Assembly (NCBI GenBank): GCA_963707505.1
Contig: CAVPQB010000004.1
Coordinates: 480,001-544,000, forward strand
Reading direction: 5' to 3'
Source: an uncultured Gemmatimonadales bacterium
Lineage (GTDB): Bacteria > Gemmatimonadota > Gemmatimonadetes > Gemmatimonadales > Gemmatimonadaceae
Length of the DNA stretch: 64,000 nt
Position 1 is the stretch's first letter. Each line of letters starts with the position of its first letter. Below, piece by piece: positions 1-64,000 of the stretch. The translations under genes and the position numbers were made by a program. The notes under the pieces are model-generated. The model ran no database searches, was not told the DNA's origin, and worked only from the letters and a program-made list of their open reading frames with translations.

Positions 1-651
1 CGCATTGTAGCCTTCATACGAGCAGAAAAACGATATGGCGGCGCCGAATACCGTCGCCTTGATCAGGGAATAAACAATCTGGAACGGTGCGAACGCGAGC
101 TGCAGTCCCGCCATGAAATCAGATGGAAGGATGTCAGTCGCGACGACCGATGTAAGAAACGCCATCCCGACACCAACCGAGTCTGCGAATACGGTAAGAA
201 TCGGCAGCATGACTATCGCAGCGATCACTCGTGGCACCACGAGATACGCGATCGGATCGTACGCCAGCGTCTCGAGCGCGTCGATCTGCTCCGTCACTCG
301 CATCGTACCCAGCTCCGCCGTGATCCGCGCACCGACCCTGCCGGTCAGCACCAGCGCGGTGAGCAACGGTCCCAATTCGAGAATCACCGACTGTCTCGAT
401 ATCAGCCCCACCACGGACAGCTGCACGCCGCCAAAAAGTTGATAACGTGTCTGAAATGCCGTGACCGCACCGATGAACGCCGCGACGATGATCGTGAGCG
501 GTACCGAGTCCACGCCGATGTTACGCATCTGGCGGATGGTTTCGAGTCCATATGTGCGCCAGTCCGGCAAGGCGCGCACGATGTCAGCCGCGAAATACCC
601 GCGCTCGCCGATCCGCGAGAATGGCCTGCTGGCCCTGTCGAGAAACCGCAC
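1..651 (-). CDS. mlaE: MlaE-family ABC transporter permease (3' end outside window)
   Basis: Manual translation from GTG at 651, directly after the lptG stop, gives ELGPLLTALVLTGRVGARITAELGTMRVTEQIDALETLAYDPIAYLVVPRV, the MlaE signature. Confidence 0.93.
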   Translation of the reverse strand, partial: MRFLDRASRPFSRIGERGYFAADIVRALPDWRTYGLETIRQMRNIGVDSVPLTIIVAAFIGAVTAFQTRYQLFGGVQLSVVGLISRQSVILELGPLLTALVLTGRVGARITAELGTMRVTEQIDALETLAYDPIAYLVVPRVIAAIVMLPILTVFADSVGVGMAFLTSVVATDILPSDFMAGLQLAFAPFQIVYSLIKATVFGAAISFFCSYEGYNA

Positions 652-1740
652 TCAGGTACGCACGCGCATGAATAGCGTGAGCCCGATCACGCCAAACAGG
701 ATACTGGGCAGCCACGCTGCAAGCTCGGGGGGCAGCAGTCCCTTTCCGCCAACAGCTTTCGTCAACTGAATCAACATCAGGAATATGATTGTCGTGGCGA
801 GGCTCACGCCCACGCCGTAGGCCGCACCGCCTCGCTGCGTGCTCGTTGCGAGCGGTGCGCCGAAAAGAAGGATCACGAGACTCGTAACCGGGATCGCGAT
901 CTTGAGCATTCGCTCTACACGCAGCTCGTTCACGTCCGTGCCCGAGCGCTCCATCGCATGAATGAATCGGCCCAGCTCGGCGTAGTCCATCTCCGCCGGC
1001 GCCTTGGGCGATGCGGTGAGCTCTTCAGGCCTTTCGGTGAACTGCTTGTCGTACAAGGAATCGTAGGAAAAGGTGATGTTGGTGCTGTTGCTCGTGATGA
1101 TGTGCATCGTCCCGCGGCCCAGTAGCCAACCCCGCGGCGTGTAAGCAGCGCCCGTCGATGTCGCAATGTACGACGGATAGTCCGATCCACTACCCTTTCG
1201 CTCGATCTCGACACCATCCGCCTTCTTACTGGCCAGATGCAGCGCGCTGATCTTGTAGACACGTCCAGCCGTGGATGCATAGGCGAAGTTATAACGGTCG
1301 GTGCTCGCCGAGAACCTCTGGGTCTCCAGGAGCTCCAGCCGCCGCTTGTTGGTGTGCGGCGCGACCTCGCCCAGCACGAGCCCGAGCGCGACCGCGAACA
1401 GTGCGCCGACAAAGATCGGCGCTATGAATCTGTAAAACGAAACGCCCGAAGCCTTGGCCGCCGTGATCTCCGAATATCGTGTGAGTGATCCGATCGAGAA
1501 CACGGTCGCGAACAACACAGCCGCCGGCAGGATCATGAACATCGAATCCGGCAGCCAGTACAGATAACTCAGCGCAATCTGCGACTTCGGTAGGTTGCGC
1601 TGGAGATACGTGTTGAGGTTGTCCGTGATGTCGATGATGATGACCAGAACCGGAAAGCCGAGCGCCGTCGTGACGAAAATACGCCAGAATTCGCTGAACA
1701 CGTATCGGTCCAACGGCTTTATCATGTGGCTCAGCTTCAT
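652..1740 (-). CDS. lptG: LptF/LptG-family LPS export permease (LptG-like)
   Basis: C-terminal part of ORF 652..3273 from MKLSHMIKPLDRYV; motifs SEITAAKASGVSFYRF and LPPELAAWLPSILF; 6-TM layout. Confidence 0.9.
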   Translation of the reverse strand: MKLSHMIKPLDRYVFSEFWRIFVTTALGFPVLVIIIDITDNLNTYLQRNLPKSQIALSYLYWLPDSMFMILPAAVLFATVFSIGSLTRYSEITAAKASGVSFYRFIAPIFVGALFAVALGLVLGEVAPHTNKRRLELLETQRFSASTDRYNFAYASTAGRVYKISALHLASKKADGVEIERKGSGSDYPSYIATSTGAAYTPRGWLLGRGTMHIITSNSTNITFSYDSLYDKQFTERPEELTASPKAPAEMDYAELGRFIHAMERSGTDVNELRVERMLKIAIPVTSLVILLFGAPLATSTQRGGAAYGVGVSLATTIIFLMLIQLTKAVGGKGLLPPELAAWLPSILFGVIGLTLFMRVRT

Positions 1741-3407
1741 GGCTCCGCCCGGCGCTCGCGAATCAGATGCACCACGCGCATCCGCTGCTTCATCCACGCC
1801 GCGCGCATTACCGAGCATCTCCCGCATGTCGCCTCCGCGCGCAGTGGCTCCTTCCTTGCCCATGCGCCAGAGCAGCGCAACCGCCACGGCGGCGAATATC
1901 ACGTTGGCAGCCCACATCGCTATCACCGGCGGTAACAACCCCTGCGACGCGGCCGCGGCGCCGGCGGTGAGTCCTATGTAGTACAGAGCGAACACGAACA
2001 GGCTCACCCCGAGTGTGAGCCCGACTCCGCCGCGCGGAAAACGCAGCGCGATCGGTGCGCCCAGCATCACGAACACGAAGCAGGCCACTGCGAGCGCGAA
2101 TTTCTTGTGGATCTCGATCTCGTATCCGTCGATCAGCGTCTTCGCATCCGAAAGTCGTACCTTCGACACTGTAATCGTACTCGGCGTCGCGTCCATGCCC
2201 ACGCTCGGCGGCGGCCTCGTGTAGATGCGCGCGGGTACGGGCGCAGCGGTTGGCGCAGCGGTTGGCGCAGCGGTTGGCGCAGGCGCCTTCTGTGGCAGAC
2301 TTTGGAGCCGGCTTGAGTCGCCGGGCGTACCGGCGCCGGAACAGTTTTCTGTACTTCTGGTCGCGCCTGTGTCGCGCGCCCCGCTTGAGGCTGCATGGGC
2401 ACCGGCGGTGCACTTTGCGCTGAGAGGGTAGGGATACGCAGCTGTTTGAGTAGCCAGCAATACGTGGCACCCAGGGATATGTTCGACGGCACGTGTGTAT
2501 CGGTCGCGTACATGTCGGCGCCGAGCTTGATCTTGTTTTCGCGCGCTTCCTTCATCCCTCTCAGGAAATCCTTGCGAGCTTCCATGTAATCGGCGCGCCC
2601 ACGACGCACCTCTCTCTGCATCTCGCACACCGACATCTCGCGATTGCCCTTGTTCTGCGCGTCGGTGGACTTCTGGAACTGGTTCGCGACTCCCTTCACC
2701 GTCACGAGATCGACGTTGAAGAAGAGCCGTTGCAGCTGCGACGGATTCAACACCGGCACGTCCTGCATCGAGCCGTGGTACAGTGTCAACAGCAGATCGC
2801 TCTGGTTCTTGGCGAGTTCCATGTTGCCGCTGTCGGCATAGATCGTTCGGCGTCGCGTCGGGTCGCTCAGATCGTAGATCGTCACGTCGCGCATGAGATT
2901 CGACGCTTCGTCCAGATGGTTCGCACGCAGAAACAGCTTTCCCGGACTCACCTCGTTGATGACCTGCTCGCGTAGCGCGAACGTCGGCTTCTTCTGCGCG
3001 ATGTCCGACTGCAACACTGCCAGCTGGTGATTCGTCCGCGGAAGAATCTGATCGTTGAAGATGATCATGAACAGCGTGACGCCGGCCGCCGCTATCAGCA
3101 CCGGTGTCATGAGGCTCTTGAGACTCACCCCGCTCGCCTTGAGCGCGGTTATCTCGTTCTCCGCGGCAAGCCGACTGAACGCGTGAAGCGTCGCCACCAG
3201 CACCGCCATGGGCAGTGTGAGCGCGACCGTGAATGGAATGGAGAGAAGGAAGAACTCCGCGACCGCCGACCATGGGATCCCCTTTCCGACCAGGTTCCCG
3301 AACTGCTTGGCGATGTAGTTGAGCAGCAGGAGCGACGTGAGAGCAGTAAGTGCGAATGTGAGGGGTCCCAGGTGCTCCTTGAGAACGTATCGGGAGAGTA
3401 TCTTCAC
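1737..3407 (-). CDS. lptF: LptF/LptG-family permease (LptF-like) with two apparent frameshifts (~2300 and ~1800)
   Basis: GTG 3407 gives KILSRYVLKE...ENEITALKASGVS (ORF 2133..3470). It continues in the 652..3273 frame (EIHKKFALAVACFVFVMLGAPI...AMWAANVIF). A third frame ends AWMKQRMRVVHLIRERRAEP-stop with an ATGA overlap onto the lptG start. Confidence 0.85.
2240..2282. repeat. 12-bp tandem repeat (GGCGCAGCGGTT, about 3.5 copies) encoding a PTAA linker in LptF
   Basis: Direct reading of the sequence; translates as APTAAPTAAPTAAP on the minus strand. Confidence 0.9.
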
Positions 3408-3410
3408 GGG

Positions 3411-6400
3411 GTGAAATTTACAGGGTGGGTCTCCCCCGGGCGCCCTTCGCGAGCGCGCCGGAGAGAGCACGCGTCCCCTGGCTCACGGGGACTGCGCCGG
3501 GCCCGCGCATCGGTCCCGTCCTTTGCCGGCCGGATCGCGCTCGCGATCGTGCTTGCAATCGTGCTCGCCGGCGTGGTCGCGTCCCCGCTCCGCGCGCAAG
3601 TAAAGGACACAACTGTGCATGCGCCGTCACGGCTGCGCGTACGCATCGGACGGGATACGCTCCCGCTTCAGCTGCCAACGGTCCAGACTCGCACAGACGC
3701 CGCCCTCTACCGGGAAGCAGAAGCCCAGATCCAGGCAGCTCGCGCCACAGCCTTCCAGTTGAACAGTCGTTCGATTCTGGAATCGGTCTGGGGGCAGGTT
3801 GCGGCGCAGAATTTCGCGACAGGTCGGCTCCAGCCGCTTTCCGCCGAAGACGCCCAGCAGCGTAAGGCCCGCGAGCCCGTCAAGAATGAACAACTGTTCG
3901 GCGACTACGCCGATCTGGGCATTCAGGTCGATTCCAGGCTGGAGTTCCGCAACGAGAAGGATGAAACCAACCGCTGCCAGGGCGTCAGCTACTTCCTCGC
4001 AGCCAACACCTGCCGTTCCGCCTTCGAGCCTACGCTGGATTTCCAGTATGCTCTCCGGTCCGCCGGCGTCGTCGCCGACCGCGTGCACGTGAACGTCGAT
4101 TACGACTCGCAGCGCGAGTTCGACGCGTCCAACACCATCTCGATCGCCTTCGAGGGCAAGCCGAACGAGTTCATGCAGAAGCTCGAGGTCGGTAACGTCA
4201 CCTTCCAGCCGCCGCCGTCACGCTTCATCACTGCGGCCATCCCGAGCGGCAATTACGGCGTACAGGCGGTCGCCAATCTCGGTGAGGGAATCAAGCTGCG
4301 CAGCATCGTCGCGCAGCAGAAGGGAAACGTCGTTCGCGATCGTGTGTTCACCGTCGGCGACCACGTTCTGCAGGCGGTCGATCGCACAGTCGAAGACTAC
4401 CAGTTCGAGCCGCGCCGGTTCTTCTTCACCGTCGATCCAAAGCTGTTCGCTGGCTATCCGAACATCGACATCCTCAATCGGCAGCAGATGACCCGACTGG
4501 CTGCTGCACTTCCCGATACGTTGCGTCCGGCGACGATCTATGTATACCGCCTTCTGATCGGCGGTCAGCCGCCCAATCCGAACGGTCCGCAGTTCCGCAT
4601 TATCGGTGATCCTCGTTCGCAGAAAGGCCAGGTGTACGAGCTGCTGCGCGAGGGAGTCGACTATTACTCCGACCCGTCGCGGCTCTGGATCGCGCTCGTT
4701 CGTCCACTGTCACTCAACAACGAGCGGCTCGTAGTTGCATATCGCGTTCGTGTCGGCGGCGTCGTGACGACTCATGCAACCACTGGCGGAACTCCCGACC
4801 TCGAATATTCCCCGGCGCACGATCAGTTCGCGAATCTGCTGTGGGATCCGAACGTTCAACCGACCGACGCTGCGTTCCGGCGCGAGATTCGTTCAGTGTA
4901 TCGACTCGGTGGCAGCGACGTCGTGCGCCAGAGCGTGAGCGTCAAGGTCGTTACCGGAAACGCGACCGATCAGGAAAAACCGGTGACGGGGCGCGCAGCA
5001 ACCTATCTGCAGCTGTTCGGACTCGCACAGCCGACCAACAGCTCGACCTTCGACGTCGAGAATCGTCTCTGGCCCCGTCCGACCGACCCCAACTTCGCCC
5101 TGGGTGTCGGCGCATTTGGCACGCCCACGATTCGCGATCAGTTCCTGGTCTTTCCGTCGGTGCGTCCATTCGCGAGCAACGGCATGGCCGGTGCAGGGAA
5201 TCCGCACAACGATACCGTTTACACGACGCCCGCCGATTATCTCATATCGTCGCAACGGCCCGGTGCCGTCTACCACATACGCCTGCGCTACCAGGCGCAG
5301 GGAAACGGTACCAACGGCACTCTCTCACTCGGCGCTGTGCAGGTGCGGCCGAATTCGGAGCGCATTCTCGTCGACAATGTCCTGCTCGCGCGTGGCAGCG
5401 ATTACTCGGTCGATTACGATCTCGGTCGAGTGAACTTCGCGCGGCCGGACACGTTATTTCCGCGCCCGCGGCAGGTGACCGTACAGTTCGAGGAGAATCC
5501 TCTGTTCGTGGAGACTCCGACATCGATATTTGGATCTTCGCTCGAGATACCGTTGTCGAACGGCCAGATCAACCTCCTGGCGCTGTCGCAATCGCAGAAA
5601 AGCACGTATACGCGCCCCACGCTCGGCTTGGAGCCGCAATCGATGCTCATCGCGGGCATCAACGCCACGATGAATTTCGATGCCGACGAGCTCACCAGAC
5701 TGGTGTCGAAGCTGCCGTACGGTCACACCGACGTTCCCTCCCATGTTTCGCTCGCCGGTGAGTTTGCCGCGAGCAAGCCGCAACCGAGCGCTGGACAGCA
5801 GGCGTACCTCGAATCGTTCGAGGAAGCTGGCGGTCTTGATGTGCTGCTCGGTGACCAGTACTGGTATTACAGCAGCCAGCCAGCAGTCGCGCATAATGTG
5901 CTCGCGAAATACGGCTCCAATCTGCTCGACATCAATCACGCGACTCAGCTCGCATTTCAGACCAACATTCGAGATTCGCTCGGCAAGCAGATTCAGTTCA
6001 CGATCGACAAGATCGATCCGGAGGTTGCGTTCTCGGGTGTCGGCGTCGCTGCGCCTGAGCAGATACTCTGGCTCACCATGTATCCGCTGTCACGCGGGTT
6101 GCGCGATGACCAGAACAGCAATGCGCACTGGAGCACCGGGGTGACGCAGACGGGTCGCCGATGGCGCTCCATCCGAACATCGCTCAGCCCTTCGGGCGCT
6201 GATGTGTCGCGCACTGAAAATGTCGAATTCTGGGCGCTCGTAGATACCTCCGCGGTCGGCCGATCGCGCAATCCTACCCTGGTGTTCGACGTGGGAGAGA
6301 TCTCCGAGAACTCGGTTGTATTTCAACCCGATACTATTCGCATCCAGGCGGTGAACGCCGTGCTGCGCGATACCGTGATGTCAGGGCGTCGCCTTTCCGG

Positions 6401-9400
6401 ATTCGATAAGCTCAATAGTGAGCGCGATCCATTTTCGCGCGCGTTCAACGCAAACGCGAACGATACGGGATTGCCCGGAGATGTCGCGGACAGCGCAGTC
6501 GTCATCGCTGACACGATACCGGGCCAGCTACCGACGCCGCGAATCGTTCCCAAATTCGCGATCTGCAGAAACCAGTATGGCGCGCTCTATCAGGTCGGCG
6601 ACACGCGCACGAATTGCACCGTTGGCAACGGCCGCCTGGACGAGGAAGATCTCGACGGCGACAACGTGCTCAATCTAAACAGCACCCAGCGCGAGCAGGA
6701 GCAGATAAGGCGCTTCGTGGTGGATCTTTCCGACGAGCGGAAGTTCAATCGCGTCGGGAAGTGCATCGAGCGGCCGGTTGCGCGTGGCGAGACTGTCCCG
6801 CGCACACCGGTGTGCTGGGTCTTCGTGCGCGTGCCATTCCGCGCGCCCGACGATACGTTGAATTCCCCGTTACTGAGTCGCGCTCGCGCCTTGCGTATTA
6901 CAATGATTTCGGGAGCAGCTGTCCCGGACACGGCGTTCAGTCAGGTGGCGCTCGATCAACTTCGTCTCACTGGCGCACCATGGCTCAAGCGCAGCGATGC
7001 GGCGATTCGTGGTCTGGCTGGTGAGCAGCCCGATCTCGGTTTTGTGACTGTCGGCACCGTCGGCACACAGGATCGCGGCGTATCGGGAGGCGTGAATTAC
7101 GATTCGCCACCGGGTGTCACCAATCTGCCCGATCTCAAGGCAACTCCGGTTACCTCGTCTCGCGTCCCCATCAACGAGCACTCGCTCCGCGTCGTCGCTG
7201 GTGGCTTGAATACGTTCGATCGCGCCGAGGCTTACTACCGGTTTCCAGAAGGGCAGAAGAACTTCATGAGCTACAAGGAGCTGCGAGTATGGGCACGGGG
7301 AGTGAGTAATGGCTGGGGCATCAACGGAGAGCTTCAATTCTATGTGAAGCTCGGTCACGATGCATCAAACTTCTACATGTATCACACGCCGCTTGCCGGG
7401 AAACGGCGCCGGCCCATCCGCATGGCTCCCCGAAATCCGCGTCGACTTCTCCAGGCTCATCGCGCTCCGTGCGCAGATTCAGAATGCGTATCTCCGAGGG
7501 TCGCAGCGCAACACGTGTACCGGTGCCGATTCGGTTCTCATTGCAAATACTCCGTTCCAGCCGACGACATCGACCAGTGCCGTATACGCAGCCTGCTCCG
7601 ATGGTTACATGGTGTACACAACCGACCCCGGTGTGAACCCGCCCAATCTCGCGGCGATCCAGGAGCTTTCCGTCGGAATGTTCCGCGTGCCCGGCACGTC
7701 GGTCGCACGCCCGATATCGCCGAGTGACACGTTGGAGTTGTGGGTCGACGACCTGCGGCTCGGTGGAGTCGTTGACGCAACAGGTTTCGCGGGTCAGGTA
7801 GCGCTCGGCGTCACGGCGAGCGATTTCGCCGACGTACGTGTCAACCTGACGCGCCGCGATCCCAATTTCCGCCAGCTCGGTGACCAACCGACGTATCTCA
7901 CCGACAATACGGTGGACGTGAGTGCCGCGTTCCGGCTGGAGAAGCTGCTACCGCGCTCGTTGGGATACGCAATCCCAGTCACATTCAATTACAGCGGTGC
8001 GTCCAGCGATCCAACTTATCTGACACAATCGGACATCGACGCGAGCGCGGTACCCGGTCTCAGATCACCCCACAACGGAGCTACGTCCGTCACCTTCGGC
8101 ATCAAGCGCGCGACTCCGGTCAAGGGCGGAACGCTCGCACCGGTGTTGAATAATCTGAGCATGCAGGGAACCTACACATCCGCCGACGCCCAGAGTGAAT
8201 ATGAGGACGGTCACGCCCATGATCTCCGTGTGGGCCTGGAGTACAATCTCATTCGTGCCTTCGCCCCTTCGCTCGCCACCGTGCTGCCTACCGAGCTCTA
8301 TCTCACCTCGACGTACGAGAACGGCAACGATCGGCGATTGACCTATCTCAAGCCCGCCGCGGCGCTGGATGATACCGCGCAGTTCGTTAACGGCCTCACG
8401 AATTCGATCAGCAATGGCGGCGCCATCGCGTTTCATCCGCTCCGCAACAGTACCATTCGATTCAACCTGTCCTCGCTGCGCGACATCAGGTCCTACGCGG
8501 ACATTCCGAACCTCGCGGTGGTCGATGCGCAGGAGCGTAATCGTTTTGCCGGATTCGACACTGGCCTCGAGCGCCAGCGTACCGTGGGAACGCAGCTGAG
8601 CTACAGTGTTGCTCCACTGCCGTGGCTTCGCGCACGCTTCAATAGCAGCTCAAACTACAACATGCTGCGTGACCCAAACACGCTCGACTTCATACGTGCA
8701 GCCGATTCCCTTGGGGAGTTCCGCATTCCGCGCAATATCGGCAACACTCAGAACGCCAATCTCGGTTTCACGATCGACTTTCGCGCCCTTGCAAGTGCGA
8801 CGTCATTCATTCCAGGCGTGAAGACGGTCATCAGTGCGTTTCAGCCGCTCGACATATCGCTCGACCGAAACGTGCTTACGGCATACGACGGCGCCGCGGC
8901 CTCCGCTCCGCTCATGTATCAACTCGGTTTCGGCAGTGTCAACCAGTTCAGACACATCGGATCGGAGTCGGCGACAAGCGCGGGTGTTAACGATCAGCTC
9001 ACCCTGTCGCAGACGATCAACCTGCCGTTCGGGGCGACGCTCACCAATCATCTGCAGCGTCTCACTCAACGAAGCTGGACACTGCGAGCCGACAATGGCC
9101 AGGATGTTGGAGATGCGACACAGCTCGTCTTTCCTGATGTCGCACTTCGCTGGACCAAACGCATCGCCGATTCCACAGCGTTGATCCGGAATTTCAGCGC
9201 GAGCGCGCGGGTTGCTGGCACGACTCAGCGACTCGCCAGCCCCGGTGAGTTCTCGCTCCCCGATGGCGAGAACGGCGAAACGCGCATTCGCAGCTATCCC
9301 GTTTCACTGAGCGCAATATGGGCGGGATCGCGTCCGCTCACCACTTCGCTCGGGGTCAATCTCGTTCAACGTCTGGACAACGAACCCGGCCTCAGTGGCC

Positions 9401-9741
9401 GCGGAACATCGATGGACGTCAACGCCGATCTGGCCCGGGCATTCGCGCTTCCGCCGCAATGGCATCCACATGGTGATCTGCGTACGCGGCTCTCGTTCCA
9501 GAACAGCCACGGCAAGAGCTACGTGCTCAATCCGCTCGACATAGTAGGCCGCAGCCGCCTCACCGACAACGGTCGCCGCTCCGCCAGCTTCTCCGCTGAT
9601 ACCGACGTGTCCGATACGATGACATCCACCTTCGTCATCTCCCGCGTCGATAGCTTCGACGCCAATCTCAGCAGAACCTTCACGCAAACCGTGCTGAGCG
9701 CGATTCTGCACCTGCAGTTCTATTCCGGCGAGATGCACTGA
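3411..9741 (+). CDS. sprA: SprA/Sov-like large outer-membrane beta-barrel protein (~2100 aa), one apparent frameshift at ~7400
   Basis: Signal peptide ending SPLRA|Q. SprA-type motifs: VNVDYDSQREFD, LEVGNVTF, SERILVDNVLLARGSDYSVDYDLGRV, AYLESFE, LDEEDLDGD, LWVDDLRL. C-terminal amphipathic beta strands. ORFs 3027..7727 and 7360..9741 join at GCCGGGAAAC. The start codon is uncertain. Confidence 0.8.
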
Positions 9742-9813
9742 CGTCGTCAGTTGCCCCCCCAACCAACGCCCCACGCACGGGGTATCTTTTCTCCGTCCAC
9801 CTACACGCTACGT

Positions 9814-10734
9814 ATGAATCGACTGTTCCTCTATCTTGCCATTTTCCCCATTCTCGCCGGTTGTCAGAAGTCCAAAACGGGATTCGATGGCGAAGCGGCC
9901 TACCGCTACGCCGGCACTCAGGTATCATTCGGACCGCGAATTCCCGGCTCGCCAGGCTGGCAGAAGGCCGGTGACTGGATCGTCGCCCAGATGCGCACCC
10001 GCGCCGACACCGTCATCGAGCAGCGCTGGATGCACACGCTCGCCAACGGCGATAGCATCCCCATGCGAAATATCCTCGCGCGATTCCGCCCGCAGGCTAC
10101 CGATCGCGTGCTCTATCTCACACACTGGGATACCAGGCCAATCGCCGACAGCGACCCCAACCCGGCCAACCGTACCAAGCCCATCCTCGGCGCAAACGAC
10201 GGAGCTTCCGGCGTCGGTCTCTTCGTAGCACTTGGCGACCTCCTCAAGAAAACTCCCCCGAACGTCGGCGTCGATCTCCTATTCGTCGATGGCGAGGATT
10301 ACGGCAGCTTCGGGCCGCCCAAGGATGTCGATGTGCTGATAGGATCGACGTACTTCGCATCGCACCTCCCCTCGCCCGGCTACCAGCCGATCTTCGGCGT
10401 TCTCTTCGACATGATCGGCGACAAGGACCTCAACATCTACGAGGAGCAGAACTCCATCGCGCGTGCGCCTGAGGTCGTGTCACGCGTATGGAAGACCGCC
10501 GACGATCTCGGTTACTCCCAGTACTTCCTGCCACAGATGGGCCAGGCGGTCACCGACGATCACATCCCCCTCCTCCAGGCCGGCCTTCGTGTGATCGACG
10601 TCATCGACATCGACTACGAATCTCCCAGCAACAACTATCACCACACCCTCGCCGACACGATGGACAAGATCTCCGCCAAGTCACTCGGCGTAGTCGGCGA
10701 CGTCGCAGCCGCCCTCGTGACCAACCGCCCGTAG
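9814..10734 (+). CDS. M28-family lipoprotein, probable zinc-type (animal-type) glutaminyl cyclase
   Basis: Lipobox ILAG|C. Motifs GPRIPGS, HWDTRP, GANDGASGV, DGEDYG, DMIGD, DDHIP and HHT match the glutaminyl cyclase subfamily of M28. Confidence 0.8.
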   Translation: MNRLFLYLAIFPILAGCQKSKTGFDGEAAYRYAGTQVSFGPRIPGSPGWQKAGDWIVAQMRTRADTVIEQRWMHTLANGDSIPMRNILARFRPQATDRVLYLTHWDTRPIADSDPNPANRTKPILGANDGASGVGLFVALGDLLKKTPPNVGVDLLFVDGEDYGSFGPPKDVDVLIGSTYFASHLPSPGYQPIFGVLFDMIGDKDLNIYEEQNSIARAPEVVSRVWKTADDLGYSQYFLPQMGQAVTDDHIPLLQAGLRVIDVIDIDYESPSNNYHHTLADTMDKISAKSLGVVGDVAAALVTNRP

Positions 10735-10879
10735 GGCGCGGATGTGTCCGCGCCTGGCCATCCAGGCGCGATCGGACTCGGAAGCCTTGCCCGATGATGC
10801 GTTGCCGTATGCGGTGATATGACGCCACCCGCCGATCCCTGATCACCCGCGGCGCGTCGTTCCGCCCGATGTTGCCTCC

Positions 10880-11405
10880 ATGGCAACTCCCGCTGAACGC
10901 AAGGCACTCCTCTTCTTCGGAATCGTCGCGATGCTCGGTGCTGGCGTCCGCGTCTGGCGAGCACGGAATCCGGGCCAACCGCGCCCTTCCGGCCGACACA
11001 TTTGTGTCCGAGCCACGCGGTTCGGCTCACGGCAGCCCGGGCAAGTCCTCCAGTTCCCCGCGTACAACCGTTCGGACCGGAGCCGCCGGGTCAAGAACAA
11101 GTCAGATCATCCGAGACTCCAATTCAATAATCGACCTCGATCGGGCCACGATGTCCGAGATCGATGCTATCGGTGTACTCCCTAAGGGCATGGCTCGTCT
11201 TATTGTAGCGGACCGAGATTCCTTCGGACCGTTTGGCTCATTAGGGGAGTTGCAACGTGTTCCGTTCCTTTCAGCAAGTACCTTAAGAAAACTGGCACCC
11301 AGAGTGACATTCTCTCGCATTCCACGACCCCGGAATACAGTCATTCAACCGCGCGCGCTTCCGGTGAGTACAGCCGGACGGCGAAAAGCGGCGGCCAACC
11401 CGTGA
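10880..11405 (+). CDS. comEA: ComEA-like helix-hairpin-helix DNA-binding membrane protein, one apparent frameshift
   Basis: The N-terminal anchor MATPAERKALLFFGIVAMLGAGVR is in ORF 10880..11185. The HhH domain IDLDRATMSEIDAI...ARLIVADRDSFGPFGSLGELQRV is in ORF 10869..11405. Confidence 0.7.
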
Positions 11406-13246
11406 CGGCCACCGTCGCGCCAGTCGCGCAGAGCGCGGAGCGCATCGGCGCTCTCCTCGTGTCCGAAGGTCTCATCTCCCGCGAACAGCTCGCGCAGGCG
11501 TTGCAGGAGCAGCGCACCAGCGGAGGACGCCTCGGCTACACGCTCGTCAAGCTTGGGATGGTCGAGGAGCTGACGCTCACCCGTCTGCTCGCGCGCCAGT
11601 ACAAGATCCCAGCCGTCGACCTTACCAAATCCGACATCGATCCCGCGCTCGTTCGGCTCGTGCCCGCCGAAATCGCAATTCAGCATCTGGTGCTTCCGCT
11701 CAAGCGCGAAGGCCGCGTGCTGTACGTCGCGATGGCGGACCCGACGAACATTCGCGTCATCGACGATCTGAAGTTCCGCACGCGGTCTGACATATATCCG
11801 GTGATCGCCGGCGAGTACACTCTGCGCACGATGATCGAGCGAGTGTATCCGGAAGAATCGATGACCGACATCGGAATGGAGCGTCTTCTCGATGACATCG
11901 ACCTCGGCGATGACGACGTCGAGATGGTCGAGGAAGAGCAGGAGGAGATGACCGCCGCGGCGCTCACCGTCGCAGTCAACGAAGCGCCAGTCGTCAAGCT
12001 CATCAATGCGATTCTCACCGACGCACTGCACAAGGGCGCGTCGGACGTTCACTTCGAGTGCTTCGAGAAGGAGTTGCGCGTTCGCTATCGCGTCGACGGC
12101 GTGCTTCGCGAAGTGATGAAACCGCCGTTCAAGATGCGCGCGGCCCTCATCTCGCGCTTCAAGATCATGGCCGGCCTGAACATCGCCGAGCGACGCGTAC
12201 CGCAGGATGGACGCATCAAGCTCAAGATTGGCCGCAAGGTCATCGATTTCCGCGTCTCGACGCTTCCCACGTTGTTCGGCGAAAAGGTCGTACTGCGTAT
12301 TCTCGACAAGGGAAATCTCACCCTCGATCTCGAGACGTTCGGTATCGAGCCGCGCGCGGAGCGCGAGTTGATGGAAGCAGTTCAGAATCCATACGGCATG
12401 GTGCTGGTCACAGGGCCAACGGGTTCCGGAAAAACGACTACACTGTACTCCGCGCTGTCCAAGGTGAATACGGTCGATGTGAACATCATGACCGCCGAAG
12501 ATCCCGTCGAGTACAACCTTTACGGCATCAATCAGGTGCAGGTGCGCACCGAGATTGGAATGAGCTTCGCCGCGGCGCTGAAAGCGTTCCTGCGCCAGGA
12601 TCCGAACATCATCATGGTCGGTGAGGTTCGAGACCTGGAAACCGGCGGCATCGCGATCAAGGCAGCTCTCACGGGTCACCTCGTCATGAGCACCCTGCAC
12701 ACCAACTCCGCGCCTGAGACAGTTACGCGCTTGCTCGACATGGGACTCGAGCCATTCAACGTCGCGAGTGCACTCAATCTCATTCTTGCGCAGCGTCTCG
12801 TGCGCCGCATCTGTCCGAACTGCAAGACCCGCTACGTCCCCGACGACATCGAGCTGACCGGAGCCAAGGTCAAGGCGTCGACCACGCTTCGCGAGCTGCG
12901 ATTCACCGAGATGTCGCTCAACGATGCTCGCTCGCGGGCGACGCCGGAAGCAGCGCCGCATCTGAACGGTCTTTCGCTCTCCACCACCATTGGCGAGTTG
13001 CCCTTCTTCAAGGGAAAGGGCTGTGATGCGTGCGGAGGCACGGGACTCAAGGGGCGGCAGGGGCTCTATGAGGTCATGTTTGTGACCTCAGAGTTACGCA
13101 AGATCATAATGAAGAACGGCGACGCCGACGACATCAAGGACGCAGCTATCGGCCAGGGAATGTTGACCCTGAGAATGGACGGATGGCTCAAGGTCCTGAA
13201 GGGAATCACGACACTTGATCAGGTAATACGCGAAACCGCTGCGTGA
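11402..13246 (+). CDS. pilB: Type IV pilus extension ATPase PilB with N-terminal MshEN domain
   Basis: GASDVHFE, ERRVPQDGR, Walker A GPTGSGKT, LRQDPNIIMVGE, STLHTN, CPNC...CDAC. Confidence 0.95.
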   Translation: MTATVAPVAQSAERIGALLVSEGLISREQLAQALQEQRTSGGRLGYTLVKLGMVEELTLTRLLARQYKIPAVDLTKSDIDPALVRLVPAEIAIQHLVLPLKREGRVLYVAMADPTNIRVIDDLKFRTRSDIYPVIAGEYTLRTMIERVYPEESMTDIGMERLLDDIDLGDDDVEMVEEEQEEMTAAALTVAVNEAPVVKLINAILTDALHKGASDVHFECFEKELRVRYRVDGVLREVMKPPFKMRAALISRFKIMAGLNIAERRVPQDGRIKLKIGRKVIDFRVSTLPTLFGEKVVLRILDKGNLTLDLETFGIEPRAERELMEAVQNPYGMVLVTGPTGSGKTTTLYSALSKVNTVDVNIMTAEDPVEYNLYGINQVQVRTEIGMSFAAALKAFLRQDPNIIMVGEVRDLETGGIAIKAALTGHLVMSTLHTNSAPETVTRLLDMGLEPFNVASALNLILAQRLVRRICPNCKTRYVPDDIELTGAKVKASTTLRELRFTEMSLNDARSRATPEAAPHLNGLSLSTTIGELPFFKGKGCDACGGTGLKGRQGLYEVMFVTSELRKIIMKNGDADDIKDAAIGQGMLTLRMDGWLKVLKGITTLDQVIRETAA

Positions 13247-13325
13247 CCACGCATCGGTTTTCGCAGTCGTATAGGAAGGACATTTCAGGCTCCGCCAGGG
13301 GTCGCGCACTCAAACGCAAGAGCAC

Positions 13326-14597
13326 ATGACTGCACCAGCCTCGTCATTCAGACCACCAGCTCCCGAGCCGCCCGGCGGCCCGCACGCCGCGCGGTCGATA
13401 GAGCAGCCTCTGGCAGGCCCGGGTACGCCACAGCCGAATGCGTCGCGTGCGCCGGAGCTGAGCCTTCGCGGCCTGCTCGAGGAGATGATCGAGCGAGGTG
13501 CGTCGGATCTGCACGTCGTGTGCAACACGCGTCCCAAGTTGCGCATCAATGGTGACATCACGGATTCGCGCTTTCCGCTGCCGCTCACGCCCAAGGAGAC
13601 GCTGCAGCTCGCGTACTCCGTTCTTACGGACCAACAGAAAAAGCGGTTCGAGGTCGAGGACGAGCTCGACTTCTCGTTTGGCCTTGCGAACCTCGCTCGA
13701 TTCCGCGGAAACGTATTCAAGCAGCGCGGCTCGGTTTCGATCGTCTTCCGTCAGATCCCGTTCACCGTCCGCACGTTCGACGAGCTGAAGCTCCCTGCAG
13801 CGGTATCCAAGATGGCCGAGCGTCCGCGTGGCCTTGTGCTCGTTACCGGTCCGACAGGCTCCGGAAAATCGACGACACTCGCTGCGATGATCGACCGAAT
13901 CAATCGCGAGCGTCGCGGTCACATCATAACAGTCGAAGATCCGATCGAGTTCATCCACCGTCACCAGGGTTGCATCGTCAACCAGCGTGAGGTTGGGACC
14001 GACACGAAGTCATTCGCTACGGCTCTCAAGTATGCGTTGCGCGAAGATCCCGACGTGATTCTCATCGGTGAGATGCGCGATCTGGAGACGATCCAGGCCG
14101 CGCTGACGATCGCCGAGACAGGTCACCTCGCGTTCGCAACGCTGCACACCAATTCAGCCGCGGAAGCAATCAACCGCATCATCGACGTCTTCCCAAGCCA
14201 TCAGCAGCCACAGGTACGTGCGCAGCTCGCATTCGTGCTGGAGGGAATCGTCAGCCAGACTCTCGTCCAGACCGTGGGTGGCAAGGCTCGCGCGATGGCC
14301 GCCGAGGTTCTGGTGATGAACCAGGCCGTCCGCGCGCTCATTCGTGACGACAAGATCCACCAGATATACTCGACCATGCAGTCCGGAAAGAAATACGGAA
14401 TGCAGACGCTCAACGATTCGCTGTACGCGCTCTACATGGCACGTGAAGTATCCGCGGAGGAGTGTCTGCGCGTGAGCGGAGACCCTGCGGAATTCATGCG
14501 CATGACCGGAGTGAACGCCGACGGTGAGCCAAGCAAGGATGGACCGGTACGGGGCACGGCACAGACGCCGTACTCCACAAGTGGAGGCAGGAGGTAA
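13326..14597 (+). CDS. pilT: Type IV pilus retraction ATPase PilT
   Basis: GASDLH, RFRGNVF, GPTGSGKST, REDPDVILIGEMRD, AVRALIRD (AIRNLIRE-like), GMQT. Confidence 0.95.
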   Translation: MTAPASSFRPPAPEPPGGPHAARSIEQPLAGPGTPQPNASRAPELSLRGLLEEMIERGASDLHVVCNTRPKLRINGDITDSRFPLPLTPKETLQLAYSVLTDQQKKRFEVEDELDFSFGLANLARFRGNVFKQRGSVSIVFRQIPFTVRTFDELKLPAAVSKMAERPRGLVLVTGPTGSGKSTTLAAMIDRINRERRGHIITVEDPIEFIHRHQGCIVNQREVGTDTKSFATALKYALREDPDVILIGEMRDLETIQAALTIAETGHLAFATLHTNSAAEAINRIIDVFPSHQQPQVRAQLAFVLEGIVSQTLVQTVGGKARAMAAEVLVMNQAVRALIRDDKIHQIYSTMQSGKKYGMQTLNDSLYALYMAREVSAEECLRVSGDPAEFMRMTGVNADGEPSKDGPVRGTAQTPYSTSGGRR

Positions 14598-14600
14598 CAG

Positions 14601-15797
14601 ATGCCAACGTTCGCGTACACCGCCCGCGCTGCGAGCGGCGAGCTCAAGTCAGCGACCATCGACGCAGCGTCCAAGGATGACGTCATCGCTCAATTGCGGC
14701 GTCAGCGCTTGACACTCGTCAAGATCGAGGACGAGTCAAAGAAGAAGCCCAAGCGTCTCGGGCGCATAAAGACGCGTGATATCGTCATATTCACGCGCCA
14801 GTTCTCGACGATGATCAACTCCGGCCTTCCGCTGGTGCAGGCGCTCGACATTCTATCCAAGCAGACCGACAACAAGGCGCTGGCCTCGGTGACGCGCGAG
14901 GTGGTGTTCGATGTGGAGAGCGGGCACACACTTGCCGATGCGTTGCGCAAGCATCCCAAGGCGTTCACCGAGCTGTACGTGAACATGGTGGCCGCGGGTG
15001 AGGCGGGCGGTATTCTCGATACGATCCTCATGCGTCTCGCAACGTTCATGGAAAAGAACGACGCACTGATTCGCAAGGTGAAGGGCGCGATGATTTATCC
15101 AGGCGTCATCATGTCGGTCGCGTTCATCGCCGTTACTACGCTGCTTCTCTTTGTCATTCCGGTCTTCCAGAAGATGTTCGGATCGGTGGGTCTCGCGCTG
15201 CCGATGCCGACGCGCATAGTGATCGGCGCATCGAATCTGCTCAAGAGCTACTGGTGGCTGATGGGCGGGGTGGGAGCAGGCGTCGTGATGTTTCTCGCGA
15301 AATACTACCGCACGCCTGACGGCAAGCTGCGGATCGATCGCATGCTTCTGCGAGTTCCGATCCTCGGCGACGTGCTAAGAAAGAGCGCGGTCTCTCGCTT
15401 CACGCGCACACTCGGTACCTTGATCAGCTCCGGCGTGAGTATTCTTGACGGTCTCGAGATCACGGCCAAGACCGCTGGTAACCGCGTGATTCAGGACGCC
15501 ATCATGGCCAGCCGCGCAAGCATCGCGGGCGGTGACACGATCGCGCAGCCGCTCGCCAAGAGCAAGGTATTCCCGCCAATGGTCATCTCGATGATCTCCG
15601 TTGGTGAGCAGACCGGTGGACTGGACGAGATGCTATCGAAGATCGCCGACTTCTACGATGAAGAAGTGGATGCGGCGGTTACGGGATTACTTGCGGCGTT
15701 GGAGCCGTTGATGATCGTGTTTTTGGGTGTGGTGGTTGGCGGCATGGTCGTCGCCATGTACCTGCCGATCTTCGACATGATCAACGCCGTGCAGTAG
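14601..15797 (+). CDS. pilC: Type IV pilus platform protein PilC (GspF family)
   Basis: FTRQFSTMINSGLPL, MVAAGEAGGILD, GEQTGGLDEML, AMYLPIFDM. Confidence 0.95.
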   Translation: MPTFAYTARAASGELKSATIDAASKDDVIAQLRRQRLTLVKIEDESKKKPKRLGRIKTRDIVIFTRQFSTMINSGLPLVQALDILSKQTDNKALASVTREVVFDVESGHTLADALRKHPKAFTELYVNMVAAGEAGGILDTILMRLATFMEKNDALIRKVKGAMIYPGVIMSVAFIAVTTLLLFVIPVFQKMFGSVGLALPMPTRIVIGASNLLKSYWWLMGGVGAGVVMFLAKYYRTPDGKLRIDRMLLRVPILGDVLRKSAVSRFTRTLGTLISSGVSILDGLEITAKTAGNRVIQDAIMASRASIAGGDTIAQPLAKSKVFPPMVISMISVGEQTGGLDEMLSKIADFYDEEVDAAVTGLLAALEPLMIVFLGVVVGGMVVAMYLPIFDMINAVQ

Positions 15798-15824
15798 AGG
15801 CGCTGGTTGGCGTTCAGTAGCAAC

Positions 15825-15853
15825 GAAGGGCGACTGTTACGCAGTCGCCCTTC
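15825..15853. terminator. Hairpin between convergent pilC and amidase genes (probable intrinsic terminator)
   Basis: Perfect 12-bp stem GAAGGGCGACTG / CAGTCGCCCTTC with a 5-nt loop. Confidence 0.7.
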
Positions 15854-15879
15854 TTCCATCTTGGGTTCAGGACCCCGAT

Positions 15880-17685
15880 TCAGAATCCCGGCGGCCGCTC
15901 TCCCACAACCCTCAGCGAACGCTCGAGCGCCAATCCGGCGCGCGCAATCGTTCCCTCATCGAATAAGCGCCCGATGAGCGTAACTCCGTGCGGAACGCGG
16001 CGCGGCGGCGAGAACTTTGGGAGTGGGTGCGCTGGGTCGGGCGCCCAGTCGCTGCGTGCTTCCGATACATGTACGAATCCGGTGCGTAACGTGAGCGACG
16101 GATGTCCGGTGTTGTTGGATATCACGAGCATCTCGTCACGCAGCGACGGAACCAGCAGCAGATCCACTTGCGACATGAGCCGTGCCATCTCGGCTGCAAC
16201 CTTGCGCCGCAGTCTGTCAGCCTGAACGAAATCGACAGCGGATAGAAAGCGTGCTTCGCGAAATTGATTGGGCCACGCGTCAGGCACCTGCGCCTTCAGC
16301 TCGTCATCGCGATTGCTCAGGGTGAGCTCCTCGAATGCAGCGGCGGCCTCGGCAAACAACATGAGGTTCAGCGAATCATAAGGCCAGTCGGGAAGCGTAA
16401 CCGGCGTCGGTATCATGCCGAGCTTTCCGATCGCGTCCAACGTTGCACGATCGACGTCGGTCGCGGGTGCTTCCTTCATCCACGCGGCGAAGTATCCCAC
16501 ACGCAGTCCTTTCACCGACGCGCCAGCATCGAAGTCGAGGTGGCTTGGCACGCTCGCAACGTCGCCGGCGTCGGGACCCGTGATTGCATCGAGCACGAGC
16601 ATCGCATCTTCCACACTTCGTGTCATCGGGCCAAGCTTGTCGAGCGACCAGCAGAGCGTCATCGCGCCGGTGCGTGGCACGCGACCATACGTCGGGCGCA
16701 ATCCTGTGATGCCGCAACGCATGCTGGGACTTATGATGCTCCCGCCGGTCTCGCTTCCAACGGAGAAGCCAACGAGACCAGCAGAGGTCGCTGCACCCGG
16801 TCCGGCGCTGGATCCGGATGCACCTTCTTCGGGCAGCCACGGGTTCATTGTCTGACCGCCGAACCAGATGTCGTTGAGCGCTAGCGCGCCCATGCTCAAC
16901 TTTGCGACGAGCACTCCGCCCGCCTGACGCAGCCGCGCAACGACCGCGGAATCAGCGGTCGGTACGCGATTCCGAAACGGCTCGGCGCCATACGTTGTCG
17001 CGATTCCTGCGGTGTCGAGCAGATCCTTCACGCCATACGGAATGCCGTGCAGCGGTCCGCGATACTTGCCAGCTGCTATCTCGGCATCCGCCTGTTTCGC
17101 CTGCGCAAGCGCCGTATCCCGCGTCAACGTGATGACGCAGCGTAGCTGCGGATTGAAGCGCGTGAGCCTGTCGAGATAAATACGCGTCAACCGATCGGAG
17201 GTGAGCTTGCGCGTCTCGATCCAGCGAGACAGCTGCGTCACGGGCGCGAAGGCGATGTCTTCGTCGCTCGCTGGCAATGGGCCTGCATCTCCGTTGCTGC
17301 GCACGAACCTGTCGCGGGTTGGTCCGGTCGATTGCCCTCCGATGTCCGCATTCCAGACGGTTGCAGGCGCGAGAGTGGGCTCCAACTGTACCTTCCGCGG
17401 TCCCACTCGCCGCTCGACCAGTGCGGCCATCGACGTACGCCAACTCTTCGCGGCCATCTGCCGTTCTGCGTCAGTCATCGACACCTGCACCAACTTCTCC
17501 GCCTCGGCGAAGGTGGCCGGCGACACTTCAGGTCCAACGGGTGGTGCAGTGTTGAAAGCGGGCGGCGCTCCCGGCGTGGCGACGGCGGGATGTGTGCCCG
17601 CTGCCTGTTCGTCGCTACGGCAGGCGACGAGTGCACCGAGGATACCGATTGGAGCCTGGATCAGAAACTGGCGACGGGAATTCAC
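15880..17685 (-). CDS. Amidase signature family enzyme with twin-arginine signal and lipobox
   Basis: GTG 17685 gives NSRRQFL...ALVA|C; RGPLHGIPYGVKDL, SGSSAG, GSETGGSI (Ser-cisSer-Lys triad motifs). Confidence 0.88.
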   Translation of the reverse strand: MNSRRQFLIQAPIGILGALVACRSDEQAAGTHPAVATPGAPPAFNTAPPVGPEVSPATFAEAEKLVQVSMTDAERQMAAKSWRTSMAALVERRVGPRKVQLEPTLAPATVWNADIGGQSTGPTRDRFVRSNGDAGPLPASDEDIAFAPVTQLSRWIETRKLTSDRLTRIYLDRLTRFNPQLRCVITLTRDTALAQAKQADAEIAAGKYRGPLHGIPYGVKDLLDTAGIATTYGAEPFRNRVPTADSAVVARLRQAGGVLVAKLSMGALALNDIWFGGQTMNPWLPEEGASGSSAGPGAATSAGLVGFSVGSETGGSIISPSMRCGITGLRPTYGRVPRTGAMTLCWSLDKLGPMTRSVEDAMLVLDAITGPDAGDVASVPSHLDFDAGASVKGLRVGYFAAWMKEAPATDVDRATLDAIGKLGMIPTPVTLPDWPYDSLNLMLFAEAAAAFEELTLSNRDDELKAQVPDAWPNQFREARFLSAVDFVQADRLRRKVAAEMARLMSQVDLLLVPSLRDEMLVISNNTGHPSLTLRTGFVHVSEARSDWAPDPAHPLPKFSPPRRVPHGVTLIGRLFDEGTIARAGLALERSLRVVGERPPGF

Positions 17686-17895
17686 GAGAGACGGGTTGTG
17701 GTTGGCTATTGGAAAGGGCTCGAGCCGCACTGCGCGGCAGTCGGCTCGCCGCATTAATTAGCCTCTCGATGTCCCTCTCCGCTAGACGAGCGCACGGTGA
17801 ACGGTCGCGCGCCAACGGGATACGGCGTATCGCGTGCTGTGATGGGCGCTATTGCGTTCGGGCAGCGCGGTGTCAGGCCGATCGCGAGCGGGCGC

Positions 17896-18861
17896 TCATG
17901 GCGAGGCGGCGTTCCACACGCCGGTGATCGGTCGTGTGCTTGCGGGAAGCAGCGACGGCGTGAGATCGAAATCTTCCTCGACTGTTCGCAGCATGCTGTA
18001 GTGTGTGGCAGGGAAATCGGAACTCGCGCCGGCCTTTATCGGGCCGCCTACGAGGACTGTGAAAACTCGATTCGCGCTGCTTCCACGAAATCGGTCAGTC
18101 AGGGTGCTTGCCGACTCATCGAACGTGATTGCGATCACCGTCGACCGCATCGCGGCGGAATCCGCAAGGATGGGAGCAAGGAAGGTACGGAGCCACGTCA
18201 CTGCACTATCGATCGGTGCATCGTGACCATCATGAATCATGTTGGGAGTAATGAGCGTGTACGCGGCGAGCGAATCCTTGTTGAACCATCGCAGATTTCG
18301 AACATGGGCGCACATCTGGGGCCGAGTGTGAAATTCAGCGAAGCTGAGGAAAGGTACATGTTTGCGTGCGTAATTGCCTGAAGTGCGGCCGAAGTAACAG
18401 GACGTCGGCGCAGAACTCGTGTCGGGATAGTCTTCTGCAAACGCATCCCAGGTCAAGCCTTTCGACTCCAGTCTGTCCGCGATGGTTGGCGCATTGATCA
18501 GTAGCTGAGCATCGCCGAAATCGAGTGACCGGTACGCCTCTGGATCACGCGCGACGTTGGAGTCGGCGGTGGAGAATGTTCGGCCCGCGACGAGTGCGAG
18601 GTAATTCGGATATGACGGATGTGCGACGGCGAAGTACGCGCGCAGCGTCGCGCCGATCCGTCCGAGCGAGTCCATATATGGGATCCGCTCGATCGTCGCC
18701 GCATTCTCGTTCTCCAGAACGATCAGAACGAAGTGATCGAATGGATGCGGTGGAAATGCAGTGGCTGCATTGTCATTGACGATCGGTGCGCCCTTGCTGC
18801 AGCAGCACACCGTGACGACTGCACACGCGAGCACCGCGCGGGCCAGCAATCTGTCTGGCAA
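17896..18861 (-). CDS. Exported phosphoesterase (acid phosphatase/phospholipase C-like, alkaline phosphatase superfamily)
   Basis: LIVLENEN, HPSYPNYLAL, YARKHVPF, TPNMIHDGHD, ITFDE, HYSMLRTVE; hydrophobic leader ending in CCC. Confidence 0.85.
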   Translation of the reverse strand: MPDRLLARAVLACAVVTVCCCSKGAPIVNDNAATAFPPHPFDHFVLIVLENENAATIERIPYMDSLGRIGATLRAYFAVAHPSYPNYLALVAGRTFSTADSNVARDPEAYRSLDFGDAQLLINAPTIADRLESKGLTWDAFAEDYPDTSSAPTSCYFGRTSGNYARKHVPFLSFAEFHTRPQMCAHVRNLRWFNKDSLAAYTLITPNMIHDGHDAPIDSAVTWLRTFLAPILADSAAMRSTVIAITFDESASTLTDRFRGSSANRVFTVLVGGPIKAGASSDFPATHYSMLRTVEEDFDLTPSLLPASTRPITGVWNAASP

Positions 18862-18959
18862 TGTGATATTCTCGCTCTTGGAGGGATGTGAAGAAGGCCA
18901 GCAACATGTGTTGCTGGCCCTACCCTCACATCAATGCGCCATTGGCATGTGATGGCTCG

Positions 18960-19631
18960 TCACACCTTGCGGCGGCGACGGAAGAGAGGAACGATTCCAA
19001 TCAGGCCTGTGCCCAGCAGCGCCAGCGAGCTTGGCTCCGGTACTGTCGAAGCAGGTCCACGCGCGAAGCCATGTCCTGTGACGGCCACCGTGGATCCGGT
19101 AAGTCCTGTGGTTTGATCGTTGATCGACAAGTCGTCCACGCCGAAGCTTAGCGTGGTGCCATCCGCGAACGTAAAGTTGTGAGGCGTGTTGGAGAAGTCG
19201 ATAAAGACGTTTCCATGCGTGGCATTCGACAGATTACCGGTTATCATCGCGGTGTACAGGCTGTTGCCTACGACACCTGTGGGCTGCGTGAAGTTCACGA
19301 AGAGCGCGAAGTTCTGACCGGTGTAATCGTGGGTGCCATCGAGGAGCGTAAACGATCCGAGGTTGTTGAGGTTCGGCGTGGCTGGCGCCGTACCAATGGA
19401 CACCAGATTATCCGCCGGATTGCTGGTCACGTTGAATGTCGAGCCTGCGTACGACAACTTGCCTGTGTTGTTCAACAGCCCCGTGCAGTCGGTCGGTGCG
19501 GTTGCTGAAGTATAGAAGCAACCGAAGGTGTTGCCGGTAAACGTTATCTGCGCTCCTGCCGCACTACCGGCCATCAGGATTGCACCGCCGGCGATTGCTA
19601 CCGCTCTGACTCCTCTCCCAAGTTGCTTCAT
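18960..19631 (-). CDS. PEP-CTERM sorting-domain surface protein
   Basis: Signal peptide SAAGA|Q; Thr/Asn/Gly-rich beta domain; C-terminal VPEPSSLALLGTGLIGIVPLFRRRRKV; GGAG upstream. Confidence 0.92.
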   Translation of the reverse strand: MKQLGRGVRAVAIAGGAILMAGSAAGAQITFTGNTFGCFYTSATAPTDCTGLLNNTGKLSYAGSTFNVTSNPADNLVSIGTAPATPNLNNLGSFTLLDGTHDYTGQNFALFVNFTQPTGVVGNSLYTAMITGNLSNATHGNVFIDFSNTPHNFTFADGTTLSFGVDDLSINDQTTGLTGSTVAVTGHGFARGPASTVPEPSSLALLGTGLIGIVPLFRRRRKV

Positions 19632-19740
19632 GATGTGCTTCTCCGAGCTGAAGTGTTGCGTCAGACCCATGTCAATGGAAGGTGCGAATCGCAGTGCATT
19701 CGACCGCGCCGACCACGCCCGACGATGCGCGTAGCGAAAA

Positions 19741-19755
19741 GCAGAGATCGTGCCG
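19741..19755 (-). promoter_or_regulatory. Putative sigma54 -24/-12 promoter of the PEP-CTERM gene
   Basis: Minus strand CGGCACG-ATCT-CTGC followed by TT; exact GG-N10-GC spacing, about 110 bp upstream of the ATG. Confidence 0.6.
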
Positions 19756-19808
19756 AACGCTAATTGCGGTCGCGAATGCCGAGCCGAAGCTGTACGCAGC
19801 ATGACATA

Positions 19809-20510
19809 TCATTGCGTGACAGTGATAGTTGCGACTGTCACCGTGTTGTTCTCACTCTTGTAGCTGATGGTTCCAGTGCCGGGCGCAACGCCTGTAATCG
19901 TGCCGCCGGACGCCGTAATGATCGACGGACTGTTGTTGAACTCCACGATTGGTCGACCGCCGCTCAGAACATGTCCCTGTGCATCCAGTAGCGTGACTAC
20001 AAGTGTTTCAGACGTTCCGACCTTTATTGTGCTGACGAGTGGCGACACTGTGATGGTATCGACGACAGGACGAGTCACAGTGACCGAAACCTGTCCGGTC
20101 TGACCTCCGCTTGCAGCCGTTATCGATGCAGTGCCCGGTCCTACTGCCGAGACAGCACCCGTACTGCTCACCTTCGCCACACTCTCCGCACTCGACGACC
20201 AGGTAACGGTCCGCCCGGATAGTACGTTGCCGCTCGCATCTTTCAACGTTGGCGCGATCACAACTGTGCCAAGCGTTGCGCTATCAACAACGCCAACGAG
20301 AAGATTCGCAGTGGCTGGACTTACGGATACCGACGCGACCGGCGCGGGATTTCCGCCGCCGCCGCCGTTGCCGGGGGCGGTCATGTCACTGCTGCCTCCA
20401 CATGCAACGGCAAAAACCAGGAGCGCGACCCACGCGCATTTCGTCAGTGTGCGCGAATCAGGCCGGGATGGTGCATCAGATGCTTGCATTGTGTAATCCG
20501 TGTGAGACAT
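19809..20510 (-). CDS. Lipoprotein with tandem bacterial Ig-like (Big_2-type) domains
   Basis: Lipobox FAVA|C; PVASVSVSP...VTWSSSAESVAKVSSTGAVSAVGPGTASITA, repeated in degenerate form. The start codon is uncertain. Confidence 0.85.
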   Translation of the reverse strand: MSHTDYTMQASDAPSRPDSRTLTKCAWVALLVFAVACGGSSDMTAPGNGGGGGNPAPVASVSVSPATANLLVGVVDSATLGTVVIAPTLKDASGNVLSGRTVTWSSSAESVAKVSSTGAVSAVGPGTASITAASGGQTGQVSVTVTRPVVDTITVSPLVSTIKVGTSETLVVTLLDAQGHVLSGGRPIVEFNNSPSIITASGGTITGVAPGTGTISYKSENNTVTVATITVTQ

Positions 20511-20544
20511 GAAATCGGTGGCACACTCGTACCGCCATACTCAT

Positions 20545-20587
20545 CGCAAGCGATCAGAGCGCGTCTACTCGCGCCTGATCGCTTGCG
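20545..20587. other. Long intergenic inverted repeat downstream of the M14 gene
   Basis: CGCAAGCGATCAG-A-GCGCG-TCTACT-CGCGC-CTGATCGCTTGCG, an 18-bp stem with one bulge. Confidence 0.7.
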
Positions 20588-20678
20588 GTGCTCACACTGG
20601 ATTGGCAAAAATCGGCCCATCGCGGTCCGGCGGCCGCTGAGCGTCCGGTCAGCGGCCGGTCAGCGGCCGGTCACAGAT

Positions 20679-23600
20679 CTACTTGGCGTCCAGCTTTCGG
20701 CCCGCGTTGAGATGATCGAAGTTCAGGATCGTGTTGAACACGAGGGGATAGCTGCCGATCGTCTCGCCGCGATAGATCGGGTTGTTCGCGAACAGGACCA
20801 CATGTCCCTTCTCGCAGCGGAACGTCGACCACGACCGGGCGTCTGCGCGATGTCGCTGCCGCCGTCGAGCAGGCCGGAGACGAGCAGGTCGCGCTGATCG
20901 GTGAAGCGTACCGCAACGCGCGGCCGCTGTCGGGCGGGATGATCGATGAGCGGATTGCGCAGCTGCTCGTCGGTGATCGGTGCCGCCTGCCACGGCTCGA
21001 CGGTCACGCGAGGCGGCGCCATCGTTGCGCGGTGCAAGCGAGGTCGGCCCTGCGGCACGTCGGGATCGTCCGCCGTGCCGCGGCCCGTCGGCCGCGCACC
21101 GCGCTCGCCACCGCCGAAACGACTTCCCCGCCGCGACCGCCGCGGACGTTGCTCACGCTGAAGCTCTCGCCCTCTTCGCTGTACAACGGCGAGGCTGTCC
21201 GACACGCCGTACACGATCGGGCTCGCGTCGTCCACGATGCGCGTGCGCAGCAGGGTACCGACGACCTCGCCGCGTCCTGCCTGATTCGCGCTGACGCCGT
21301 TCGCGAGTCCGAACTGGATCGCGAAATCTGCGGTGTTCTGGACAGTGACGAGCACGCCGCCGCGCTGCACGAAGCCTTCGAGATTCTCGAACTCCCTGGC
21401 AGCCGAGTCCGGGACGGATGTCGTCGGTCTGGCCCAGCGTCCCGATGTTCGGCGTGAGCGGAGTCTTCTTCCACGGCATCGGATTCCGCCACATCGGCAT
21501 CCCTGGACGATCGCCTGCGCGTTCCGCCGGCCGGCGGAAAAAGAATCACGTCGTACTTCGCGTTCAGATTCGGATTCTTCGCGACGTCCTGACGTCTGAT
21601 GTAGTCGTACGGGATGTGGAGGACGTCGAACGCCTGGCGCCACCAGCCTTCGGTCTGCGTGCTCGGCCACGTGTGCAGGATCGCGACGCGCGCCGCGCGC
21701 GCGGGATGCATTGCAACGATCGGCGCGGCACGGAATCGCGTACGCTTGAGACACCGAGCTCGCGCGCCGCCTTGTCGAGATCGCCGCTGCGACGTTGCCG
21801 ATGACGAACGAGCCGCGATCGAAGTGCTTGCCCGTCGGCCTCGAACGGCTCTTCGGCGGCCTGGAAATCGGCGTTACGCGAGCCGATAGCGCAGCGTCGC
21901 GAGCGCGTTGTCGCCGTTGTGGTTGATCGCGAACACGGTCCCGGTGCCGGTCACGCCGCCCGGCGCCTGTGATCGTCGCCGGTGACGCGCTCCATCGGCA
22001 CGTCGAGCACCTGTCGGATCCGACGACGCGCACCGCGCTGCACGGCGAAATCCTCCGGGAAAGGTCCAGCCGGTGTCGTCGTACGGAGTCTTCTGCGGAT
22101 CGTTCGGGCTCCAGTACTGATAGTCGAGCAGCGCGTCGGCGATGCGCGAGTACGGCTGGTCCATGCGGATGATGTAGCTGCCGGCCGGAAACTGCGCGGC
22201 GTTTCGGTGCGCGCGTAGTACTGGGTGCCGCGGGCTGCGCGCTGCTGCGACTGCGGTCCGCGCTGTCGCGCCGCGTCTCGCGCGCCCCGCGCTGCGCGAG
22301 CCCTCGGCACCTGTGCACCGTGAACGGCGCCGTCGCGCGCGAGATCTCGACGTGCTGCTTCTGGAGGATCGCGCAGCAGCTCGGCCTGCGCGCCGGGACG
22401 CGGGTCATCCGCGGGAAGTACGTACGCGGCCGGCCCTTCGGTGTTCGCCTTCAGAATCGAGCGCTTGCTCTTCTCGTAGAAGTTCTCGAGGAACTGCTGG
22501 CGATTGTTCGCGAAGTAGCTGAGCGAGACGAGCAAGCCGGTCTGCTCGTAGTTGTTGTTGTTGCGGAGCGACCACTTCACGCGCGGCAGCGGCGGATTCT
22601 GGCGGTACCACGTCCGCGCCGTCTCGCTCGGCGACAGCGTGCGCTCCAGCGTCTCGGCCGTGCCGCCGTTGCCGAACGTCTCGTACAGGCGGCTGATGCC
22701 GTTGTGCGTCGCGGCCATGAACATCAGGTAGCCCGGCGACCACGTGTCGAAATCGCCGTGCGCGAAGACGCCCGGCATGCCGAGGCGCGTCATCTCCTGC
22801 ACGTTGTTCCAGCCGATCATCTGCCATTCGTTCGTGAGCAGCGGATCGAGCCACGCGTTGTACGGCCCGTCGCCGATCGTGTTGTCGTACAGGTACGGCA
22901 CCGACTCGTGCAGATCGTGCAGCACCTGCGCTTTCCAGTCGACGTACGTGTTCAGCACGTTCTGCGAGAGCTTGAGCGTCATCCCCATCGCGTCGCGGTT
23001 GTTGTCGTGCGCGACGTAGTGGCCCCAGTAGATGAGATTGCGGAGTACGTCTCGTTCGGGATGCGCCATGTGCCAGCGGAACAGATCGACCATCGCGGTC
23101 GCGCCCGTCGACTTCGACGATCGGCGTGATGAGCGTGATGAGGTGGTCGCGGATGTTGCTTGATGTACGGGCTCTCATCCACGGCGAGCCGATAGGCGAG
23201 CTCCATCAGCGCCGTCGGCGCGCCGGACTCGGTCGAGTGGATCGTGCCCGTGATGTAGTAGACCGGCGTCGTCGTCGCGCGACGATGCTGCGCGGCCTCC
23301 GCGTCGTTCATGTTGATCGTGCGCGGATCGGCGAGCTTCGCGAGCTTCGCCTTGTTCGTCGTCGAGCTTGGCCATCAGCGACTCCGACGCGACCGCGACG
23401 GCGATCATCTCGCGCCCTTCTTCCGTCGTGCCGATCGAGTACACTCTGCACGCGCGGACTCGCCTTGGCGAGCAGGCGCATGTACGCGTAGACCTCCTTC
23501 GAGTACGGGAGATTGTCGCGCGCGCCGGCGATGTCGCCGAGGACCGCTTTCGGCGTCGGGACGGTCTTCGACGCCGGCAGATAGTCGACGAGCGGCGAGA

Positions 23601-23791
23601 GGAAGAACGGCTCGGTGGTGTACTCGCGAATCTTGTCGCGTGTACGCGTCATCGATCGGCTGATTCGGATCGCGCCCTGGTGCCGCCGTCGATATTTCGA
23701 CGCTGCTGGCCTGGGGCGCCTGTGCGCGCATGGCGACTGGTGCGCCGATCAATGGAAGCAGCAGCGCGACGGCGAGTGAGCGACGATCCAT
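20679..23791 (-). CDS. Large secreted M14 zinc-carboxypeptidase-family protein, fragmented by more than 10 apparent frameshifts
   Basis: Consecutive ORF pieces in different frames: signal VAMRA|Q, SIGTTEEGRE, GTIHSTE, VEVDGRDR, HDNNRD, LHDLHE, LYETF, MDQPYSRIADALL, C-terminal LFANNPIYRGET. Confidence 0.8.
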
Positions 23792-23932
23792 GAATATTCT
23801 CATCGAATGGGCTGTGGAAATGGCAGGGGAAGCGACGGTGGCAAAGCAGAATCGGTCATCCGGACGTACAGAATGCAGATTATACCGGCGATACGGAAGC
23901 ACCGCCGCACACTTACCTCTGGAAAAATCTGA

Positions 23933-26066
23933 ATGATTATCGATCGGGTAGCCCGCCGCCTAACGCTGCCACGCCTGCTAGGTCTCGCAACTGCCGCCGG
24001 GATCCTGATCGGGTCTCCCGTTCGTGCGCAGGATCGCCTGAGGGCGATGCCGGAGTACGCGCGTTATCACAGACTCAGCGCAGAGATATTGAGCTCGGTC
24101 ACGAGCGCCGCCATCCGGCCGGTATGGGTCGATAGCGGAAAGGCGTTCGAGTATGAGTTTGGTGGCCAGCGGTACCACTATGACGTCGCCAAACGCGTGG
24201 CAACTGTTTCCGGCGCCGTCGATGCGGCCGCCGAGCTGGCAGCGCGGCGCGCGCGACTCGCCGGTGGCCCGGAGCGTGGACGCCAATTCGAGTCTGCGTT
24301 GTCTCCGGACGGCAAGCTCAAGGCGTTCTACCGCGACCGCAACATGTGGCTCAGCGATGCCAGCGGAGCCGGCGAGATTGCGCTCACCACCGACGGAAGC
24401 GTCCCCAATCGCATCAAGAACGGCACAGCTTCGTGGGTGTATGGCGAGGAGCTGGATCAGCGCACCGCCATGTGGTGGTCGCCGGACGGGTCGAAGATCG
24501 CCTATTATCGCTTCGACGAGAGCAAGGTCCCCGATTACTACATCGGGATGAATCAGACCGGGCTGCACACGACGGTCGATGTCGAGGCCTTCCCTCAACC
24601 CGGTGTGCCCAATCCGATCGTCGACCTGTTCGTGTATGACGTCGCCAAAAAGACCACGACTCGCATCGATGTGCGCGATGGAAAACCATTCGATAATACC
24701 GTCGTCGGCCATTACGTCTATCACGTGGACTGGAGTCCCGACGGACACGAAATCACCTTCAATCGCACGAACCGCCGCCAGAACGTTCTCGAGTTCACCG
24801 CGTGCGATCCCTCCAGCGGAAAATGCCGAGTGGTGGTGCGTGATGCATGGCCCGCAAGCTGGGTCGCGAACAATCCGGAGATGACGCTACCTCGCCGACG
24901 GCAGGCGCTTTATCTGGGAATCGGAGCGTAACGGTTTCCGTAATTATTATCTGTACGACCTGACGGGCAAGCTGCTCTCGACTCTCACCAGCAACCAGTT
25001 CGACGCAGGAGAGATCGCCCGCGTCGACGAGAAGGCGGGCGTCATGTACTACACCGCCCACGATGGTGACAACGCGATGAAGATGCAGCTGCGTCGCGTT
25101 GACCTGAACGGCCGTAACGACCGTCGGCTCACCGATCCTGCCTTCGATCATACGATAAGCTTCGCACCGGACGGAAAATACTTTGTCGACGTCGCGCAAA
25201 CTCACGATCGGCCGCCGATAGCACAGCTCGTTACAGCCGCCGGTAAGGTCGTTGCCCAGATCGCCAGGAGCGACATGACGAAGTTCGACCAGCTCGGTCT
25301 CAAGCGCGTGGAAATGTTCAGCTACAAGGCGGGTGACGGAACGACGATGCTGAACGGGATGCTGCACTTTCCTTCCAACTTCGACCCGAACAAGAAGTAT
25401 CCGCTGCTCGTCAGCGTCTATGGCGGCCCCAATACCAACGGTGCAAGTGAAACCTTCACGCTTCCGAATCGACTCACCGAGCTCGGATTTCTGGTAGCCA
25501 CCCTCGACTCACGAAGCGCCGACGGCCGCGGCAAGCATTTCCTCGACGCCATCTACGAGAAGCTCGGCATCGTCGAGATCGACGATCAGGCCGCGGGTGT
25601 CCGTGCACTCGACGCGCGCCCATACGTCGACCGCAATCGGGTTGGAATTTACGGCACGTCGTACGGCGGATACGCGTCGCTCATGTCACTGCTTCGCTAT
25701 CCAGATCTCTTCGCAGCGGCATGCAGCATGTCGCCGCCGACGGACTGGCGCAACTACGACACCATCTATACCGAGCGATATATGTGGATCCCGGAGGAAA
25801 ACGCCGCGGGCTACGATGCAGGAAGCGCGATGACCTACGCATCCCAGCTCAAGGGGCGGCTGATGCTCTACTACGGAACCGCCGACAACAATGTCCACAA
25901 CTCGAACACCATGCAGATGATCACCGCGCTGCAGAGGGCAGGCAAGAGCTTCGATGTACAGGTCGGGCCGGACCAGGGTCATTCCGCCCTGAATTCCGAG
26001 CGGATGATGGAATTTTTCATCGACAATTTGCCGGCCAACACGGACGTATCTGTTGTCACCCACTAG
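23933..26066 (+). CDS. Secreted S9B dipeptidyl-peptidase IV-like protein, one apparent frameshift at ~24887
   Basis: Signal SPVRA|Q; WVYGEEL, WWSPDGSKIAY, GTSYGG nucleophile motif, GTADNNVH, GH. The bridging frame reads YLADGRRFIWESERNGFRNYYLYDL. Confidence 0.9.
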
Positions 26067-26102
26067 CCCAATCCGCGGTCGCCGTTTTTCTTCATTGGAT
26101 CA

Positions 26103-27710
26103 ATGGCGACCGCAGCAGCAGTACCCGCGAATGCCTCCGAATCGGAGGAGCTGAACCCCTACCGCTGGATCATCCTGGCCGGGCTCATAACGGCAGCGAT
26201 AATGGAGGTGCTCGATACCACCATCGTCAACGTCGCACTTCCCCAGATGGCCGGAAACCTGGGCGCCACGCTCGAGGAAATCGGCTGGGTTCTCACAGGC
26301 TATATACTATCGAACGTCGTCGTCCTCCCGATGACGGCGTTCCTCACTGAAACCTTCGGCCGGAAAAACTACCTCACGGCGTCGATCATCATCTTCGTCG
26401 TTGCGTCGTTTCTCTGCGGCACATCCACCAGCCTCACCGAGATCGTCATCTGGCGAATCGTTCAGGGCGCCGGTGGCGCAGCCCTGCTTTCCACCGCTCA
26501 GGCCACGATCCGTCAGATCTTCCCCCGCGATCAGCAGGGCATGGTCCAGGCGATCTTCATACTCGGCATCATCGTCGCCCCAACGCTTGGTCCAACCCTG
26601 GGCGGCTGGATAACGGACAACTACAGCTGGAACTGGTGTTTCTTCATCAATATTCCGATAGGAATCATCTCGGCGTTCCTCGTCAGCACGTTTCTCCACG
26701 ACCCCCCCGGCAAGCGAGGCAGGGAAGGCGGGATCGATTTCGCCGGGATCCTGCTGCTCATGGTCGGCGTGGGATCCTTGCAGTACGTCCTCGAGGAAGG
26801 CAACCGCAACGACTGGTTCGCAGATTCACTCATCCTGCGTCTCTCAATCATCTCCGGCATCTGTCTCGTCGTGATGCTCTGGTGGGAGCTGTCGTCGCGG
26901 AACAAGCACCCGGTTGTCGACTTCAGAGTCCTCAAGAACCGCCAGCTGTCGGCGTCGATCTTCCTCTTCATCGCGCTTGGCTTTGGTCTCTATGGCGGTA
27001 CCTTCATCTTCCCGCTCTTCACCCAGACCATACTCGGCCTGACCCCCCTGGACACCGGTCTAGCGCTGCTGCCGGGAGGAATCGCAACCGCGGTTGCCGC
27101 AATCATCTGCGGCAAGCTTCTGAATGGAGCCAAGCCGATGGTGGACGCGCGCATCCTTATAGTGATCGGTATTTCCATCTTCACCGTCGCCATGTGGAAG
27201 CTGGGCCACCTCACGCCACAGGCGGGCGAGGGCGACGTTCGATACGCATTGATCTATCGTGGCTTCGCGCTTGGCTTCCTCTTCACGCCTATCAATAACG
27301 TCGCCTACGGCGTATTGGAGCCAAGCGAGGCGCAGCAGGCCTCCGGCCTCATCAATCTGTCGCGCCAACTGGGTGGCTCGTTCGGCATCGCGATTCTGAG
27401 CACGTATGTGACCACCCACGCCCAGATTCACCGCGCCGATCTGATCACAAATCTATATTCGACCAATCCAGCACTGGTCGCGCGCCAGCAAAGCGTGATC
27501 GCTGGTCTCATGGCTCAGGGGATGCCCGCGGTAACCGCCGCCAGAACATGGTACGCCATGCTCGAAGGTACCCTGGAGCGGCAGGCGTCCATGCTCAGCT
27601 ACAACGATGCGTGGATCATGATCATGCTCACGTTTATTGTCGTCTCTCCAGCCGTGCTCCTCCTCAGGGCTCCCCGCCCGAGGAGCGGCCCAGCGCCGGA
27701 CATGCACTAG
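26103..27710 (+). CDS. DHA2 (EmrB/QacA-type) MFS efflux permease
   Basis: MEVLDTTIVNVALP, FGRKNY, APTLGPTLGGWITDNYSWNWCFFINIPIG; about 14 TM segments. Confidence 0.93.
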   Translation: MATAAAVPANASESEELNPYRWIILAGLITAAIMEVLDTTIVNVALPQMAGNLGATLEEIGWVLTGYILSNVVVLPMTAFLTETFGRKNYLTASIIIFVVASFLCGTSTSLTEIVIWRIVQGAGGAALLSTAQATIRQIFPRDQQGMVQAIFILGIIVAPTLGPTLGGWITDNYSWNWCFFINIPIGIISAFLVSTFLHDPPGKRGREGGIDFAGILLLMVGVGSLQYVLEEGNRNDWFADSLILRLSIISGICLVVMLWWELSSRNKHPVVDFRVLKNRQLSASIFLFIALGFGLYGGTFIFPLFTQTILGLTPLDTGLALLPGGIATAVAAIICGKLLNGAKPMVDARILIVIGISIFTVAMWKLGHLTPQAGEGDVRYALIYRGFALGFLFTPINNVAYGVLEPSEAQQASGLINLSRQLGGSFGIAILSTYVTTHAQIHRADLITNLYSTNPALVARQQSVIAGLMAQGMPAVTAARTWYAMLEGTLERQASMLSYNDAWIMIMLTFIVVSPAVLLLRAPRPRSGPAPDMH

Positions 27711-27810
27711 CAGTAAGGGGCGCGGGACACATCCGCGCCCTGTCGTTCGCGGATATATCCACGCATGGCCTCCGTGCGTGCGATCGAACCCCGATTGACG
27801 AGATTCCGCA

Positions 27811-27835
27811 CAACCTCCAGCCCGATCCCGCCGTC
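27811..27835 (+). promoter_or_regulatory. Possible ECF-type autoregulatory promoter
   Basis: CAACC-N16-CGTC directly upstream of the ECF sigma gene; fits the generic AAC/CGT ECF consensus. Confidence 0.35.
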
Positions 27836-27847
27836 CAAGGAGAGACA

Positions 27848-28420
27848 ATGACGGCACCCGTAACCGACATCACATCCGCGCGGTCCGAGCGAGAGCTCGT
27901 CACCCGCGCCGGCTCTGGAGATCCCGCCGCACAGCGCGATCTCTACGACCGGCACGTGGATCGTGTGTATCGAGTGGCCTTCAGATTGGCCGGCGACGAC
28001 GACGCCGCACGCGATATAACGCAGGAAACGTTCATTCGCGCATTCGGGAGACTCGGGGAGTTCAGGCATGAATCAACGCTCGGCACGTGGCTGCACAGTA
28101 TCGCGGTTTCCATCGCACTCGGTGCTCTGCGCAAACAATCACGCATGGACAAACGGCACGCGCCACTCGATGCTGCCGCGGATGTTGGACGCAATGATAA
28201 CAACGCTGACGTCGATCTCCGAGAGCAATTGCATGCGGCGATCGACGCGCTGCCAGCCGGATACCGCACAGTGTTCGTGATGTATGAGATCGAGGGGTTC
28301 AGCCATCAGGAAATTGCACGCACTCTCGGTGTCGCCGAAACGACATCCAAGGGACAGCTATTTCGGGCGCGCGCAAAGCTGCGCGAATCGCTCAAGCATT
28401 TCGCGAGGGACAAACAATGA
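27848..28420 (+). CDS. ECF RNA polymerase sigma-70 factor
   Basis: AAGGAG RBS; region 2 DITQETFIRAF...TWLHSIA and region 4 LPAGYRTVFVMYEIEGFSHQEIA...LFRARAKL. Confidence 0.93.
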   Translation: MTAPVTDITSARSERELVTRAGSGDPAAQRDLYDRHVDRVYRVAFRLAGDDDAARDITQETFIRAFGRLGEFRHESTLGTWLHSIAVSIALGALRKQSRMDKRHAPLDAAADVGRNDNNADVDLREQLHAAIDALPAGYRTVFVMYEIEGFSHQEIARTLGVAETTSKGQLFRARAKLRESLKHFARDKQ

Positions 28421-29279
28421 GCCACGACAACTACACCCACGACCAGGATCCGGGCGATTCACTGGAACCGATGGTGAACGATGCCCAGGACGCGGAGCTC
28501 GACGCGCTTCTTGCCCGGTTCGGCGCGGATTACAATCGACCACCCGACATCGTGCCGCGCGAAGAGATGTGGCACGAGATACGGAAGCAGGGCGAGCTCC
28601 GGCGATCGATTCGTAGGCGGCCAGTATGGGGCGTGCTCGTGGCGGCTGGTCTCCTGCTCGGCGTCGGCATTGGAATCGGTGTGGAAGTGCACTCACGCGT
28701 CGGGCCACACGCGAGTCCACTCGCGCAGAGCGCTCCGCAGAGCGTGCAGGCGCGCAGAGTGCGCCTCAGGTAGCGGTCGCGGTGCCGCAGCCGCGCGATT
28801 CCACCATCGATACCGGCGACGCGACTGAGACCAGGAGCCTGCAACCACTACCGGCCCATACTCGCATCACAGCGAATCATGGAACGTATGCGACTGTCGA
28901 CGGCGCGGCGGGATCGAACGCCGCTGCGCGCTCGCAAGCGTATACACTGGCGACGGTTCGCCATTTCACAGCGGTCGAGGCTTTACTTACCTCGTACCAG
29001 ACCGAGGCGCACGACGCGCGCGGTGACGCCGAAATGGCATCGTGGGCGCGTGCTCTGCTGTCGCAGACGCGTTTGCTGCTCGATTCGCCCGCCGCCGCCG
29101 ATCCAGCGCGACAGAGACTATTGCAGGACCTCGAGCTCGTGCTCGTTCAGATGACCCAACTATCACCGGCGAACACGCCGATCGATCGAGAGATGATCGA
29201 CGGATCGGTTCGCCATTCCGATGTCATAACGCGACTTCGTACCGCAGTACCGGCGGGCGTCGCAACGCACCTACAATAA
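28417..29279 (+). CDS. Putative single-pass anti-sigma factor, one apparent frameshift at ~28750
   Basis: ATGA overlap with the sigma gene; cytoplasmic YNRPP..PREEMWHEI, TM segment WGVLVAAGLLLGVGIG; helical C-terminal domain in ORF 28626..29279. Confidence 0.65.
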
Positions 29280-29291
29280 GGAAGGATCGAC

Positions 29292-30689
29292 ATGAAGCTC
29301 TACATAATCTGCGCGATCGCGGCCTCGCTCTCGATTCCAGCGCCGCGAGCGTTCGCAGCAGCGGCTGCGGCAGATAACTCGGCCACACGCAGTGGTGCTA
29401 CATCCGCGCTCTTCGGTCCGGCGACCGCCGATCCCGCTGACTCTCTGTATCGCAGCGCTCGCGATGCGCTCACCAAGGGCGACTACGATCGCGCTGCGAA
29501 GCTGTTCCACGAAGTCGGCGTACGCTATCCACAGTCGTCGCTGTTGCCGGATGCGATGTACTACGAGGCCTTCGCTCAGTATCGCTCAGGCGGCGCTGCG
29601 TCGATGCGCACGGCGCACAACATTCTTGCAACGCTCCAACAGCGTTTCCCTGCCTTTGGCCGTCGCAGCGACGCAGCCACGCTCGCGACGCGAATATGCG
29701 GAGAGCTCGCACAACAGGGCGATGCTACCTGCGCTGCAAGTATAGCGGCCCAGGCTTCCGGAACTGCTTCGGGCAGTTCCACTGCGCGCGGTGCTGCGTC
29801 GGCCAAGTGCGTCAACGAAGACGACGATGAGCGTGTTGCCGCCCTCAACGCGCTGCTGCAGATGGACGCGGATCGTGCCGAGCCAATCCTCGAAAAGGTG
29901 CTCGCGCGCCGGGATGAGTGCTCCGCGTCGCTTCGCAGAAAGGCTGTATTCCTCGTGGCCCAGAAGCAGTCGCCACAAGCCGTGGACGTATTGCTCCACG
30001 TAGCACAGACGGACCCCGACGCCGATGTCCGTGGTCAGGCTGTCTTCTGGTTGTCTCAGGTGCACAGTGACCGCGCTGTGAGTGTGCTGTCGGACATACT
30101 GCACAAGTCGTCCGATCAGGAACTCCGCGACAAGGCGCTCTTCGCGCTTGGCCAGTCGGACGGCGAACGTGGGACGAGCATTCTTCGCGCATACGCGTCC
30201 GATGCGTCGCAGCCGAGCGCACTACGCAGCAAGGCGATCTTCTGGCTCGGCCAGCAGAAGGGTGGAGTGCCGAATGCCCAGTTCCTTCGTGACCTCTATG
30301 CAAAGCTCACCGACGATGATCTCAAAAACCAGACGCTTTTCGCAATTTCGCAGGGCTCGTCGCCCGATCGCGCAGAATGGCTGCTGCAGCTGGCGCAGCG
30401 CGGTAATGAGAGTGTCGAGAACAGAAAGCGTGCGCTCTTCCTCGCCGGTCAGGCTGGAGCTTCGATCCCGCAGCTAAGCCGTCTCTACGATGCGCTGCCG
30501 CCGGGCGAGCTTCGGGAGCAGATGATTTTCGTCTTCTCTCAGAGTCGCGAGCCTGCTGCGCTCGACAAGCTCATTTCCATCGCGCGCACCGACAAGGATA
30601 CCGAGTCGCGCAAGAAGGCGATCTTCTGGCTCGGACAGTCACACGATCCACGTGCAATCAAGGCCATCACCGAGGTACTCGACAAGTGA
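29292..30689 (+). CDS. Secreted protein with TPR/BamD-like N-terminal helices and HEAT-like repeats
   Basis: Signal peptide; ADSLYRSARDAL...YPQS..LPDAMYYEAFAQY; about 8 repeats of type R.KA.FWLGQ. Confidence 0.85.
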   Translation: MKLYIICAIAASLSIPAPRAFAAAAAADNSATRSGATSALFGPATADPADSLYRSARDALTKGDYDRAAKLFHEVGVRYPQSSLLPDAMYYEAFAQYRSGGAASMRTAHNILATLQQRFPAFGRRSDAATLATRICGELAQQGDATCAASIAAQASGTASGSSTARGAASAKCVNEDDDERVAALNALLQMDADRAEPILEKVLARRDECSASLRRKAVFLVAQKQSPQAVDVLLHVAQTDPDADVRGQAVFWLSQVHSDRAVSVLSDILHKSSDQELRDKALFALGQSDGERGTSILRAYASDASQPSALRSKAIFWLGQQKGGVPNAQFLRDLYAKLTDDDLKNQTLFAISQGSSPDRAEWLLQLAQRGNESVENRKRALFLAGQAGASIPQLSRLYDALPPGELREQMIFVFSQSREPAALDKLISIARTDKDTESRKKAIFWLGQSHDPRAIKAITEVLDK

Positions 30690-31522
30690 TAGGAGATTCG
30701 ATTTTCCCCAGCGCGCGAACAATTCTCGCGCTCGCAGTGCTCGCGGCCACATCCGTCTCTGCCGGTGCGCAGTCAGGCCAATCGATCGCGGACCGCGTGC
30801 GTTCGGCGCCGGATGGAACAGTGCGGTTCACATTCCGCGCCCGTCCGGATGTATGTGGCTCCGGCAATTCGGTTTATGTCGGCAACAATGGAAGTCGCAA
30901 TACGTCCGGACAACGCAACACCGCAGATGTCGAATGGGACGCCGATTGCGGGCGCGGTCCGGTGCGTATCGTGCTCGACGTGCACGATCACACGGTGACG
31001 GGCCTCAGATCATATGTCGGCGGACGCTGGCGTCCGGTGACCGGCGTCACCGATCTTGGCGACCTCGCGCCACAGACCGCCGCTGCTTACCTCATTGCAC
31101 TCGCGAAGCAATCATCTGTCGCGGTTGGGAAAAAAGCCATCTTTCCTGCCACGCTTGGCGACAGTGTGGTCATCTGGCCTCAGCTGATGCAGATCGCGCG
31201 TGACGCAAGCATACCCAGCGAGATCAGACGTGACGCCGTCTTCTGGCTCGGCCAGATGGCCGGCGACACTGTTACCGCAAATCTCTCTCAGTTGGTCGCA
31301 GAAGACACTGTCGATCGTGCAGTCCGCGAGAGCGCCGTATTCGCACTATCGCAGCAACCCCACGGCGAGGGAGTGCCGGCTCTGATTCACGTCGCCCAGA
31401 CCAATCGCGATCCGTCCGTACGGAAAAAGGCGCTCTTCTGGCTCGGACAGTCGAACGATCCACGGGCCCTTACATTGTTCGAGAATATCCTGGCCGGTTC
31501 GGGCAAGTCCGGGCGACAATAG
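30686..31522 (+). CDS. Secreted HEAT-like repeat protein
   Basis: GTGA overlap; signal SAGA|Q; repeats RRDAVFWLGQ, RESAVFALSQ, RKKALFWLGQ. Confidence 0.85.
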   Translation: MIGDSIFPSARTILALAVLAATSVSAGAQSGQSIADRVRSAPDGTVRFTFRARPDVCGSGNSVYVGNNGSRNTSGQRNTADVEWDADCGRGPVRIVLDVHDHTVTGLRSYVGGRWRPVTGVTDLGDLAPQTAAAYLIALAKQSSVAVGKKAIFPATLGDSVVIWPQLMQIARDASIPSEIRRDAVFWLGQMAGDTVTANLSQLVAEDTVDRAVRESAVFALSQQPHGEGVPALIHVAQTNRDPSVRKKALFWLGQSNDPRALTLFENILAGSGKSGRQ

Positions 31523-31609
31523 AACCATTTTGCTCGTCCTGGCGTACATATTCCAGACAGATACGCGGTACGGAATGTGCCCGATCAACCCTACTTCAGG
31601 ACGCGCACG

Positions 31610-32158
31610 ATGTTCTCGCTCAACAGGTACGTACTCGGGATCACGTTGGGTCTTGCAGTCGCAGCGTCGTCTGCGCCTGCTGCACAGGCACAGCAATACT
31701 CGATGAAGAATATGATCCACTACAAAAAACCGTCAGACTCCGAGCTGCACAACAAGCTGACTCGCGAGCAGTTCGACGTTACGCAGAACGCAGCTACAGA
31801 GACGCCGTTCCACAACGAGTACTGGAACAATCACAATCCGGGGATTTACGTCGACATAGTTTCCGGCGAGCCGCTGTTCAGCTCTACCGACAAGTTCGAT
31901 TCTGGAACGGGTTGGCCGAGTTTCACCAAGCCTCTCGTATCTGCGAACATAAAGACCGATACCGACCATCTACTCGGCTACGCCAGAACAGAGGTTCGAT
32001 CAGCGCACGCGAACTCTCATCTGGGCCATCTGTTCGACGACGGTCCCAAACCAACGGGAAACCGTTACTGCATGAATTCAGCGTCGCTCCGCTTCGTTCC
32101 CGTAGATCAGCTCCAGGCGCAGGGCTACGGCGAATATCTGAGTCTATTCAAGAAGTAA
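31610..32158 (+). CDS. msrB: Methionine-R-sulfoxide reductase with signal peptide
   Basis: [39 protein letters not shown]; leader ending AAQA|Q. Confidence 0.93.
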
Positions 32159-32324
32159 CGGAGGCGGCCGTTTTCCGCTGGCCGCAGATCGATAGCAACG
32201 TCATTTTCCGTACGTTCGGCGATCGCCCACCAACTCGCGCCAGCCCGGAAATGGGAAGTGTGAGATTGAACGGCACCACGGCTCGCGCACGAACATGTAC
32301 GGAAACATGTACGGAACGCTCCTC

Positions 32325-34958
32325 TTAAGAAGTTCCAGCCGCGCGGTTCGTCGACCGAATCTTCACAGTGGTATCAAGCTCGTCCAGCGTCTGCAATATC
32401 TTCTGCCGTAAATCGGCGCCAAGGTTAGCGTTCGAATTGACGAACGAGCGCACTGTCGCAGCAGCCTCCGGCGTCGTCTGGCCGCCGATGAAGCCGCCAA
32501 GCCACGAGCCGATGAAAAATATGCGTCGGTTGCGCTGCAACCATGGCAGCGTATCCAACGCGGGCTTGAGATACTCGAGCGTGAGAGCCTGCTGATCGAT
32601 CTCGTTGAATGCGCCGAGGCTCGATGTAGCCCATTCCTCGTTGAGATTCGGATCGCTCAGATAGCGTGTGAAGTACTCGCGCTTGACGTTCGAGTCGGGT
32701 GTCGCTGCTCTGGCGATGAATGCGTACCGCTTGCCCTCGCTCGTCGAGTCACTCCTTGTTTCCGCCGCCAGCCTGCCCGTCGCGGTCGGTGCACCTGTCG
32801 CGACAAGATGAGTAATGATCGCCCATCGCGTCGGCGCCTTGAGTGGTGCGCCGGCTGCAGAAGCGCTGTCGAGAAGATGATCCAGATACTCGAGGCCAGC
32901 AGGCGTGTGTGTTACTCGGATCAGTGCGTCCAGATTGGGCTTTCGAATCTCATACGGCCGTGCAGTGTCGCTTTCGACGGATCGAAGTGAGGTCTCCAAT
33001 CCGGGTAGCAGTGCGGCACGTTCTGTCGGCGACAGGTACGCCTCCGTTGCACGCGTTACATGCCGCAATTGTGCGCCCAGGATCTGCTCGTCCTGCTCTG
33101 CCGGCAATGCTCGCTCGGCGATCGAGATGAATTCGGCGGGCGTGAGACCTCGGCGGCGCACCAACTCCCACAGTGCGTCCCATCCCATCGCGCGTGTTAA
33201 TGGATCCGTCAGTGTTCCAACACTGTCCGCCAGCCAGTGACCGCTCGCCGAGTCGGGAATGACGAGTGCGTACGCGTTGTCACCGGCATTGGCATAGACG
33301 AATTCCGGCGCACGCGGGTTGTTGGCGAACTGCGCGACGGTGCTATCGGAGTCCAGATTGATGAGCAGGCGATCGGTTCGACCTCCGGGATATCTCACGA
33401 GCACTTGCGTGCGAATCGGCCACGGCCCTGCGCCGGAGATTCGTTGAGCCGGGTGCTGCGCCAGAGACAGACTCTCGAGCACGCCATCGCGCACTTTCAG
33501 ATGTTGGTCGATCACCGGCATGCCAGGACGCAGAATATACGCCTCGCCCCACTTCTTGAGCGGACGCTTCGCCGCGGCTCCGACCGATGACAGAAGATCC
33601 TGCCACGTCGCGTTACCATACGCGTGCTCTACGAGATACGCATGCAGTCCGCGTCTGAACGCGGAATCTCCCACGAGATAGTTCAGCTGCTTGATGACGC
33701 CCGGCGCCTTGTTGTACACAATCGCGCCGTAGTTGCTCTTCGCCTGGTCCAGATTCGCCAGCGATTGCCAGATCGGTGTGGTTCCTTCTGTTCGGTCGAC
33801 ACCGTAAGCGCTCGGCTTGTTCTGCAGGTAGAACGTTTCCCATGCATTCGATCGCGGCTCCAGCGATGCGCGCATCTTCGCTGCCATGTACGTTGCGAAG
33901 CCTTCCTTCAGCCACAGATCGTCGAACCACTTCATGGTGACGAGGTCACCGAACCACTGGTGCGCAACTTCATGGTAAATCGTCGCCTCGCGCGAGATGC
34001 GCTGCGGCCTCGTCGCGCGCTCACGAAATATGAAGCTGTTTTCGTTGTAGAAGATCGCGCCCGGATGCTCCATTCCACCGAACGGAAAGGCTGGTGCCAG
34101 CACGAAGTCGAGCTTGGGCCATGGGTACGGAAAGTTGAAATATCCCGCGAGCCACTGCATCGCTCGGCCGTTGGCTGCGATCATCGAATCAGCTTCTGCT
34201 TCCCTGGCCCGAGAAGCGCGCACGTACATCGTGATCGGATGGCCATCTACCGAACGTGTCACGCGAGCCCACGGACCGGCTGCGAATGCTATCAGATATG
34301 TGCTGATCGGCTTGGTGCGTGCGAAGTGAACTGTCCTGGTCGTCGCTGACGAGTCCGTCTTTTGCACGGTGCCATTGCCGACTGCATTCCACTTATCGGG
34401 AATGGTGAGAGTCAGTGCGGTGCGTGCCTTGATGTCCGGCTGGTCGAAGCAGGGAAAGAGTTGATTTGCGTCCGACGGCACCAGTAGCGTGTACAGATAG
34501 TCCGCGCCGTCCGTAACGTCGTGGTATCGAATCACGCTTGCACCCGCAGGTGCGATGAGCGCCGAAAAACTCATCGATACGCTGTTCTCTCCGCGCTTGA
34601 GTGACGCGGCCGGAAGCCGGATGTGCATTCCGTTGCTGACATCCGGCGGCAGTGTCACGCCGTTCAGAATCAGAGTGCCAAGTTGCGGGCCGCGGAAATC
34701 GACTATCGCGTCGCCCGCGCCTGAACGCGTGAATGCAATTGTGACATGACCACGAGCAGTGTCGTGCGCAGTCACATCCAGCGACAGATCGTAGCGTACG
34801 TTACTGATTCGCGACGCGCGATAATCCGCAAGCTGCCGCGAGATGCCTGCACCCATCAGAGCTGACATGTTCGACGATGACGCCTGCTGCGCCGACGTCG
34901 AGCTCGTGACGAGGAGTGCCGGAGCGGCTACCGCGCCGAAAACAGTCGAGAATCGCAT
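32325..34958 (-). CDS. pepN: Secreted M1 aminopeptidase N-like metallopeptidase
   Basis: FPCFDQPD, GGMEH, HEVAHQWFGDLVT...WLKEG, IVYNK; signal STSA|Q; ERAP1-like helical C-terminus. Confidence 0.9.
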   Translation of the reverse strand: MRFSTVFGAVAAPALLVTSSTSAQQASSSNMSALMGAGISRQLADYRASRISNVRYDLSLDVTAHDTARGHVTIAFTRSGAGDAIVDFRGPQLGTLILNGVTLPPDVSNGMHIRLPAASLKRGENSVSMSFSALIAPAGASVIRYHDVTDGADYLYTLLVPSDANQLFPCFDQPDIKARTALTLTIPDKWNAVGNGTVQKTDSSATTRTVHFARTKPISTYLIAFAAGPWARVTRSVDGHPITMYVRASRAREAEADSMIAANGRAMQWLAGYFNFPYPWPKLDFVLAPAFPFGGMEHPGAIFYNENSFIFRERATRPQRISREATIYHEVAHQWFGDLVTMKWFDDLWLKEGFATYMAAKMRASLEPRSNAWETFYLQNKPSAYGVDRTEGTTPIWQSLANLDQAKSNYGAIVYNKAPGVIKQLNYLVGDSAFRRGLHAYLVEHAYGNATWQDLLSSVGAAAKRPLKKWGEAYILRPGMPVIDQHLKVRDGVLESLSLAQHPAQRISGAGPWPIRTQVLVRYPGGRTDRLLINLDSDSTVAQFANNPRAPEFVYANAGDNAYALVIPDSASGHWLADSVGTLTDPLTRAMGWDALWELVRRRGLTPAEFISIAERALPAEQDEQILGAQLRHVTRATEAYLSPTERAALLPGLETSLRSVESDTARPYEIRKPNLDALIRVTHTPAGLEYLDHLLDSASAAGAPLKAPTRWAIITHLVATGAPTATGRLAAETRSDSTSEGKRYAFIARAATPDSNVKREYFTRYLSDPNLNEEWATSSLGAFNEIDQQALTLEYLKPALDTLPWLQRNRRIFFIGSWLGGFIGGQTTPEAAATVRSFVNSNANLGADLRQKILQTLDELDTTVKIRSTNRAAGTS

Positions 34959-35124
34959 GCAAGACGATGCGGCGACTGGCCATCAATCGCAAGGCTTTCG
35001 AACGACCGTTCGATATAACTCGGCTGGCCTAACCGCCAATTGCGGCTCCAAATAGGGGGTTAGCGCGCGTCTTGCACTTTCAGCCTCGGTAGGAATCGGT
35101 ACCGAACCCATTCAGAGAGGCAAG

Positions 35125-35565
35125 ATGCTCCGCATATCGGCTTTGATCGCAGCAGTGACACTTACGGGCGCTCTGGTCGCGCATCCTGCATCAGCGCAGG
35201 ACACGACTCACCACGGTGGCGTCAATGGCGCCGCTCGAGCGGTCAGCGGCGCCGCAAAGAGCACCGGACGCGCCGTGAAATCCGGCGTAAAGACCGTCGG
35301 AAGCAAAACGCACAAGGTTCTGAAAACAGCGGGCCGGAGCACGAAATCGGCTTTATCGCATGCCGTCGGCGACACGATCCACGATCCGAATCACAAGCCC
35401 GGAGGACTCAACAAGGCGGCGCGCGACGTGAGCGCATCCATCAAGCACGTCGGACGGTCGGCGAAGGCGGGCGTGCACGAGGGAGCCAGCGACACCCACA
35501 AGGCGTTGCAGAAGACCGGCAACGACGTGAAGAAATCCGTCGGCGATACGTCACACAAGTCGTAA
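35125..35565 (+). CDS. Secreted basic Lys/His/Gly-rich protein with two internal helical repeats
   Basis: GAGG RBS; signal PASA|Q; repeats GGVNGAARAVS...THKVLKTAG...VGDT and GGLNKAARDVS...THKALQKTG...VGDT. Confidence 0.8.
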   Translation: MLRISALIAAVTLTGALVAHPASAQDTTHHGGVNGAARAVSGAAKSTGRAVKSGVKTVGSKTHKVLKTAGRSTKSALSHAVGDTIHDPNHKPGGLNKAARDVSASIKHVGRSAKAGVHEGASDTHKALQKTGNDVKKSVGDTSHKS

Positions 35566-35648
35566 CGTGGGGACGGGAGCGGTAGAGCGCGGATGCATCC
35601 GCGTCTGCCCCCCTTTAGCGCAATTGAACGCTTGCAGGTGCGCGCCGC

Positions 35649-36053
35649 CTACGCGGCGCGCACCTGCGCTCTCAGCTTTGCCTCGATCTGATGTCGCTTC
35701 TCGTCTGGTGCGCTGCCCGACACGTGCAGTAGCTCTGACAACTTCTCGGTCACAGCCATTGTAGCTGCGCCGATAATCGCATCGATCACGCCGTCCAGAG
35801 CGTTGCCCGCCCGGTCATTGATCTTTGTTGCTCCGTGCTTGACCTGATCGCGCACTTCAGTGACCGCACGACCCGTCGCTCCGGTAGTCGATAACAGCAC
35901 CCCCACTCCGAATGCAACTCCCACCAGCGTGAGCGGATGCTCGTCGACGATGCGATGCGGATCGACCTTGCGCTCTATCGCCGCGATCGTGCTGCCGAGG
36001 CGCGCGCGTGTATCGTCTATCTGGCGGCGGATCTCGTGGGATGTTTCAGCCAT
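35649..36053 (-). CDS. DUF3618-like protein
   Basis: AAGGAG RBS, then MAETSHEIRRQIDDTRARLGSTIAAIERKV, then HPLTLVGVAFGVGVLL. Confidence 0.75.
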   Translation of the reverse strand: MAETSHEIRRQIDDTRARLGSTIAAIERKVDPHRIVDEHPLTLVGVAFGVGVLLSTTGATGRAVTEVRDQVKHGATKINDRAGNALDGVIDAIIGAATMAVTEKLSELLHVSGSAPDEKRHQIEAKLRAQVRAA

Positions 36054-36445
36054 ACTGCCGTCTCCTTGATTGACTTTGTTGTTTCGTGCGGTGCGAGTCC
36101 CGAGCCGGATAGCGACCGGCCACTCCGCCATACGCACAACCAACCGATCACGCCCAGTACCGCGGCGACTATCAGTGCCGCGAGCCAGGTGCGGCCGTCG
36201 AGCAGGTACTGCGAAACGACCATGATGAGACACGCCACACCTGCGGCTGCGGCGCAAAGCGCGAACCCGATGCCGATCCCAAGCAGAATCGCTCCGCGCC
36301 GCAACTTGAGCAGTGACTCCACTGTCTCCACGCGAGCCAATCGGATCTCGTCGCGCACCAGTTCCGCGCCGCCATCGGTCAGCTCGCCCAGCAGCTCGCC
36401 GAGCGAGCGGCGGGACGCGATGTCGCGTACCCACGGCGCAGACAT
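36017..36445 (-). CDS. YqjE/holin-X-like two-TM membrane protein
   Basis: RSLGELLGEL...LVRDEIRLARVE, two TM helices, LAPHETTKSIKE. Confidence 0.8.
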   Translation of the reverse strand: MSAPWVRDIASRRSLGELLGELTDGGAELVRDEIRLARVETVESLLKLRRGAILLGIGIGFALCAAAAGVACLIMVVSQYLLDGRTWLAALIVAAVLGVIGWLCVWRSGRSLSGSGLAPHETTKSIKETAVWLKHPTRSAAR

Positions 36446-36447
36446 TG

Positions 36448-36828
36448 TTATTTCCTGGCCACGCGGCCGAGCAGAAATCCCGCACCCGCAGCAAACATCA
36501 GCGTACGCGCAGGATGCTCCCGCACCTGCTCTTCGAGCTTGGCCGTCAGCTCGTCCACGTTGACCTTGTTGATCAGATTCGATGTGACCTCGCTCGCCTT
36601 CGCCTGCAGTTGACTCATCGCATCCTCAGCGTTCGCCATCCCACGCTGCGCCGTGTCCTTCACTTTTTCTGTTGTATCGGACGTCTGATCGACCCCGAGA
36701 CTCTTGGCGAAGGAAACGTCGTCGGTCGGTCCGGTTGGTGTGTTGCCGGTCGTACTGCCCGTATTTCCTTGCGGCATGCTAGCGCCGTATCCTGCGCTCC
36801 CGGGGGTGTTCAGTTCAGGTGTCGTCAT
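36448..36828 (-). CDS. ElaB/YqjD (DUF883)-like tail-anchored protein
   Basis: GGAG RBS; helical acidic body; C-terminal VREHPARTLMFAAGAGFLLGRVARK. Confidence 0.75.
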   Translation of the reverse strand: MTTPELNTPGSAGYGASMPQGNTGSTTGNTPTGPTDDVSFAKSLGVDQTSDTTEKVKDTAQRGMANAEDAMSQLQAKASEVTSNLINKVNVDELTAKLEEQVREHPARTLMFAAGAGFLLGRVARK

Positions 36829-36934
36829 CGTACTCTCCGCACAGTGAATACAGTGTGAAAGGAATGTGGATTCGGCACGCTCGCAGCTGTCGCTTCGGAC
36901 AGCCGCGCGCCGCCGGTGCCTGCCGCGCTGGCGG

Positions 36935-36949
36935 GCATACCACATGCCA
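36935..36949 (-). promoter_or_regulatory. Putative sigma54 promoter of the elaB-like/yqjE-like/DUF3618 operon
   Basis: Minus strand TGGCATG-TGGT-ATGC; GG-N10-GC, about 107 bp upstream of ATG 36828. Confidence 0.5.
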
Positions 36950-37072
36950 TAGGCGCGCCGCGCCTCACCCAAGTGCACGATTGATCCCTCGGATTCTTGC
37001 GCCGAATAGCCGTATGTGGCGCAGGAGCTTATTTTCGGTTCACCCTCTTTTAGGAGACATACGCCGACAGCC

Positions 37073-37294
37073 ATGCCGACTCGATTTGTGGTCACATTCA
37101 CACCGCTTGGTCGCCCTGGCTACAGGGTGGGCGAGTTTCCAACTGAAGATCGCGCCCGCGCCGCCGCCGAGCGCCATGGCGCGCCTCCAAGGGGGGCAAC
37201 ACCGCGCCCTCCGCTCGAATGGGCGCCGGCACCGCAGTTCGGCGCCATCATGGCAATTGCATCGTCGGGAACGTTCGTCATCGCTCCTGCCTGA
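37073..37294 (+). CDS. Small hypothetical protein (73 aa)
   Basis: Fills the intergenic gap; AGGAG upstream but at long spacing; MPTRFVVTFTPLGRPGYRVGEFPTEDRARAAAE is protein-like. Confidence 0.5.
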   Translation: MPTRFVVTFTPLGRPGYRVGEFPTEDRARAAAERHGAPPRGATPRPPLEWAPAPQFGAIMAIASSGTFVIAPA

Positions 37295-37387
37295 CCCCGC
37301 CACCCGGCCGTACGATTTCAACAGACTTCACAGCTTTACCGTAGCACTTCCATGTAGCAGCAGATCGCACTCACCCTCACAAGTGCA

Positions 37388-39007
37388 ATGACCCATTCTC
37401 GCCGCGACTTTATCAAGACGGTATCCGCTGTTGCTGCCACGAGCGCCATCGGCACTCGTGGTCCTGGCACAGTCGACCGCCTCATCTCACCGACTGGCTC
37501 CTCCATCGGTGATCCAACCTACCGGGAGCTGACGCAGATCGCCCTCGATGCGGCGCGCGCCGCCGGCGCGACCTACGCCGACATTCGTATATCGGCCCGA
37601 CGCTCGCAGCGCATCAGCACGCGCGAGAATCGGCTGCAGGGCGCGGACGACAGCGACACACTCGGATTCGGCGTCCGCGCATTATCCAATGGCGCATGGG
37701 GATTCGCGGCGAGCAACATCCTCACCAGGGACGTCGTCGCGCAGATAGCCCGTGACGCAGTGGCGATCGCCAAGGCGAACAGCGCGGTGCAGCTCAAGCC
37801 GATCGTTCTGGCTCCCGCGCCGGCCGCGACTGGTGAGTGGAAGAGCCCCATCAAGATCGATCCGTTCGACGTTCCGATCACAGACAAGGTCGCACTCCTG
37901 CTCGAAGCAAATGCAGCCGCGCTCAAGGTTCAGGGTGCCAGGTTCGTAACCTCGAACATGTTCTTCCTGCGTGAGGAGAAGACGCTCGCGACAAGCGACG
38001 GGACCTTCGTAGTCCAGACGATCTATCGCGCGCAGCCATCGATGAACGTGACTGCCGTTTCAGCCGACTTTGCCGATTTCCAGAGTCGCCAGTCGAACGA
38101 TGTCGCACCGATGGGACTCGGTTACGAGTACGTCACCGGCGCGAACATGGTCGAGAACGCGACGCGGTGGGCCAACGAAGCGGTGCAGAAACTTTCAGCG
38201 AAATCGGTCGACGTCGGTCGCTACGATCTCGTCTTGCACCCGTCGCATCTCTGGCTCACGATTCACGAATCGGTCGCACACCCGACCGAGCTCGATCGCG
38301 CCGAAGGCTTCGAGGCCAACTACGCAGGCACCAGCTTCGTAAGTCCCCCTGAGAAGATGCTCGGCAAGCTCAAGTTCGGCTCGCCGCTCATGAACATCCG
38401 CGGTGACCGCACACAACACGGATCGCTCTCCGCCATCGGTTGGGACGACGAGGGAGTCAAGCCTGATGATTTCATGATCATCAGGAACGGGATCCTTCAG
38501 GATTATCAGACAACCCGCGAGCAGGCGATGCAGCTCGACTGGTGGTACAAGAGCCAGGGCAAGCCGACGCGCTCACATGGGTGTTCGTACGGCCAGTCAT
38601 GGCAGGATGTGCAGTTCCAGCGCATGCCCAACGTGTCGCTCTTGCCAGGCGAGAAGGACATCAGCTACGAAGACATCATCGCCGCCACCGATCGCGGCAT
38701 CGCGATCATCGGCGACGGTTCGTTCTCGATCGACCAGCAGCGCTACAATGCACAGTTCGGCGGACAGGTATTCTACGAGATCAAGGGCGGAAAGATCGTC
38801 GGCATGTTGAAGGACGTCGCATACCAGATGCGCACCCCGGACTTCTGGGGTAGCCTCGACATGATCGGCGGACAGAAATCCTACGAGCTCGGCGGTGCAT
38901 TCAGCGATGGCAAGGGTCAGCCGAGTCAGTCGAACGCGATAAGTCACGGCTGCGTTCCGAGCCGCTTCCGCAACATCAACGTCATCAACACCGGGAGAAA
39001 GGCATGA
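37388..39007 (+). CDS. tldD: TldD-family metalloprotease with twin-arginine signal
   Basis: SRRDFIK leader; GFGVRAL..GAWGFAA, HESVAH (HExxxH), DDEGV, QRMPN, SHGC. Confidence 0.9.
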   Translation: MTHSRRDFIKTVSAVAATSAIGTRGPGTVDRLISPTGSSIGDPTYRELTQIALDAARAAGATYADIRISARRSQRISTRENRLQGADDSDTLGFGVRALSNGAWGFAASNILTRDVVAQIARDAVAIAKANSAVQLKPIVLAPAPAATGEWKSPIKIDPFDVPITDKVALLLEANAAALKVQGARFVTSNMFFLREEKTLATSDGTFVVQTIYRAQPSMNVTAVSADFADFQSRQSNDVAPMGLGYEYVTGANMVENATRWANEAVQKLSAKSVDVGRYDLVLHPSHLWLTIHESVAHPTELDRAEGFEANYAGTSFVSPPEKMLGKLKFGSPLMNIRGDRTQHGSLSAIGWDDEGVKPDDFMIIRNGILQDYQTTREQAMQLDWWYKSQGKPTRSHGCSYGQSWQDVQFQRMPNVSLLPGEKDISYEDIIAATDRGIAIIGDGSFSIDQQRYNAQFGGQVFYEIKGGKIVGMLKDVAYQMRTPDFWGSLDMIGGQKSYELGGAFSDGKGQPSQSNAISHGCVPSRFRNINVINTGRKA

Positions 39008-40374
39008 GTCGGCCGAAGTCGCTATTCGGTGCCGTACCAGCCGGCATCCTTACACGCTCCGAAGCAGAAGCGCTTGGCAAGCGCGTCCTGTCATTCGCCA
39101 GGGCCGACGAAACGTCGGTCAACATCAACAGCAACGCGCGCGCGAACACGCGCTTCGCGGTGAATCAGGTTTCTACCGCTGGTGATGACACCGACACGAC
39201 GCTTTCGATCCGCAGCACATTCGGAAAGCGCTCAGCCAGCGTCACGACCAACAAGACCGACGACGCATCACTGGCGGCCGCCGTGAAGGCAGCCGAGGAG
39301 CTTGCGCGCCTGAGTGTGGAAGATCCAGAATCCATGCCCGGTCTGGGGCCGCAAACGTATCCGCCGGAGCGGTCGCAGACCGTCTCGTTCCCGGAGGCCG
39401 CAGAGCGTGCACGCGCCGTGAAGGCAGTGACCGATCGCGCGCGCGCCGCTGGATTTGTCGCAACGGGCTACATCGAATCTCGCGTGGGCACACGCGCGCT
39501 CATCAACTCGCACGGATTGTTCGCCTTCGAGCAGAGCGGCGGTTGCAGCATGACCGCAACCGTCCGTACGCCCGACGGCACCGGTTCGGGTTGGGGAGGT
39601 GCCAACGCCAACGACTGGTCAGGAATCGACGCCGATGCGGTCGGTGCGACGGCCACGGAAAAAGCAGGGAAGTCTCGCAATCCGGTCGCGGTCGAGCCGG
39701 GGCGCTATACCGTAGTGCTGGAGCCGACAGCTGTCGGAAATCTCATTCCGATCATCGCTTTCTCGGCACAGGCACGCTCGGCCGACGAAGGGCGATCGTT
39801 CTTCTCCAAGCCTGGCGGTGGAAACAAGATCGGAATGAAAGTCGCTGACGAGCGCGTCACTCTCGTTTCCGATCCCGCAGACAACATCGGCAGCAGCATC
39901 ACCGGCGACGGTCGCCCGACGGAGAAGGTGGTGTTCATCGAGAACGGAATTCTCAAGAACCTCAACTACGATCGCTTCTGGGCGCAGAAGCAGGGCAAGC
40001 AGCCAACTGGTCTCGCCTTCGGCTGCATGCGTCTCATGGGCGGCGATTCGTCCATCCCGCAGATGATTGCAAGCACCGAGCGCGGAATCCTCGTTACGCG
40101 TTTCTGGTACATTCGCCCCGTCGATCAGCGCACGATTCTGTTCACGGGTCTCACGCGCGATGGCACGTTCCTGATCGAGAACGGCAAGGTGACGCACGCG
40201 ATCAAGAACTTCCGATACAACGAGTCGCCGATCTTCATGCTCAACAACGTCGAAGCATTCGGCGCACCGGTACGAGTGAGCGCAAGTGAAGACAGCAGCC
40301 CCGGCGCAGCGATCATCATGCCGCCGCTCAAGATCCGTGATTTCAACTTCACCAGCCTGAGCGACGCAGTGTAG
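39004..40374 (+). CDS. PmbA/TldE-family partner subunit
   Basis: ATGA overlap with tldD; NTRFAVN, EPGRYTVVLEP, ERGILVTRFWY, TGLTRDG; no HExxxH and no signal peptide. Confidence 0.85.
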   Translation: MSRPKSLFGAVPAGILTRSEAEALGKRVLSFARADETSVNINSNARANTRFAVNQVSTAGDDTDTTLSIRSTFGKRSASVTTNKTDDASLAAAVKAAEELARLSVEDPESMPGLGPQTYPPERSQTVSFPEAAERARAVKAVTDRARAAGFVATGYIESRVGTRALINSHGLFAFEQSGGCSMTATVRTPDGTGSGWGGANANDWSGIDADAVGATATEKAGKSRNPVAVEPGRYTVVLEPTAVGNLIPIIAFSAQARSADEGRSFFSKPGGGNKIGMKVADERVTLVSDPADNIGSSITGDGRPTEKVVFIENGILKNLNYDRFWAQKQGKQPTGLAFGCMRLMGGDSSIPQMIASTERGILVTRFWYIRPVDQRTILFTGLTRDGTFLIENGKVTHAIKNFRYNESPIFMLNNVEAFGAPVRVSASEDSSPGAAIIMPPLKIRDFNFTSLSDAV

Positions 40375-40422
40375 GACATCGTGTGCGGTAGTGCCAGGAT
40401 GCATCCTGGCACTACCGCTCCG

Positions 40423-41076
40423 TCACCGGTACACGCGCTCCTCATATCCGAACACACAAACCGCCGCCACTGTAACCCCCGCCAGCAATCCGGCGACTAC
40501 ATCGGTCGTCCAGTGTCGGTCCAGATAAAGCCGCCCCGCTCCTTCGAGCACTGGAATCATGGCGGCGATGGGAAATGCAATTCGTGGATCCGCAATTCCC
40601 TCACGCCATAACACGTGCGCCGCCGTCAGTGCCACTGATGCGGTTTCGAGCGTGTGCCCACTCGGGAAACTCTGCTCTCGTCGCGCGTGACGACCAGGAG
40701 GCGGCGTGCGATGTTTCAACAGCCAGTCGCAGGATTTGCTGACGCTCGTTGCAAGAGTATTCGCGAGATTGATTGCGCGCGACCCTTCCAGCGACCCGCG
40801 ATGCTCGATGTAGCTGGCCAGCAGGGCCGTCACAGGACCGTGCACCCACGGTTTGCCGGAATACCCAAGCGCCTGCACAGCCATTTTGGAACGTCGTCCG
40901 TGGCGAGTACCGATTTTATCTCGGACGGCACCGTCGAATCGACTTGTCATTCGTCTCGCAACAAGCCCTGAGACAACTGCAAACCCAGCGGCGCCGCCAA
41001 GCGCGGTTGCCGCGATGGGCGCTCTTGGAATTCTGTGTCGTGCACGAGGCCGATGCATGATATCGCGTACGCGCAA
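40423..41076 (-). CDS. PAP2-family membrane phosphatase
   Basis: SFPSGH and RLYLDRHWTTDVVAG motifs. The start codon is uncertain. Confidence 0.85.
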   Translation of the reverse strand: MRVRDIMHRPRARHRIPRAPIAATALGGAAGFAVVSGLVARRMTSRFDGAVRDKIGTRHGRRSKMAVQALGYSGKPWVHGPVTALLASYIEHRGSLEGSRAINLANTLATSVSKSCDWLLKHRTPPPGRHARREQSFPSGHTLETASVALTAAHVLWREGIADPRIAFPIAAMIPVLEGAGRLYLDRHWTTDVVAGLLAGVTVAAVCVFGYEERVYR

Positions 41077-41256
41077 GAGCTATTCCACACACTTCCGTTG
41101 ACAACGGTCGTCGCGACTGGTGCTGGTGCTGGTGCTCGTGTAGGTGTCGGCGATGCAGCGCGATGTTTTGCCCCATCCTACGCGCTCGGGCCACAGCCGG
41201 TGCTAGCGCATGATGGAAGATTGCTTTCCGACCTCCGGACAGCATCGACGACCACC

Positions 41257-43575
41257 GTGACGACACTGGCATTCATACTTGCGGCAACGCTCGTCGCCCA
41301 GCAATATCAGCCCGAAATTCGATATGACTCGCTACGGGCTGAGCCGGTAATTCTTGAAGTACAGATCGGTACCGTTGCTACGGCAGTCGTCGCCGCGCGT
41401 CGCATCGGCGACGTAGCTCTGCTCCCAGTGGCCCCTGTACTCGCGCTGGCAGAGCTTCATCGAGCAGCTATGTCCCACGAATACTTGCCCACCGATTCGT
41501 TGGCGGTGATGCTCCACGCACCAATCATCGTCGACTGGGACGATCTCACCGCCACCATCGTCGATGATGGCGGATTGCCAGTAAGCCGCCGTGCTGCACG
41601 CGAGCGCAACCGCGCTCTGCTCAACGCTGACAAACAGGATCTACAGATGTCAGAGGCAATCACCAGATCAACGCCGCTGCTGCCGTCCAGCGTGATCGTG
41701 GACTACGACGCGGCGACATCCGGCATGAACGCCCTTGCGCAGACGAACATACACCTCGGCATTGGCGCCAACCTCCTCGGTGGTGCGCTCGACGTCGATG
41801 TGCTGAGTCCAGTGAATCACCATCCGGGAATTTCAGCCTGGCACTGGGATCGAGAGCTTGCCGGCAGCTCCTTTCTTCGCCATGCCCGCCTTGGACGGGT
41901 CGCTCCCGACCACGGCTCCGTGATCGCCGATGGAATATTCCTCTCCAGCCAGCCGGCCATCCACGACGACTCTCCGTCCGTTATACTCGCGGGCGCCCCT
42001 GGCCCCGGCTGGGACGTCGAAGCGTACCGCGACGACGTGCTCGTGTACTCCGGCCAGACGGATTCGACTGGCCGATACACCATCTCGATTCCGACCTCGC
42101 GTGGCTCCAATCGCCTTGCTGTTTCAGCGTACGGCACAGCAGGCGAACAACGTTCGGTGACTCGCTACGTGTCGGTCGCCGACAATGCGTTGCCCCCGCG
42201 CACCGGTGCGTACAACGTTGCGGTTGGTCGCTGTGCGATCACAAGCTGTGACTACGCCGCAGAATCGACGCTTGGATACGCACCGTTCCCGCGCCTTACG
42301 ACCGGCGCAGGTCTGCGCGTCGCGACAAGATCGCACCAGATGACGATCGAGCCATCGTTACTTCTGGCGACGCATCTGCGTGACGACCTCAACGCATCTT
42401 TCAGCTACGCGCGCGCAGCGACGAACGCCGACGTGCGCTATGCACCGTCCCCGATGTTCGACGCATCGATTACATATGCGAATACGCGGCTTACATCCGC
42501 GTCAGCGCTATTTCCCATCCGCCATTCCACCGCAACCGCGAGCGTGATCTGGCGCGTACCAGGAGCGCCATATGCCGCGAGCGCGACTCTCGCCGCCGCA
42601 GGCTACCGACTGACAGATACGCAGCGGCTGCACCTTTTCATGTCGCTGCCTCTTGGATCGCTGTATTTGCGTCCGTTCGTCGATGTTGGGCGCCAGTTCA
42701 ACACGGCGTCGACGTCACTCGGGCGAGGTCTGTTGGCGGAATCCCCGATCCCGGCACTGCTCCCGATCGGTAGCCGCGTCCGATCAGGATTTGCAACCGC
42801 CGGCGCCGGTGACAATTACATCACGATCTCCGCGCCATTCACCCGCTCGGGGCAACTCGAAATTGGAGTCGAGTGGCCGGCCAGTACGGCCGCGCCGCGC
42901 CTCACCGTCGCGCTCAACATGGTGACGCGTGCGGCCAGATATCAGTTGCGATCCACGGACGGATCCGATGCGTCGACCGTACAGTCATTGAGTGGCTCGC
43001 TCGTGGTCATGCCGAGCACGCACGTCGCCTCATTGTCGCCATCGCAGCTGCGAGGACGTGCCGGCATCGTCGGACTTCTGTTTCTGGATGAGAACGGCAA
43101 CGGCGTCCGGGACGCGACTGAGCCCACACTTCCGCATATCTCGATTTCGGCGGGCGACGTGCAGGTCGAAACCGATTCAGTGGGAGAGTATCAATTCAAT
43201 GACGTGGTCCCTTACGCAACGGTCGTGCTGAGTGTCGATTCGCTTGCCCTTCCATCGCCCGACATGACGGGGCACGCGGTGCGAGTGACGCCACTTCCCA
43301 ACGGCATCACTCGCGTGGATCTCCCCATCACGACGCGTCAGCGCTCACGCCTTCTGTCGAGTTCCTGCTGCGGAATCGACGGACTCTCCCAGGACACGCA
43401 GCGCAGCGACCCGCCGCCCATCCATGGCGACTACCTCGAGCCCGGCGTTCGGGATCCGAACCCTGTCACCGACCCGAGGGAGCCGCCCCAGGCGCGCGAA
43501 TACATACCCGCCCAGTGTGGACCAGTCTCCGTCGGGGATTTCCAGCTCGTAATCCGACCGTGCATCGATGAGTGA
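41257..43575 (+). CDS. Secreted usher-like outer-membrane protein with C-terminal SdrD-B/carboxypeptidase-regulatory-like domain
   Basis: GTG 41257 with signal TLVA|Q; plug-like GWDVEAYRDDVLV...GRYTISIP...N.L.V.AYG..GE; beta-strand-rich body; GLLFLDENGNGVRDATEP. Confidence 0.6.
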   Translation: MTTLAFILAATLVAQQYQPEIRYDSLRAEPVILEVQIGTVATAVVAARRIGDVALLPVAPVLALAELHRAAMSHEYLPTDSLAVMLHAPIIVDWDDLTATIVDDGGLPVSRRAARERNRALLNADKQDLQMSEAITRSTPLLPSSVIVDYDAATSGMNALAQTNIHLGIGANLLGGALDVDVLSPVNHHPGISAWHWDRELAGSSFLRHARLGRVAPDHGSVIADGIFLSSQPAIHDDSPSVILAGAPGPGWDVEAYRDDVLVYSGQTDSTGRYTISIPTSRGSNRLAVSAYGTAGEQRSVTRYVSVADNALPPRTGAYNVAVGRCAITSCDYAAESTLGYAPFPRLTTGAGLRVATRSHQMTIEPSLLLATHLRDDLNASFSYARAATNADVRYAPSPMFDASITYANTRLTSASALFPIRHSTATASVIWRVPGAPYAASATLAAAGYRLTDTQRLHLFMSLPLGSLYLRPFVDVGRQFNTASTSLGRGLLAESPIPALLPIGSRVRSGFATAGAGDNYITISAPFTRSGQLEIGVEWPASTAAPRLTVALNMVTRAARYQLRSTDGSDASTVQSLSGSLVVMPSTHVASLSPSQLRGRAGIVGLLFLDENGNGVRDATEPTLPHISISAGDVQVETDSVGEYQFNDVVPYATVVLSVDSLALPSPDMTGHAVRVTPLPNGITRVDLPITTRQRSRLLSSSCCGIDGLSQDTQRSDPPPIHGDYLEPGVRDPNPVTDPREPPQAREYIPAQCGPVSVGDFQLVIRPCIDE

Positions 43576-44562
43576 CAGCGTACCGGCCAGCTCGAGCACA
43601 CCGTCCATCTCCAGCGACGTCCGCGCAGCCATGTCGTACTCGTCGGTTATGTCGCCCATCACCTCTTCGACCAGATCTTCGATGGTGATGATGCCGGCGG
43701 TCCCACCGTACTCGTCGATGACCACCGCCATGTACGCGCGCGTTCGTCGGAGATCGTCCAGCACCCGCTCAGCTGCTCGGCTGTCGGGAACGTACAGCGC
43801 CTCCCGCATCACCTCCGAAAGCTTGAACGGCGAGCTCTCGTCACGAAGCCACAGATCCTTTGCGAGAAACACGCCGACTATGTCATCCAGAGTTTCGCGA
43901 TACACCGGGTATCGCGAGTACCGCTCAGTGCGCAACACGTGCAGCACTTCCTCGGATGTCGAATCGATGTCTATCGCGACCACATCGGTCCGTGGCCGCA
44001 TCACGTCGTGCGCGCGCTTCTGCTTGAAGTCGAAGACGCCCGCAAGCATCGCTCGCTCCGATTCGTTGAGCTCACCATGCGCGTGCGAATGCATCACGAG
44101 TGTCCTCAGCTCGTCCGGCGAGTGCGCCGGAACCTCGTTCTCGACCACCGCGTGCATTCCGAACGCGCGTGCGACGAGACTGGCGATCGAGTTGACGATT
44201 ATTACGAAGGGCGTGAGGATCTGGCCGATGAGCCGCACCACCGGTACCGCATATTTGCGGGCGGTATCTGGGTGCTCCCTGGCTACGGCCCTCGGCACCA
44301 GCTCGCCAACTACTATATGGAGAAGGACAGCGAGGGCGAACCAGCTTGCCCCGCCCACCACGCCCAGCCCCACGGCGCTGAGCGAGCTTCCTATTCGAGC
44401 GGCGGTGGTCGGTGCAGATCGTCCGTCCTCGTCTTCGATCGGAATGCTCAAGGCGGCTTCAGCGGCCGCGAAGATTGCGCTCACCGCGACGAGCACGACG
44501 ATCCAGATCAGCCTTGTCGCCAAGGTGCCAGCCCAACTATGGTCTTGTAAGTCTGTCGGCAT
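43345..44562 (-). CDS. CNNM/HlyC-CorC family protein (DUF21 + CBS pair + CorC domain)
   Basis: FAAAEAAL, HIVVGELVPR, VMRPRTD, YSRYPVY, VIDEYGGTAGIITIEDLVEE, STLGGYVF. Confidence 0.92.
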   Translation of the reverse strand: MPTDLQDHSWAGTLATRLIWIVVLVAVSAIFAAAEAALSIPIEDEDGRSAPTTAARIGSSLSAVGLGVVGGASWFALAVLLHIVVGELVPRAVAREHPDTARKYAVPVVRLIGQILTPFVIIVNSIASLVARAFGMHAVVENEVPAHSPDELRTLVMHSHAHGELNESERAMLAGVFDFKQKRAHDVMRPRTDVVAIDIDSTSEEVLHVLRTERYSRYPVYRETLDDIVGVFLAKDLWLRDESSPFKLSEVMREALYVPDSRAAERVLDDLRRTRAYMAVVIDEYGGTAGIITIEDLVEEVMGDITDEYDMAARTSLEMDGVLELAGTLSLIDARSDYELEIPDGDWSTLGGYVFARLGRLPRVGDRVRIPNAGLEVVAMDGRRVAALRVLGESVDSAAGTRQKA

Positions 44563-44758
44563 TCCGTCTCTAAATCTACCGGAACAGCGCTCGGTCCGGC
44601 CGAAGCCGATACTCGAACGCCCGTTCTAATGGCGTCGGTCCCCCGGAACCGGGAACCAATGTTATCCATGGTCGCACCTACGAAGCCGGACCCTGCCACG
44701 GGACGCAACCGCCGCGATTCGTTGCACCAGCCAGTCCCCATCGTCAAACTATTGCAAA

Positions 44759-46096
44759 ATGCAATACCGCACTCCGCAATCCATCGCTGCGATATCGGCC
44801 TCGCACCCGACACAGATCCCCGCTCGCCGGATTCTCTGGTGGCTCTATGTCGCGCGCCTGGCTGCGGCGGGCTCTGTTTACGTCGCTGCGGTCTATTCAT
44901 GGCAGTACGCCTCCCGCGCCGATACACTGTTGGCATCGCTCATCTTCGCGGCCACGATGCTGTTCACGGGGCTGTCCGCCCTCTACACCCATGTCTATCG
45001 CCGGTCGATCGCGATCGCTGTCCTCTATTCCCAAGCCATCTTCGACGTCGTGCTCGTCACGGCGATGGTGCACCTGACGTGGCAATCGACCTCGTCTCAA
45101 TTCGCTCCGCTCTACATCCTGGTCATCGCCATAAGCGCGCTGCTCCTGCCAGCGCGCGGCGTCACACTGATTTCGGCCCTCGCAATCCTGCTGTATGCTG
45201 GAGAGGGAGTTCTGGTTCAGGGCGCCACGGTGGGAATCGGCGTCCTTCTTCAGTTGACCATATTTGCCGTCGTGGCGCTTGGGAGCGGGTACATCGCCTC
45301 TCGGTTGCGCGCCCAGAGTGCCGGCACTGAAGCTATGGCCGAGGAGCTCGCTCGTTTCCGTCTGCACCAGGGAGAAGTGGAGCGCCTTCATCTGCGCGCG
45401 GAGCGTCTCGAAGCGGTCGCCGAGCTCGGCGCCTCGATGGCACATGAGATCAAGAATCCGCTTGCTTCGATCAGAAGCGCCGTCGAGCAGTTGGGATTGT
45501 CCGCCAAGACCTCCAGCGACGACCGTGTTCTTACATCGCTCGTCGTGCGCGAGTCCGACCGACTCGCCAGGCTGCTTACCGGCTTCCTCGATTTCGCCCG
45601 CGTCGACGTCCCGTTCACTCGCCGCCTCGATCTGCTGAGCGTCGTGCGCAACGCCGCCGAGCTCGCGTCATCTCATCCGTCGCGCCCGCAGGGAACCAGA
45701 ATCGAGTGCGATTTCCCTCGCACCTCGATGGAAGTAAGCGGTGACGAGGACATGCTGCACCGCGCCTTCTTCAACCTGGTACTGAACGCCCTGCAGGCAT
45801 CGCCCGCTGATGGAGTGGTGCGTATCGAGGCCGCGACATTGCTTCCCCAGCAGCTCGATTGGCGCGCCGCTGCTTTCGAGAGCGGCGCGATCGCCGTGCG
45901 TGTCATCGATTCGGGTCCTGGAATCAGCGAGGTCGCACGTCCCAAGCTATTCCATCCGTTCTTCACCACCAAGCCGGGCGGAAGCGGGCTCGGACTCGCG
46001 ATCGTGCATCGCGCCGTTGAGGCGCACCACGGAGTTGTAGTGGTCGATAGTGATACTCGCGGATCACGGTTCACCGTCCTATTCCCACGCACATGA
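44759..46096 (+). CDS. pilS: PilS-like membrane sensor histidine kinase
   Basis: About 6 TM segments; H-box AHEIKNPL, NLVLNA, DSGPGI, PFFTTK, GSGLGLAI; upstream of a pilR-like gene and pilA. The start codon is uncertain. Confidence 0.8.
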   Translation: MQYRTPQSIAAISASHPTQIPARRILWWLYVARLAAAGSVYVAAVYSWQYASRADTLLASLIFAATMLFTGLSALYTHVYRRSIAIAVLYSQAIFDVVLVTAMVHLTWQSTSSQFAPLYILVIAISALLLPARGVTLISALAILLYAGEGVLVQGATVGIGVLLQLTIFAVVALGSGYIASRLRAQSAGTEAMAEELARFRLHQGEVERLHLRAERLEAVAELGASMAHEIKNPLASIRSAVEQLGLSAKTSSDDRVLTSLVVRESDRLARLLTGFLDFARVDVPFTRRLDLLSVVRNAAELASSHPSRPQGTRIECDFPRTSMEVSGDEDMLHRAFFNLVLNALQASPADGVVRIEAATLLPQQLDWRAAAFESGAIAVRVIDSGPGISEVARPKLFHPFFTTKPGGSGLGLAIVHRAVEAHHGVVVVDSDTRGSRFTVLFPRT

Positions 46097-47451
46097 CACC
46101 TCCTGCGCCAACGAGAGCACCCAGCGTACTGATCATCGACGATGAGCAGGGCATCCTGGACGTCATTCGAATCCTGCTCACCAACAACGGCTTCGCGGCG
46201 CACACAGCTCACGGCGGCCGGGCTGGCATCGAGCAGATCCGGGCGATCGAGCCGGACATCGTCATCAGCGACATACGCATGCCCGACGTGAGTGGCGCGG
46301 ATGTGCTGTCAGCTGCGCGTGCTGCCAATCCCGAAACACCGGTGATTCTCATGACCGCACAGGCGACGTTGCAGTCCGCCATGCACGCGGTGAACGAGGG
46401 CGCGTTCTACTATATACAGAAGCCGTTCCGCAACGACGAGCTCCTGGCGATAGTGCATCGAGCCGCCGAGCATCGTGCGCTGCGTGTGGAGAACCGCACG
46501 CTGCGCCAGGAGATTCGCAAGCGCGACCGCGAGAATTCGCCCATTGGACAGAGTGCCAACTGGCTATCTGTGCTTCAGCTCGCCGCGACCGTCGCACCCA
46601 CCGATTCGACGGTGCTGCTGCAAGGTGAATCCGGTACCGGTAAGGAAGTCGTCGCGCGCTACATCCACGAGATGTCGGGCCGCACCGCCAAGCCATTTCT
46701 CTCGGTGAACTGCGGCGCGCTTCCGGAGAGTCTGCTGGAAAGCGAGCTGTTCGGACACGTGAAGGGATCCTTCACCGGCGCGGTGAAGGACAAGACAGGT
46801 CTCATTGCGGCAGCGATGGGTGGCACTTTCTTTCTCGATGAAGTTGGCGAGATGACCCCCGCTACGCAGGTGAAGCTGTTGCGCACGCTGCAACAGCGCG
46901 AAGTGCTCCCCGTCGGCGCAACCGAAGCAATTCCTGTCGATGCGCGCGTAATAGCTGCCACCAATCGCGATCTCGAGCGCGACGTCAAGACGGGACAGTT
47001 TCGAAGCGATCTGTATTACCGGCTCAACGTGATAGCGATTCATCTTCCGCCGTTACGTCAGAGAAGGGAAGACATCCCGCTACTGGTCGAAGCCTTTCTC
47101 ACGCGCGCCAAGGATCGCAACAAGTCTGTAAGCGCGGAAGCGATGAGCGCGATGTGCGAGTACGACTGGCCGGGAAACGTGCGCGAGCTGGAGAATGCAT
47201 TGGAGCGAGCGTCCATCGTCACGAGCGGTGCTGTGATCACACCGGACGCCTTACCCGAGCGCGTTACGAGCAAGTCCGGCGAGCATCTTGTACGGGATGC
47301 GGAGCGACTTGACCCGACTCTGGACGTGATCGAGCGTGCCTATATCAAGTGGGTGCTGGAGACGAACGGCGGCAACAAGACCCGCGCCGCCGAGGTGCTG
47401 GGCATCGATCCGTCCACGCTGCACCGGAAGCTGCAGAAGATGGAGGGGTGA
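46093..47451 (+). CDS. pilR: PilR-like sigma54-dependent response regulator
   Basis: REC domain (DD, DIRMP, KPF); GESGTGKE, ESELFGHVKGSFTGA, WPGNVRELEN; Fis-type HTH. Confidence 0.88.
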   Translation: MTPPAPTRAPSVLIIDDEQGILDVIRILLTNNGFAAHTAHGGRAGIEQIRAIEPDIVISDIRMPDVSGADVLSAARAANPETPVILMTAQATLQSAMHAVNEGAFYYIQKPFRNDELLAIVHRAAEHRALRVENRTLRQEIRKRDRENSPIGQSANWLSVLQLAATVAPTDSTVLLQGESGTGKEVVARYIHEMSGRTAKPFLSVNCGALPESLLESELFGHVKGSFTGAVKDKTGLIAAAMGGTFFLDEVGEMTPATQVKLLRTLQQREVLPVGATEAIPVDARVIAATNRDLERDVKTGQFRSDLYYRLNVIAIHLPPLRQRREDIPLLVEAFLTRAKDRNKSVSAEAMSAMCEYDWPGNVRELENALERASIVTSGAVITPDALPERVTSKSGEHLVRDAERLDPTLDVIERAYIKWVLETNGGNKTRAAEVLGIDPSTLHRKLQKMEG

Positions 47452-47587
47452 GCATAGCCACTGTAAAGGATTGCGACATTGCGAAACGCCAGAGAGATTG
47501 CAGAATGCGCCGGCACATTGCCTCGTCAGACGTTTACTAAACTTCGCAACTGCTTTGACGATAATGAGTTACAACGCGGTCACGAGT

Positions 47588-47602
47588 TGGCGCGACCGTT
47601 GC
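47588..47602 (+). promoter_or_regulatory. sigma54 -24/-12 promoter of pilA
   Basis: TGGCGCG-ACCG-TTGC, one mismatch to TGGCACG-N4-TTGC, 60 bp upstream of pilA and just after the sigma54 activator gene. Confidence 0.85.
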
Positions 47603-47661
47603 CATTACGCTGCCCGATCACCGCAGCAGCGGCATCCCACGACTCCTTAGGAGATTGATTA

Positions 47662-48072
47662 ATGAAGCGCAACGTGAAAGGATTTACCCTCATCGAGCTT
47701 TTGATCGTCGTCGTCATCATCGGCATCCTGGCCGCGATCGCGATCCCGAAGTTCGCAGCAACGAAAGAGCGCGCATACGTCGCGTCGATGAAGACGGACC
47801 TCAAGAACCTCGCGACGGCTGAAGAGGGCTTTGCATCCGCCAATAACGGCGCCTACTTCACGCACACGTTCGCCGCACCGAGTGACACGACGAACGGCTT
47901 CTCGCCGTCGACCGGTAACACCATCGCCGCGACGCTCGAGGCTGGCCCTCCGACCGCGTGGCATGCACTCGCAACGAGCACCCAGACCAGCCAGCAGTGC
48001 GGTATGCACACAGGTAACACACCTGGCCTCGCTGGCGCTGACACCGTCGCCGGCGCACCGGCTTGTAAGTAA
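47662..48072 (+). CDS. pilA: Type IVa major pilin
   Basis: AGGAG RBS; KG|FTLIELLIVVVIIGILAAIAIPKF; C-terminal Cys pair; own promoter and terminator. Confidence 0.92.
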   Translation: MKRNVKGFTLIELLIVVVIIGILAAIAIPKFAATKERAYVASMKTDLKNLATAEEGFASANNGAYFTHTFAAPSDTTNGFSPSTGNTIAATLEAGPPTAWHALATSTQTSQQCGMHTGNTPGLAGADTVAGAPACK

Positions 48073-48090
48073 AGACGGTTAGCGACTCAG

Positions 48091-48130
48091 ACAAAAGAAC
48101 GGCGGCCCCAGCGGTCGCCGTTCTTTTGTT
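48091..48130 (+). terminator. Intrinsic terminator after pilA
   Basis: ACAAAAGAACGGCGGCC-loop-GGTCGCCGTTCTTTTGT, with an A-tract before and a T-tract after. Confidence 0.85.
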
Positions 48131-48266
48131 GGTGTAGATCGACCACACGCGAAGCCGGGTCGAGGTACCAATGTTTAGTCGGCGGCATGCCATGGCGTCG
48201 TGATGTGGTTCTCGTGCAGTGTTTCGGATTAGCGTCCTGATCTGCCATCGGTTGTATCGTCGGGGC

Positions 48267-48623
48267 ATGAAAATCTGCCACGTGCGGGCGCCCCGCGGTT
48301 TCGTCCTCATCGAAGCTCTGATAGCTCTTGTCCTGGTTGGCGTCGTCTTCCTTGGACTCGAAGGGTCGCTGACTCTCGTCGTTCGTAGCCTCGCCGACTC
48401 TGAACGACAGACCGTCGCGACGCGGATCGCCGAATCGCAACGCGAGCATGCGTTCGCGGCTGGCTGCGTCGCTGGATCTGGCTCGGACTCCGCGAATGCC
48501 GTAGCGGCGGATTGGTCCGCATCACCCACAGGATCGCTCGTTCAGGTTACCCAGACTGTTCGCTATCCTCAAAGGTCCGGCGCGCGTGTCGAACACTACA
48601 CCGCGACCAGCGTCTGCCGGTGA
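48267..48623 (+). CDS. Minor pilin (PilV-like)
   Basis: RG|FVLIEALIALVLVG prepilin motif with Glu+5. Confidence 0.75.
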   Translation: MKICHVRAPRGFVLIEALIALVLVGVVFLGLEGSLTLVVRSLADSERQTVATRIAESQREHAFAAGCVAGSGSDSANAVAADWSASPTGSLVQVTQTVRYPQRSGARVEHYTATSVCR

Positions 48624-48712
48624 CGTTACAGTTGCACGACGTCGCGAGGAAATGACGCCGGCCGGTCTCTTCGGCTTTATCCATCTGCTTGGGCCGGTAG
48701 TACTGTATCGGC

Positions 48713-49678
48713 ATGTCGCACCCAGCTCGAGCAGGCCACGCGCACCCAGGCTCGCCATTTCCGCCGGCGTGTACGCCGTTGTCACACGCGCGCCGCGCGG
48801 TATCGCTCGTCGAGCTTCTGATAGGGATCGTCGTTGCAACGCTCGTCGTCCTGATGGCTGTCTCACACGTGGTTCGCCATCAACGCGCCTACGACGCCGT
48901 GGCAGCCGCCGTCGACTTGCGCACCCGGCTCCGTGACGCATCCGATCTGGTCGCCGCCGACCTGCGCGGCAGCTCGTCAGCGGGCGACAGTATCCTTTTC
49001 GCGTCCGACACCGCCGTCGAATTCTATTCCGCGATCGGGTCATCGACGGTTTGCACAGCTCCCACCGCCGCGCGAATTACCTTGCCACCCGACACTCTCG
49101 CGAGCGGCCGCACGCTCTCGAGCTGGATCACCACACCCGATACAGGTGACTACGCGGTCATCTTCAGCGACTCGTCATCCGCGTCGCCTGGCGGCTGGAC
49201 GCGTGCACGCATCGCTTCGTTCGGACCCACGCCGACATTCACAGGATGCCCGCTTTCAGCAGGCCTACTCTCGGCAAGCGACGTCGGGGCAGGCCGCTCA
49301 TACGAGATATCCTTCACTTCGGCACTAGCCGCTAGCGTGCACCGTGGAGATCCAGTGCGCTTTGTCCGGCGCGTCCGCTACGACGTTTATCGAGGCGGCG
49401 ACGGTAAGTGGTATCTGGGTTATCGTCGATGCACCGGCGGATGCGCACCGGTCCAACCGGTGAGTGGTCCATACGAAAGCTCTGTGGGGCCACCCATCAG
49501 GTTCCGATATTTCGGACGCGGTGGCGCCAGTCTCGCCGGCACCGGCCCTACAACCGATGTCGCGCGAGTCGAGATTGTCTCGCGTGCGAGGTACCAGCGC
49601 CCGGTTCGGTTGCCCGGACTTGCTGCGCCACTGGTTGCCGATTCGGCGACTGTCACCGTTGCCATCCGCAATAGATGA
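48713..49678 (+). CDS. Minor pilin (PilW-like)
   Basis: RRA|VSLVELLIGIVV leader; LVAADLRG; ends VTVAIRNR as in PilW/GspJ-type proteins. Confidence 0.72.
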   Translation: MSHPARAGHAHPGSPFPPACTPLSHARRAVSLVELLIGIVVATLVVLMAVSHVVRHQRAYDAVAAAVDLRTRLRDASDLVAADLRGSSSAGDSILFASDTAVEFYSAIGSSTVCTAPTAARITLPPDTLASGRTLSSWITTPDTGDYAVIFSDSSSASPGGWTRARIASFGPTPTFTGCPLSAGLLSASDVGAGRSYEISFTSALAASVHRGDPVRFVRRVRYDVYRGGDGKWYLGYRRCTGGCAPVQPVSGPYESSVGPPIRFRYFGRGGASLAGTGPTTDVARVEIVSRARYQRPVRLPGLAAPLVADSATVTVAIRNR

Positions 49679-50136
49679 CGATCAGGAATATCGTGACAGT
49701 GAGACCGGATCGGCGCGGGTTCGCTCTCGTCGTCGTACTACTCATGATGATACTCGGCAGCGCGCTCATGTTCGGTGCGATCAACGGTTCACTTTCCGAG
49801 ACGGAAAGTGCGAGCGCCGGAACGATACGGCGCCAGGTTCTGGTCGGTGCGGAGTCCGAAGCGTGGAACGCGCTGGCCAGCGCCGACGTTCGCACCCTGC
49901 GCCACCTCCCGCTCGGACCCGTTGGAGCCGCCAGTCGCAGCGATGGAAACATTGTGCTCAACGCAACAGTGGAAAAGGTCGATACTTCGATCGTGTGGAT
50001 AGTCGCGACAGCGACAATTCACGGGGGAAGCCTGGTAGCCCGTCATCGGATTGGCATTACCGCGCTGATCCCACACGATACCACCGATCTCTCGCTTCAC
50101 CCGGTACCGGAACGAGCCTGGGTGGAGCTGTTCTGA
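49675..50136 (+). CDS. Minor pilin (PilX-like)
   Basis: RRG|FALVVVLLMM without Glu+5, as is typical of PilX/GspK; AES motif. Confidence 0.72.
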   Translation: MTIRNIVTVRPDRRGFALVVVLLMMILGSALMFGAINGSLSETESASAGTIRRQVLVGAESEAWNALASADVRTLRHLPLGPVGAASRSDGNIVLNATVEKVDTSIVWIVATATIHGGSLVARHRIGITALIPHDTTDLSLHPVPERAWVELF

Positions 50137-50223
50137 AAACGTGACCTTTTGGGCCGACCAGTCGTATTGACCTCGATAAGAGTTGCGTAACGGACTTCCC
50201 GTCCGAACTCAAGATGGAGTCGC

Positions 50224-51270
50224 ATGTCCTTTTTCGGCCGCAGTAAGACAACGGTTGGACTCGACATCGGCTCTGGACTCATCAAGGTCGTGGTCATGGA
50301 TCACGCCCGCGGAGTTCCGGAGCTGGTGAAGGTTGCCGTTGCACCGCTTCTTCCGGACGCAATAGTCGAAGGAGAGGTGATGGATCCACGACTCGTGTCG
50401 GATGCGATCCAGGAAGCAATGGAAAGGGCGGGCGTCAAGGCGACTCAAGTCGTCACAGCTGTCGGCGGACGCGACGTCATCATCAAGCGCATCCAGACCG
50501 AGCGTGTCAAGGAGCAACAGGCGCGCGAACTGATGCGATGGGAAGCTGAACAGCACGTCCCGGACGTCGAATCGGTTGAGCTTGATTTTCAGGTTCTCGA
50601 CGATGACGAGGGTTCAAATCCCGAAGAGATGAGCGTGCTGCTCGTCGCGGCCAAGCGGGAGCTGGTGGACGCAAAGCTCCGTATTCTCGCCGAGGCCGGG
50701 CTTACCCCAAGTTTGGTGGATGTAGACGCGTTTGCGTTGCATAATGCGTTCGAGCTGAACCATCCCGAAGCGATGCGCGGCGCTGTGGCGCTGGTAAACG
50801 TTGGCAACGAAATAACGAACGTCAATGTTCTGGACAACGGCGTGCCGATTCTCACGCGCGACCTCGCTGTCGGGACTCGTCGTTTTCAGGAAGATCTTCA
50901 ACGCCATCACGGACTCGCAGCGGACGACGCAGAGCGCATGGTGCGTGGCTACGATCGTACCACACAGCTCGACGCCGTTCTCGAAGCTCGCGGCGAAGAA
51001 ATAGCCGTCGGTGTCGAGCGGGCAGCGGCGTTCCTGGCCGCATCGGCTCGCGGCGCGCCGCAGGTTCGTGCGATCTATATCTGCGGCGGCGGGTCTCGCG
51101 TTCCGGGTCTCGCCGACGTGCTGGGGCAGCGGCTTCACCTCAAGGTCGAGTACGCAAACCCACTCGCGAATCTCCACGTGCGCGACGGTGCGCTTTCCGA
51201 GTTCACCATGGACGAGATTGCGCCGCTCCTAATGCTTCCCGTGGGGCTCGGCCTCCGCAAGGCATCATGA
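50224..51270 (+). CDS. pilM: Type IV pilus alignment protein PilM
   Basis: VGLDIGSGLIKVV, VLLVAAKRE, VDVDAFAL, CGGGS, VGLGLR; actin-like fold. Confidence 0.93.
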   Translation: MSFFGRSKTTVGLDIGSGLIKVVVMDHARGVPELVKVAVAPLLPDAIVEGEVMDPRLVSDAIQEAMERAGVKATQVVTAVGGRDVIIKRIQTERVKEQQARELMRWEAEQHVPDVESVELDFQVLDDDEGSNPEEMSVLLVAAKRELVDAKLRILAEAGLTPSLVDVDAFALHNAFELNHPEAMRGAVALVNVGNEITNVNVLDNGVPILTRDLAVGTRRFQEDLQRHHGLAADDAERMVRGYDRTTQLDAVLEARGEEIAVGVERAAAFLAASARGAPQVRAIYICGGGSRVPGLADVLGQRLHLKVEYANPLANLHVRDGALSEFTMDEIAPLLMLPVGLGLRKAS

Positions 51271-52055
51271 TAGAGATCAATCTTCTACCCGGCGCCAAGC
51301 GTACCACTCGCCGTGGTGTCGACTTCGCACCCGGCGCGGCCATCGCGAATCTCGGTGCCAACTTAAAGGACAAGTACCTCATATTTGCCGTCGCTGGCGT
51401 CGTACTCGGTCTCGGCGGAATCGCAGGCATGTATCTGTTGCAGGCGAGACAGCAGAGCGCCGTGGACGCACGCGAATCCGCGGCTGCGACCGACTCCGCC
51501 CGCTTTGCCGCGGTACTCACTGCGCGCAGTCGCGCAGAGACGACGCGTGACTCGGTGTATCAGCAGCTTGCCATCATCAAGTCGATCGATGATACGCGAT
51601 ACACATGGCCGCACATACTCGAGGCCGTAAACCTCGCGGTCCCGCAGTACACCTGGCTGGTCTCGATAACCCAGACGAGTGCTGTCACCACTACCGCGGC
51701 AATGATCGGCGACACGTCCACCGCTGGAAAGGCGAAGGCAGACAGCATCAAGAAGACTGGCGGCATGAAGCAGGCTTCATCCGCGTCGCGCAAGGCTCAC
51801 GCGGACTCGCTGTTCAGCGGAGTTGCGAACACGATGACGTTCCGTGTCGTCGGGCAGACTGTCGATGTCCAGGCTCTGACGCAATTCATGAAGAACCTCG
51901 AGGCGTCTCCGTTCATCAAGAATGTACAGCTGACCCGCTCTGATCTCGTCACGGCCGAAGGCAAGGAAGTGACAGAGTTCCAGCTCGAAGCGCAGGCGGA
52001 AGTTCCGCCTGCGCATGTACTGCAGACGGTTCCACTTTCAATAGCGGTGCGCTAG
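51267..52055 (+). CDS. pilN: PilN
   Basis: MIEINLLP motif, one TM segment, P..TWL and FMKNLEASPF. Confidence 0.9.
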   Translation: MIEINLLPGAKRTTRRGVDFAPGAAIANLGANLKDKYLIFAVAGVVLGLGGIAGMYLLQARQQSAVDARESAAATDSARFAAVLTARSRAETTRDSVYQQLAIIKSIDDTRYTWPHILEAVNLAVPQYTWLVSITQTSAVTTTAAMIGDTSTAGKAKADSIKKTGGMKQASSASRKAHADSLFSGVANTMTFRVVGQTVDVQALTQFMKNLEASPFIKNVQLTRSDLVTAEGKEVTEFQLEAQAEVPPAHVLQTVPLSIAVR

Positions 52056-52056
52056 C

Positions 52057-52671
52057 ATGGCAATCGGCGCAAACATGACCCAGCGCGAACAGGCGCTGGT
52101 CGGATCCGGAATCATTGCGATTCTGCTCGCTGTGGCGTTCTGGTGGTTCATCTTCACGCCGAAGGCCGTGACGATCGGCTCGCTCAGTGCCCACGTCGAT
52201 TCCGTCGAAACGAACAATCGCAAGGCGCGTGTCGCCATAGCTCGCGGCACCGTGCAGCAGTTGCAGACCGAAGCTGCGCAATACCAGAAGAATCTGGACA
52301 TGATGCGCGAGCTCGTACCAACGTCGAACGAAGTTCCTTCGCTCCTCGAGAATGTATCCACGGCGGCACGGCGGGTGGGACTCGACCTCGCGTCGGTCGA
52401 GCCGGTCCCTGTGATTCCTGGAGAGCAGTTCGATACGTACCGCTACAAGGTGTCGGTGATGGGCGGCTATCACGAGCTCGCCGAATTCCTCACGAACGTC
52501 GGCTCGCTCAACCGCATCATGGCGCCACTGGGGCTGGATCTCAAGATCCACCCGGGCGAGAAAGACAAGTCGCATCAGAAGGCTGGTGAGTCACTGCTCG
52601 ACGCAAGCTTTCAACTCCAGACCTACGTCGCACGCACAACTCCGCTTGTGCTGAGCAAGGAGACAAAATGA
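52057..52671 (+). CDS. pilO: PilO
   Basis: TM plus coiled coil; LVPTSNEVPSLL, GGYHELAEFL..VGSLNRI. Confidence 0.9.
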   Translation: MAIGANMTQREQALVGSGIIAILLAVAFWWFIFTPKAVTIGSLSAHVDSVETNNRKARVAIARGTVQQLQTEAAQYQKNLDMMRELVPTSNEVPSLLENVSTAARRVGLDLASVEPVPVIPGEQFDTYRYKVSVMGGYHELAEFLTNVGSLNRIMAPLGLDLKIHPGEKDKSHQKAGESLLDASFQLQTYVARTTPLVLSKETK

Positions 52672-53156
52672 CGACGCACAAGCGTAACGGCGTTGTGAAT
52701 CATCCTCTCGCGATTGCAGCGACGTTGGTGATGGCACTCGCCTTGTTGCTGCTGGTCAAGGGTGATGCACATGCCCAGGCTGATGATGTCGCAGACGCCG
52801 GCAGCAGTCGGGACAGCGCGACCACTGTCACGTTCAATCGCGAAGTCTTTCGATACGATCCGGATGGCCGGCGTGATCCGTTCGTATCGCTGGTCAAGAG
52901 CAGCGAGATCCGGCCTACGCTATCGGATCTGCGCCTGACAACCATCGCATTCGATCCCCTCGGACGGAACTCTGTCGCAGTTCTCCGTGATCTCGGGACG
53001 AAGGAGCAGTACCGCGTCAAGGTCGGCACCGCACTGGGCCGCATGCGCGTCGTTCGAATCGATCCAAAGGTCGTCACGTTTGCGCTCGAGGAATTCGGAT
53101 TCAGTCGTCAGGAAACGCTCGCGATCGGTGATACCACAATAAAGAGGACACCATGA
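52668..53156 (+). CDS. pilP: PilP-like protein
   Basis: Lies between pilO and pilQ; F.Y...GRRDPF motif; YRVKVG..LG...V..I. Confidence 0.7.
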   Translation: MTTHKRNGVVNHPLAIAATLVMALALLLLVKGDAHAQADDVADAGSSRDSATTVTFNREVFRYDPDGRRDPFVSLVKSSEIRPTLSDLRLTTIAFDPLGRNSVAVLRDLGTKEQYRVKVGTALGRMRVVRIDPKVVTFALEEFGFSRQETLAIGDTTIKRTP

Positions 53157-55144
53157 AGTTGCCCCTGATCACCCTCGCCGCGTTCGCAATCGCGCCGGGT
53201 CATTCTCTCACTCCTACCGCGTCACAGTCGTACGCCGCGTGTTCTGGTGTCTGTTCCAGGACAACCGCACCGACCGTAACTGGAGTGAGCGTCGTCCCCG
53301 CGACTGGCCACGCTGACGTCGTGATCGGCGTTCAGACTCCGGTCGAGGTCCAGGATTTCACGCTCGACGCCCCGTATCGCGTCGTGGTGGACATCAAGGG
53401 AGCTTCGCTTTCCGAGACACCGTCGGCATATGATAAAGTCGCGCGCGGCGGAATCACCGACGTGCGTGTATCACAGTTCTCAGCGACGGTCGTCCGGGTT
53501 GTGCTGCAACTCGACGGCTCTCATCCATACGAGGTGCACCGCGGCAACAACGAGGTGCGCATCGCGGTTAGCGGTGGCTCTGGTGGTTTCGCCTCCTGGA
53601 CCGGCCTCAACGGACGCGCGGCCGACGTCGCGCAGGGTAATGCTCGCTCCGACGATGACGCTTCGCCGTCGATCGCACCGCCGCGCTCCACGATGACCGT
53701 CGTGAGTCAGCCGTCATATTTGCCGAGCGTGCAGCAATCGACGCAGCCGCGAATCACGGTCACATATCAGGACGCCGACATTCGCGACGTCATCGCGGCG
53801 TTTGCGACCTTCGCCGGGCGCACGATCGTTACGGGTCGCGACGTTACCGGGACGGTTACTGCCGAGATTCGGAATCAACCATGGGACGTCGCGCTTCGCG
53901 CGATCCTGCAGGGACAGGGGCTTGCCGCGTCGGAAGATCCGGCGTCCGGAATCATCACGGTCGACAGCTACGCCAACGTACAGGCCCGTCAGGCCTTCGA
54001 GCCGTTGGTCACTCAGCTCATTCCGGTCAACTACGCAAAGGCGGATTCGCTGGTACCCGTTGTCACCAAGCTGCTCGCAAAGGATTGCGTTACCGGTGGA
54101 CCGTCCAGTGCAGCTGGCGCGGCCGGAAGCGGCGCGGCGACCAGCTTCGGCAACCAGACGTGCATCACGCGTGGCGCGGTCGCCTCGAACCCAGGCACCA
54201 ACACGCTGATCGTGACCGAGACGCCGTCGCGCATCGCCGGCATCATCAATTACGTCGAGGCGCTCGACGTTCGGACGCCGCAGGTTTCGATCAAGGCGAA
54301 GATCGTGTTCGTCGATCGCACCAACATCGAGGACCTTGGGCTGTCGTACGACCTGGGCACTCAGAACCAGTTCTTCAGCACGCTCGCGCCGCGCATCGAT
54401 CCCACCACGCTCAAACCCATCACCAATGCAGACGGCGTACCGACTGGACTTGGCGGCGGCACACCGATTACGGGAAACCGAATCGCGCTGGGTGGCAACA
54501 CGCTTTCCGGCATCGCAGACGCGAACAATCGGATAGCATCGCCGGCCTTGCAGCTTGTCTACTCCGCTGCGATCGGTCACTTCTCGCTCACGAGTTTCCT
54601 GGACGCTCTTCAGGAAGTACGCCTTGCCGATCTGCAGGCGGAGCCGAGCATCGTGACGGTGGATAACAGGCAGGCAAGCATTCAGGTAGGCCAGGACATC
54701 CCGGTGCGCGTGCTCGACCTGAGCACACAACAGTCTGGCGCGGCCGGAGCGGTTCAGCCGAAAGCGACAGTGAGCTTCCACTCGGTCGGTATCATCCTCC
54801 AGGTCACTCCGCACATCACGAACAACCATCAGGTGCTGTTGGACGTTCACGCGGAGAACTCGGATGCGCAGCTCGCAGGATCCGACATCGGGTACGTATT
54901 CAACAAACAGAGCGCGGACAACCGGCTCCTCGTGAACGACGGCGAAACTGCGGTCATCGGTGGTCTCACCGTCACGCAGGTGACGCAGAGCAAGAGTGGC
55001 ATTCCCGTGCTCGTTGACCTTCCGCTGGTTGGCAAGCTGTTCGGTGTTACGCAGAAGTCCGAAGAGAAGCGCGACCTTCTCATTCTCATCACGCCGCATG
55101 TCATCGACGACGGTGAGCGCGTGAGATCGACTCGTGAGCGGTAA
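53153..55144 (+). CDS. pilQ: Type IV pilus secretin PilQ with AMIN domain
   Basis: AMIN (FTLDAPYRVVVDI), ADIRDV, PWDVAL, QVSIKAKIV, L.VTPHIT, GIPVLVDLPLVGKLF, LLILITPHVI. Confidence 0.95.
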   Translation: MKLPLITLAAFAIAPGHSLTPTASQSYAACSGVCSRTTAPTVTGVSVVPATGHADVVIGVQTPVEVQDFTLDAPYRVVVDIKGASLSETPSAYDKVARGGITDVRVSQFSATVVRVVLQLDGSHPYEVHRGNNEVRIAVSGGSGGFASWTGLNGRAADVAQGNARSDDDASPSIAPPRSTMTVVSQPSYLPSVQQSTQPRITVTYQDADIRDVIAAFATFAGRTIVTGRDVTGTVTAEIRNQPWDVALRAILQGQGLAASEDPASGIITVDSYANVQARQAFEPLVTQLIPVNYAKADSLVPVVTKLLAKDCVTGGPSSAAGAAGSGAATSFGNQTCITRGAVASNPGTNTLIVTETPSRIAGIINYVEALDVRTPQVSIKAKIVFVDRTNIEDLGLSYDLGTQNQFFSTLAPRIDPTTLKPITNADGVPTGLGGGTPITGNRIALGGNTLSGIADANNRIASPALQLVYSAAIGHFSLTSFLDALQEVRLADLQAEPSIVTVDNRQASIQVGQDIPVRVLDLSTQQSGAAGAVQPKATVSFHSVGIILQVTPHITNNHQVLLDVHAENSDAQLAGSDIGYVFNKQSADNRLLVNDGETAVIGGLTVTQVTQSKSGIPVLVDLPLVGKLFGVTQKSEEKRDLLILITPHVIDDGERVRSTRER

Positions 55145-55145
55145 C

Positions 55146-57677
55146 ATGACAAAGCACATTGGACAATCCGTCGTGGTAATTGCGGCGCTCGCCCTCGGCG
55201 CGCTCGCGTGCAGCGATCAGGCCCTGGATGGAACGAGCGATCACACCGCGCCGACCATCGCTATGGCGAAGGTGACGAGCAGTGTGGATTCCGTACTCTC
55301 CTTCTCCGCGAGCGTCGGAGACAATCTTGGAATCGCACGCGTGCACGTAGACGCGACAGGCGGCGTGACGGCTGCCTTCGATACCGTCTTTCACTCAGCG
55401 GTGACGAGCACGAGCCTTTCATTCTCGCTCTCGGTGCCGCGGAGCGTTCCAGCGGGAACGCCGGTGACCGTGGTTGGAATCGTATACGACGGGGCGGGAA
55501 ACAGCTCCAGGCCGGATACACTCAAGCTCGGCACCGGAAATCTCGCACCGGCGAATGTTGTGATCACGGCACCGGTAACCGGGTCCACTACCATCGTGGG
55601 CAAGTCGACAGTCATCGGGGTCACTGGGACCAGCAAGGTCAAGGTTCAGTGGCTTGGCTACCAGACATCGGGCGCCTTTACATCTTCGGATTCGATCGCG
55701 TTCTCGAGTCCGCTCAGCGATTCCATGGCCACACAGCTGACGATGGCGGTTCCTCCGTCGACTGCCGTCGGCGCGGTAACTCTCACGCCATTCATTCGCG
55801 ACTCACTCGGCAACCGTGGGCTCGGTACGCCAATCACGTTGCAGGTGAAGACGGCGACCGGCGTGAAAGCGCCAGCACTTGTCAACTTCGGATCTGACAA
55901 GCGTGTCGAGGTGAATGACACGCTCTCTGTAACCGCGACCGACACCACCGGTTCGGGCATAACCGATATCGGCTACGAGATCAGCGGCAGCGTCGGCGGA
56001 CCGGTAGTCGTGCAGGGCGATTCGACTTCCGACGGACACCTGACGTCGCTCCCGCGCAAGTTCAATCTGAAGATTCCAAGCAGCATGGTACCCCCGTTCC
56101 CGACGACCGTGTACGTCAAGGCGTTCGCGACGACGGCCAGTGGCGCGAAGGGCTACGCGAAGCTAGCCAGCGGAATCGACCGGGTCGACACGCTCGTCGT
56201 GGTTGCCGGCGTTACGCGCCAGGTTCCAAACGGCGGCACGATTGCGGACGCGATCTATCATCCACGTTACGACAAGCTTTACCTCACGAACATCGATCGC
56301 AACGAGCTCGAAGTATTCAACCTCGGCGATTCCAGCTTCAAGTCACCGATCGCGGTCGGATCCCGCCCGTGGGGCATCGCCCCGTGGCCGCGCAACCCGT
56401 CCACGGGTGATTACGGCGACACGCTTCTGGTCGCAAATTCCGGTGGTACTTCAATCGGATATGTAAGCCTCGTCGATCGCTCGATTCCGTTCTCGAGTGA
56501 AGGGCGGGAAGTGTATCGATATCCTCTGCCCCACATGCGGGCGCTCACGGTGAAGACCGTTGCAGCCACAGGCACTAACCCGCCCGTGAATATTTCGCAG
56601 AAGACGCCGTACGACTTCAGCGACAGGCCGCAATACCTGGCGCCAACGTGCCGCACTTCGTCACCGTTCCCTTCTGGCACGACCTGCGACCAGGTGATTC
56701 TCGTGTACTCGACTACGCCAACACCCGGTCAGACGGCACCGTTCGCCAACGAGGGAACCGTACGCTACGAAAACCTGACCACGAAGAGTTCGCACTTCTT
56801 CTTCGAGCAGGCGATGGGTCAGACGTCCGGAACAGCGGATTCGCTCGAGATCGACCGGTTTGGCGTCAATTGCGACAGAAACGGCCAGAACTGTGCAGCT
56901 GGCTCTGATTCGGTTCTCGTACCGTTCCAGCAGCCCCTCGGGACGACGCCGCATGTGCCGAAATTTGCTGGCGATACCATCACCAAGCTGGATACGACAT
57001 TCTACTCGATTGTCGTCCAGCTACCGTTGATGGGATTTCGCGACACTACGTTCGCGCGCAGTTCCGGTAACTTCGCTCGCGCCATTCTCGGAGAGGGCGG
57101 CGCAGTGCAGGGCAGCAGAATCATCGGATTCAACGCGGCGTTCGGACTGGATTCCACGATCACGCTGTCGAATGGGGTGGTCACCAAAATCCCGATACCG
57201 GTCATCGACCTTGGAGTTTCTCCTCCCGAGCGCGTGGCCGATCTCACGGCGAATACGTTCGCTCGCGTGGGCGGTGTCGCCATTAACTTCGACGGTGCGC
57301 TCGCCGCAGTTCGGGCGGACTCGATCTATCTCTTCAATCAGGATCTCAGACACCAGGGAACATTCCAGACCGCGACGTCGGGCAACCCAGGTTTTGACTT
57401 CGATCCGCGCAACAGCGGAAACGGCATCACGGCGTCGTCGCCGCTCAAGTCGTGCTATTCATTTGCGGCTTCGACAGAGCCATCCATTGAGGTGTACGAG
57501 AACAATCACTTCAAGCGTATCGCAGTGATCCCGATCAAAAACCCGATCATCGGACCAATCAAATCCGCCGTGCGTCAGCCCAGCGGTCAGCTGATTCTCG
57601 TTGGGGCAACCGCGAAGGGCGTTGTGATCGTGAACGTCGATCCGACACTGTTCGGCGGAGCCAGCTGCCCACCGTAA
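55146..57677 (+). CDS. Large lipoprotein with Ig-like N-terminal modules and a YVTN-like beta-propeller
   Basis: Lipobox ALA|C; D.TAPT...YDGAGN Ig-like motif; LYLTNIDRNELEVFNL, IAVGSRPWGI, LLVANSGGTSI. Confidence 0.75.
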   Translation: MTKHIGQSVVVIAALALGALACSDQALDGTSDHTAPTIAMAKVTSSVDSVLSFSASVGDNLGIARVHVDATGGVTAAFDTVFHSAVTSTSLSFSLSVPRSVPAGTPVTVVGIVYDGAGNSSRPDTLKLGTGNLAPANVVITAPVTGSTTIVGKSTVIGVTGTSKVKVQWLGYQTSGAFTSSDSIAFSSPLSDSMATQLTMAVPPSTAVGAVTLTPFIRDSLGNRGLGTPITLQVKTATGVKAPALVNFGSDKRVEVNDTLSVTATDTTGSGITDIGYEISGSVGGPVVVQGDSTSDGHLTSLPRKFNLKIPSSMVPPFPTTVYVKAFATTASGAKGYAKLASGIDRVDTLVVVAGVTRQVPNGGTIADAIYHPRYDKLYLTNIDRNELEVFNLGDSSFKSPIAVGSRPWGIAPWPRNPSTGDYGDTLLVANSGGTSIGYVSLVDRSIPFSSEGREVYRYPLPHMRALTVKTVAATGTNPPVNISQKTPYDFSDRPQYLAPTCRTSSPFPSGTTCDQVILVYSTTPTPGQTAPFANEGTVRYENLTTKSSHFFFEQAMGQTSGTADSLEIDRFGVNCDRNGQNCAAGSDSVLVPFQQPLGTTPHVPKFAGDTITKLDTTFYSIVVQLPLMGFRDTTFARSSGNFARAILGEGGAVQGSRIIGFNAAFGLDSTITLSNGVVTKIPIPVIDLGVSPPERVADLTANTFARVGGVAINFDGALAAVRADSIYLFNQDLRHQGTFQTATSGNPGFDFDPRNSGNGITASSPLKSCYSFAASTEPSIEVYENNHFKRIAVIPIKNPIIGPIKSAVRQPSGQLILVGATAKGVVIVNVDPTLFGGASCPP

Positions 57678-57707
57678 GCTCGGACGTGCAAGAGAAAAGT
57701 CGTTACT

Positions 57708-57738
57708 AACGGAGCCCGGCGATGAGCCGGGCTTTGTT
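57708..57738 (+). terminator. Intrinsic terminator after the pilM-Q operon
   Basis: AACGGAGCCCGGC-GATGA-GCCGGGCTTTGTT followed by AT-rich sequence. Confidence 0.7.
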
Positions 57739-57829
57739 ATATCGCTGACCGATATACCGCGGTATTTTGTCCCCACTCGCCAGAATTCGTTTGCCGGACC
57801 GCCCCCGTCCGGGTTTATTATTGTCCCAA

Positions 57830-59053
57830 ATGCTTCGTTTTACTACTGCTGGCGAGTCGCACGGTGCAGCGCTCGTATCGATTCTCGAAGGAATGCCCGC
57901 TGGCGTCCCGTTACTCGTCGAAGATGTTGACGCACAGCTCGCACGCCGGCAGGCGGGCTACGGACGCGGCCGCAGAATGCAGATCGAAACGGACCGTGCG
58001 GAGATCCTGAGCGGGGTCCGAGCTGGCGAGACGCTTGGATCGCCGATTGCGATGCTCATTCGTAACCACGACTGGCGCAACTGGCAGGAGATCATGAGTC
58101 CGGCTCCGCTCCCGGATGAGTCGGAGGATTCCGGTCTGCGAAAGCGGGCTGTCACGCGTCCGCGCCCTGGACACGCAGATCTCGCTGGAATGCTCAAATA
58201 TGACCGGGCGGACGCACGAGACATACTGGAGCGCGCCTCTGCTCGCGAGACCACGGCGCGCGTTGCAGCGGGCGCTGTCTGCCGCACGTTGTTGAAACAG
58301 CTGGATGTGACGATTGGGAGCCATCTGGTCGAGCTGGGGGATGTCGTGGCATGCCGGCCCGAGCACCTGCCAGCCGACCTGAACGCGGCGGCCGACACCT
58401 CGCCACTTCGTACGCTCGATAGCGACGCAGAAGCACGCATGATAGCCCTCATCGACGAGGCCAGGCGATCCGGCGACACTCTGGGCGGAATCTGTGAGGT
58501 GGTAGTTACCGGCCTCCCCGTCGGCCTCGGATCGCATGTCTCGTGGGATCGCAAGCTCGATGGACGGCTTGCCGCGGCACTCATGTCCATTCCGGCCGTG
58601 AAGGGGGTCGAGATCGGTATGGGATTTCAGGCGGCGCGGTTGCACGGCTCACGTGTTCACGATGAGATCGATCCTTCAGAAGAGGCGGTCACCCGCGGCA
58701 GGTTGAGCCGGCGCAGCAACAACGCGGGCGGACTGGAAGGCGGTATGACCACCGGCGAACCGCTCGTTCTCCGAGTGGCCATGAAACCGATCAGCACACT
58801 GATGCGGCCGCTGGGATCCGTCGAGATGACGACACGCGAGAGCGCCGCATCCACGGTCGAGCGGAGCGATGTGACGGCCGTTCCGGCCATGGGAGTCATC
58901 GCGGAGGCAATGGCTGCCTTCATCCTGGCGGATTCGGCGCTCGAGAAGTTCGGCGGCGACTCGCTCAATGAGGTCCGGCGGAACCGTGACGGGTATCTAC
59001 TGTATCTGGCTGATCGCGACAGCGGTCATGTAACTGGGCATGACGCTGGGTGA
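57830..59053 (+). CDS. aroC: Chorismate synthase
   Basis: MLRFTTAGESHG, RPGHAD, ERASARET, SIPAVKGVEIG, NNAGGLEGG, MKPISTL. Confidence 0.97.
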   Translation: MLRFTTAGESHGAALVSILEGMPAGVPLLVEDVDAQLARRQAGYGRGRRMQIETDRAEILSGVRAGETLGSPIAMLIRNHDWRNWQEIMSPAPLPDESEDSGLRKRAVTRPRPGHADLAGMLKYDRADARDILERASARETTARVAAGAVCRTLLKQLDVTIGSHLVELGDVVACRPEHLPADLNAAADTSPLRTLDSDAEARMIALIDEARRSGDTLGGICEVVVTGLPVGLGSHVSWDRKLDGRLAAALMSIPAVKGVEIGMGFQAARLHGSRVHDEIDPSEEAVTRGRLSRRSNNAGGLEGGMTTGEPLVLRVAMKPISTLMRPLGSVEMTTRESAASTVERSDVTAVPAMGVIAEAMAAFILADSALEKFGGDSLNEVRRNRDGYLLYLADRDSGHVTGHDAG

Positions 59054-59610
59054 CGGCTGACGCGACGGTGAAGCATGTGGTGCTCATCGGGCTGCCAGGC
59101 GTTGGCAAGAGTACCGTCGGGCGCGGCGTTGCAGCTCGACTCAAGCGTGGCTTCATCGATCTCGACACACATATCGAACGATCGTTCGGAAAGACCGTAA
59201 GCAGGATTTTCGAGGAGGATGGCGAGGCTGTCTTCCGGAGAGCGGAAGCCCAGACCAGCGCAGCGGTTGCCCGGATGGCGCCCTCGGTGATCGCGCCGGG
59301 CGGTGGCTGGGTATTGAATTCCGACGCTACGGCACATTTGCTCGGCGCGGGACGTATCATATACCTTAGAGTGGCACCGGAGGCCGCCGTTCGTCGTATG
59401 GGACGGGGGATCCGGCGAAGGCCGTTACTGTTCAAGTCCGGGGACCCGTACGAAGCCATGCGCGTGATATATGAAGCACGCAAGGCGGCATACGAGGGAT
59501 GTTCGGAGATGACAGTCGAAACGGGTAATACCGCAAGATCCAACGTGATCGCCAGGGTGGTGGAGCTGGTGCTTTCCGCCGAGCGAGACTTCGAAAACGG
59601 GAATGACTGA
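59050..59610 (+). CDS. aroK: Shikimate kinase
   Basis: GLPGVGKSTVG, FIDLD, GEAVFR, GGG, RPLL. Confidence 0.93.
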   Translation: MTADATVKHVVLIGLPGVGKSTVGRGVAARLKRGFIDLDTHIERSFGKTVSRIFEEDGEAVFRRAEAQTSAAVARMAPSVIAPGGGWVLNSDATAHLLGAGRIIYLRVAPEAAVRRMGRGIRRRPLLFKSGDPYEAMRVIYEARKAAYEGCSEMTVETGNTARSNVIARVVELVLSAERDFENGND

Positions 59611-59866
59611 AGGAATAGACGGGTATAGCGTACCGCGCCCCATGCGCGTTCTGGGACCTCACGAGCGCAGCCGCTTCACGGCGGAAGCGTGGGGCTACCT
59701 GGTCGGTCTCAGCCGGTCGGGACTCCTTGACGCGACGGAGCTGGAGCATGTGATCGAGCGCGTACTCACGCATTTCGACGGGCGTGTCGCGTTGACCGAC
59801 CTCCGACTCGTGCTGGGCGACGGGAGCCCGGATGGCGGCGATGCCTCTCCGATCACCACGCACTGA
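59603..59866 (+). CDS. Short Smg/DUF494-like protein
   Basis: RVLGPHERSRFTAEAWGYL..L...G.L....LEHVIERVL resembles the C-terminal half of Smg; located just before topA. Confidence 0.65.
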   Translation: MTEGIDGYSVPRPMRVLGPHERSRFTAEAWGYLVGLSRSGLLDATELEHVIERVLTHFDGRVALTDLRLVLGDGSPDGGDASPITTH

Positions 59867-59925
59867 AAGAATCAGAACGTACTAATTACGCATTGAATCC
59901 GGAGCAATCCGGCAACGGTAAAATC

Positions 59926-62364
59926 ATGGCAACTCGAAAGACGGCGGCGAAAAGCGCCGGAACAAAAAAGAAGACCGTGGCAAAGACGGCGGTCCGAAAG
60001 ACCGCGCGCAAGTCGGCCGCCAAGGGTGTCCGCAAGACTGCGGCTGCCGAAGCGGTCGTGTATGATGACGACGTTTCGATGAATGGCGGGGGCAATGGAC
60101 AGGCGCTCGTGATCGTCGAGTCGCCGGCAAAGGCCAAGACTATTGGGAAGTATCTCGGGCGCGGTTACAAGGTGCGCGCGACGATCGGTCACATCCGTGA
60201 TCTTCCTGTGAAGAAGATGGGTATCGACGTCGAAAACAACTTCGAGCCCGAGTACGTCACGATTCCCGGAAAGGAGAAGACGCTCGCGGAGCTCAAGGCC
60301 GCCGCAAAGGAGTCGAGCCAGATCTATCTCGCGACTGACCCTGATCGCGAAGGCGAAGCGATCGCGTGGCATGTTGCGTCGCAGATCCAGCGCAAGGGTG
60401 GTCCGCCGGTCAGGCGCGTGTTGTTCCACGAGATAACGCGTGATGCGGTACGCGCGGCGATCGACAACGCTGGACACATCAACGAGCGTCTCGTGGAGGC
60501 GCAGCTCGCGCGCCGCATGCTCGACCGCCTGGTCGGTTACAAGGCGAGCCCGATGTTGTGGAAGACTGTGAAGAAGGGCGCATCTGCGGGCCGCGTGCAG
60601 ACTGTCGCATTGCGACTCATCGTCGAGCGCGAGCGCGAGATTCGTGCATTCAAGCCTGTCGAGTACTGGACGATCGCGGCGTTGCTGGAGAAGGACCGTC
60701 AGGAGTTCACGGCAAAGTTGCACCACGTCGAAGGAAAGAAGCCGGAGATATCCAACGCGGCGGAAGCTCAGCGCATTCTTGACGACATCGGTGGACTCAA
60801 GACGTTCCCCGTAACGGAGGTCAAGCGACGCGAGCGTCGCAAGAACCCGTACGCACCGTTCACGACCAGCACACTGCAACAGGAAGCGGCAAAGCGGCTT
60901 GGCTTCGGCTCCAAGCGGACGATGCGACTGGCGCAGGATCTGTACGAAGGCATCGAGATTGGCGCCGAAGGGGCGGTTGGTCTCATCACATACATGCGTA
61001 CCGATTCGACGCGTGTCGCGGAGTCGGCTGCGACTGCAGCGCGCGATTATCTGAGGACACTGTTCGGGGAGGAGTTCCTCGCGCGCGGTGGTCCGCAGCT
61101 CTATGGCGATAGCAAGAGCAAGAACACCCAGGATGCGCACGAAGCCGTGCGTCCCACTGATCCGACACGTCGTCCGGATGCCATCAAGCGTTATCTGAAG
61201 GATGACCAGTTCAAGCTTTACGAGCTGGTATGGAAGCGGTTCATGGCGTCGCAGATGGCGCCGGCCGTGTTCGATACGACGACCGTGAATTTCGATCTCG
61301 GGCGGTATGTGTTCCGCGCGACCGGGAGCGTCATGAAGTTCGCGGGCTACCAGGCGCTTTACCAGGAAGCACGCGAAGCCGGCGACGGCAAGGCGCTCGA
61401 AGACGAGCAGGCGCTGCCGGCGATGTCGGAAGGCGAGAACATTCCGGTCAAGCGCATCGAGCCCACGCAGCACTTCACGGAGCCGCCTCCGCGATTTTCG
61501 GAAGCAAGTCTGGTGAAGGAGCTGGAGCGACTCGGCATTGGTCGTCCCTCGACTTACGCATCGATCATCTCGACGCTTGCGGAGCGGCGTTACGTTCTCC
61601 TGGAGCAGCGTCGCTTCTTTCCGACGGGTCTCGGAGAGCAGGTAGAGCGCGTGATGGTGAAGAGTCTGCCTGACATATTCAACGTCCAGTTCACGTCGAA
61701 CATGGAAAGCGACCTCGACAAGGTAGAGGACGGCAGCGTCGATTGGCACGAGATGCTCAGCGCGTTCTACGGACCGTTCGCAGATCAGGTCAAGCATGCG
61801 GACGTGGAGGGACTGATCGCGACTGCTCACGACCTGTCGGAGTTCGAAGGGCAAAAGTGTCCTGATTGTGGCGGCAAGCTCGTCCCACGCGGTGGATTCT
61901 TTGGCCCGTTCATGGCGTGCGAAAACCACCCCAAGACGTGCAAGTTCACTCGCCCGCTTCGCGGTGAGAAGAAAGTTGCGCGCGCGACGGATGAGGTCTG
62001 TCACGAATGCGGTGCCCCGATGGTGGTTCGAACCGGTCGCAGCGGCGAGTTTCTGGGTTGCAGCAAGTTCCCGAAATGTCGCGGCACTCGCTCCATGCCC
62101 ACGGGCGTCAAGTGCCCAAAGTGTGGTGGTGATGTCGCCGTGCGACGGTCCAAGAAACGTGGCAAGGCGTTCTACGGCTGCGCAACATACCCCGCCTGCG
62201 ACTTTGTCGTATGGGACAAGCCGGTCGCGGAGACCTGTCCGGAATGTGGTTTCGTGGGGGCCGAAGCGAAGTCGAGCAAGGCTCGCGGTGAATACCGCCG
62301 CTGCATGAAGTGTCAGAATGAATGGGAGGCCGCTGCTCCGCTGGTGGAGGCCGTCGTTGCATGA
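59926..62364 (+). CDS. topA: DNA topoisomerase I
   Basis: LVIVESPAKAKTI, ATDPDREGE, SAGRVQ, ITYMRTDS, DAHEAVRP, GIGRPSTY; C-terminal Cys4 zinc ribbons. Confidence 0.97.
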   Translation: MATRKTAAKSAGTKKKTVAKTAVRKTARKSAAKGVRKTAAAEAVVYDDDVSMNGGGNGQALVIVESPAKAKTIGKYLGRGYKVRATIGHIRDLPVKKMGIDVENNFEPEYVTIPGKEKTLAELKAAAKESSQIYLATDPDREGEAIAWHVASQIQRKGGPPVRRVLFHEITRDAVRAAIDNAGHINERLVEAQLARRMLDRLVGYKASPMLWKTVKKGASAGRVQTVALRLIVEREREIRAFKPVEYWTIAALLEKDRQEFTAKLHHVEGKKPEISNAAEAQRILDDIGGLKTFPVTEVKRRERRKNPYAPFTTSTLQQEAAKRLGFGSKRTMRLAQDLYEGIEIGAEGAVGLITYMRTDSTRVAESAATAARDYLRTLFGEEFLARGGPQLYGDSKSKNTQDAHEAVRPTDPTRRPDAIKRYLKDDQFKLYELVWKRFMASQMAPAVFDTTTVNFDLGRYVFRATGSVMKFAGYQALYQEAREAGDGKALEDEQALPAMSEGENIPVKRIEPTQHFTEPPPRFSEASLVKELERLGIGRPSTYASIISTLAERRYVLLEQRRFFPTGLGEQVERVMVKSLPDIFNVQFTSNMESDLDKVEDGSVDWHEMLSAFYGPFADQVKHADVEGLIATAHDLSEFEGQKCPDCGGKLVPRGGFFGPFMACENHPKTCKFTRPLRGEKKVARATDEVCHECGAPMVVRTGRSGEFLGCSKFPKCRGTRSMPTGVKCPKCGGDVAVRRSKKRGKAFYGCATYPACDFVVWDKPVAETCPECGFVGAEAKSSKARGEYRRCMKCQNEWEAAAPLVEAVVA

Positions 62365-63712
62365 CGACGTCGTCACCGTCGTCGGTGGCGGCCTCGCCGG
62401 GTCGGAGGCTGCGTGGCAGCTTGCTCAACGCGGACATCGCGTAGAGCTGCATGAGATGCGGCCGGTGCGCCAGACACCGGCGCATCGCACAGACCGATTG
62501 GCGGAGCTGGTCTGCTCCAACACGTTCAAAAGCACGGAGCTGTCCACAGCGCATGGCGCCCTCAAGGCGGAGATGCGCGAGCTGGGCTGCCTCGTGCTCG
62601 AGTGCGCCGACCTCGCGCGTGTTGCGGCCGGCACGGCGCTCGCGGTCGATCGCGATGTATTCGCGGCCGCGGTGACAGAGCGCATTCAGGCGCATCCCCA
62701 TATCACGGTGCTGCGCGACGAGATCGGCGAACTACCCGCTTCTCCCGCTGTGATTGCTACCGGACCGCTGACCGGTGATGTGTTGGCCGAATCGCTGCGG
62801 CGGAGGCTCGGCAGTGACGCGCTTGCGTTCTACGACGCGATTGCGCCGGTTGTGTCGCGCGAGTCGATCGATGAGTCGGTGGTCTTCACCGCATCGCGAT
62901 ACGGCAAGGAGACGATGGACGGCGCCGACAATGAAGGTGCCTATCTCAACTGCCCGATGAGCGAGGACGAGTACAACGTGTTCGCCGACGCGCTGGCCGC
63001 GGCCGATCAGTTCCACGGTCACGAGTTCGACGAAGTTCCGTATTTCTCCGGTTGCATGCCGGTGGAAGAGATGAACTCGCGCGGACGGGAGACGTTGCGC
63101 TTTGGCCCGCTCAAGCCGGTCGGACTTGCGGATCCGCGAACGGGAGTGCGACCGCATGCAGTTGTTCAGCTGCGACGCGAGGATCGCGCTGGACGTCTGT
63201 GGAACCTGGTTGGATTTCAGACGCGTCTGCGCATACCCGAACAGCAGCGTGTGTTTCGCCTGATACCGGGACTCGCGAATGCGGAGTTCCTGCGTTATGG
63301 ATCGATCCACCGCAATTCGTACGTCAATTCGCCGAGCGTGCTGACACCTGCGCTGACGTTACGTGATGACCCGCGGATTTTTCTGGCGGGCCAGATCACC
63401 GGTGTGGAAGGATACACGGAGAGTACAGCTTCCGGATTGCTCGCCGGAATGAATCTCTCACGCGTCATGAACGGCCTTGACCCGATCGTGCCACCCACCA
63501 CCACCATGCTCGGCGCGCTTTACCGATATCTCCGCGAGGCGGATCCACGGCATTTCCAGCCGATGAATGCGAACTTCGGTCTGGTAGACGATCTGGATGA
63601 GCGCATTCGTGACAAGCGCTTGAAGAAGGAGCGCATGGCGGAACGCGCGGTACGCGAAATGCGCGCCTGGCGGGACGAGATGTCGATCGAGCCGGTGGCG
63701 GCGTTGGCGTGA
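62357..63712 (+). CDS. trmFO: Folate/FAD-dependent tRNA m5U54 methyltransferase
   Basis: GGAGG then TTG 62357; GGGLAGSEAAWQ, AELVCSN, FYDAIAP, GQITGVEGY, FQPMNANFG. Confidence 0.96.
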   Translation: MHDDVVTVVGGGLAGSEAAWQLAQRGHRVELHEMRPVRQTPAHRTDRLAELVCSNTFKSTELSTAHGALKAEMRELGCLVLECADLARVAAGTALAVDRDVFAAAVTERIQAHPHITVLRDEIGELPASPAVIATGPLTGDVLAESLRRRLGSDALAFYDAIAPVVSRESIDESVVFTASRYGKETMDGADNEGAYLNCPMSEDEYNVFADALAAADQFHGHEFDEVPYFSGCMPVEEMNSRGRETLRFGPLKPVGLADPRTGVRPHAVVQLRREDRAGRLWNLVGFQTRLRIPEQQRVFRLIPGLANAEFLRYGSIHRNSYVNSPSVLTPALTLRDDPRIFLAGQITGVEGYTESTASGLLAGMNLSRVMNGLDPIVPPTTTMLGALYRYLREADPRHFQPMNANFGLVDDLDERIRDKRLKKERMAERAVREMRAWRDEMSIEPVAALA

Positions 63713-64000
63713 GCGAAGAGATAGATCGGGTCGCGGAGTTTCTCGAGCACATGGAGAAGGAGCGGAACGTATCGCCCAACACCATCAAGGCTTACATGCG
63801 CGACCTTGCCGAGTTCACGGCATACCTGGGCAATTATTACGGTATCGAGAGTTGGTCGTGGCAGGGATTGGATCGACTCGCGATCCGCGGGTTTCTGGCG
63901 CATCTGGTACGGCGCGGAATCAGCAAGCGCTCTGCGGGGCGGTCGCTATCTGCGGTCCGGTCGTTTTACAAATACCTGCACAGAAACGAAATCGTCGAGG
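63709..64000 (+). CDS. xerC: Tyrosine recombinase XerC-like (5' part only)
   Basis: Manual translation from GTG 63709: FLEHMEKERNVSPNTIKAYMRDL...IRGFLAHL...SKRSAGRSLSAVRSFYKYL; topA-trmFO-xerC synteny. Confidence 0.85.
   Translation, partial: MSEEIDRVAEFLEHMEKERNVSPNTIKAYMRDLAEFTAYLGNYYGIESWSWQGLDRLAIRGFLAHLVRRGISKRSAGRSLSAVRSFYKYLHRNEIVE

Follow-up and report, generated by a model that had tools for sequence, protein, structure and literature searches.

A predicted Q-rule and a putative PgQC-like glutaminyl cyclase in a bacterium of the Gemmatimonadaceae

The window analyzed here, a whole stretch of 64,000 nucleotides from contig CAVPQB010000004.1 of an uncultured Gemmatimonadales bacterium, carries a glutaminyl-cyclase-like gene among genes whose products seem to be cut by signal peptidase I (SPase I) directly before glutamine. 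This raises the question of whether the Q-rule, under which the majority of SPase I substrates have Gln at position +1, operates in this bacterium together with its cyclase. The rule is stated in a 2023 paper to hold exclusively in Bacteroidetes (PMC10653852). Species values published for the rule lie above 48%, and high values outside Bacteroidetes are on record for Ignavibacterium album (77%), three Chlorobi (55-67%) and four cyanobacteria (40-67%) (PMC5837995). The source organism was thought from the start not to belong to Bacteroidota, and its relatives at 96% protein identity indeed place it in Gemmatimonadaceae (Gemmatimonadetes). Our literature searches returned no report of the Q-rule in Gemmatimonadota; the string 'Gemmatimonad' occurs 0 times in the main texts of PMC5837995 and PMC10653852, and 'pyro' is absent from the main text of the G. 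phototrophica photosystem paper. The case is a known system, Q-rule plus cyclase, in a new phylum. In the account that we prefer, and regard as probable in its entirety, most proteins exported through Sec and SPase I would start with Gln after cleavage, the lipoprotein encoded at 9814..10734 likely cyclizes this Gln to pyroglutamate in the periplasm, and the cap likely protects the exported proteins against amino- and dipeptidyl-peptidases that the cell itself exports.

The preliminary description named ten proteins with an A|Q cleavage motif, and each motif lies in frame at its gene. Seven are encoded on the forward strand: a translocon gene of the sprA/sov kind that immediately precedes the cyclase gene (3549..9741, TIGR04189; SPLRA|Q, Gln codon 3597), a DPP IV-family (S9B) peptidase in two open reading frames (23933..26066; SPVRA|Q, 24029), HEAT-repeat protein 2 (30686..31522; SAGA|Q, 30770), MsrB (SelR) (31610..32158; AAQA|Q, 31691), a 146-aa exported protein without a family match (35125..35565; PASA|Q, 35197), a large CarboxypepD_reg/SdrD_B-like protein earlier called usher-like (41221..43575; TLVA|Q, 41299), and a protein without a lipobox in the PilP position between pilO and pilQ (52668..53156; DAHA|Q, 52776). 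The reverse strand encodes a PEP-CTERM protein (18960..19631; SAAGA|Q, 19548-19550), a frameshifted peptidase-like gene earlier labeled M14 (20723..23803, left boundary approximate; VAMRA|QAP, 23720-23722) and a PepN-like M1 aminopeptidase (32325..34958; STSA|Q, 34887-34889). The two exceptions already noted were found as such, namely HEAT-repeat protein 1 (29292..30689, forward strand; PRAFA|A) and the PilQ secretin (53153..55144, forward strand), the latter an exception or ambiguous with a posterior for Gln of 0.10.

These sites had been assigned by eye, and a scorer blind to position +1 ranks A|Q top in 8 of the 10 proteins (posteriors: S9 0.99, SprA 0.98, MsrB 0.96, the 35125 protein 0.96, PEP-CTERM 0.75, PilP-like 0.56, PepN 0.53, HEAT-2 0.41). 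The assignment fares worse in the other two. In the M14-labeled gene, for which no Pfam or NCBIfam match was found on the pieces scanned, AQA|P (0.73) exceeds A|Q (0.20) as long as Pro is allowed at +1; in the usher-like protein the start and signal peptide are weakly supported, with a score of 0.6-1.4 that varies with the start codon chosen. Compared with L001 and L002, the sprA-like gene has an extra base near 7392 that breaks it in two, and its originally proposed start at 3411 is doubtful: 3549 scores better, and every start falls short of a strong score. Cleavage exactly before Gln is very likely.

Genes and signal peptides of the whole genome were called with a home-made gene caller and a home-made scorer that took the place of SignalP 6. 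Gln at +1 carries zero weight in this scorer; the Gln values obtained with it are minimum values and come with false positives (anchors, prepilins). SPase I is not known to cut before Pro, and two versions of the scorer were used, with Pro at +1 barred or allowed. Among 229 high-scoring candidates (score of at least 6), Gln occupies +1 in 138 with the bar off and in 145 with the bar on (63%, CI 57-69), and among 355 candidates scoring at least 4 it does so in 189 with the bar on (53%, CI 48-58), against a genomic Gln background of 3.0%. The mixture estimate for the whole genome is 0.72-0.84, and local shuffles (n=20) put Gln there in 18.2 of 229 on average and in 26 at most. Gln is likewise found at +1 in 34 of the 43 candidates with a site posterior of at least 0.9 and in 90 of 150 non-redundant protein families, and the excess is seen on all six contigs. 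In 221 of 309 proteins, Ala stands directly before the first Gln past residue 15, compared with 12% for Gln of the mature region. Many of the non-Gln calls are either ambiguities between A|QA and AQA| or membrane anchors. The pattern holds across protein families and seems independent of destination, extending in the window over peptidases, MsrB, PEP-CTERM, SprA and HEAT proteins. Thus, the exported proteins of the source bacterium are mostly predicted to start with Gln after signal-peptide removal; the original 'nearly every' overstates what is a majority.

In E. coli the same scorer placed Gln at +1 in 1 of 25 proteins, with Ala dominant, so the Gln excess is not made by the scorer. A Prevotella positive control reached only 8 of 20. 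An acidobacterial control was also high (11/17), and the trait is therefore not special to the source organism.

The candidate capping enzyme, P0001 (306 aa; 9814..10734, forward strand), is a predicted lipoprotein type II glutaminyl cyclase (QC) of the PgQC kind with an LAG|C17 lipobox, whose cysteine never varies among the sequences aligned (46 of 46) and would place the enzyme outside the cytoplasm. The cyclase-like character first ascribed to this gene is upheld by sequence and fold alike: its best PDB sequence matches are PgQC (6QQL, E 4e-63), TfQC, PdQC and BtQC, its structure model (pLDDT 93.3) has the alpha/beta-hydrolase-like QC fold, and its top 12 Foldseek matches all belong to bacterial QCs or to re-annotated orthologs of these. 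Compared with the solved enzymes (PgQC 6QQL/7CJE, TfQC 6QRO, PdQC 3TC8, BtQC 4FUU/7D1D, Fimbriiglobus 7D1B and Acidobacteriales 7D18), P0001 shares the fold (TM 0.79-0.87; 0.86-0.87 for the Bacteroidota QCs, at a structural identity of 33-39%), the Asp/Asp/His zinc ligands, the Asp-Gly motif, the Arg-Pro-x-x-Asp loop and the lipobox. The paper on 7D18 and 7D1B reportedly uses a hydrogen-bond network as a criterion for QCs. NCBIfam holds no model for a cyclase of the P0001 type.

The key residues of P0001 are D129-G130, E161-D162, D199, D248-D249-H250 and H277. The PgQC zinc ligands Asp149, Asp183 and His299 and the catalytic Glu/Asp are matched, with D129, D162, H277 and E161 present in 81 of 81 sequences, and D199 is invariant (46/46). 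Gly after the bridging zinc-binding Asp and Asp as third zinc ligand, also conserved in 81 of 81, are the features that set bacteroidal QCs apart from aminopeptidases according to PMC7948796, which also supplied the M28 di-zinc aminopeptidase signature (Asn or Asp following the bridging Asp, a Glu-Glu pair, and Tyr in front of the final His). This signature is absent from P0001, where the corresponding residues are Gly, Glu-Asp and His. A further 16 M28 genes inspected in the source genome have neither Asp-Gly nor Glu-Asp; those whose motif was read carry D-D, D-N or D-P. The PgQC loop Arg128-Pro129-x-x-Asp132 is matched by R108 and P109 (81/81) and D112 (71/81).

P0001 departs from PgQC in the pocket aromatics (Trp298, Phe294, Trp193). 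At the Trp298 position the close sequences have His without exception (81 of 81; His276 in P0001) and 121 of 139 wider relatives have Trp, the Trp193 position is Val174 in 79 of 81 and highly variable among relatives, and Phe294 has no clear equivalent. Since these aromatics are unmatched, we file P0001 as a PgQC variant rather than a strict member. Active-site conservation alone does not allow activity to be inferred (PMC5837995); we consider the His variant very likely to be an active cyclase, and it is quite likely the main capping enzyme of the source bacterium, although relatives of the same genus have a type I cyclase as well.

The main alternative accepts the Gln+1 bias but assigns capping mostly to a type I cyclase, of unrelated fold, or to spontaneous cyclization, leaving the His-variant type II enzyme a narrower role linked to the neighboring SprA or to the genes for the type IV pilus. 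Such a role would suit the gene's position, as sprA is its immediate upstream neighbor in 35 of 67 related loci, the cyclase precedes pilB in 46 of 58, and the position, often beside sprA, is conserved in classes of the phylum without the Q-rule. In addition, sampled own-family orthologs all have His at position 276, and strong type I matches occur in 10 of 15 own-family genomes, compared with 1 of 14 sister-family genomes. The bias persists (20/52) in six genomes with neither cyclase detected, and Gln can cyclize spontaneously (PMC5837995). As to these six, an incompleteness of 3-4% predicts 4.5-6 cyclase-less genomes per 151, but one genome of the six consists of a single contig. No third, divergent cyclase was found among 12 M28-like open reading frames read in them, a part of their M28 set, whose motifs are aminopeptidase-type or lacking; a weakly matching cyclase remnant in G141 was rejected as a stretch between unrelated genes (tblastn E 4.2). 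Against a type I capper, no type I gene was found in the source genome (83% complete), and several own-family genomes (G010, G029, G038, G075) have the type II gene alone. Of the 24 genomes that lack type II, 18 have type I, as opposed to 8 of 44 with it, a replacement that a shared function of the two would predict, and sister-family orthologs mix His (3/10) and Trp (7/10) at position 276. On balance we think this alternative unlikely.

A second possibility is that Gln+1 reflects an SPase I preference of the lineage or a graded signal-peptide composition, as in alphaproteobacteria, with no selection for capping. Alphaproteobacterial replicons, used as a control, already reach 16/55, the source genome has two SPase I genes, and the bias is kept where no cyclase was detected. 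The sampled same-class relatives (63/159, 40%) do not differ significantly from alphaproteobacteria in raw counts (p=0.2); the source genome does (189/355 vs 16/55, p=0.001). Moreover, acidic residues and Ala nearly vanish at +1 here (mixture estimates: D+E 0.00-0.01, A 0.03-0.04) and are common in alphaproteobacteria (0.27 and 0.30), and 145 of 151 genomes were found to have at least one of the two cyclase types, which makes this reading highly improbable. Finally, that the real cut follows A-Q-A and leaves Gln at -2 is barely credible: Gln does stand at -2 in 22% of high-scoring calls, and Ala, Ser or Gly comes next after the first Gln in 141 of 309 proteins, but in the remaining 168 the following residue is unfit as a usual -1 residue, the +1-blind score itself chooses A|Q in 138 of 229, and many AQA| calls leave Pro at +1.

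Capping by P0001 thus remains the preferred reading, and its selective reason may lie in the peptidases. The source genome encodes 6 DPP IV-family and 8 M1 peptidases, all with signal-peptide-like N-termini; neither an S46 dipeptidyl peptidase nor pyroglutamyl peptidase I was found in it (83% complete). The type II gene is present in 17 of 17 genomes of other classes, yet Gln+1 reaches only 13/79 there, so the rule does not follow from the gene by itself. The DPP IV family, present in 27 of 28 own-class genomes versus 3 of 17 in low-Q classes, tracks the rule better than the cyclase gene does. One family (f11) is a counter-case, with DPP IV in 3 of 3 genomes and Gln+1 of 4/18, and S46 does not track the rule within the class (0/7 in the own family). 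Protection from the cell's own peptidases is a reasonably probable reason for capping. Among the genomes sampled, a single class of the phylum shows the Q-rule, and few independent lineages stand behind this contrast.

The Q-rule system around PgQC (PG2157) of P. gingivalis (PMC5837995; PMC10653852) shares with this case the Gln+1 majority, a lipoprotein type II cyclase, cyclase types split by lineage and a threat proposed to come from exported dipeptidyl peptidases. It differs in phylum, and it has mass spectrometry and essentiality data, whereas the Gemmatimonadaceae case is a prediction from sequence, with the cyclase gene lying between sprA and type IV pilus genes and no S46 found. In the known system, Gln-to-Asn changes reduce protein abundance in P. 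gingivalis, where plant-type QCs are able to substitute for PgQC (PMC10653852), and animal-type and plant-type cyclases are divided by lineage with little overlap (PMC5837995), as they are in the genomes sampled here. The published outliers likewise show predicted Gln+1 majorities outside Bacteroidetes, but they are scattered 'with no obvious pattern', whereas the pattern in Gemmatimonadota is class-wide and matched by the distribution of the enzyme. We tentatively propose, at somewhat less than an even chance, that secretome-wide capping arose at the base of one Gemmatimonadota class as its exported DPP IV-type peptidases expanded, and that the cyclase recruited is one that sister classes retain next to sprA although they lack the rule; the fold of the enzyme would not matter for this task, which would have passed several times to a plant-type cyclase.

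If true, a class-wide Q-rule in a common environmental phylum would correct the statement of exclusivity quoted above from PMC10653852; selective cyclase inhibitors under development for oral pathogens are premised on that exclusivity. Gemmatimonadota proteomes would then be worth searching for pyroglutamate N-termini. The phylum holds an internal contrast, comprising an enzyme without the rule, the rule with either cyclase fold, and a peptidase family that tracks the rule; the protection hypothesis, so far based on P. gingivalis, thereby becomes testable by comparative genomics and in cultured Gemmatimonadaceae, and the class boundary makes the origin of the system testable. If the proposed origin at the base of the class is true, the phylum would amount to a natural experiment on the reasons for which a Q-rule evolves, and the rule would be a recurring answer to periplasmic peptide feeding, not a Bacteroidetes trait.

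All ten exported proteins for which the preliminary description placed Gln directly after a signal peptidase I (SPase I) site contain the A|Q motif in frame at the named gene. We ranked candidate sites with a self-written three-region signal-peptide model whose score covers positions -3 to -1 as well as the n-, h- and c-regions, with +1 left unweighted. The A|Q site was top-ranked in eight of the ten, the other two being the M14 and usher-like proteins. SPase I is not known to cut before Pro at +1, and the M14 A|Q site is preferred only when such cuts are barred; the usher-like protein scores weakly and its call varies with the start codon. HEAT-1 and PilQ are exceptions, as had been stated. 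At a score of at least 2 the automatic pipeline kept 12 window candidates. Seven had Gln at +1; the remaining five were a TldD-like protein, two prepilins, HEAT-1 and a PilO anchor. The product of 52668-53156 occupies the PilP position and carries a predicted SPase I signal but no lipobox, in contrast to the lipoprotein that PilP usually is; it has no match in Pfam or NCBIfam. The 35125-35565 product is a small exported protein, rich in Gly, Ala, Lys and His, whose two halves resemble each other; family searches gave no match for it.

The window pattern extends to the whole source genome (G000; 3.66 Mb, six contigs, window at C4:480001-544000). Among 3272 called genes, after exclusion of predicted lipoproteins and of proteins with at least two additional membrane segments, Gln occupied +1 in 145 of 229 candidates at a score of at least 6 (138/229 without the Pro bar) and in 189/355 at a score of at least 4, against a background Gln content of 3.0%. 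Further in, from offset +3 to +5, the Gln share was about 4%. A mixture fit allowing for site uncertainty put the Gln+1 fraction at 0.84 and 0.72 for the two thresholds, and sites with a posterior of at least 0.9 had Gln in 34 of 43. In 20 rounds of shuffling within the 20 residues around each site, Gln reached +1 in 18.2 of the 229 candidates on average and in 26 at most, and after clustering 90 of 150 families were still Gln+1. In a check less dependent on the model, Gln followed an Ala-x-Ala-type motif in 281/2289 cases in candidate N-termini, 314/9070 in the mature parts of the same proteins and 221/6851 in N-termini without a signal peptide. Together with the motif check, the genome-wide count bears out the observation of Gln-first exported proteins.

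Controls were run through the identical pipeline (score at least 4). E. coli K-12 gave Gln+1 in 1/25 (200 kb, regions picked for exported proteins). Prevotella gave 8/20 (250 kb), less than the 71% published as the average for Bacteroidetes, which means either that the scorer under-calls or that this Prevotella species is low. Three alphaproteobacterial replicons were intermediate at ten times background (16/55), and the acidobacterial Granulicella tundricola plasmid NC_015057.1 was as high as the source genome (11/17). Gemmatirosa plasmids gave 5/10, and 80 loci around the cyclase gene 31/60. This spread indicates that the trait is graded across bacteria, with the source genome at the high end.

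The gene at 9814..10734, previously described as glutaminyl-cyclase-like, encodes a predicted type II cyclase (P0001), an M28-domain protein with a lipobox (LAG|C17); its nearest sequence and fold matches are bacterial cyclases. In the PDB it is matched best by the cyclases of P. gingivalis, T. forsythia, Parabacteroides and Bacteroides (E 4e-63 to 1e-54), to which the predicted model (pLDDT 93.3) aligns with TM 0.86-0.87, followed by Fimbriiglobus and Acidobacteriales cyclases. Type II cyclases outside Bacteroidota are already known, according to the titles of PDB entries 7D18 and 7D1B. Features that distinguish bacteroidal cyclases from aminopeptidases, as given in PMC7948796, are shared by P0001-type sequences: Gly after the Zn-Asp (81/81), Asp as third Zn ligand (81/81) and an Arg-Pro-x-x-Asp loop (71-81 of 81). 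Unlike the bacteroidal enzymes, they have His at the place of P. gingivalis Trp298 (81/81) and Val at that of Trp193 (79/81). At the Trp298 place cyclases carry Trp and aminopeptidases Tyr; the His fits neither group, and the cyclase assignment is thus a prediction from sequence and model. Trp is the norm at this place among wider relatives (121/139); in 20 further orthologs, His was found in 4/4 of the own family, 3/10 of the sister family, 1/1 of f3 and 0/5 of families f5, f7, f8 and f9. The M28 search of the source genome gave 21 matches; among the 17 examined, short or split ones being omitted, only P0001 shows the Asp-Gly and Glu-Asp motifs.

The nearest relatives of P0001 (96% identity) come from genomes labelled Gemmatimonadaceae or Gemmatimonadetes. 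In related loci with enough flank, the gene directly follows sprA in 35/67 and precedes pilB in 46/58, and the window has the kept run lptF/G, sprA, cyclase, comEA-like HhH gene, pilB, pilT, pilC (3549-15797). The T9SS-type translocon gene sprA is linked to type IV pilus genes phylum-wide, including in classes without the Q-rule. The major pilin and minor-pilin-like genes at 47662-50136 come immediately after a PilS/PilR-like two-component pair. Frameshifts split sprA (~7392), the DPP IV gene (~24931-25044) and the M14-labelled gene (20723-23803), leaving signal peptides untouched; they are probably assembly errors, since the extra base near 7392 is missing from related loci L001 and L002.

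A real type II ortholog occurs in 127 of 151 Gemmatimonadota genomes (129 matches minus two at E ~1e-4). The plant-type (type I) cyclase PF05096, searched in 68 of these, gave strong matches in 18/24 genomes without type II versus 8/44 with it, the genomes being related and the counts not independent (two weak matches uncounted). The swap is nevertheless seen in five families, in different genera. Among six type I proteins inspected, the start was readable in three, each with a lipobox-like N-terminus. The 83.3% complete source genome yielded no type I gene; in the same-genus genome G070, one is separated by ~1.6 kb from a DPP IV-family gene of the same orientation (C26:154004-157183). Searches for both types found neither in six genomes, about the number expected from 3-4% incompleteness, one of which (G141) is a single contig. 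Samples of 100-200 kb per genome or pair gave similar Gln+1 levels, 31/73 candidates for type-I-only, 12/34 for type-II-only and 20/52 for neither-found genomes (mixture estimate 0.57-0.60). The pooled 63/159 is under the source genome and not significantly over alphaproteobacteria (p=0.2).

Outside the class of the source genome, in families f10-f12, the type II gene is present in 17/17 genomes, with Trp at the Trp298 place (8/8), and still lies between sprA and pilB in four f11/f12 loci. Gln+1 there is 13/79 (score at least 4) or 8/55 (at least 6) over 815 kb from ten genomes, and a Gln start was not predicted for the three SprA proteins read. DPP IV-family genes (PF00930, E<=1e-15) were found in 27/28 own-class genomes searched, 0/14 in f10 and f12, and 3/3 in f11, where Gln+1 is nevertheless 4/18. 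The rule therefore follows these peptidases better than the cyclase gene, with few independent lineages and f11 a partial exception. The source genome encodes six DPP IV-family and eight M1 proteins, every one with a signal-peptide-like N-terminus of varying score. Clear exceptions to Gln+1 among its exported peptidases are C1:166975, C1:233, C4:110907 and C6:656537 (e.g. LAA|TDTYPRQ, ITG|DTYPRQ), whose own N-terminus possibly has a role.

PMC10653852 describes the Q-rule system as exclusive to Bacteroidetes, and PMC5837995 reports high predicted Gln+1 values in four cyanobacteria and three Chlorobi as well as in Ignavibacterium. The term 'Gemmatimonad' is absent from both main texts and from the supplementary text searched, where 'Ignavibact' is likewise absent (the species table may lie elsewhere). 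Searches with subscription journals mostly outside their scope found no Gemmatimonadota Q-rule report: no literature joined 'Gemmatimonad' with 'glutaminyl cyclase' or 'Gemmatimonas' with proteomic pyro-Glu. Among the matches listed, those joining 'Gemmatimonad' with 'pyroglutam' were unrelated by title and abstract opening, and 'Q-rule' was absent from a broader Gemmatimonadota search.

Set beside the observed Gln+1 pattern, enzyme motifs and gene distributions, a route modelled on P. gingivalis work, as described in PMC5837995 and PMC10653852, would begin with Sec export and an SPase I cut after Ala that exposes Gln. A membrane-tethered periplasmic cyclase would cyclise this Gln, and the blocked alpha-amino group would resist the amino- and dipeptidyl-peptidases that the cell itself exports. 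With the limits stated, a Q-rule-like interpretation is supported for this genome. The capping system itself is already known; new here are the His-bearing form of the enzyme, the complementary occurrence of type I and type II cyclases, and a class boundary with which the DPP IV family correlates.
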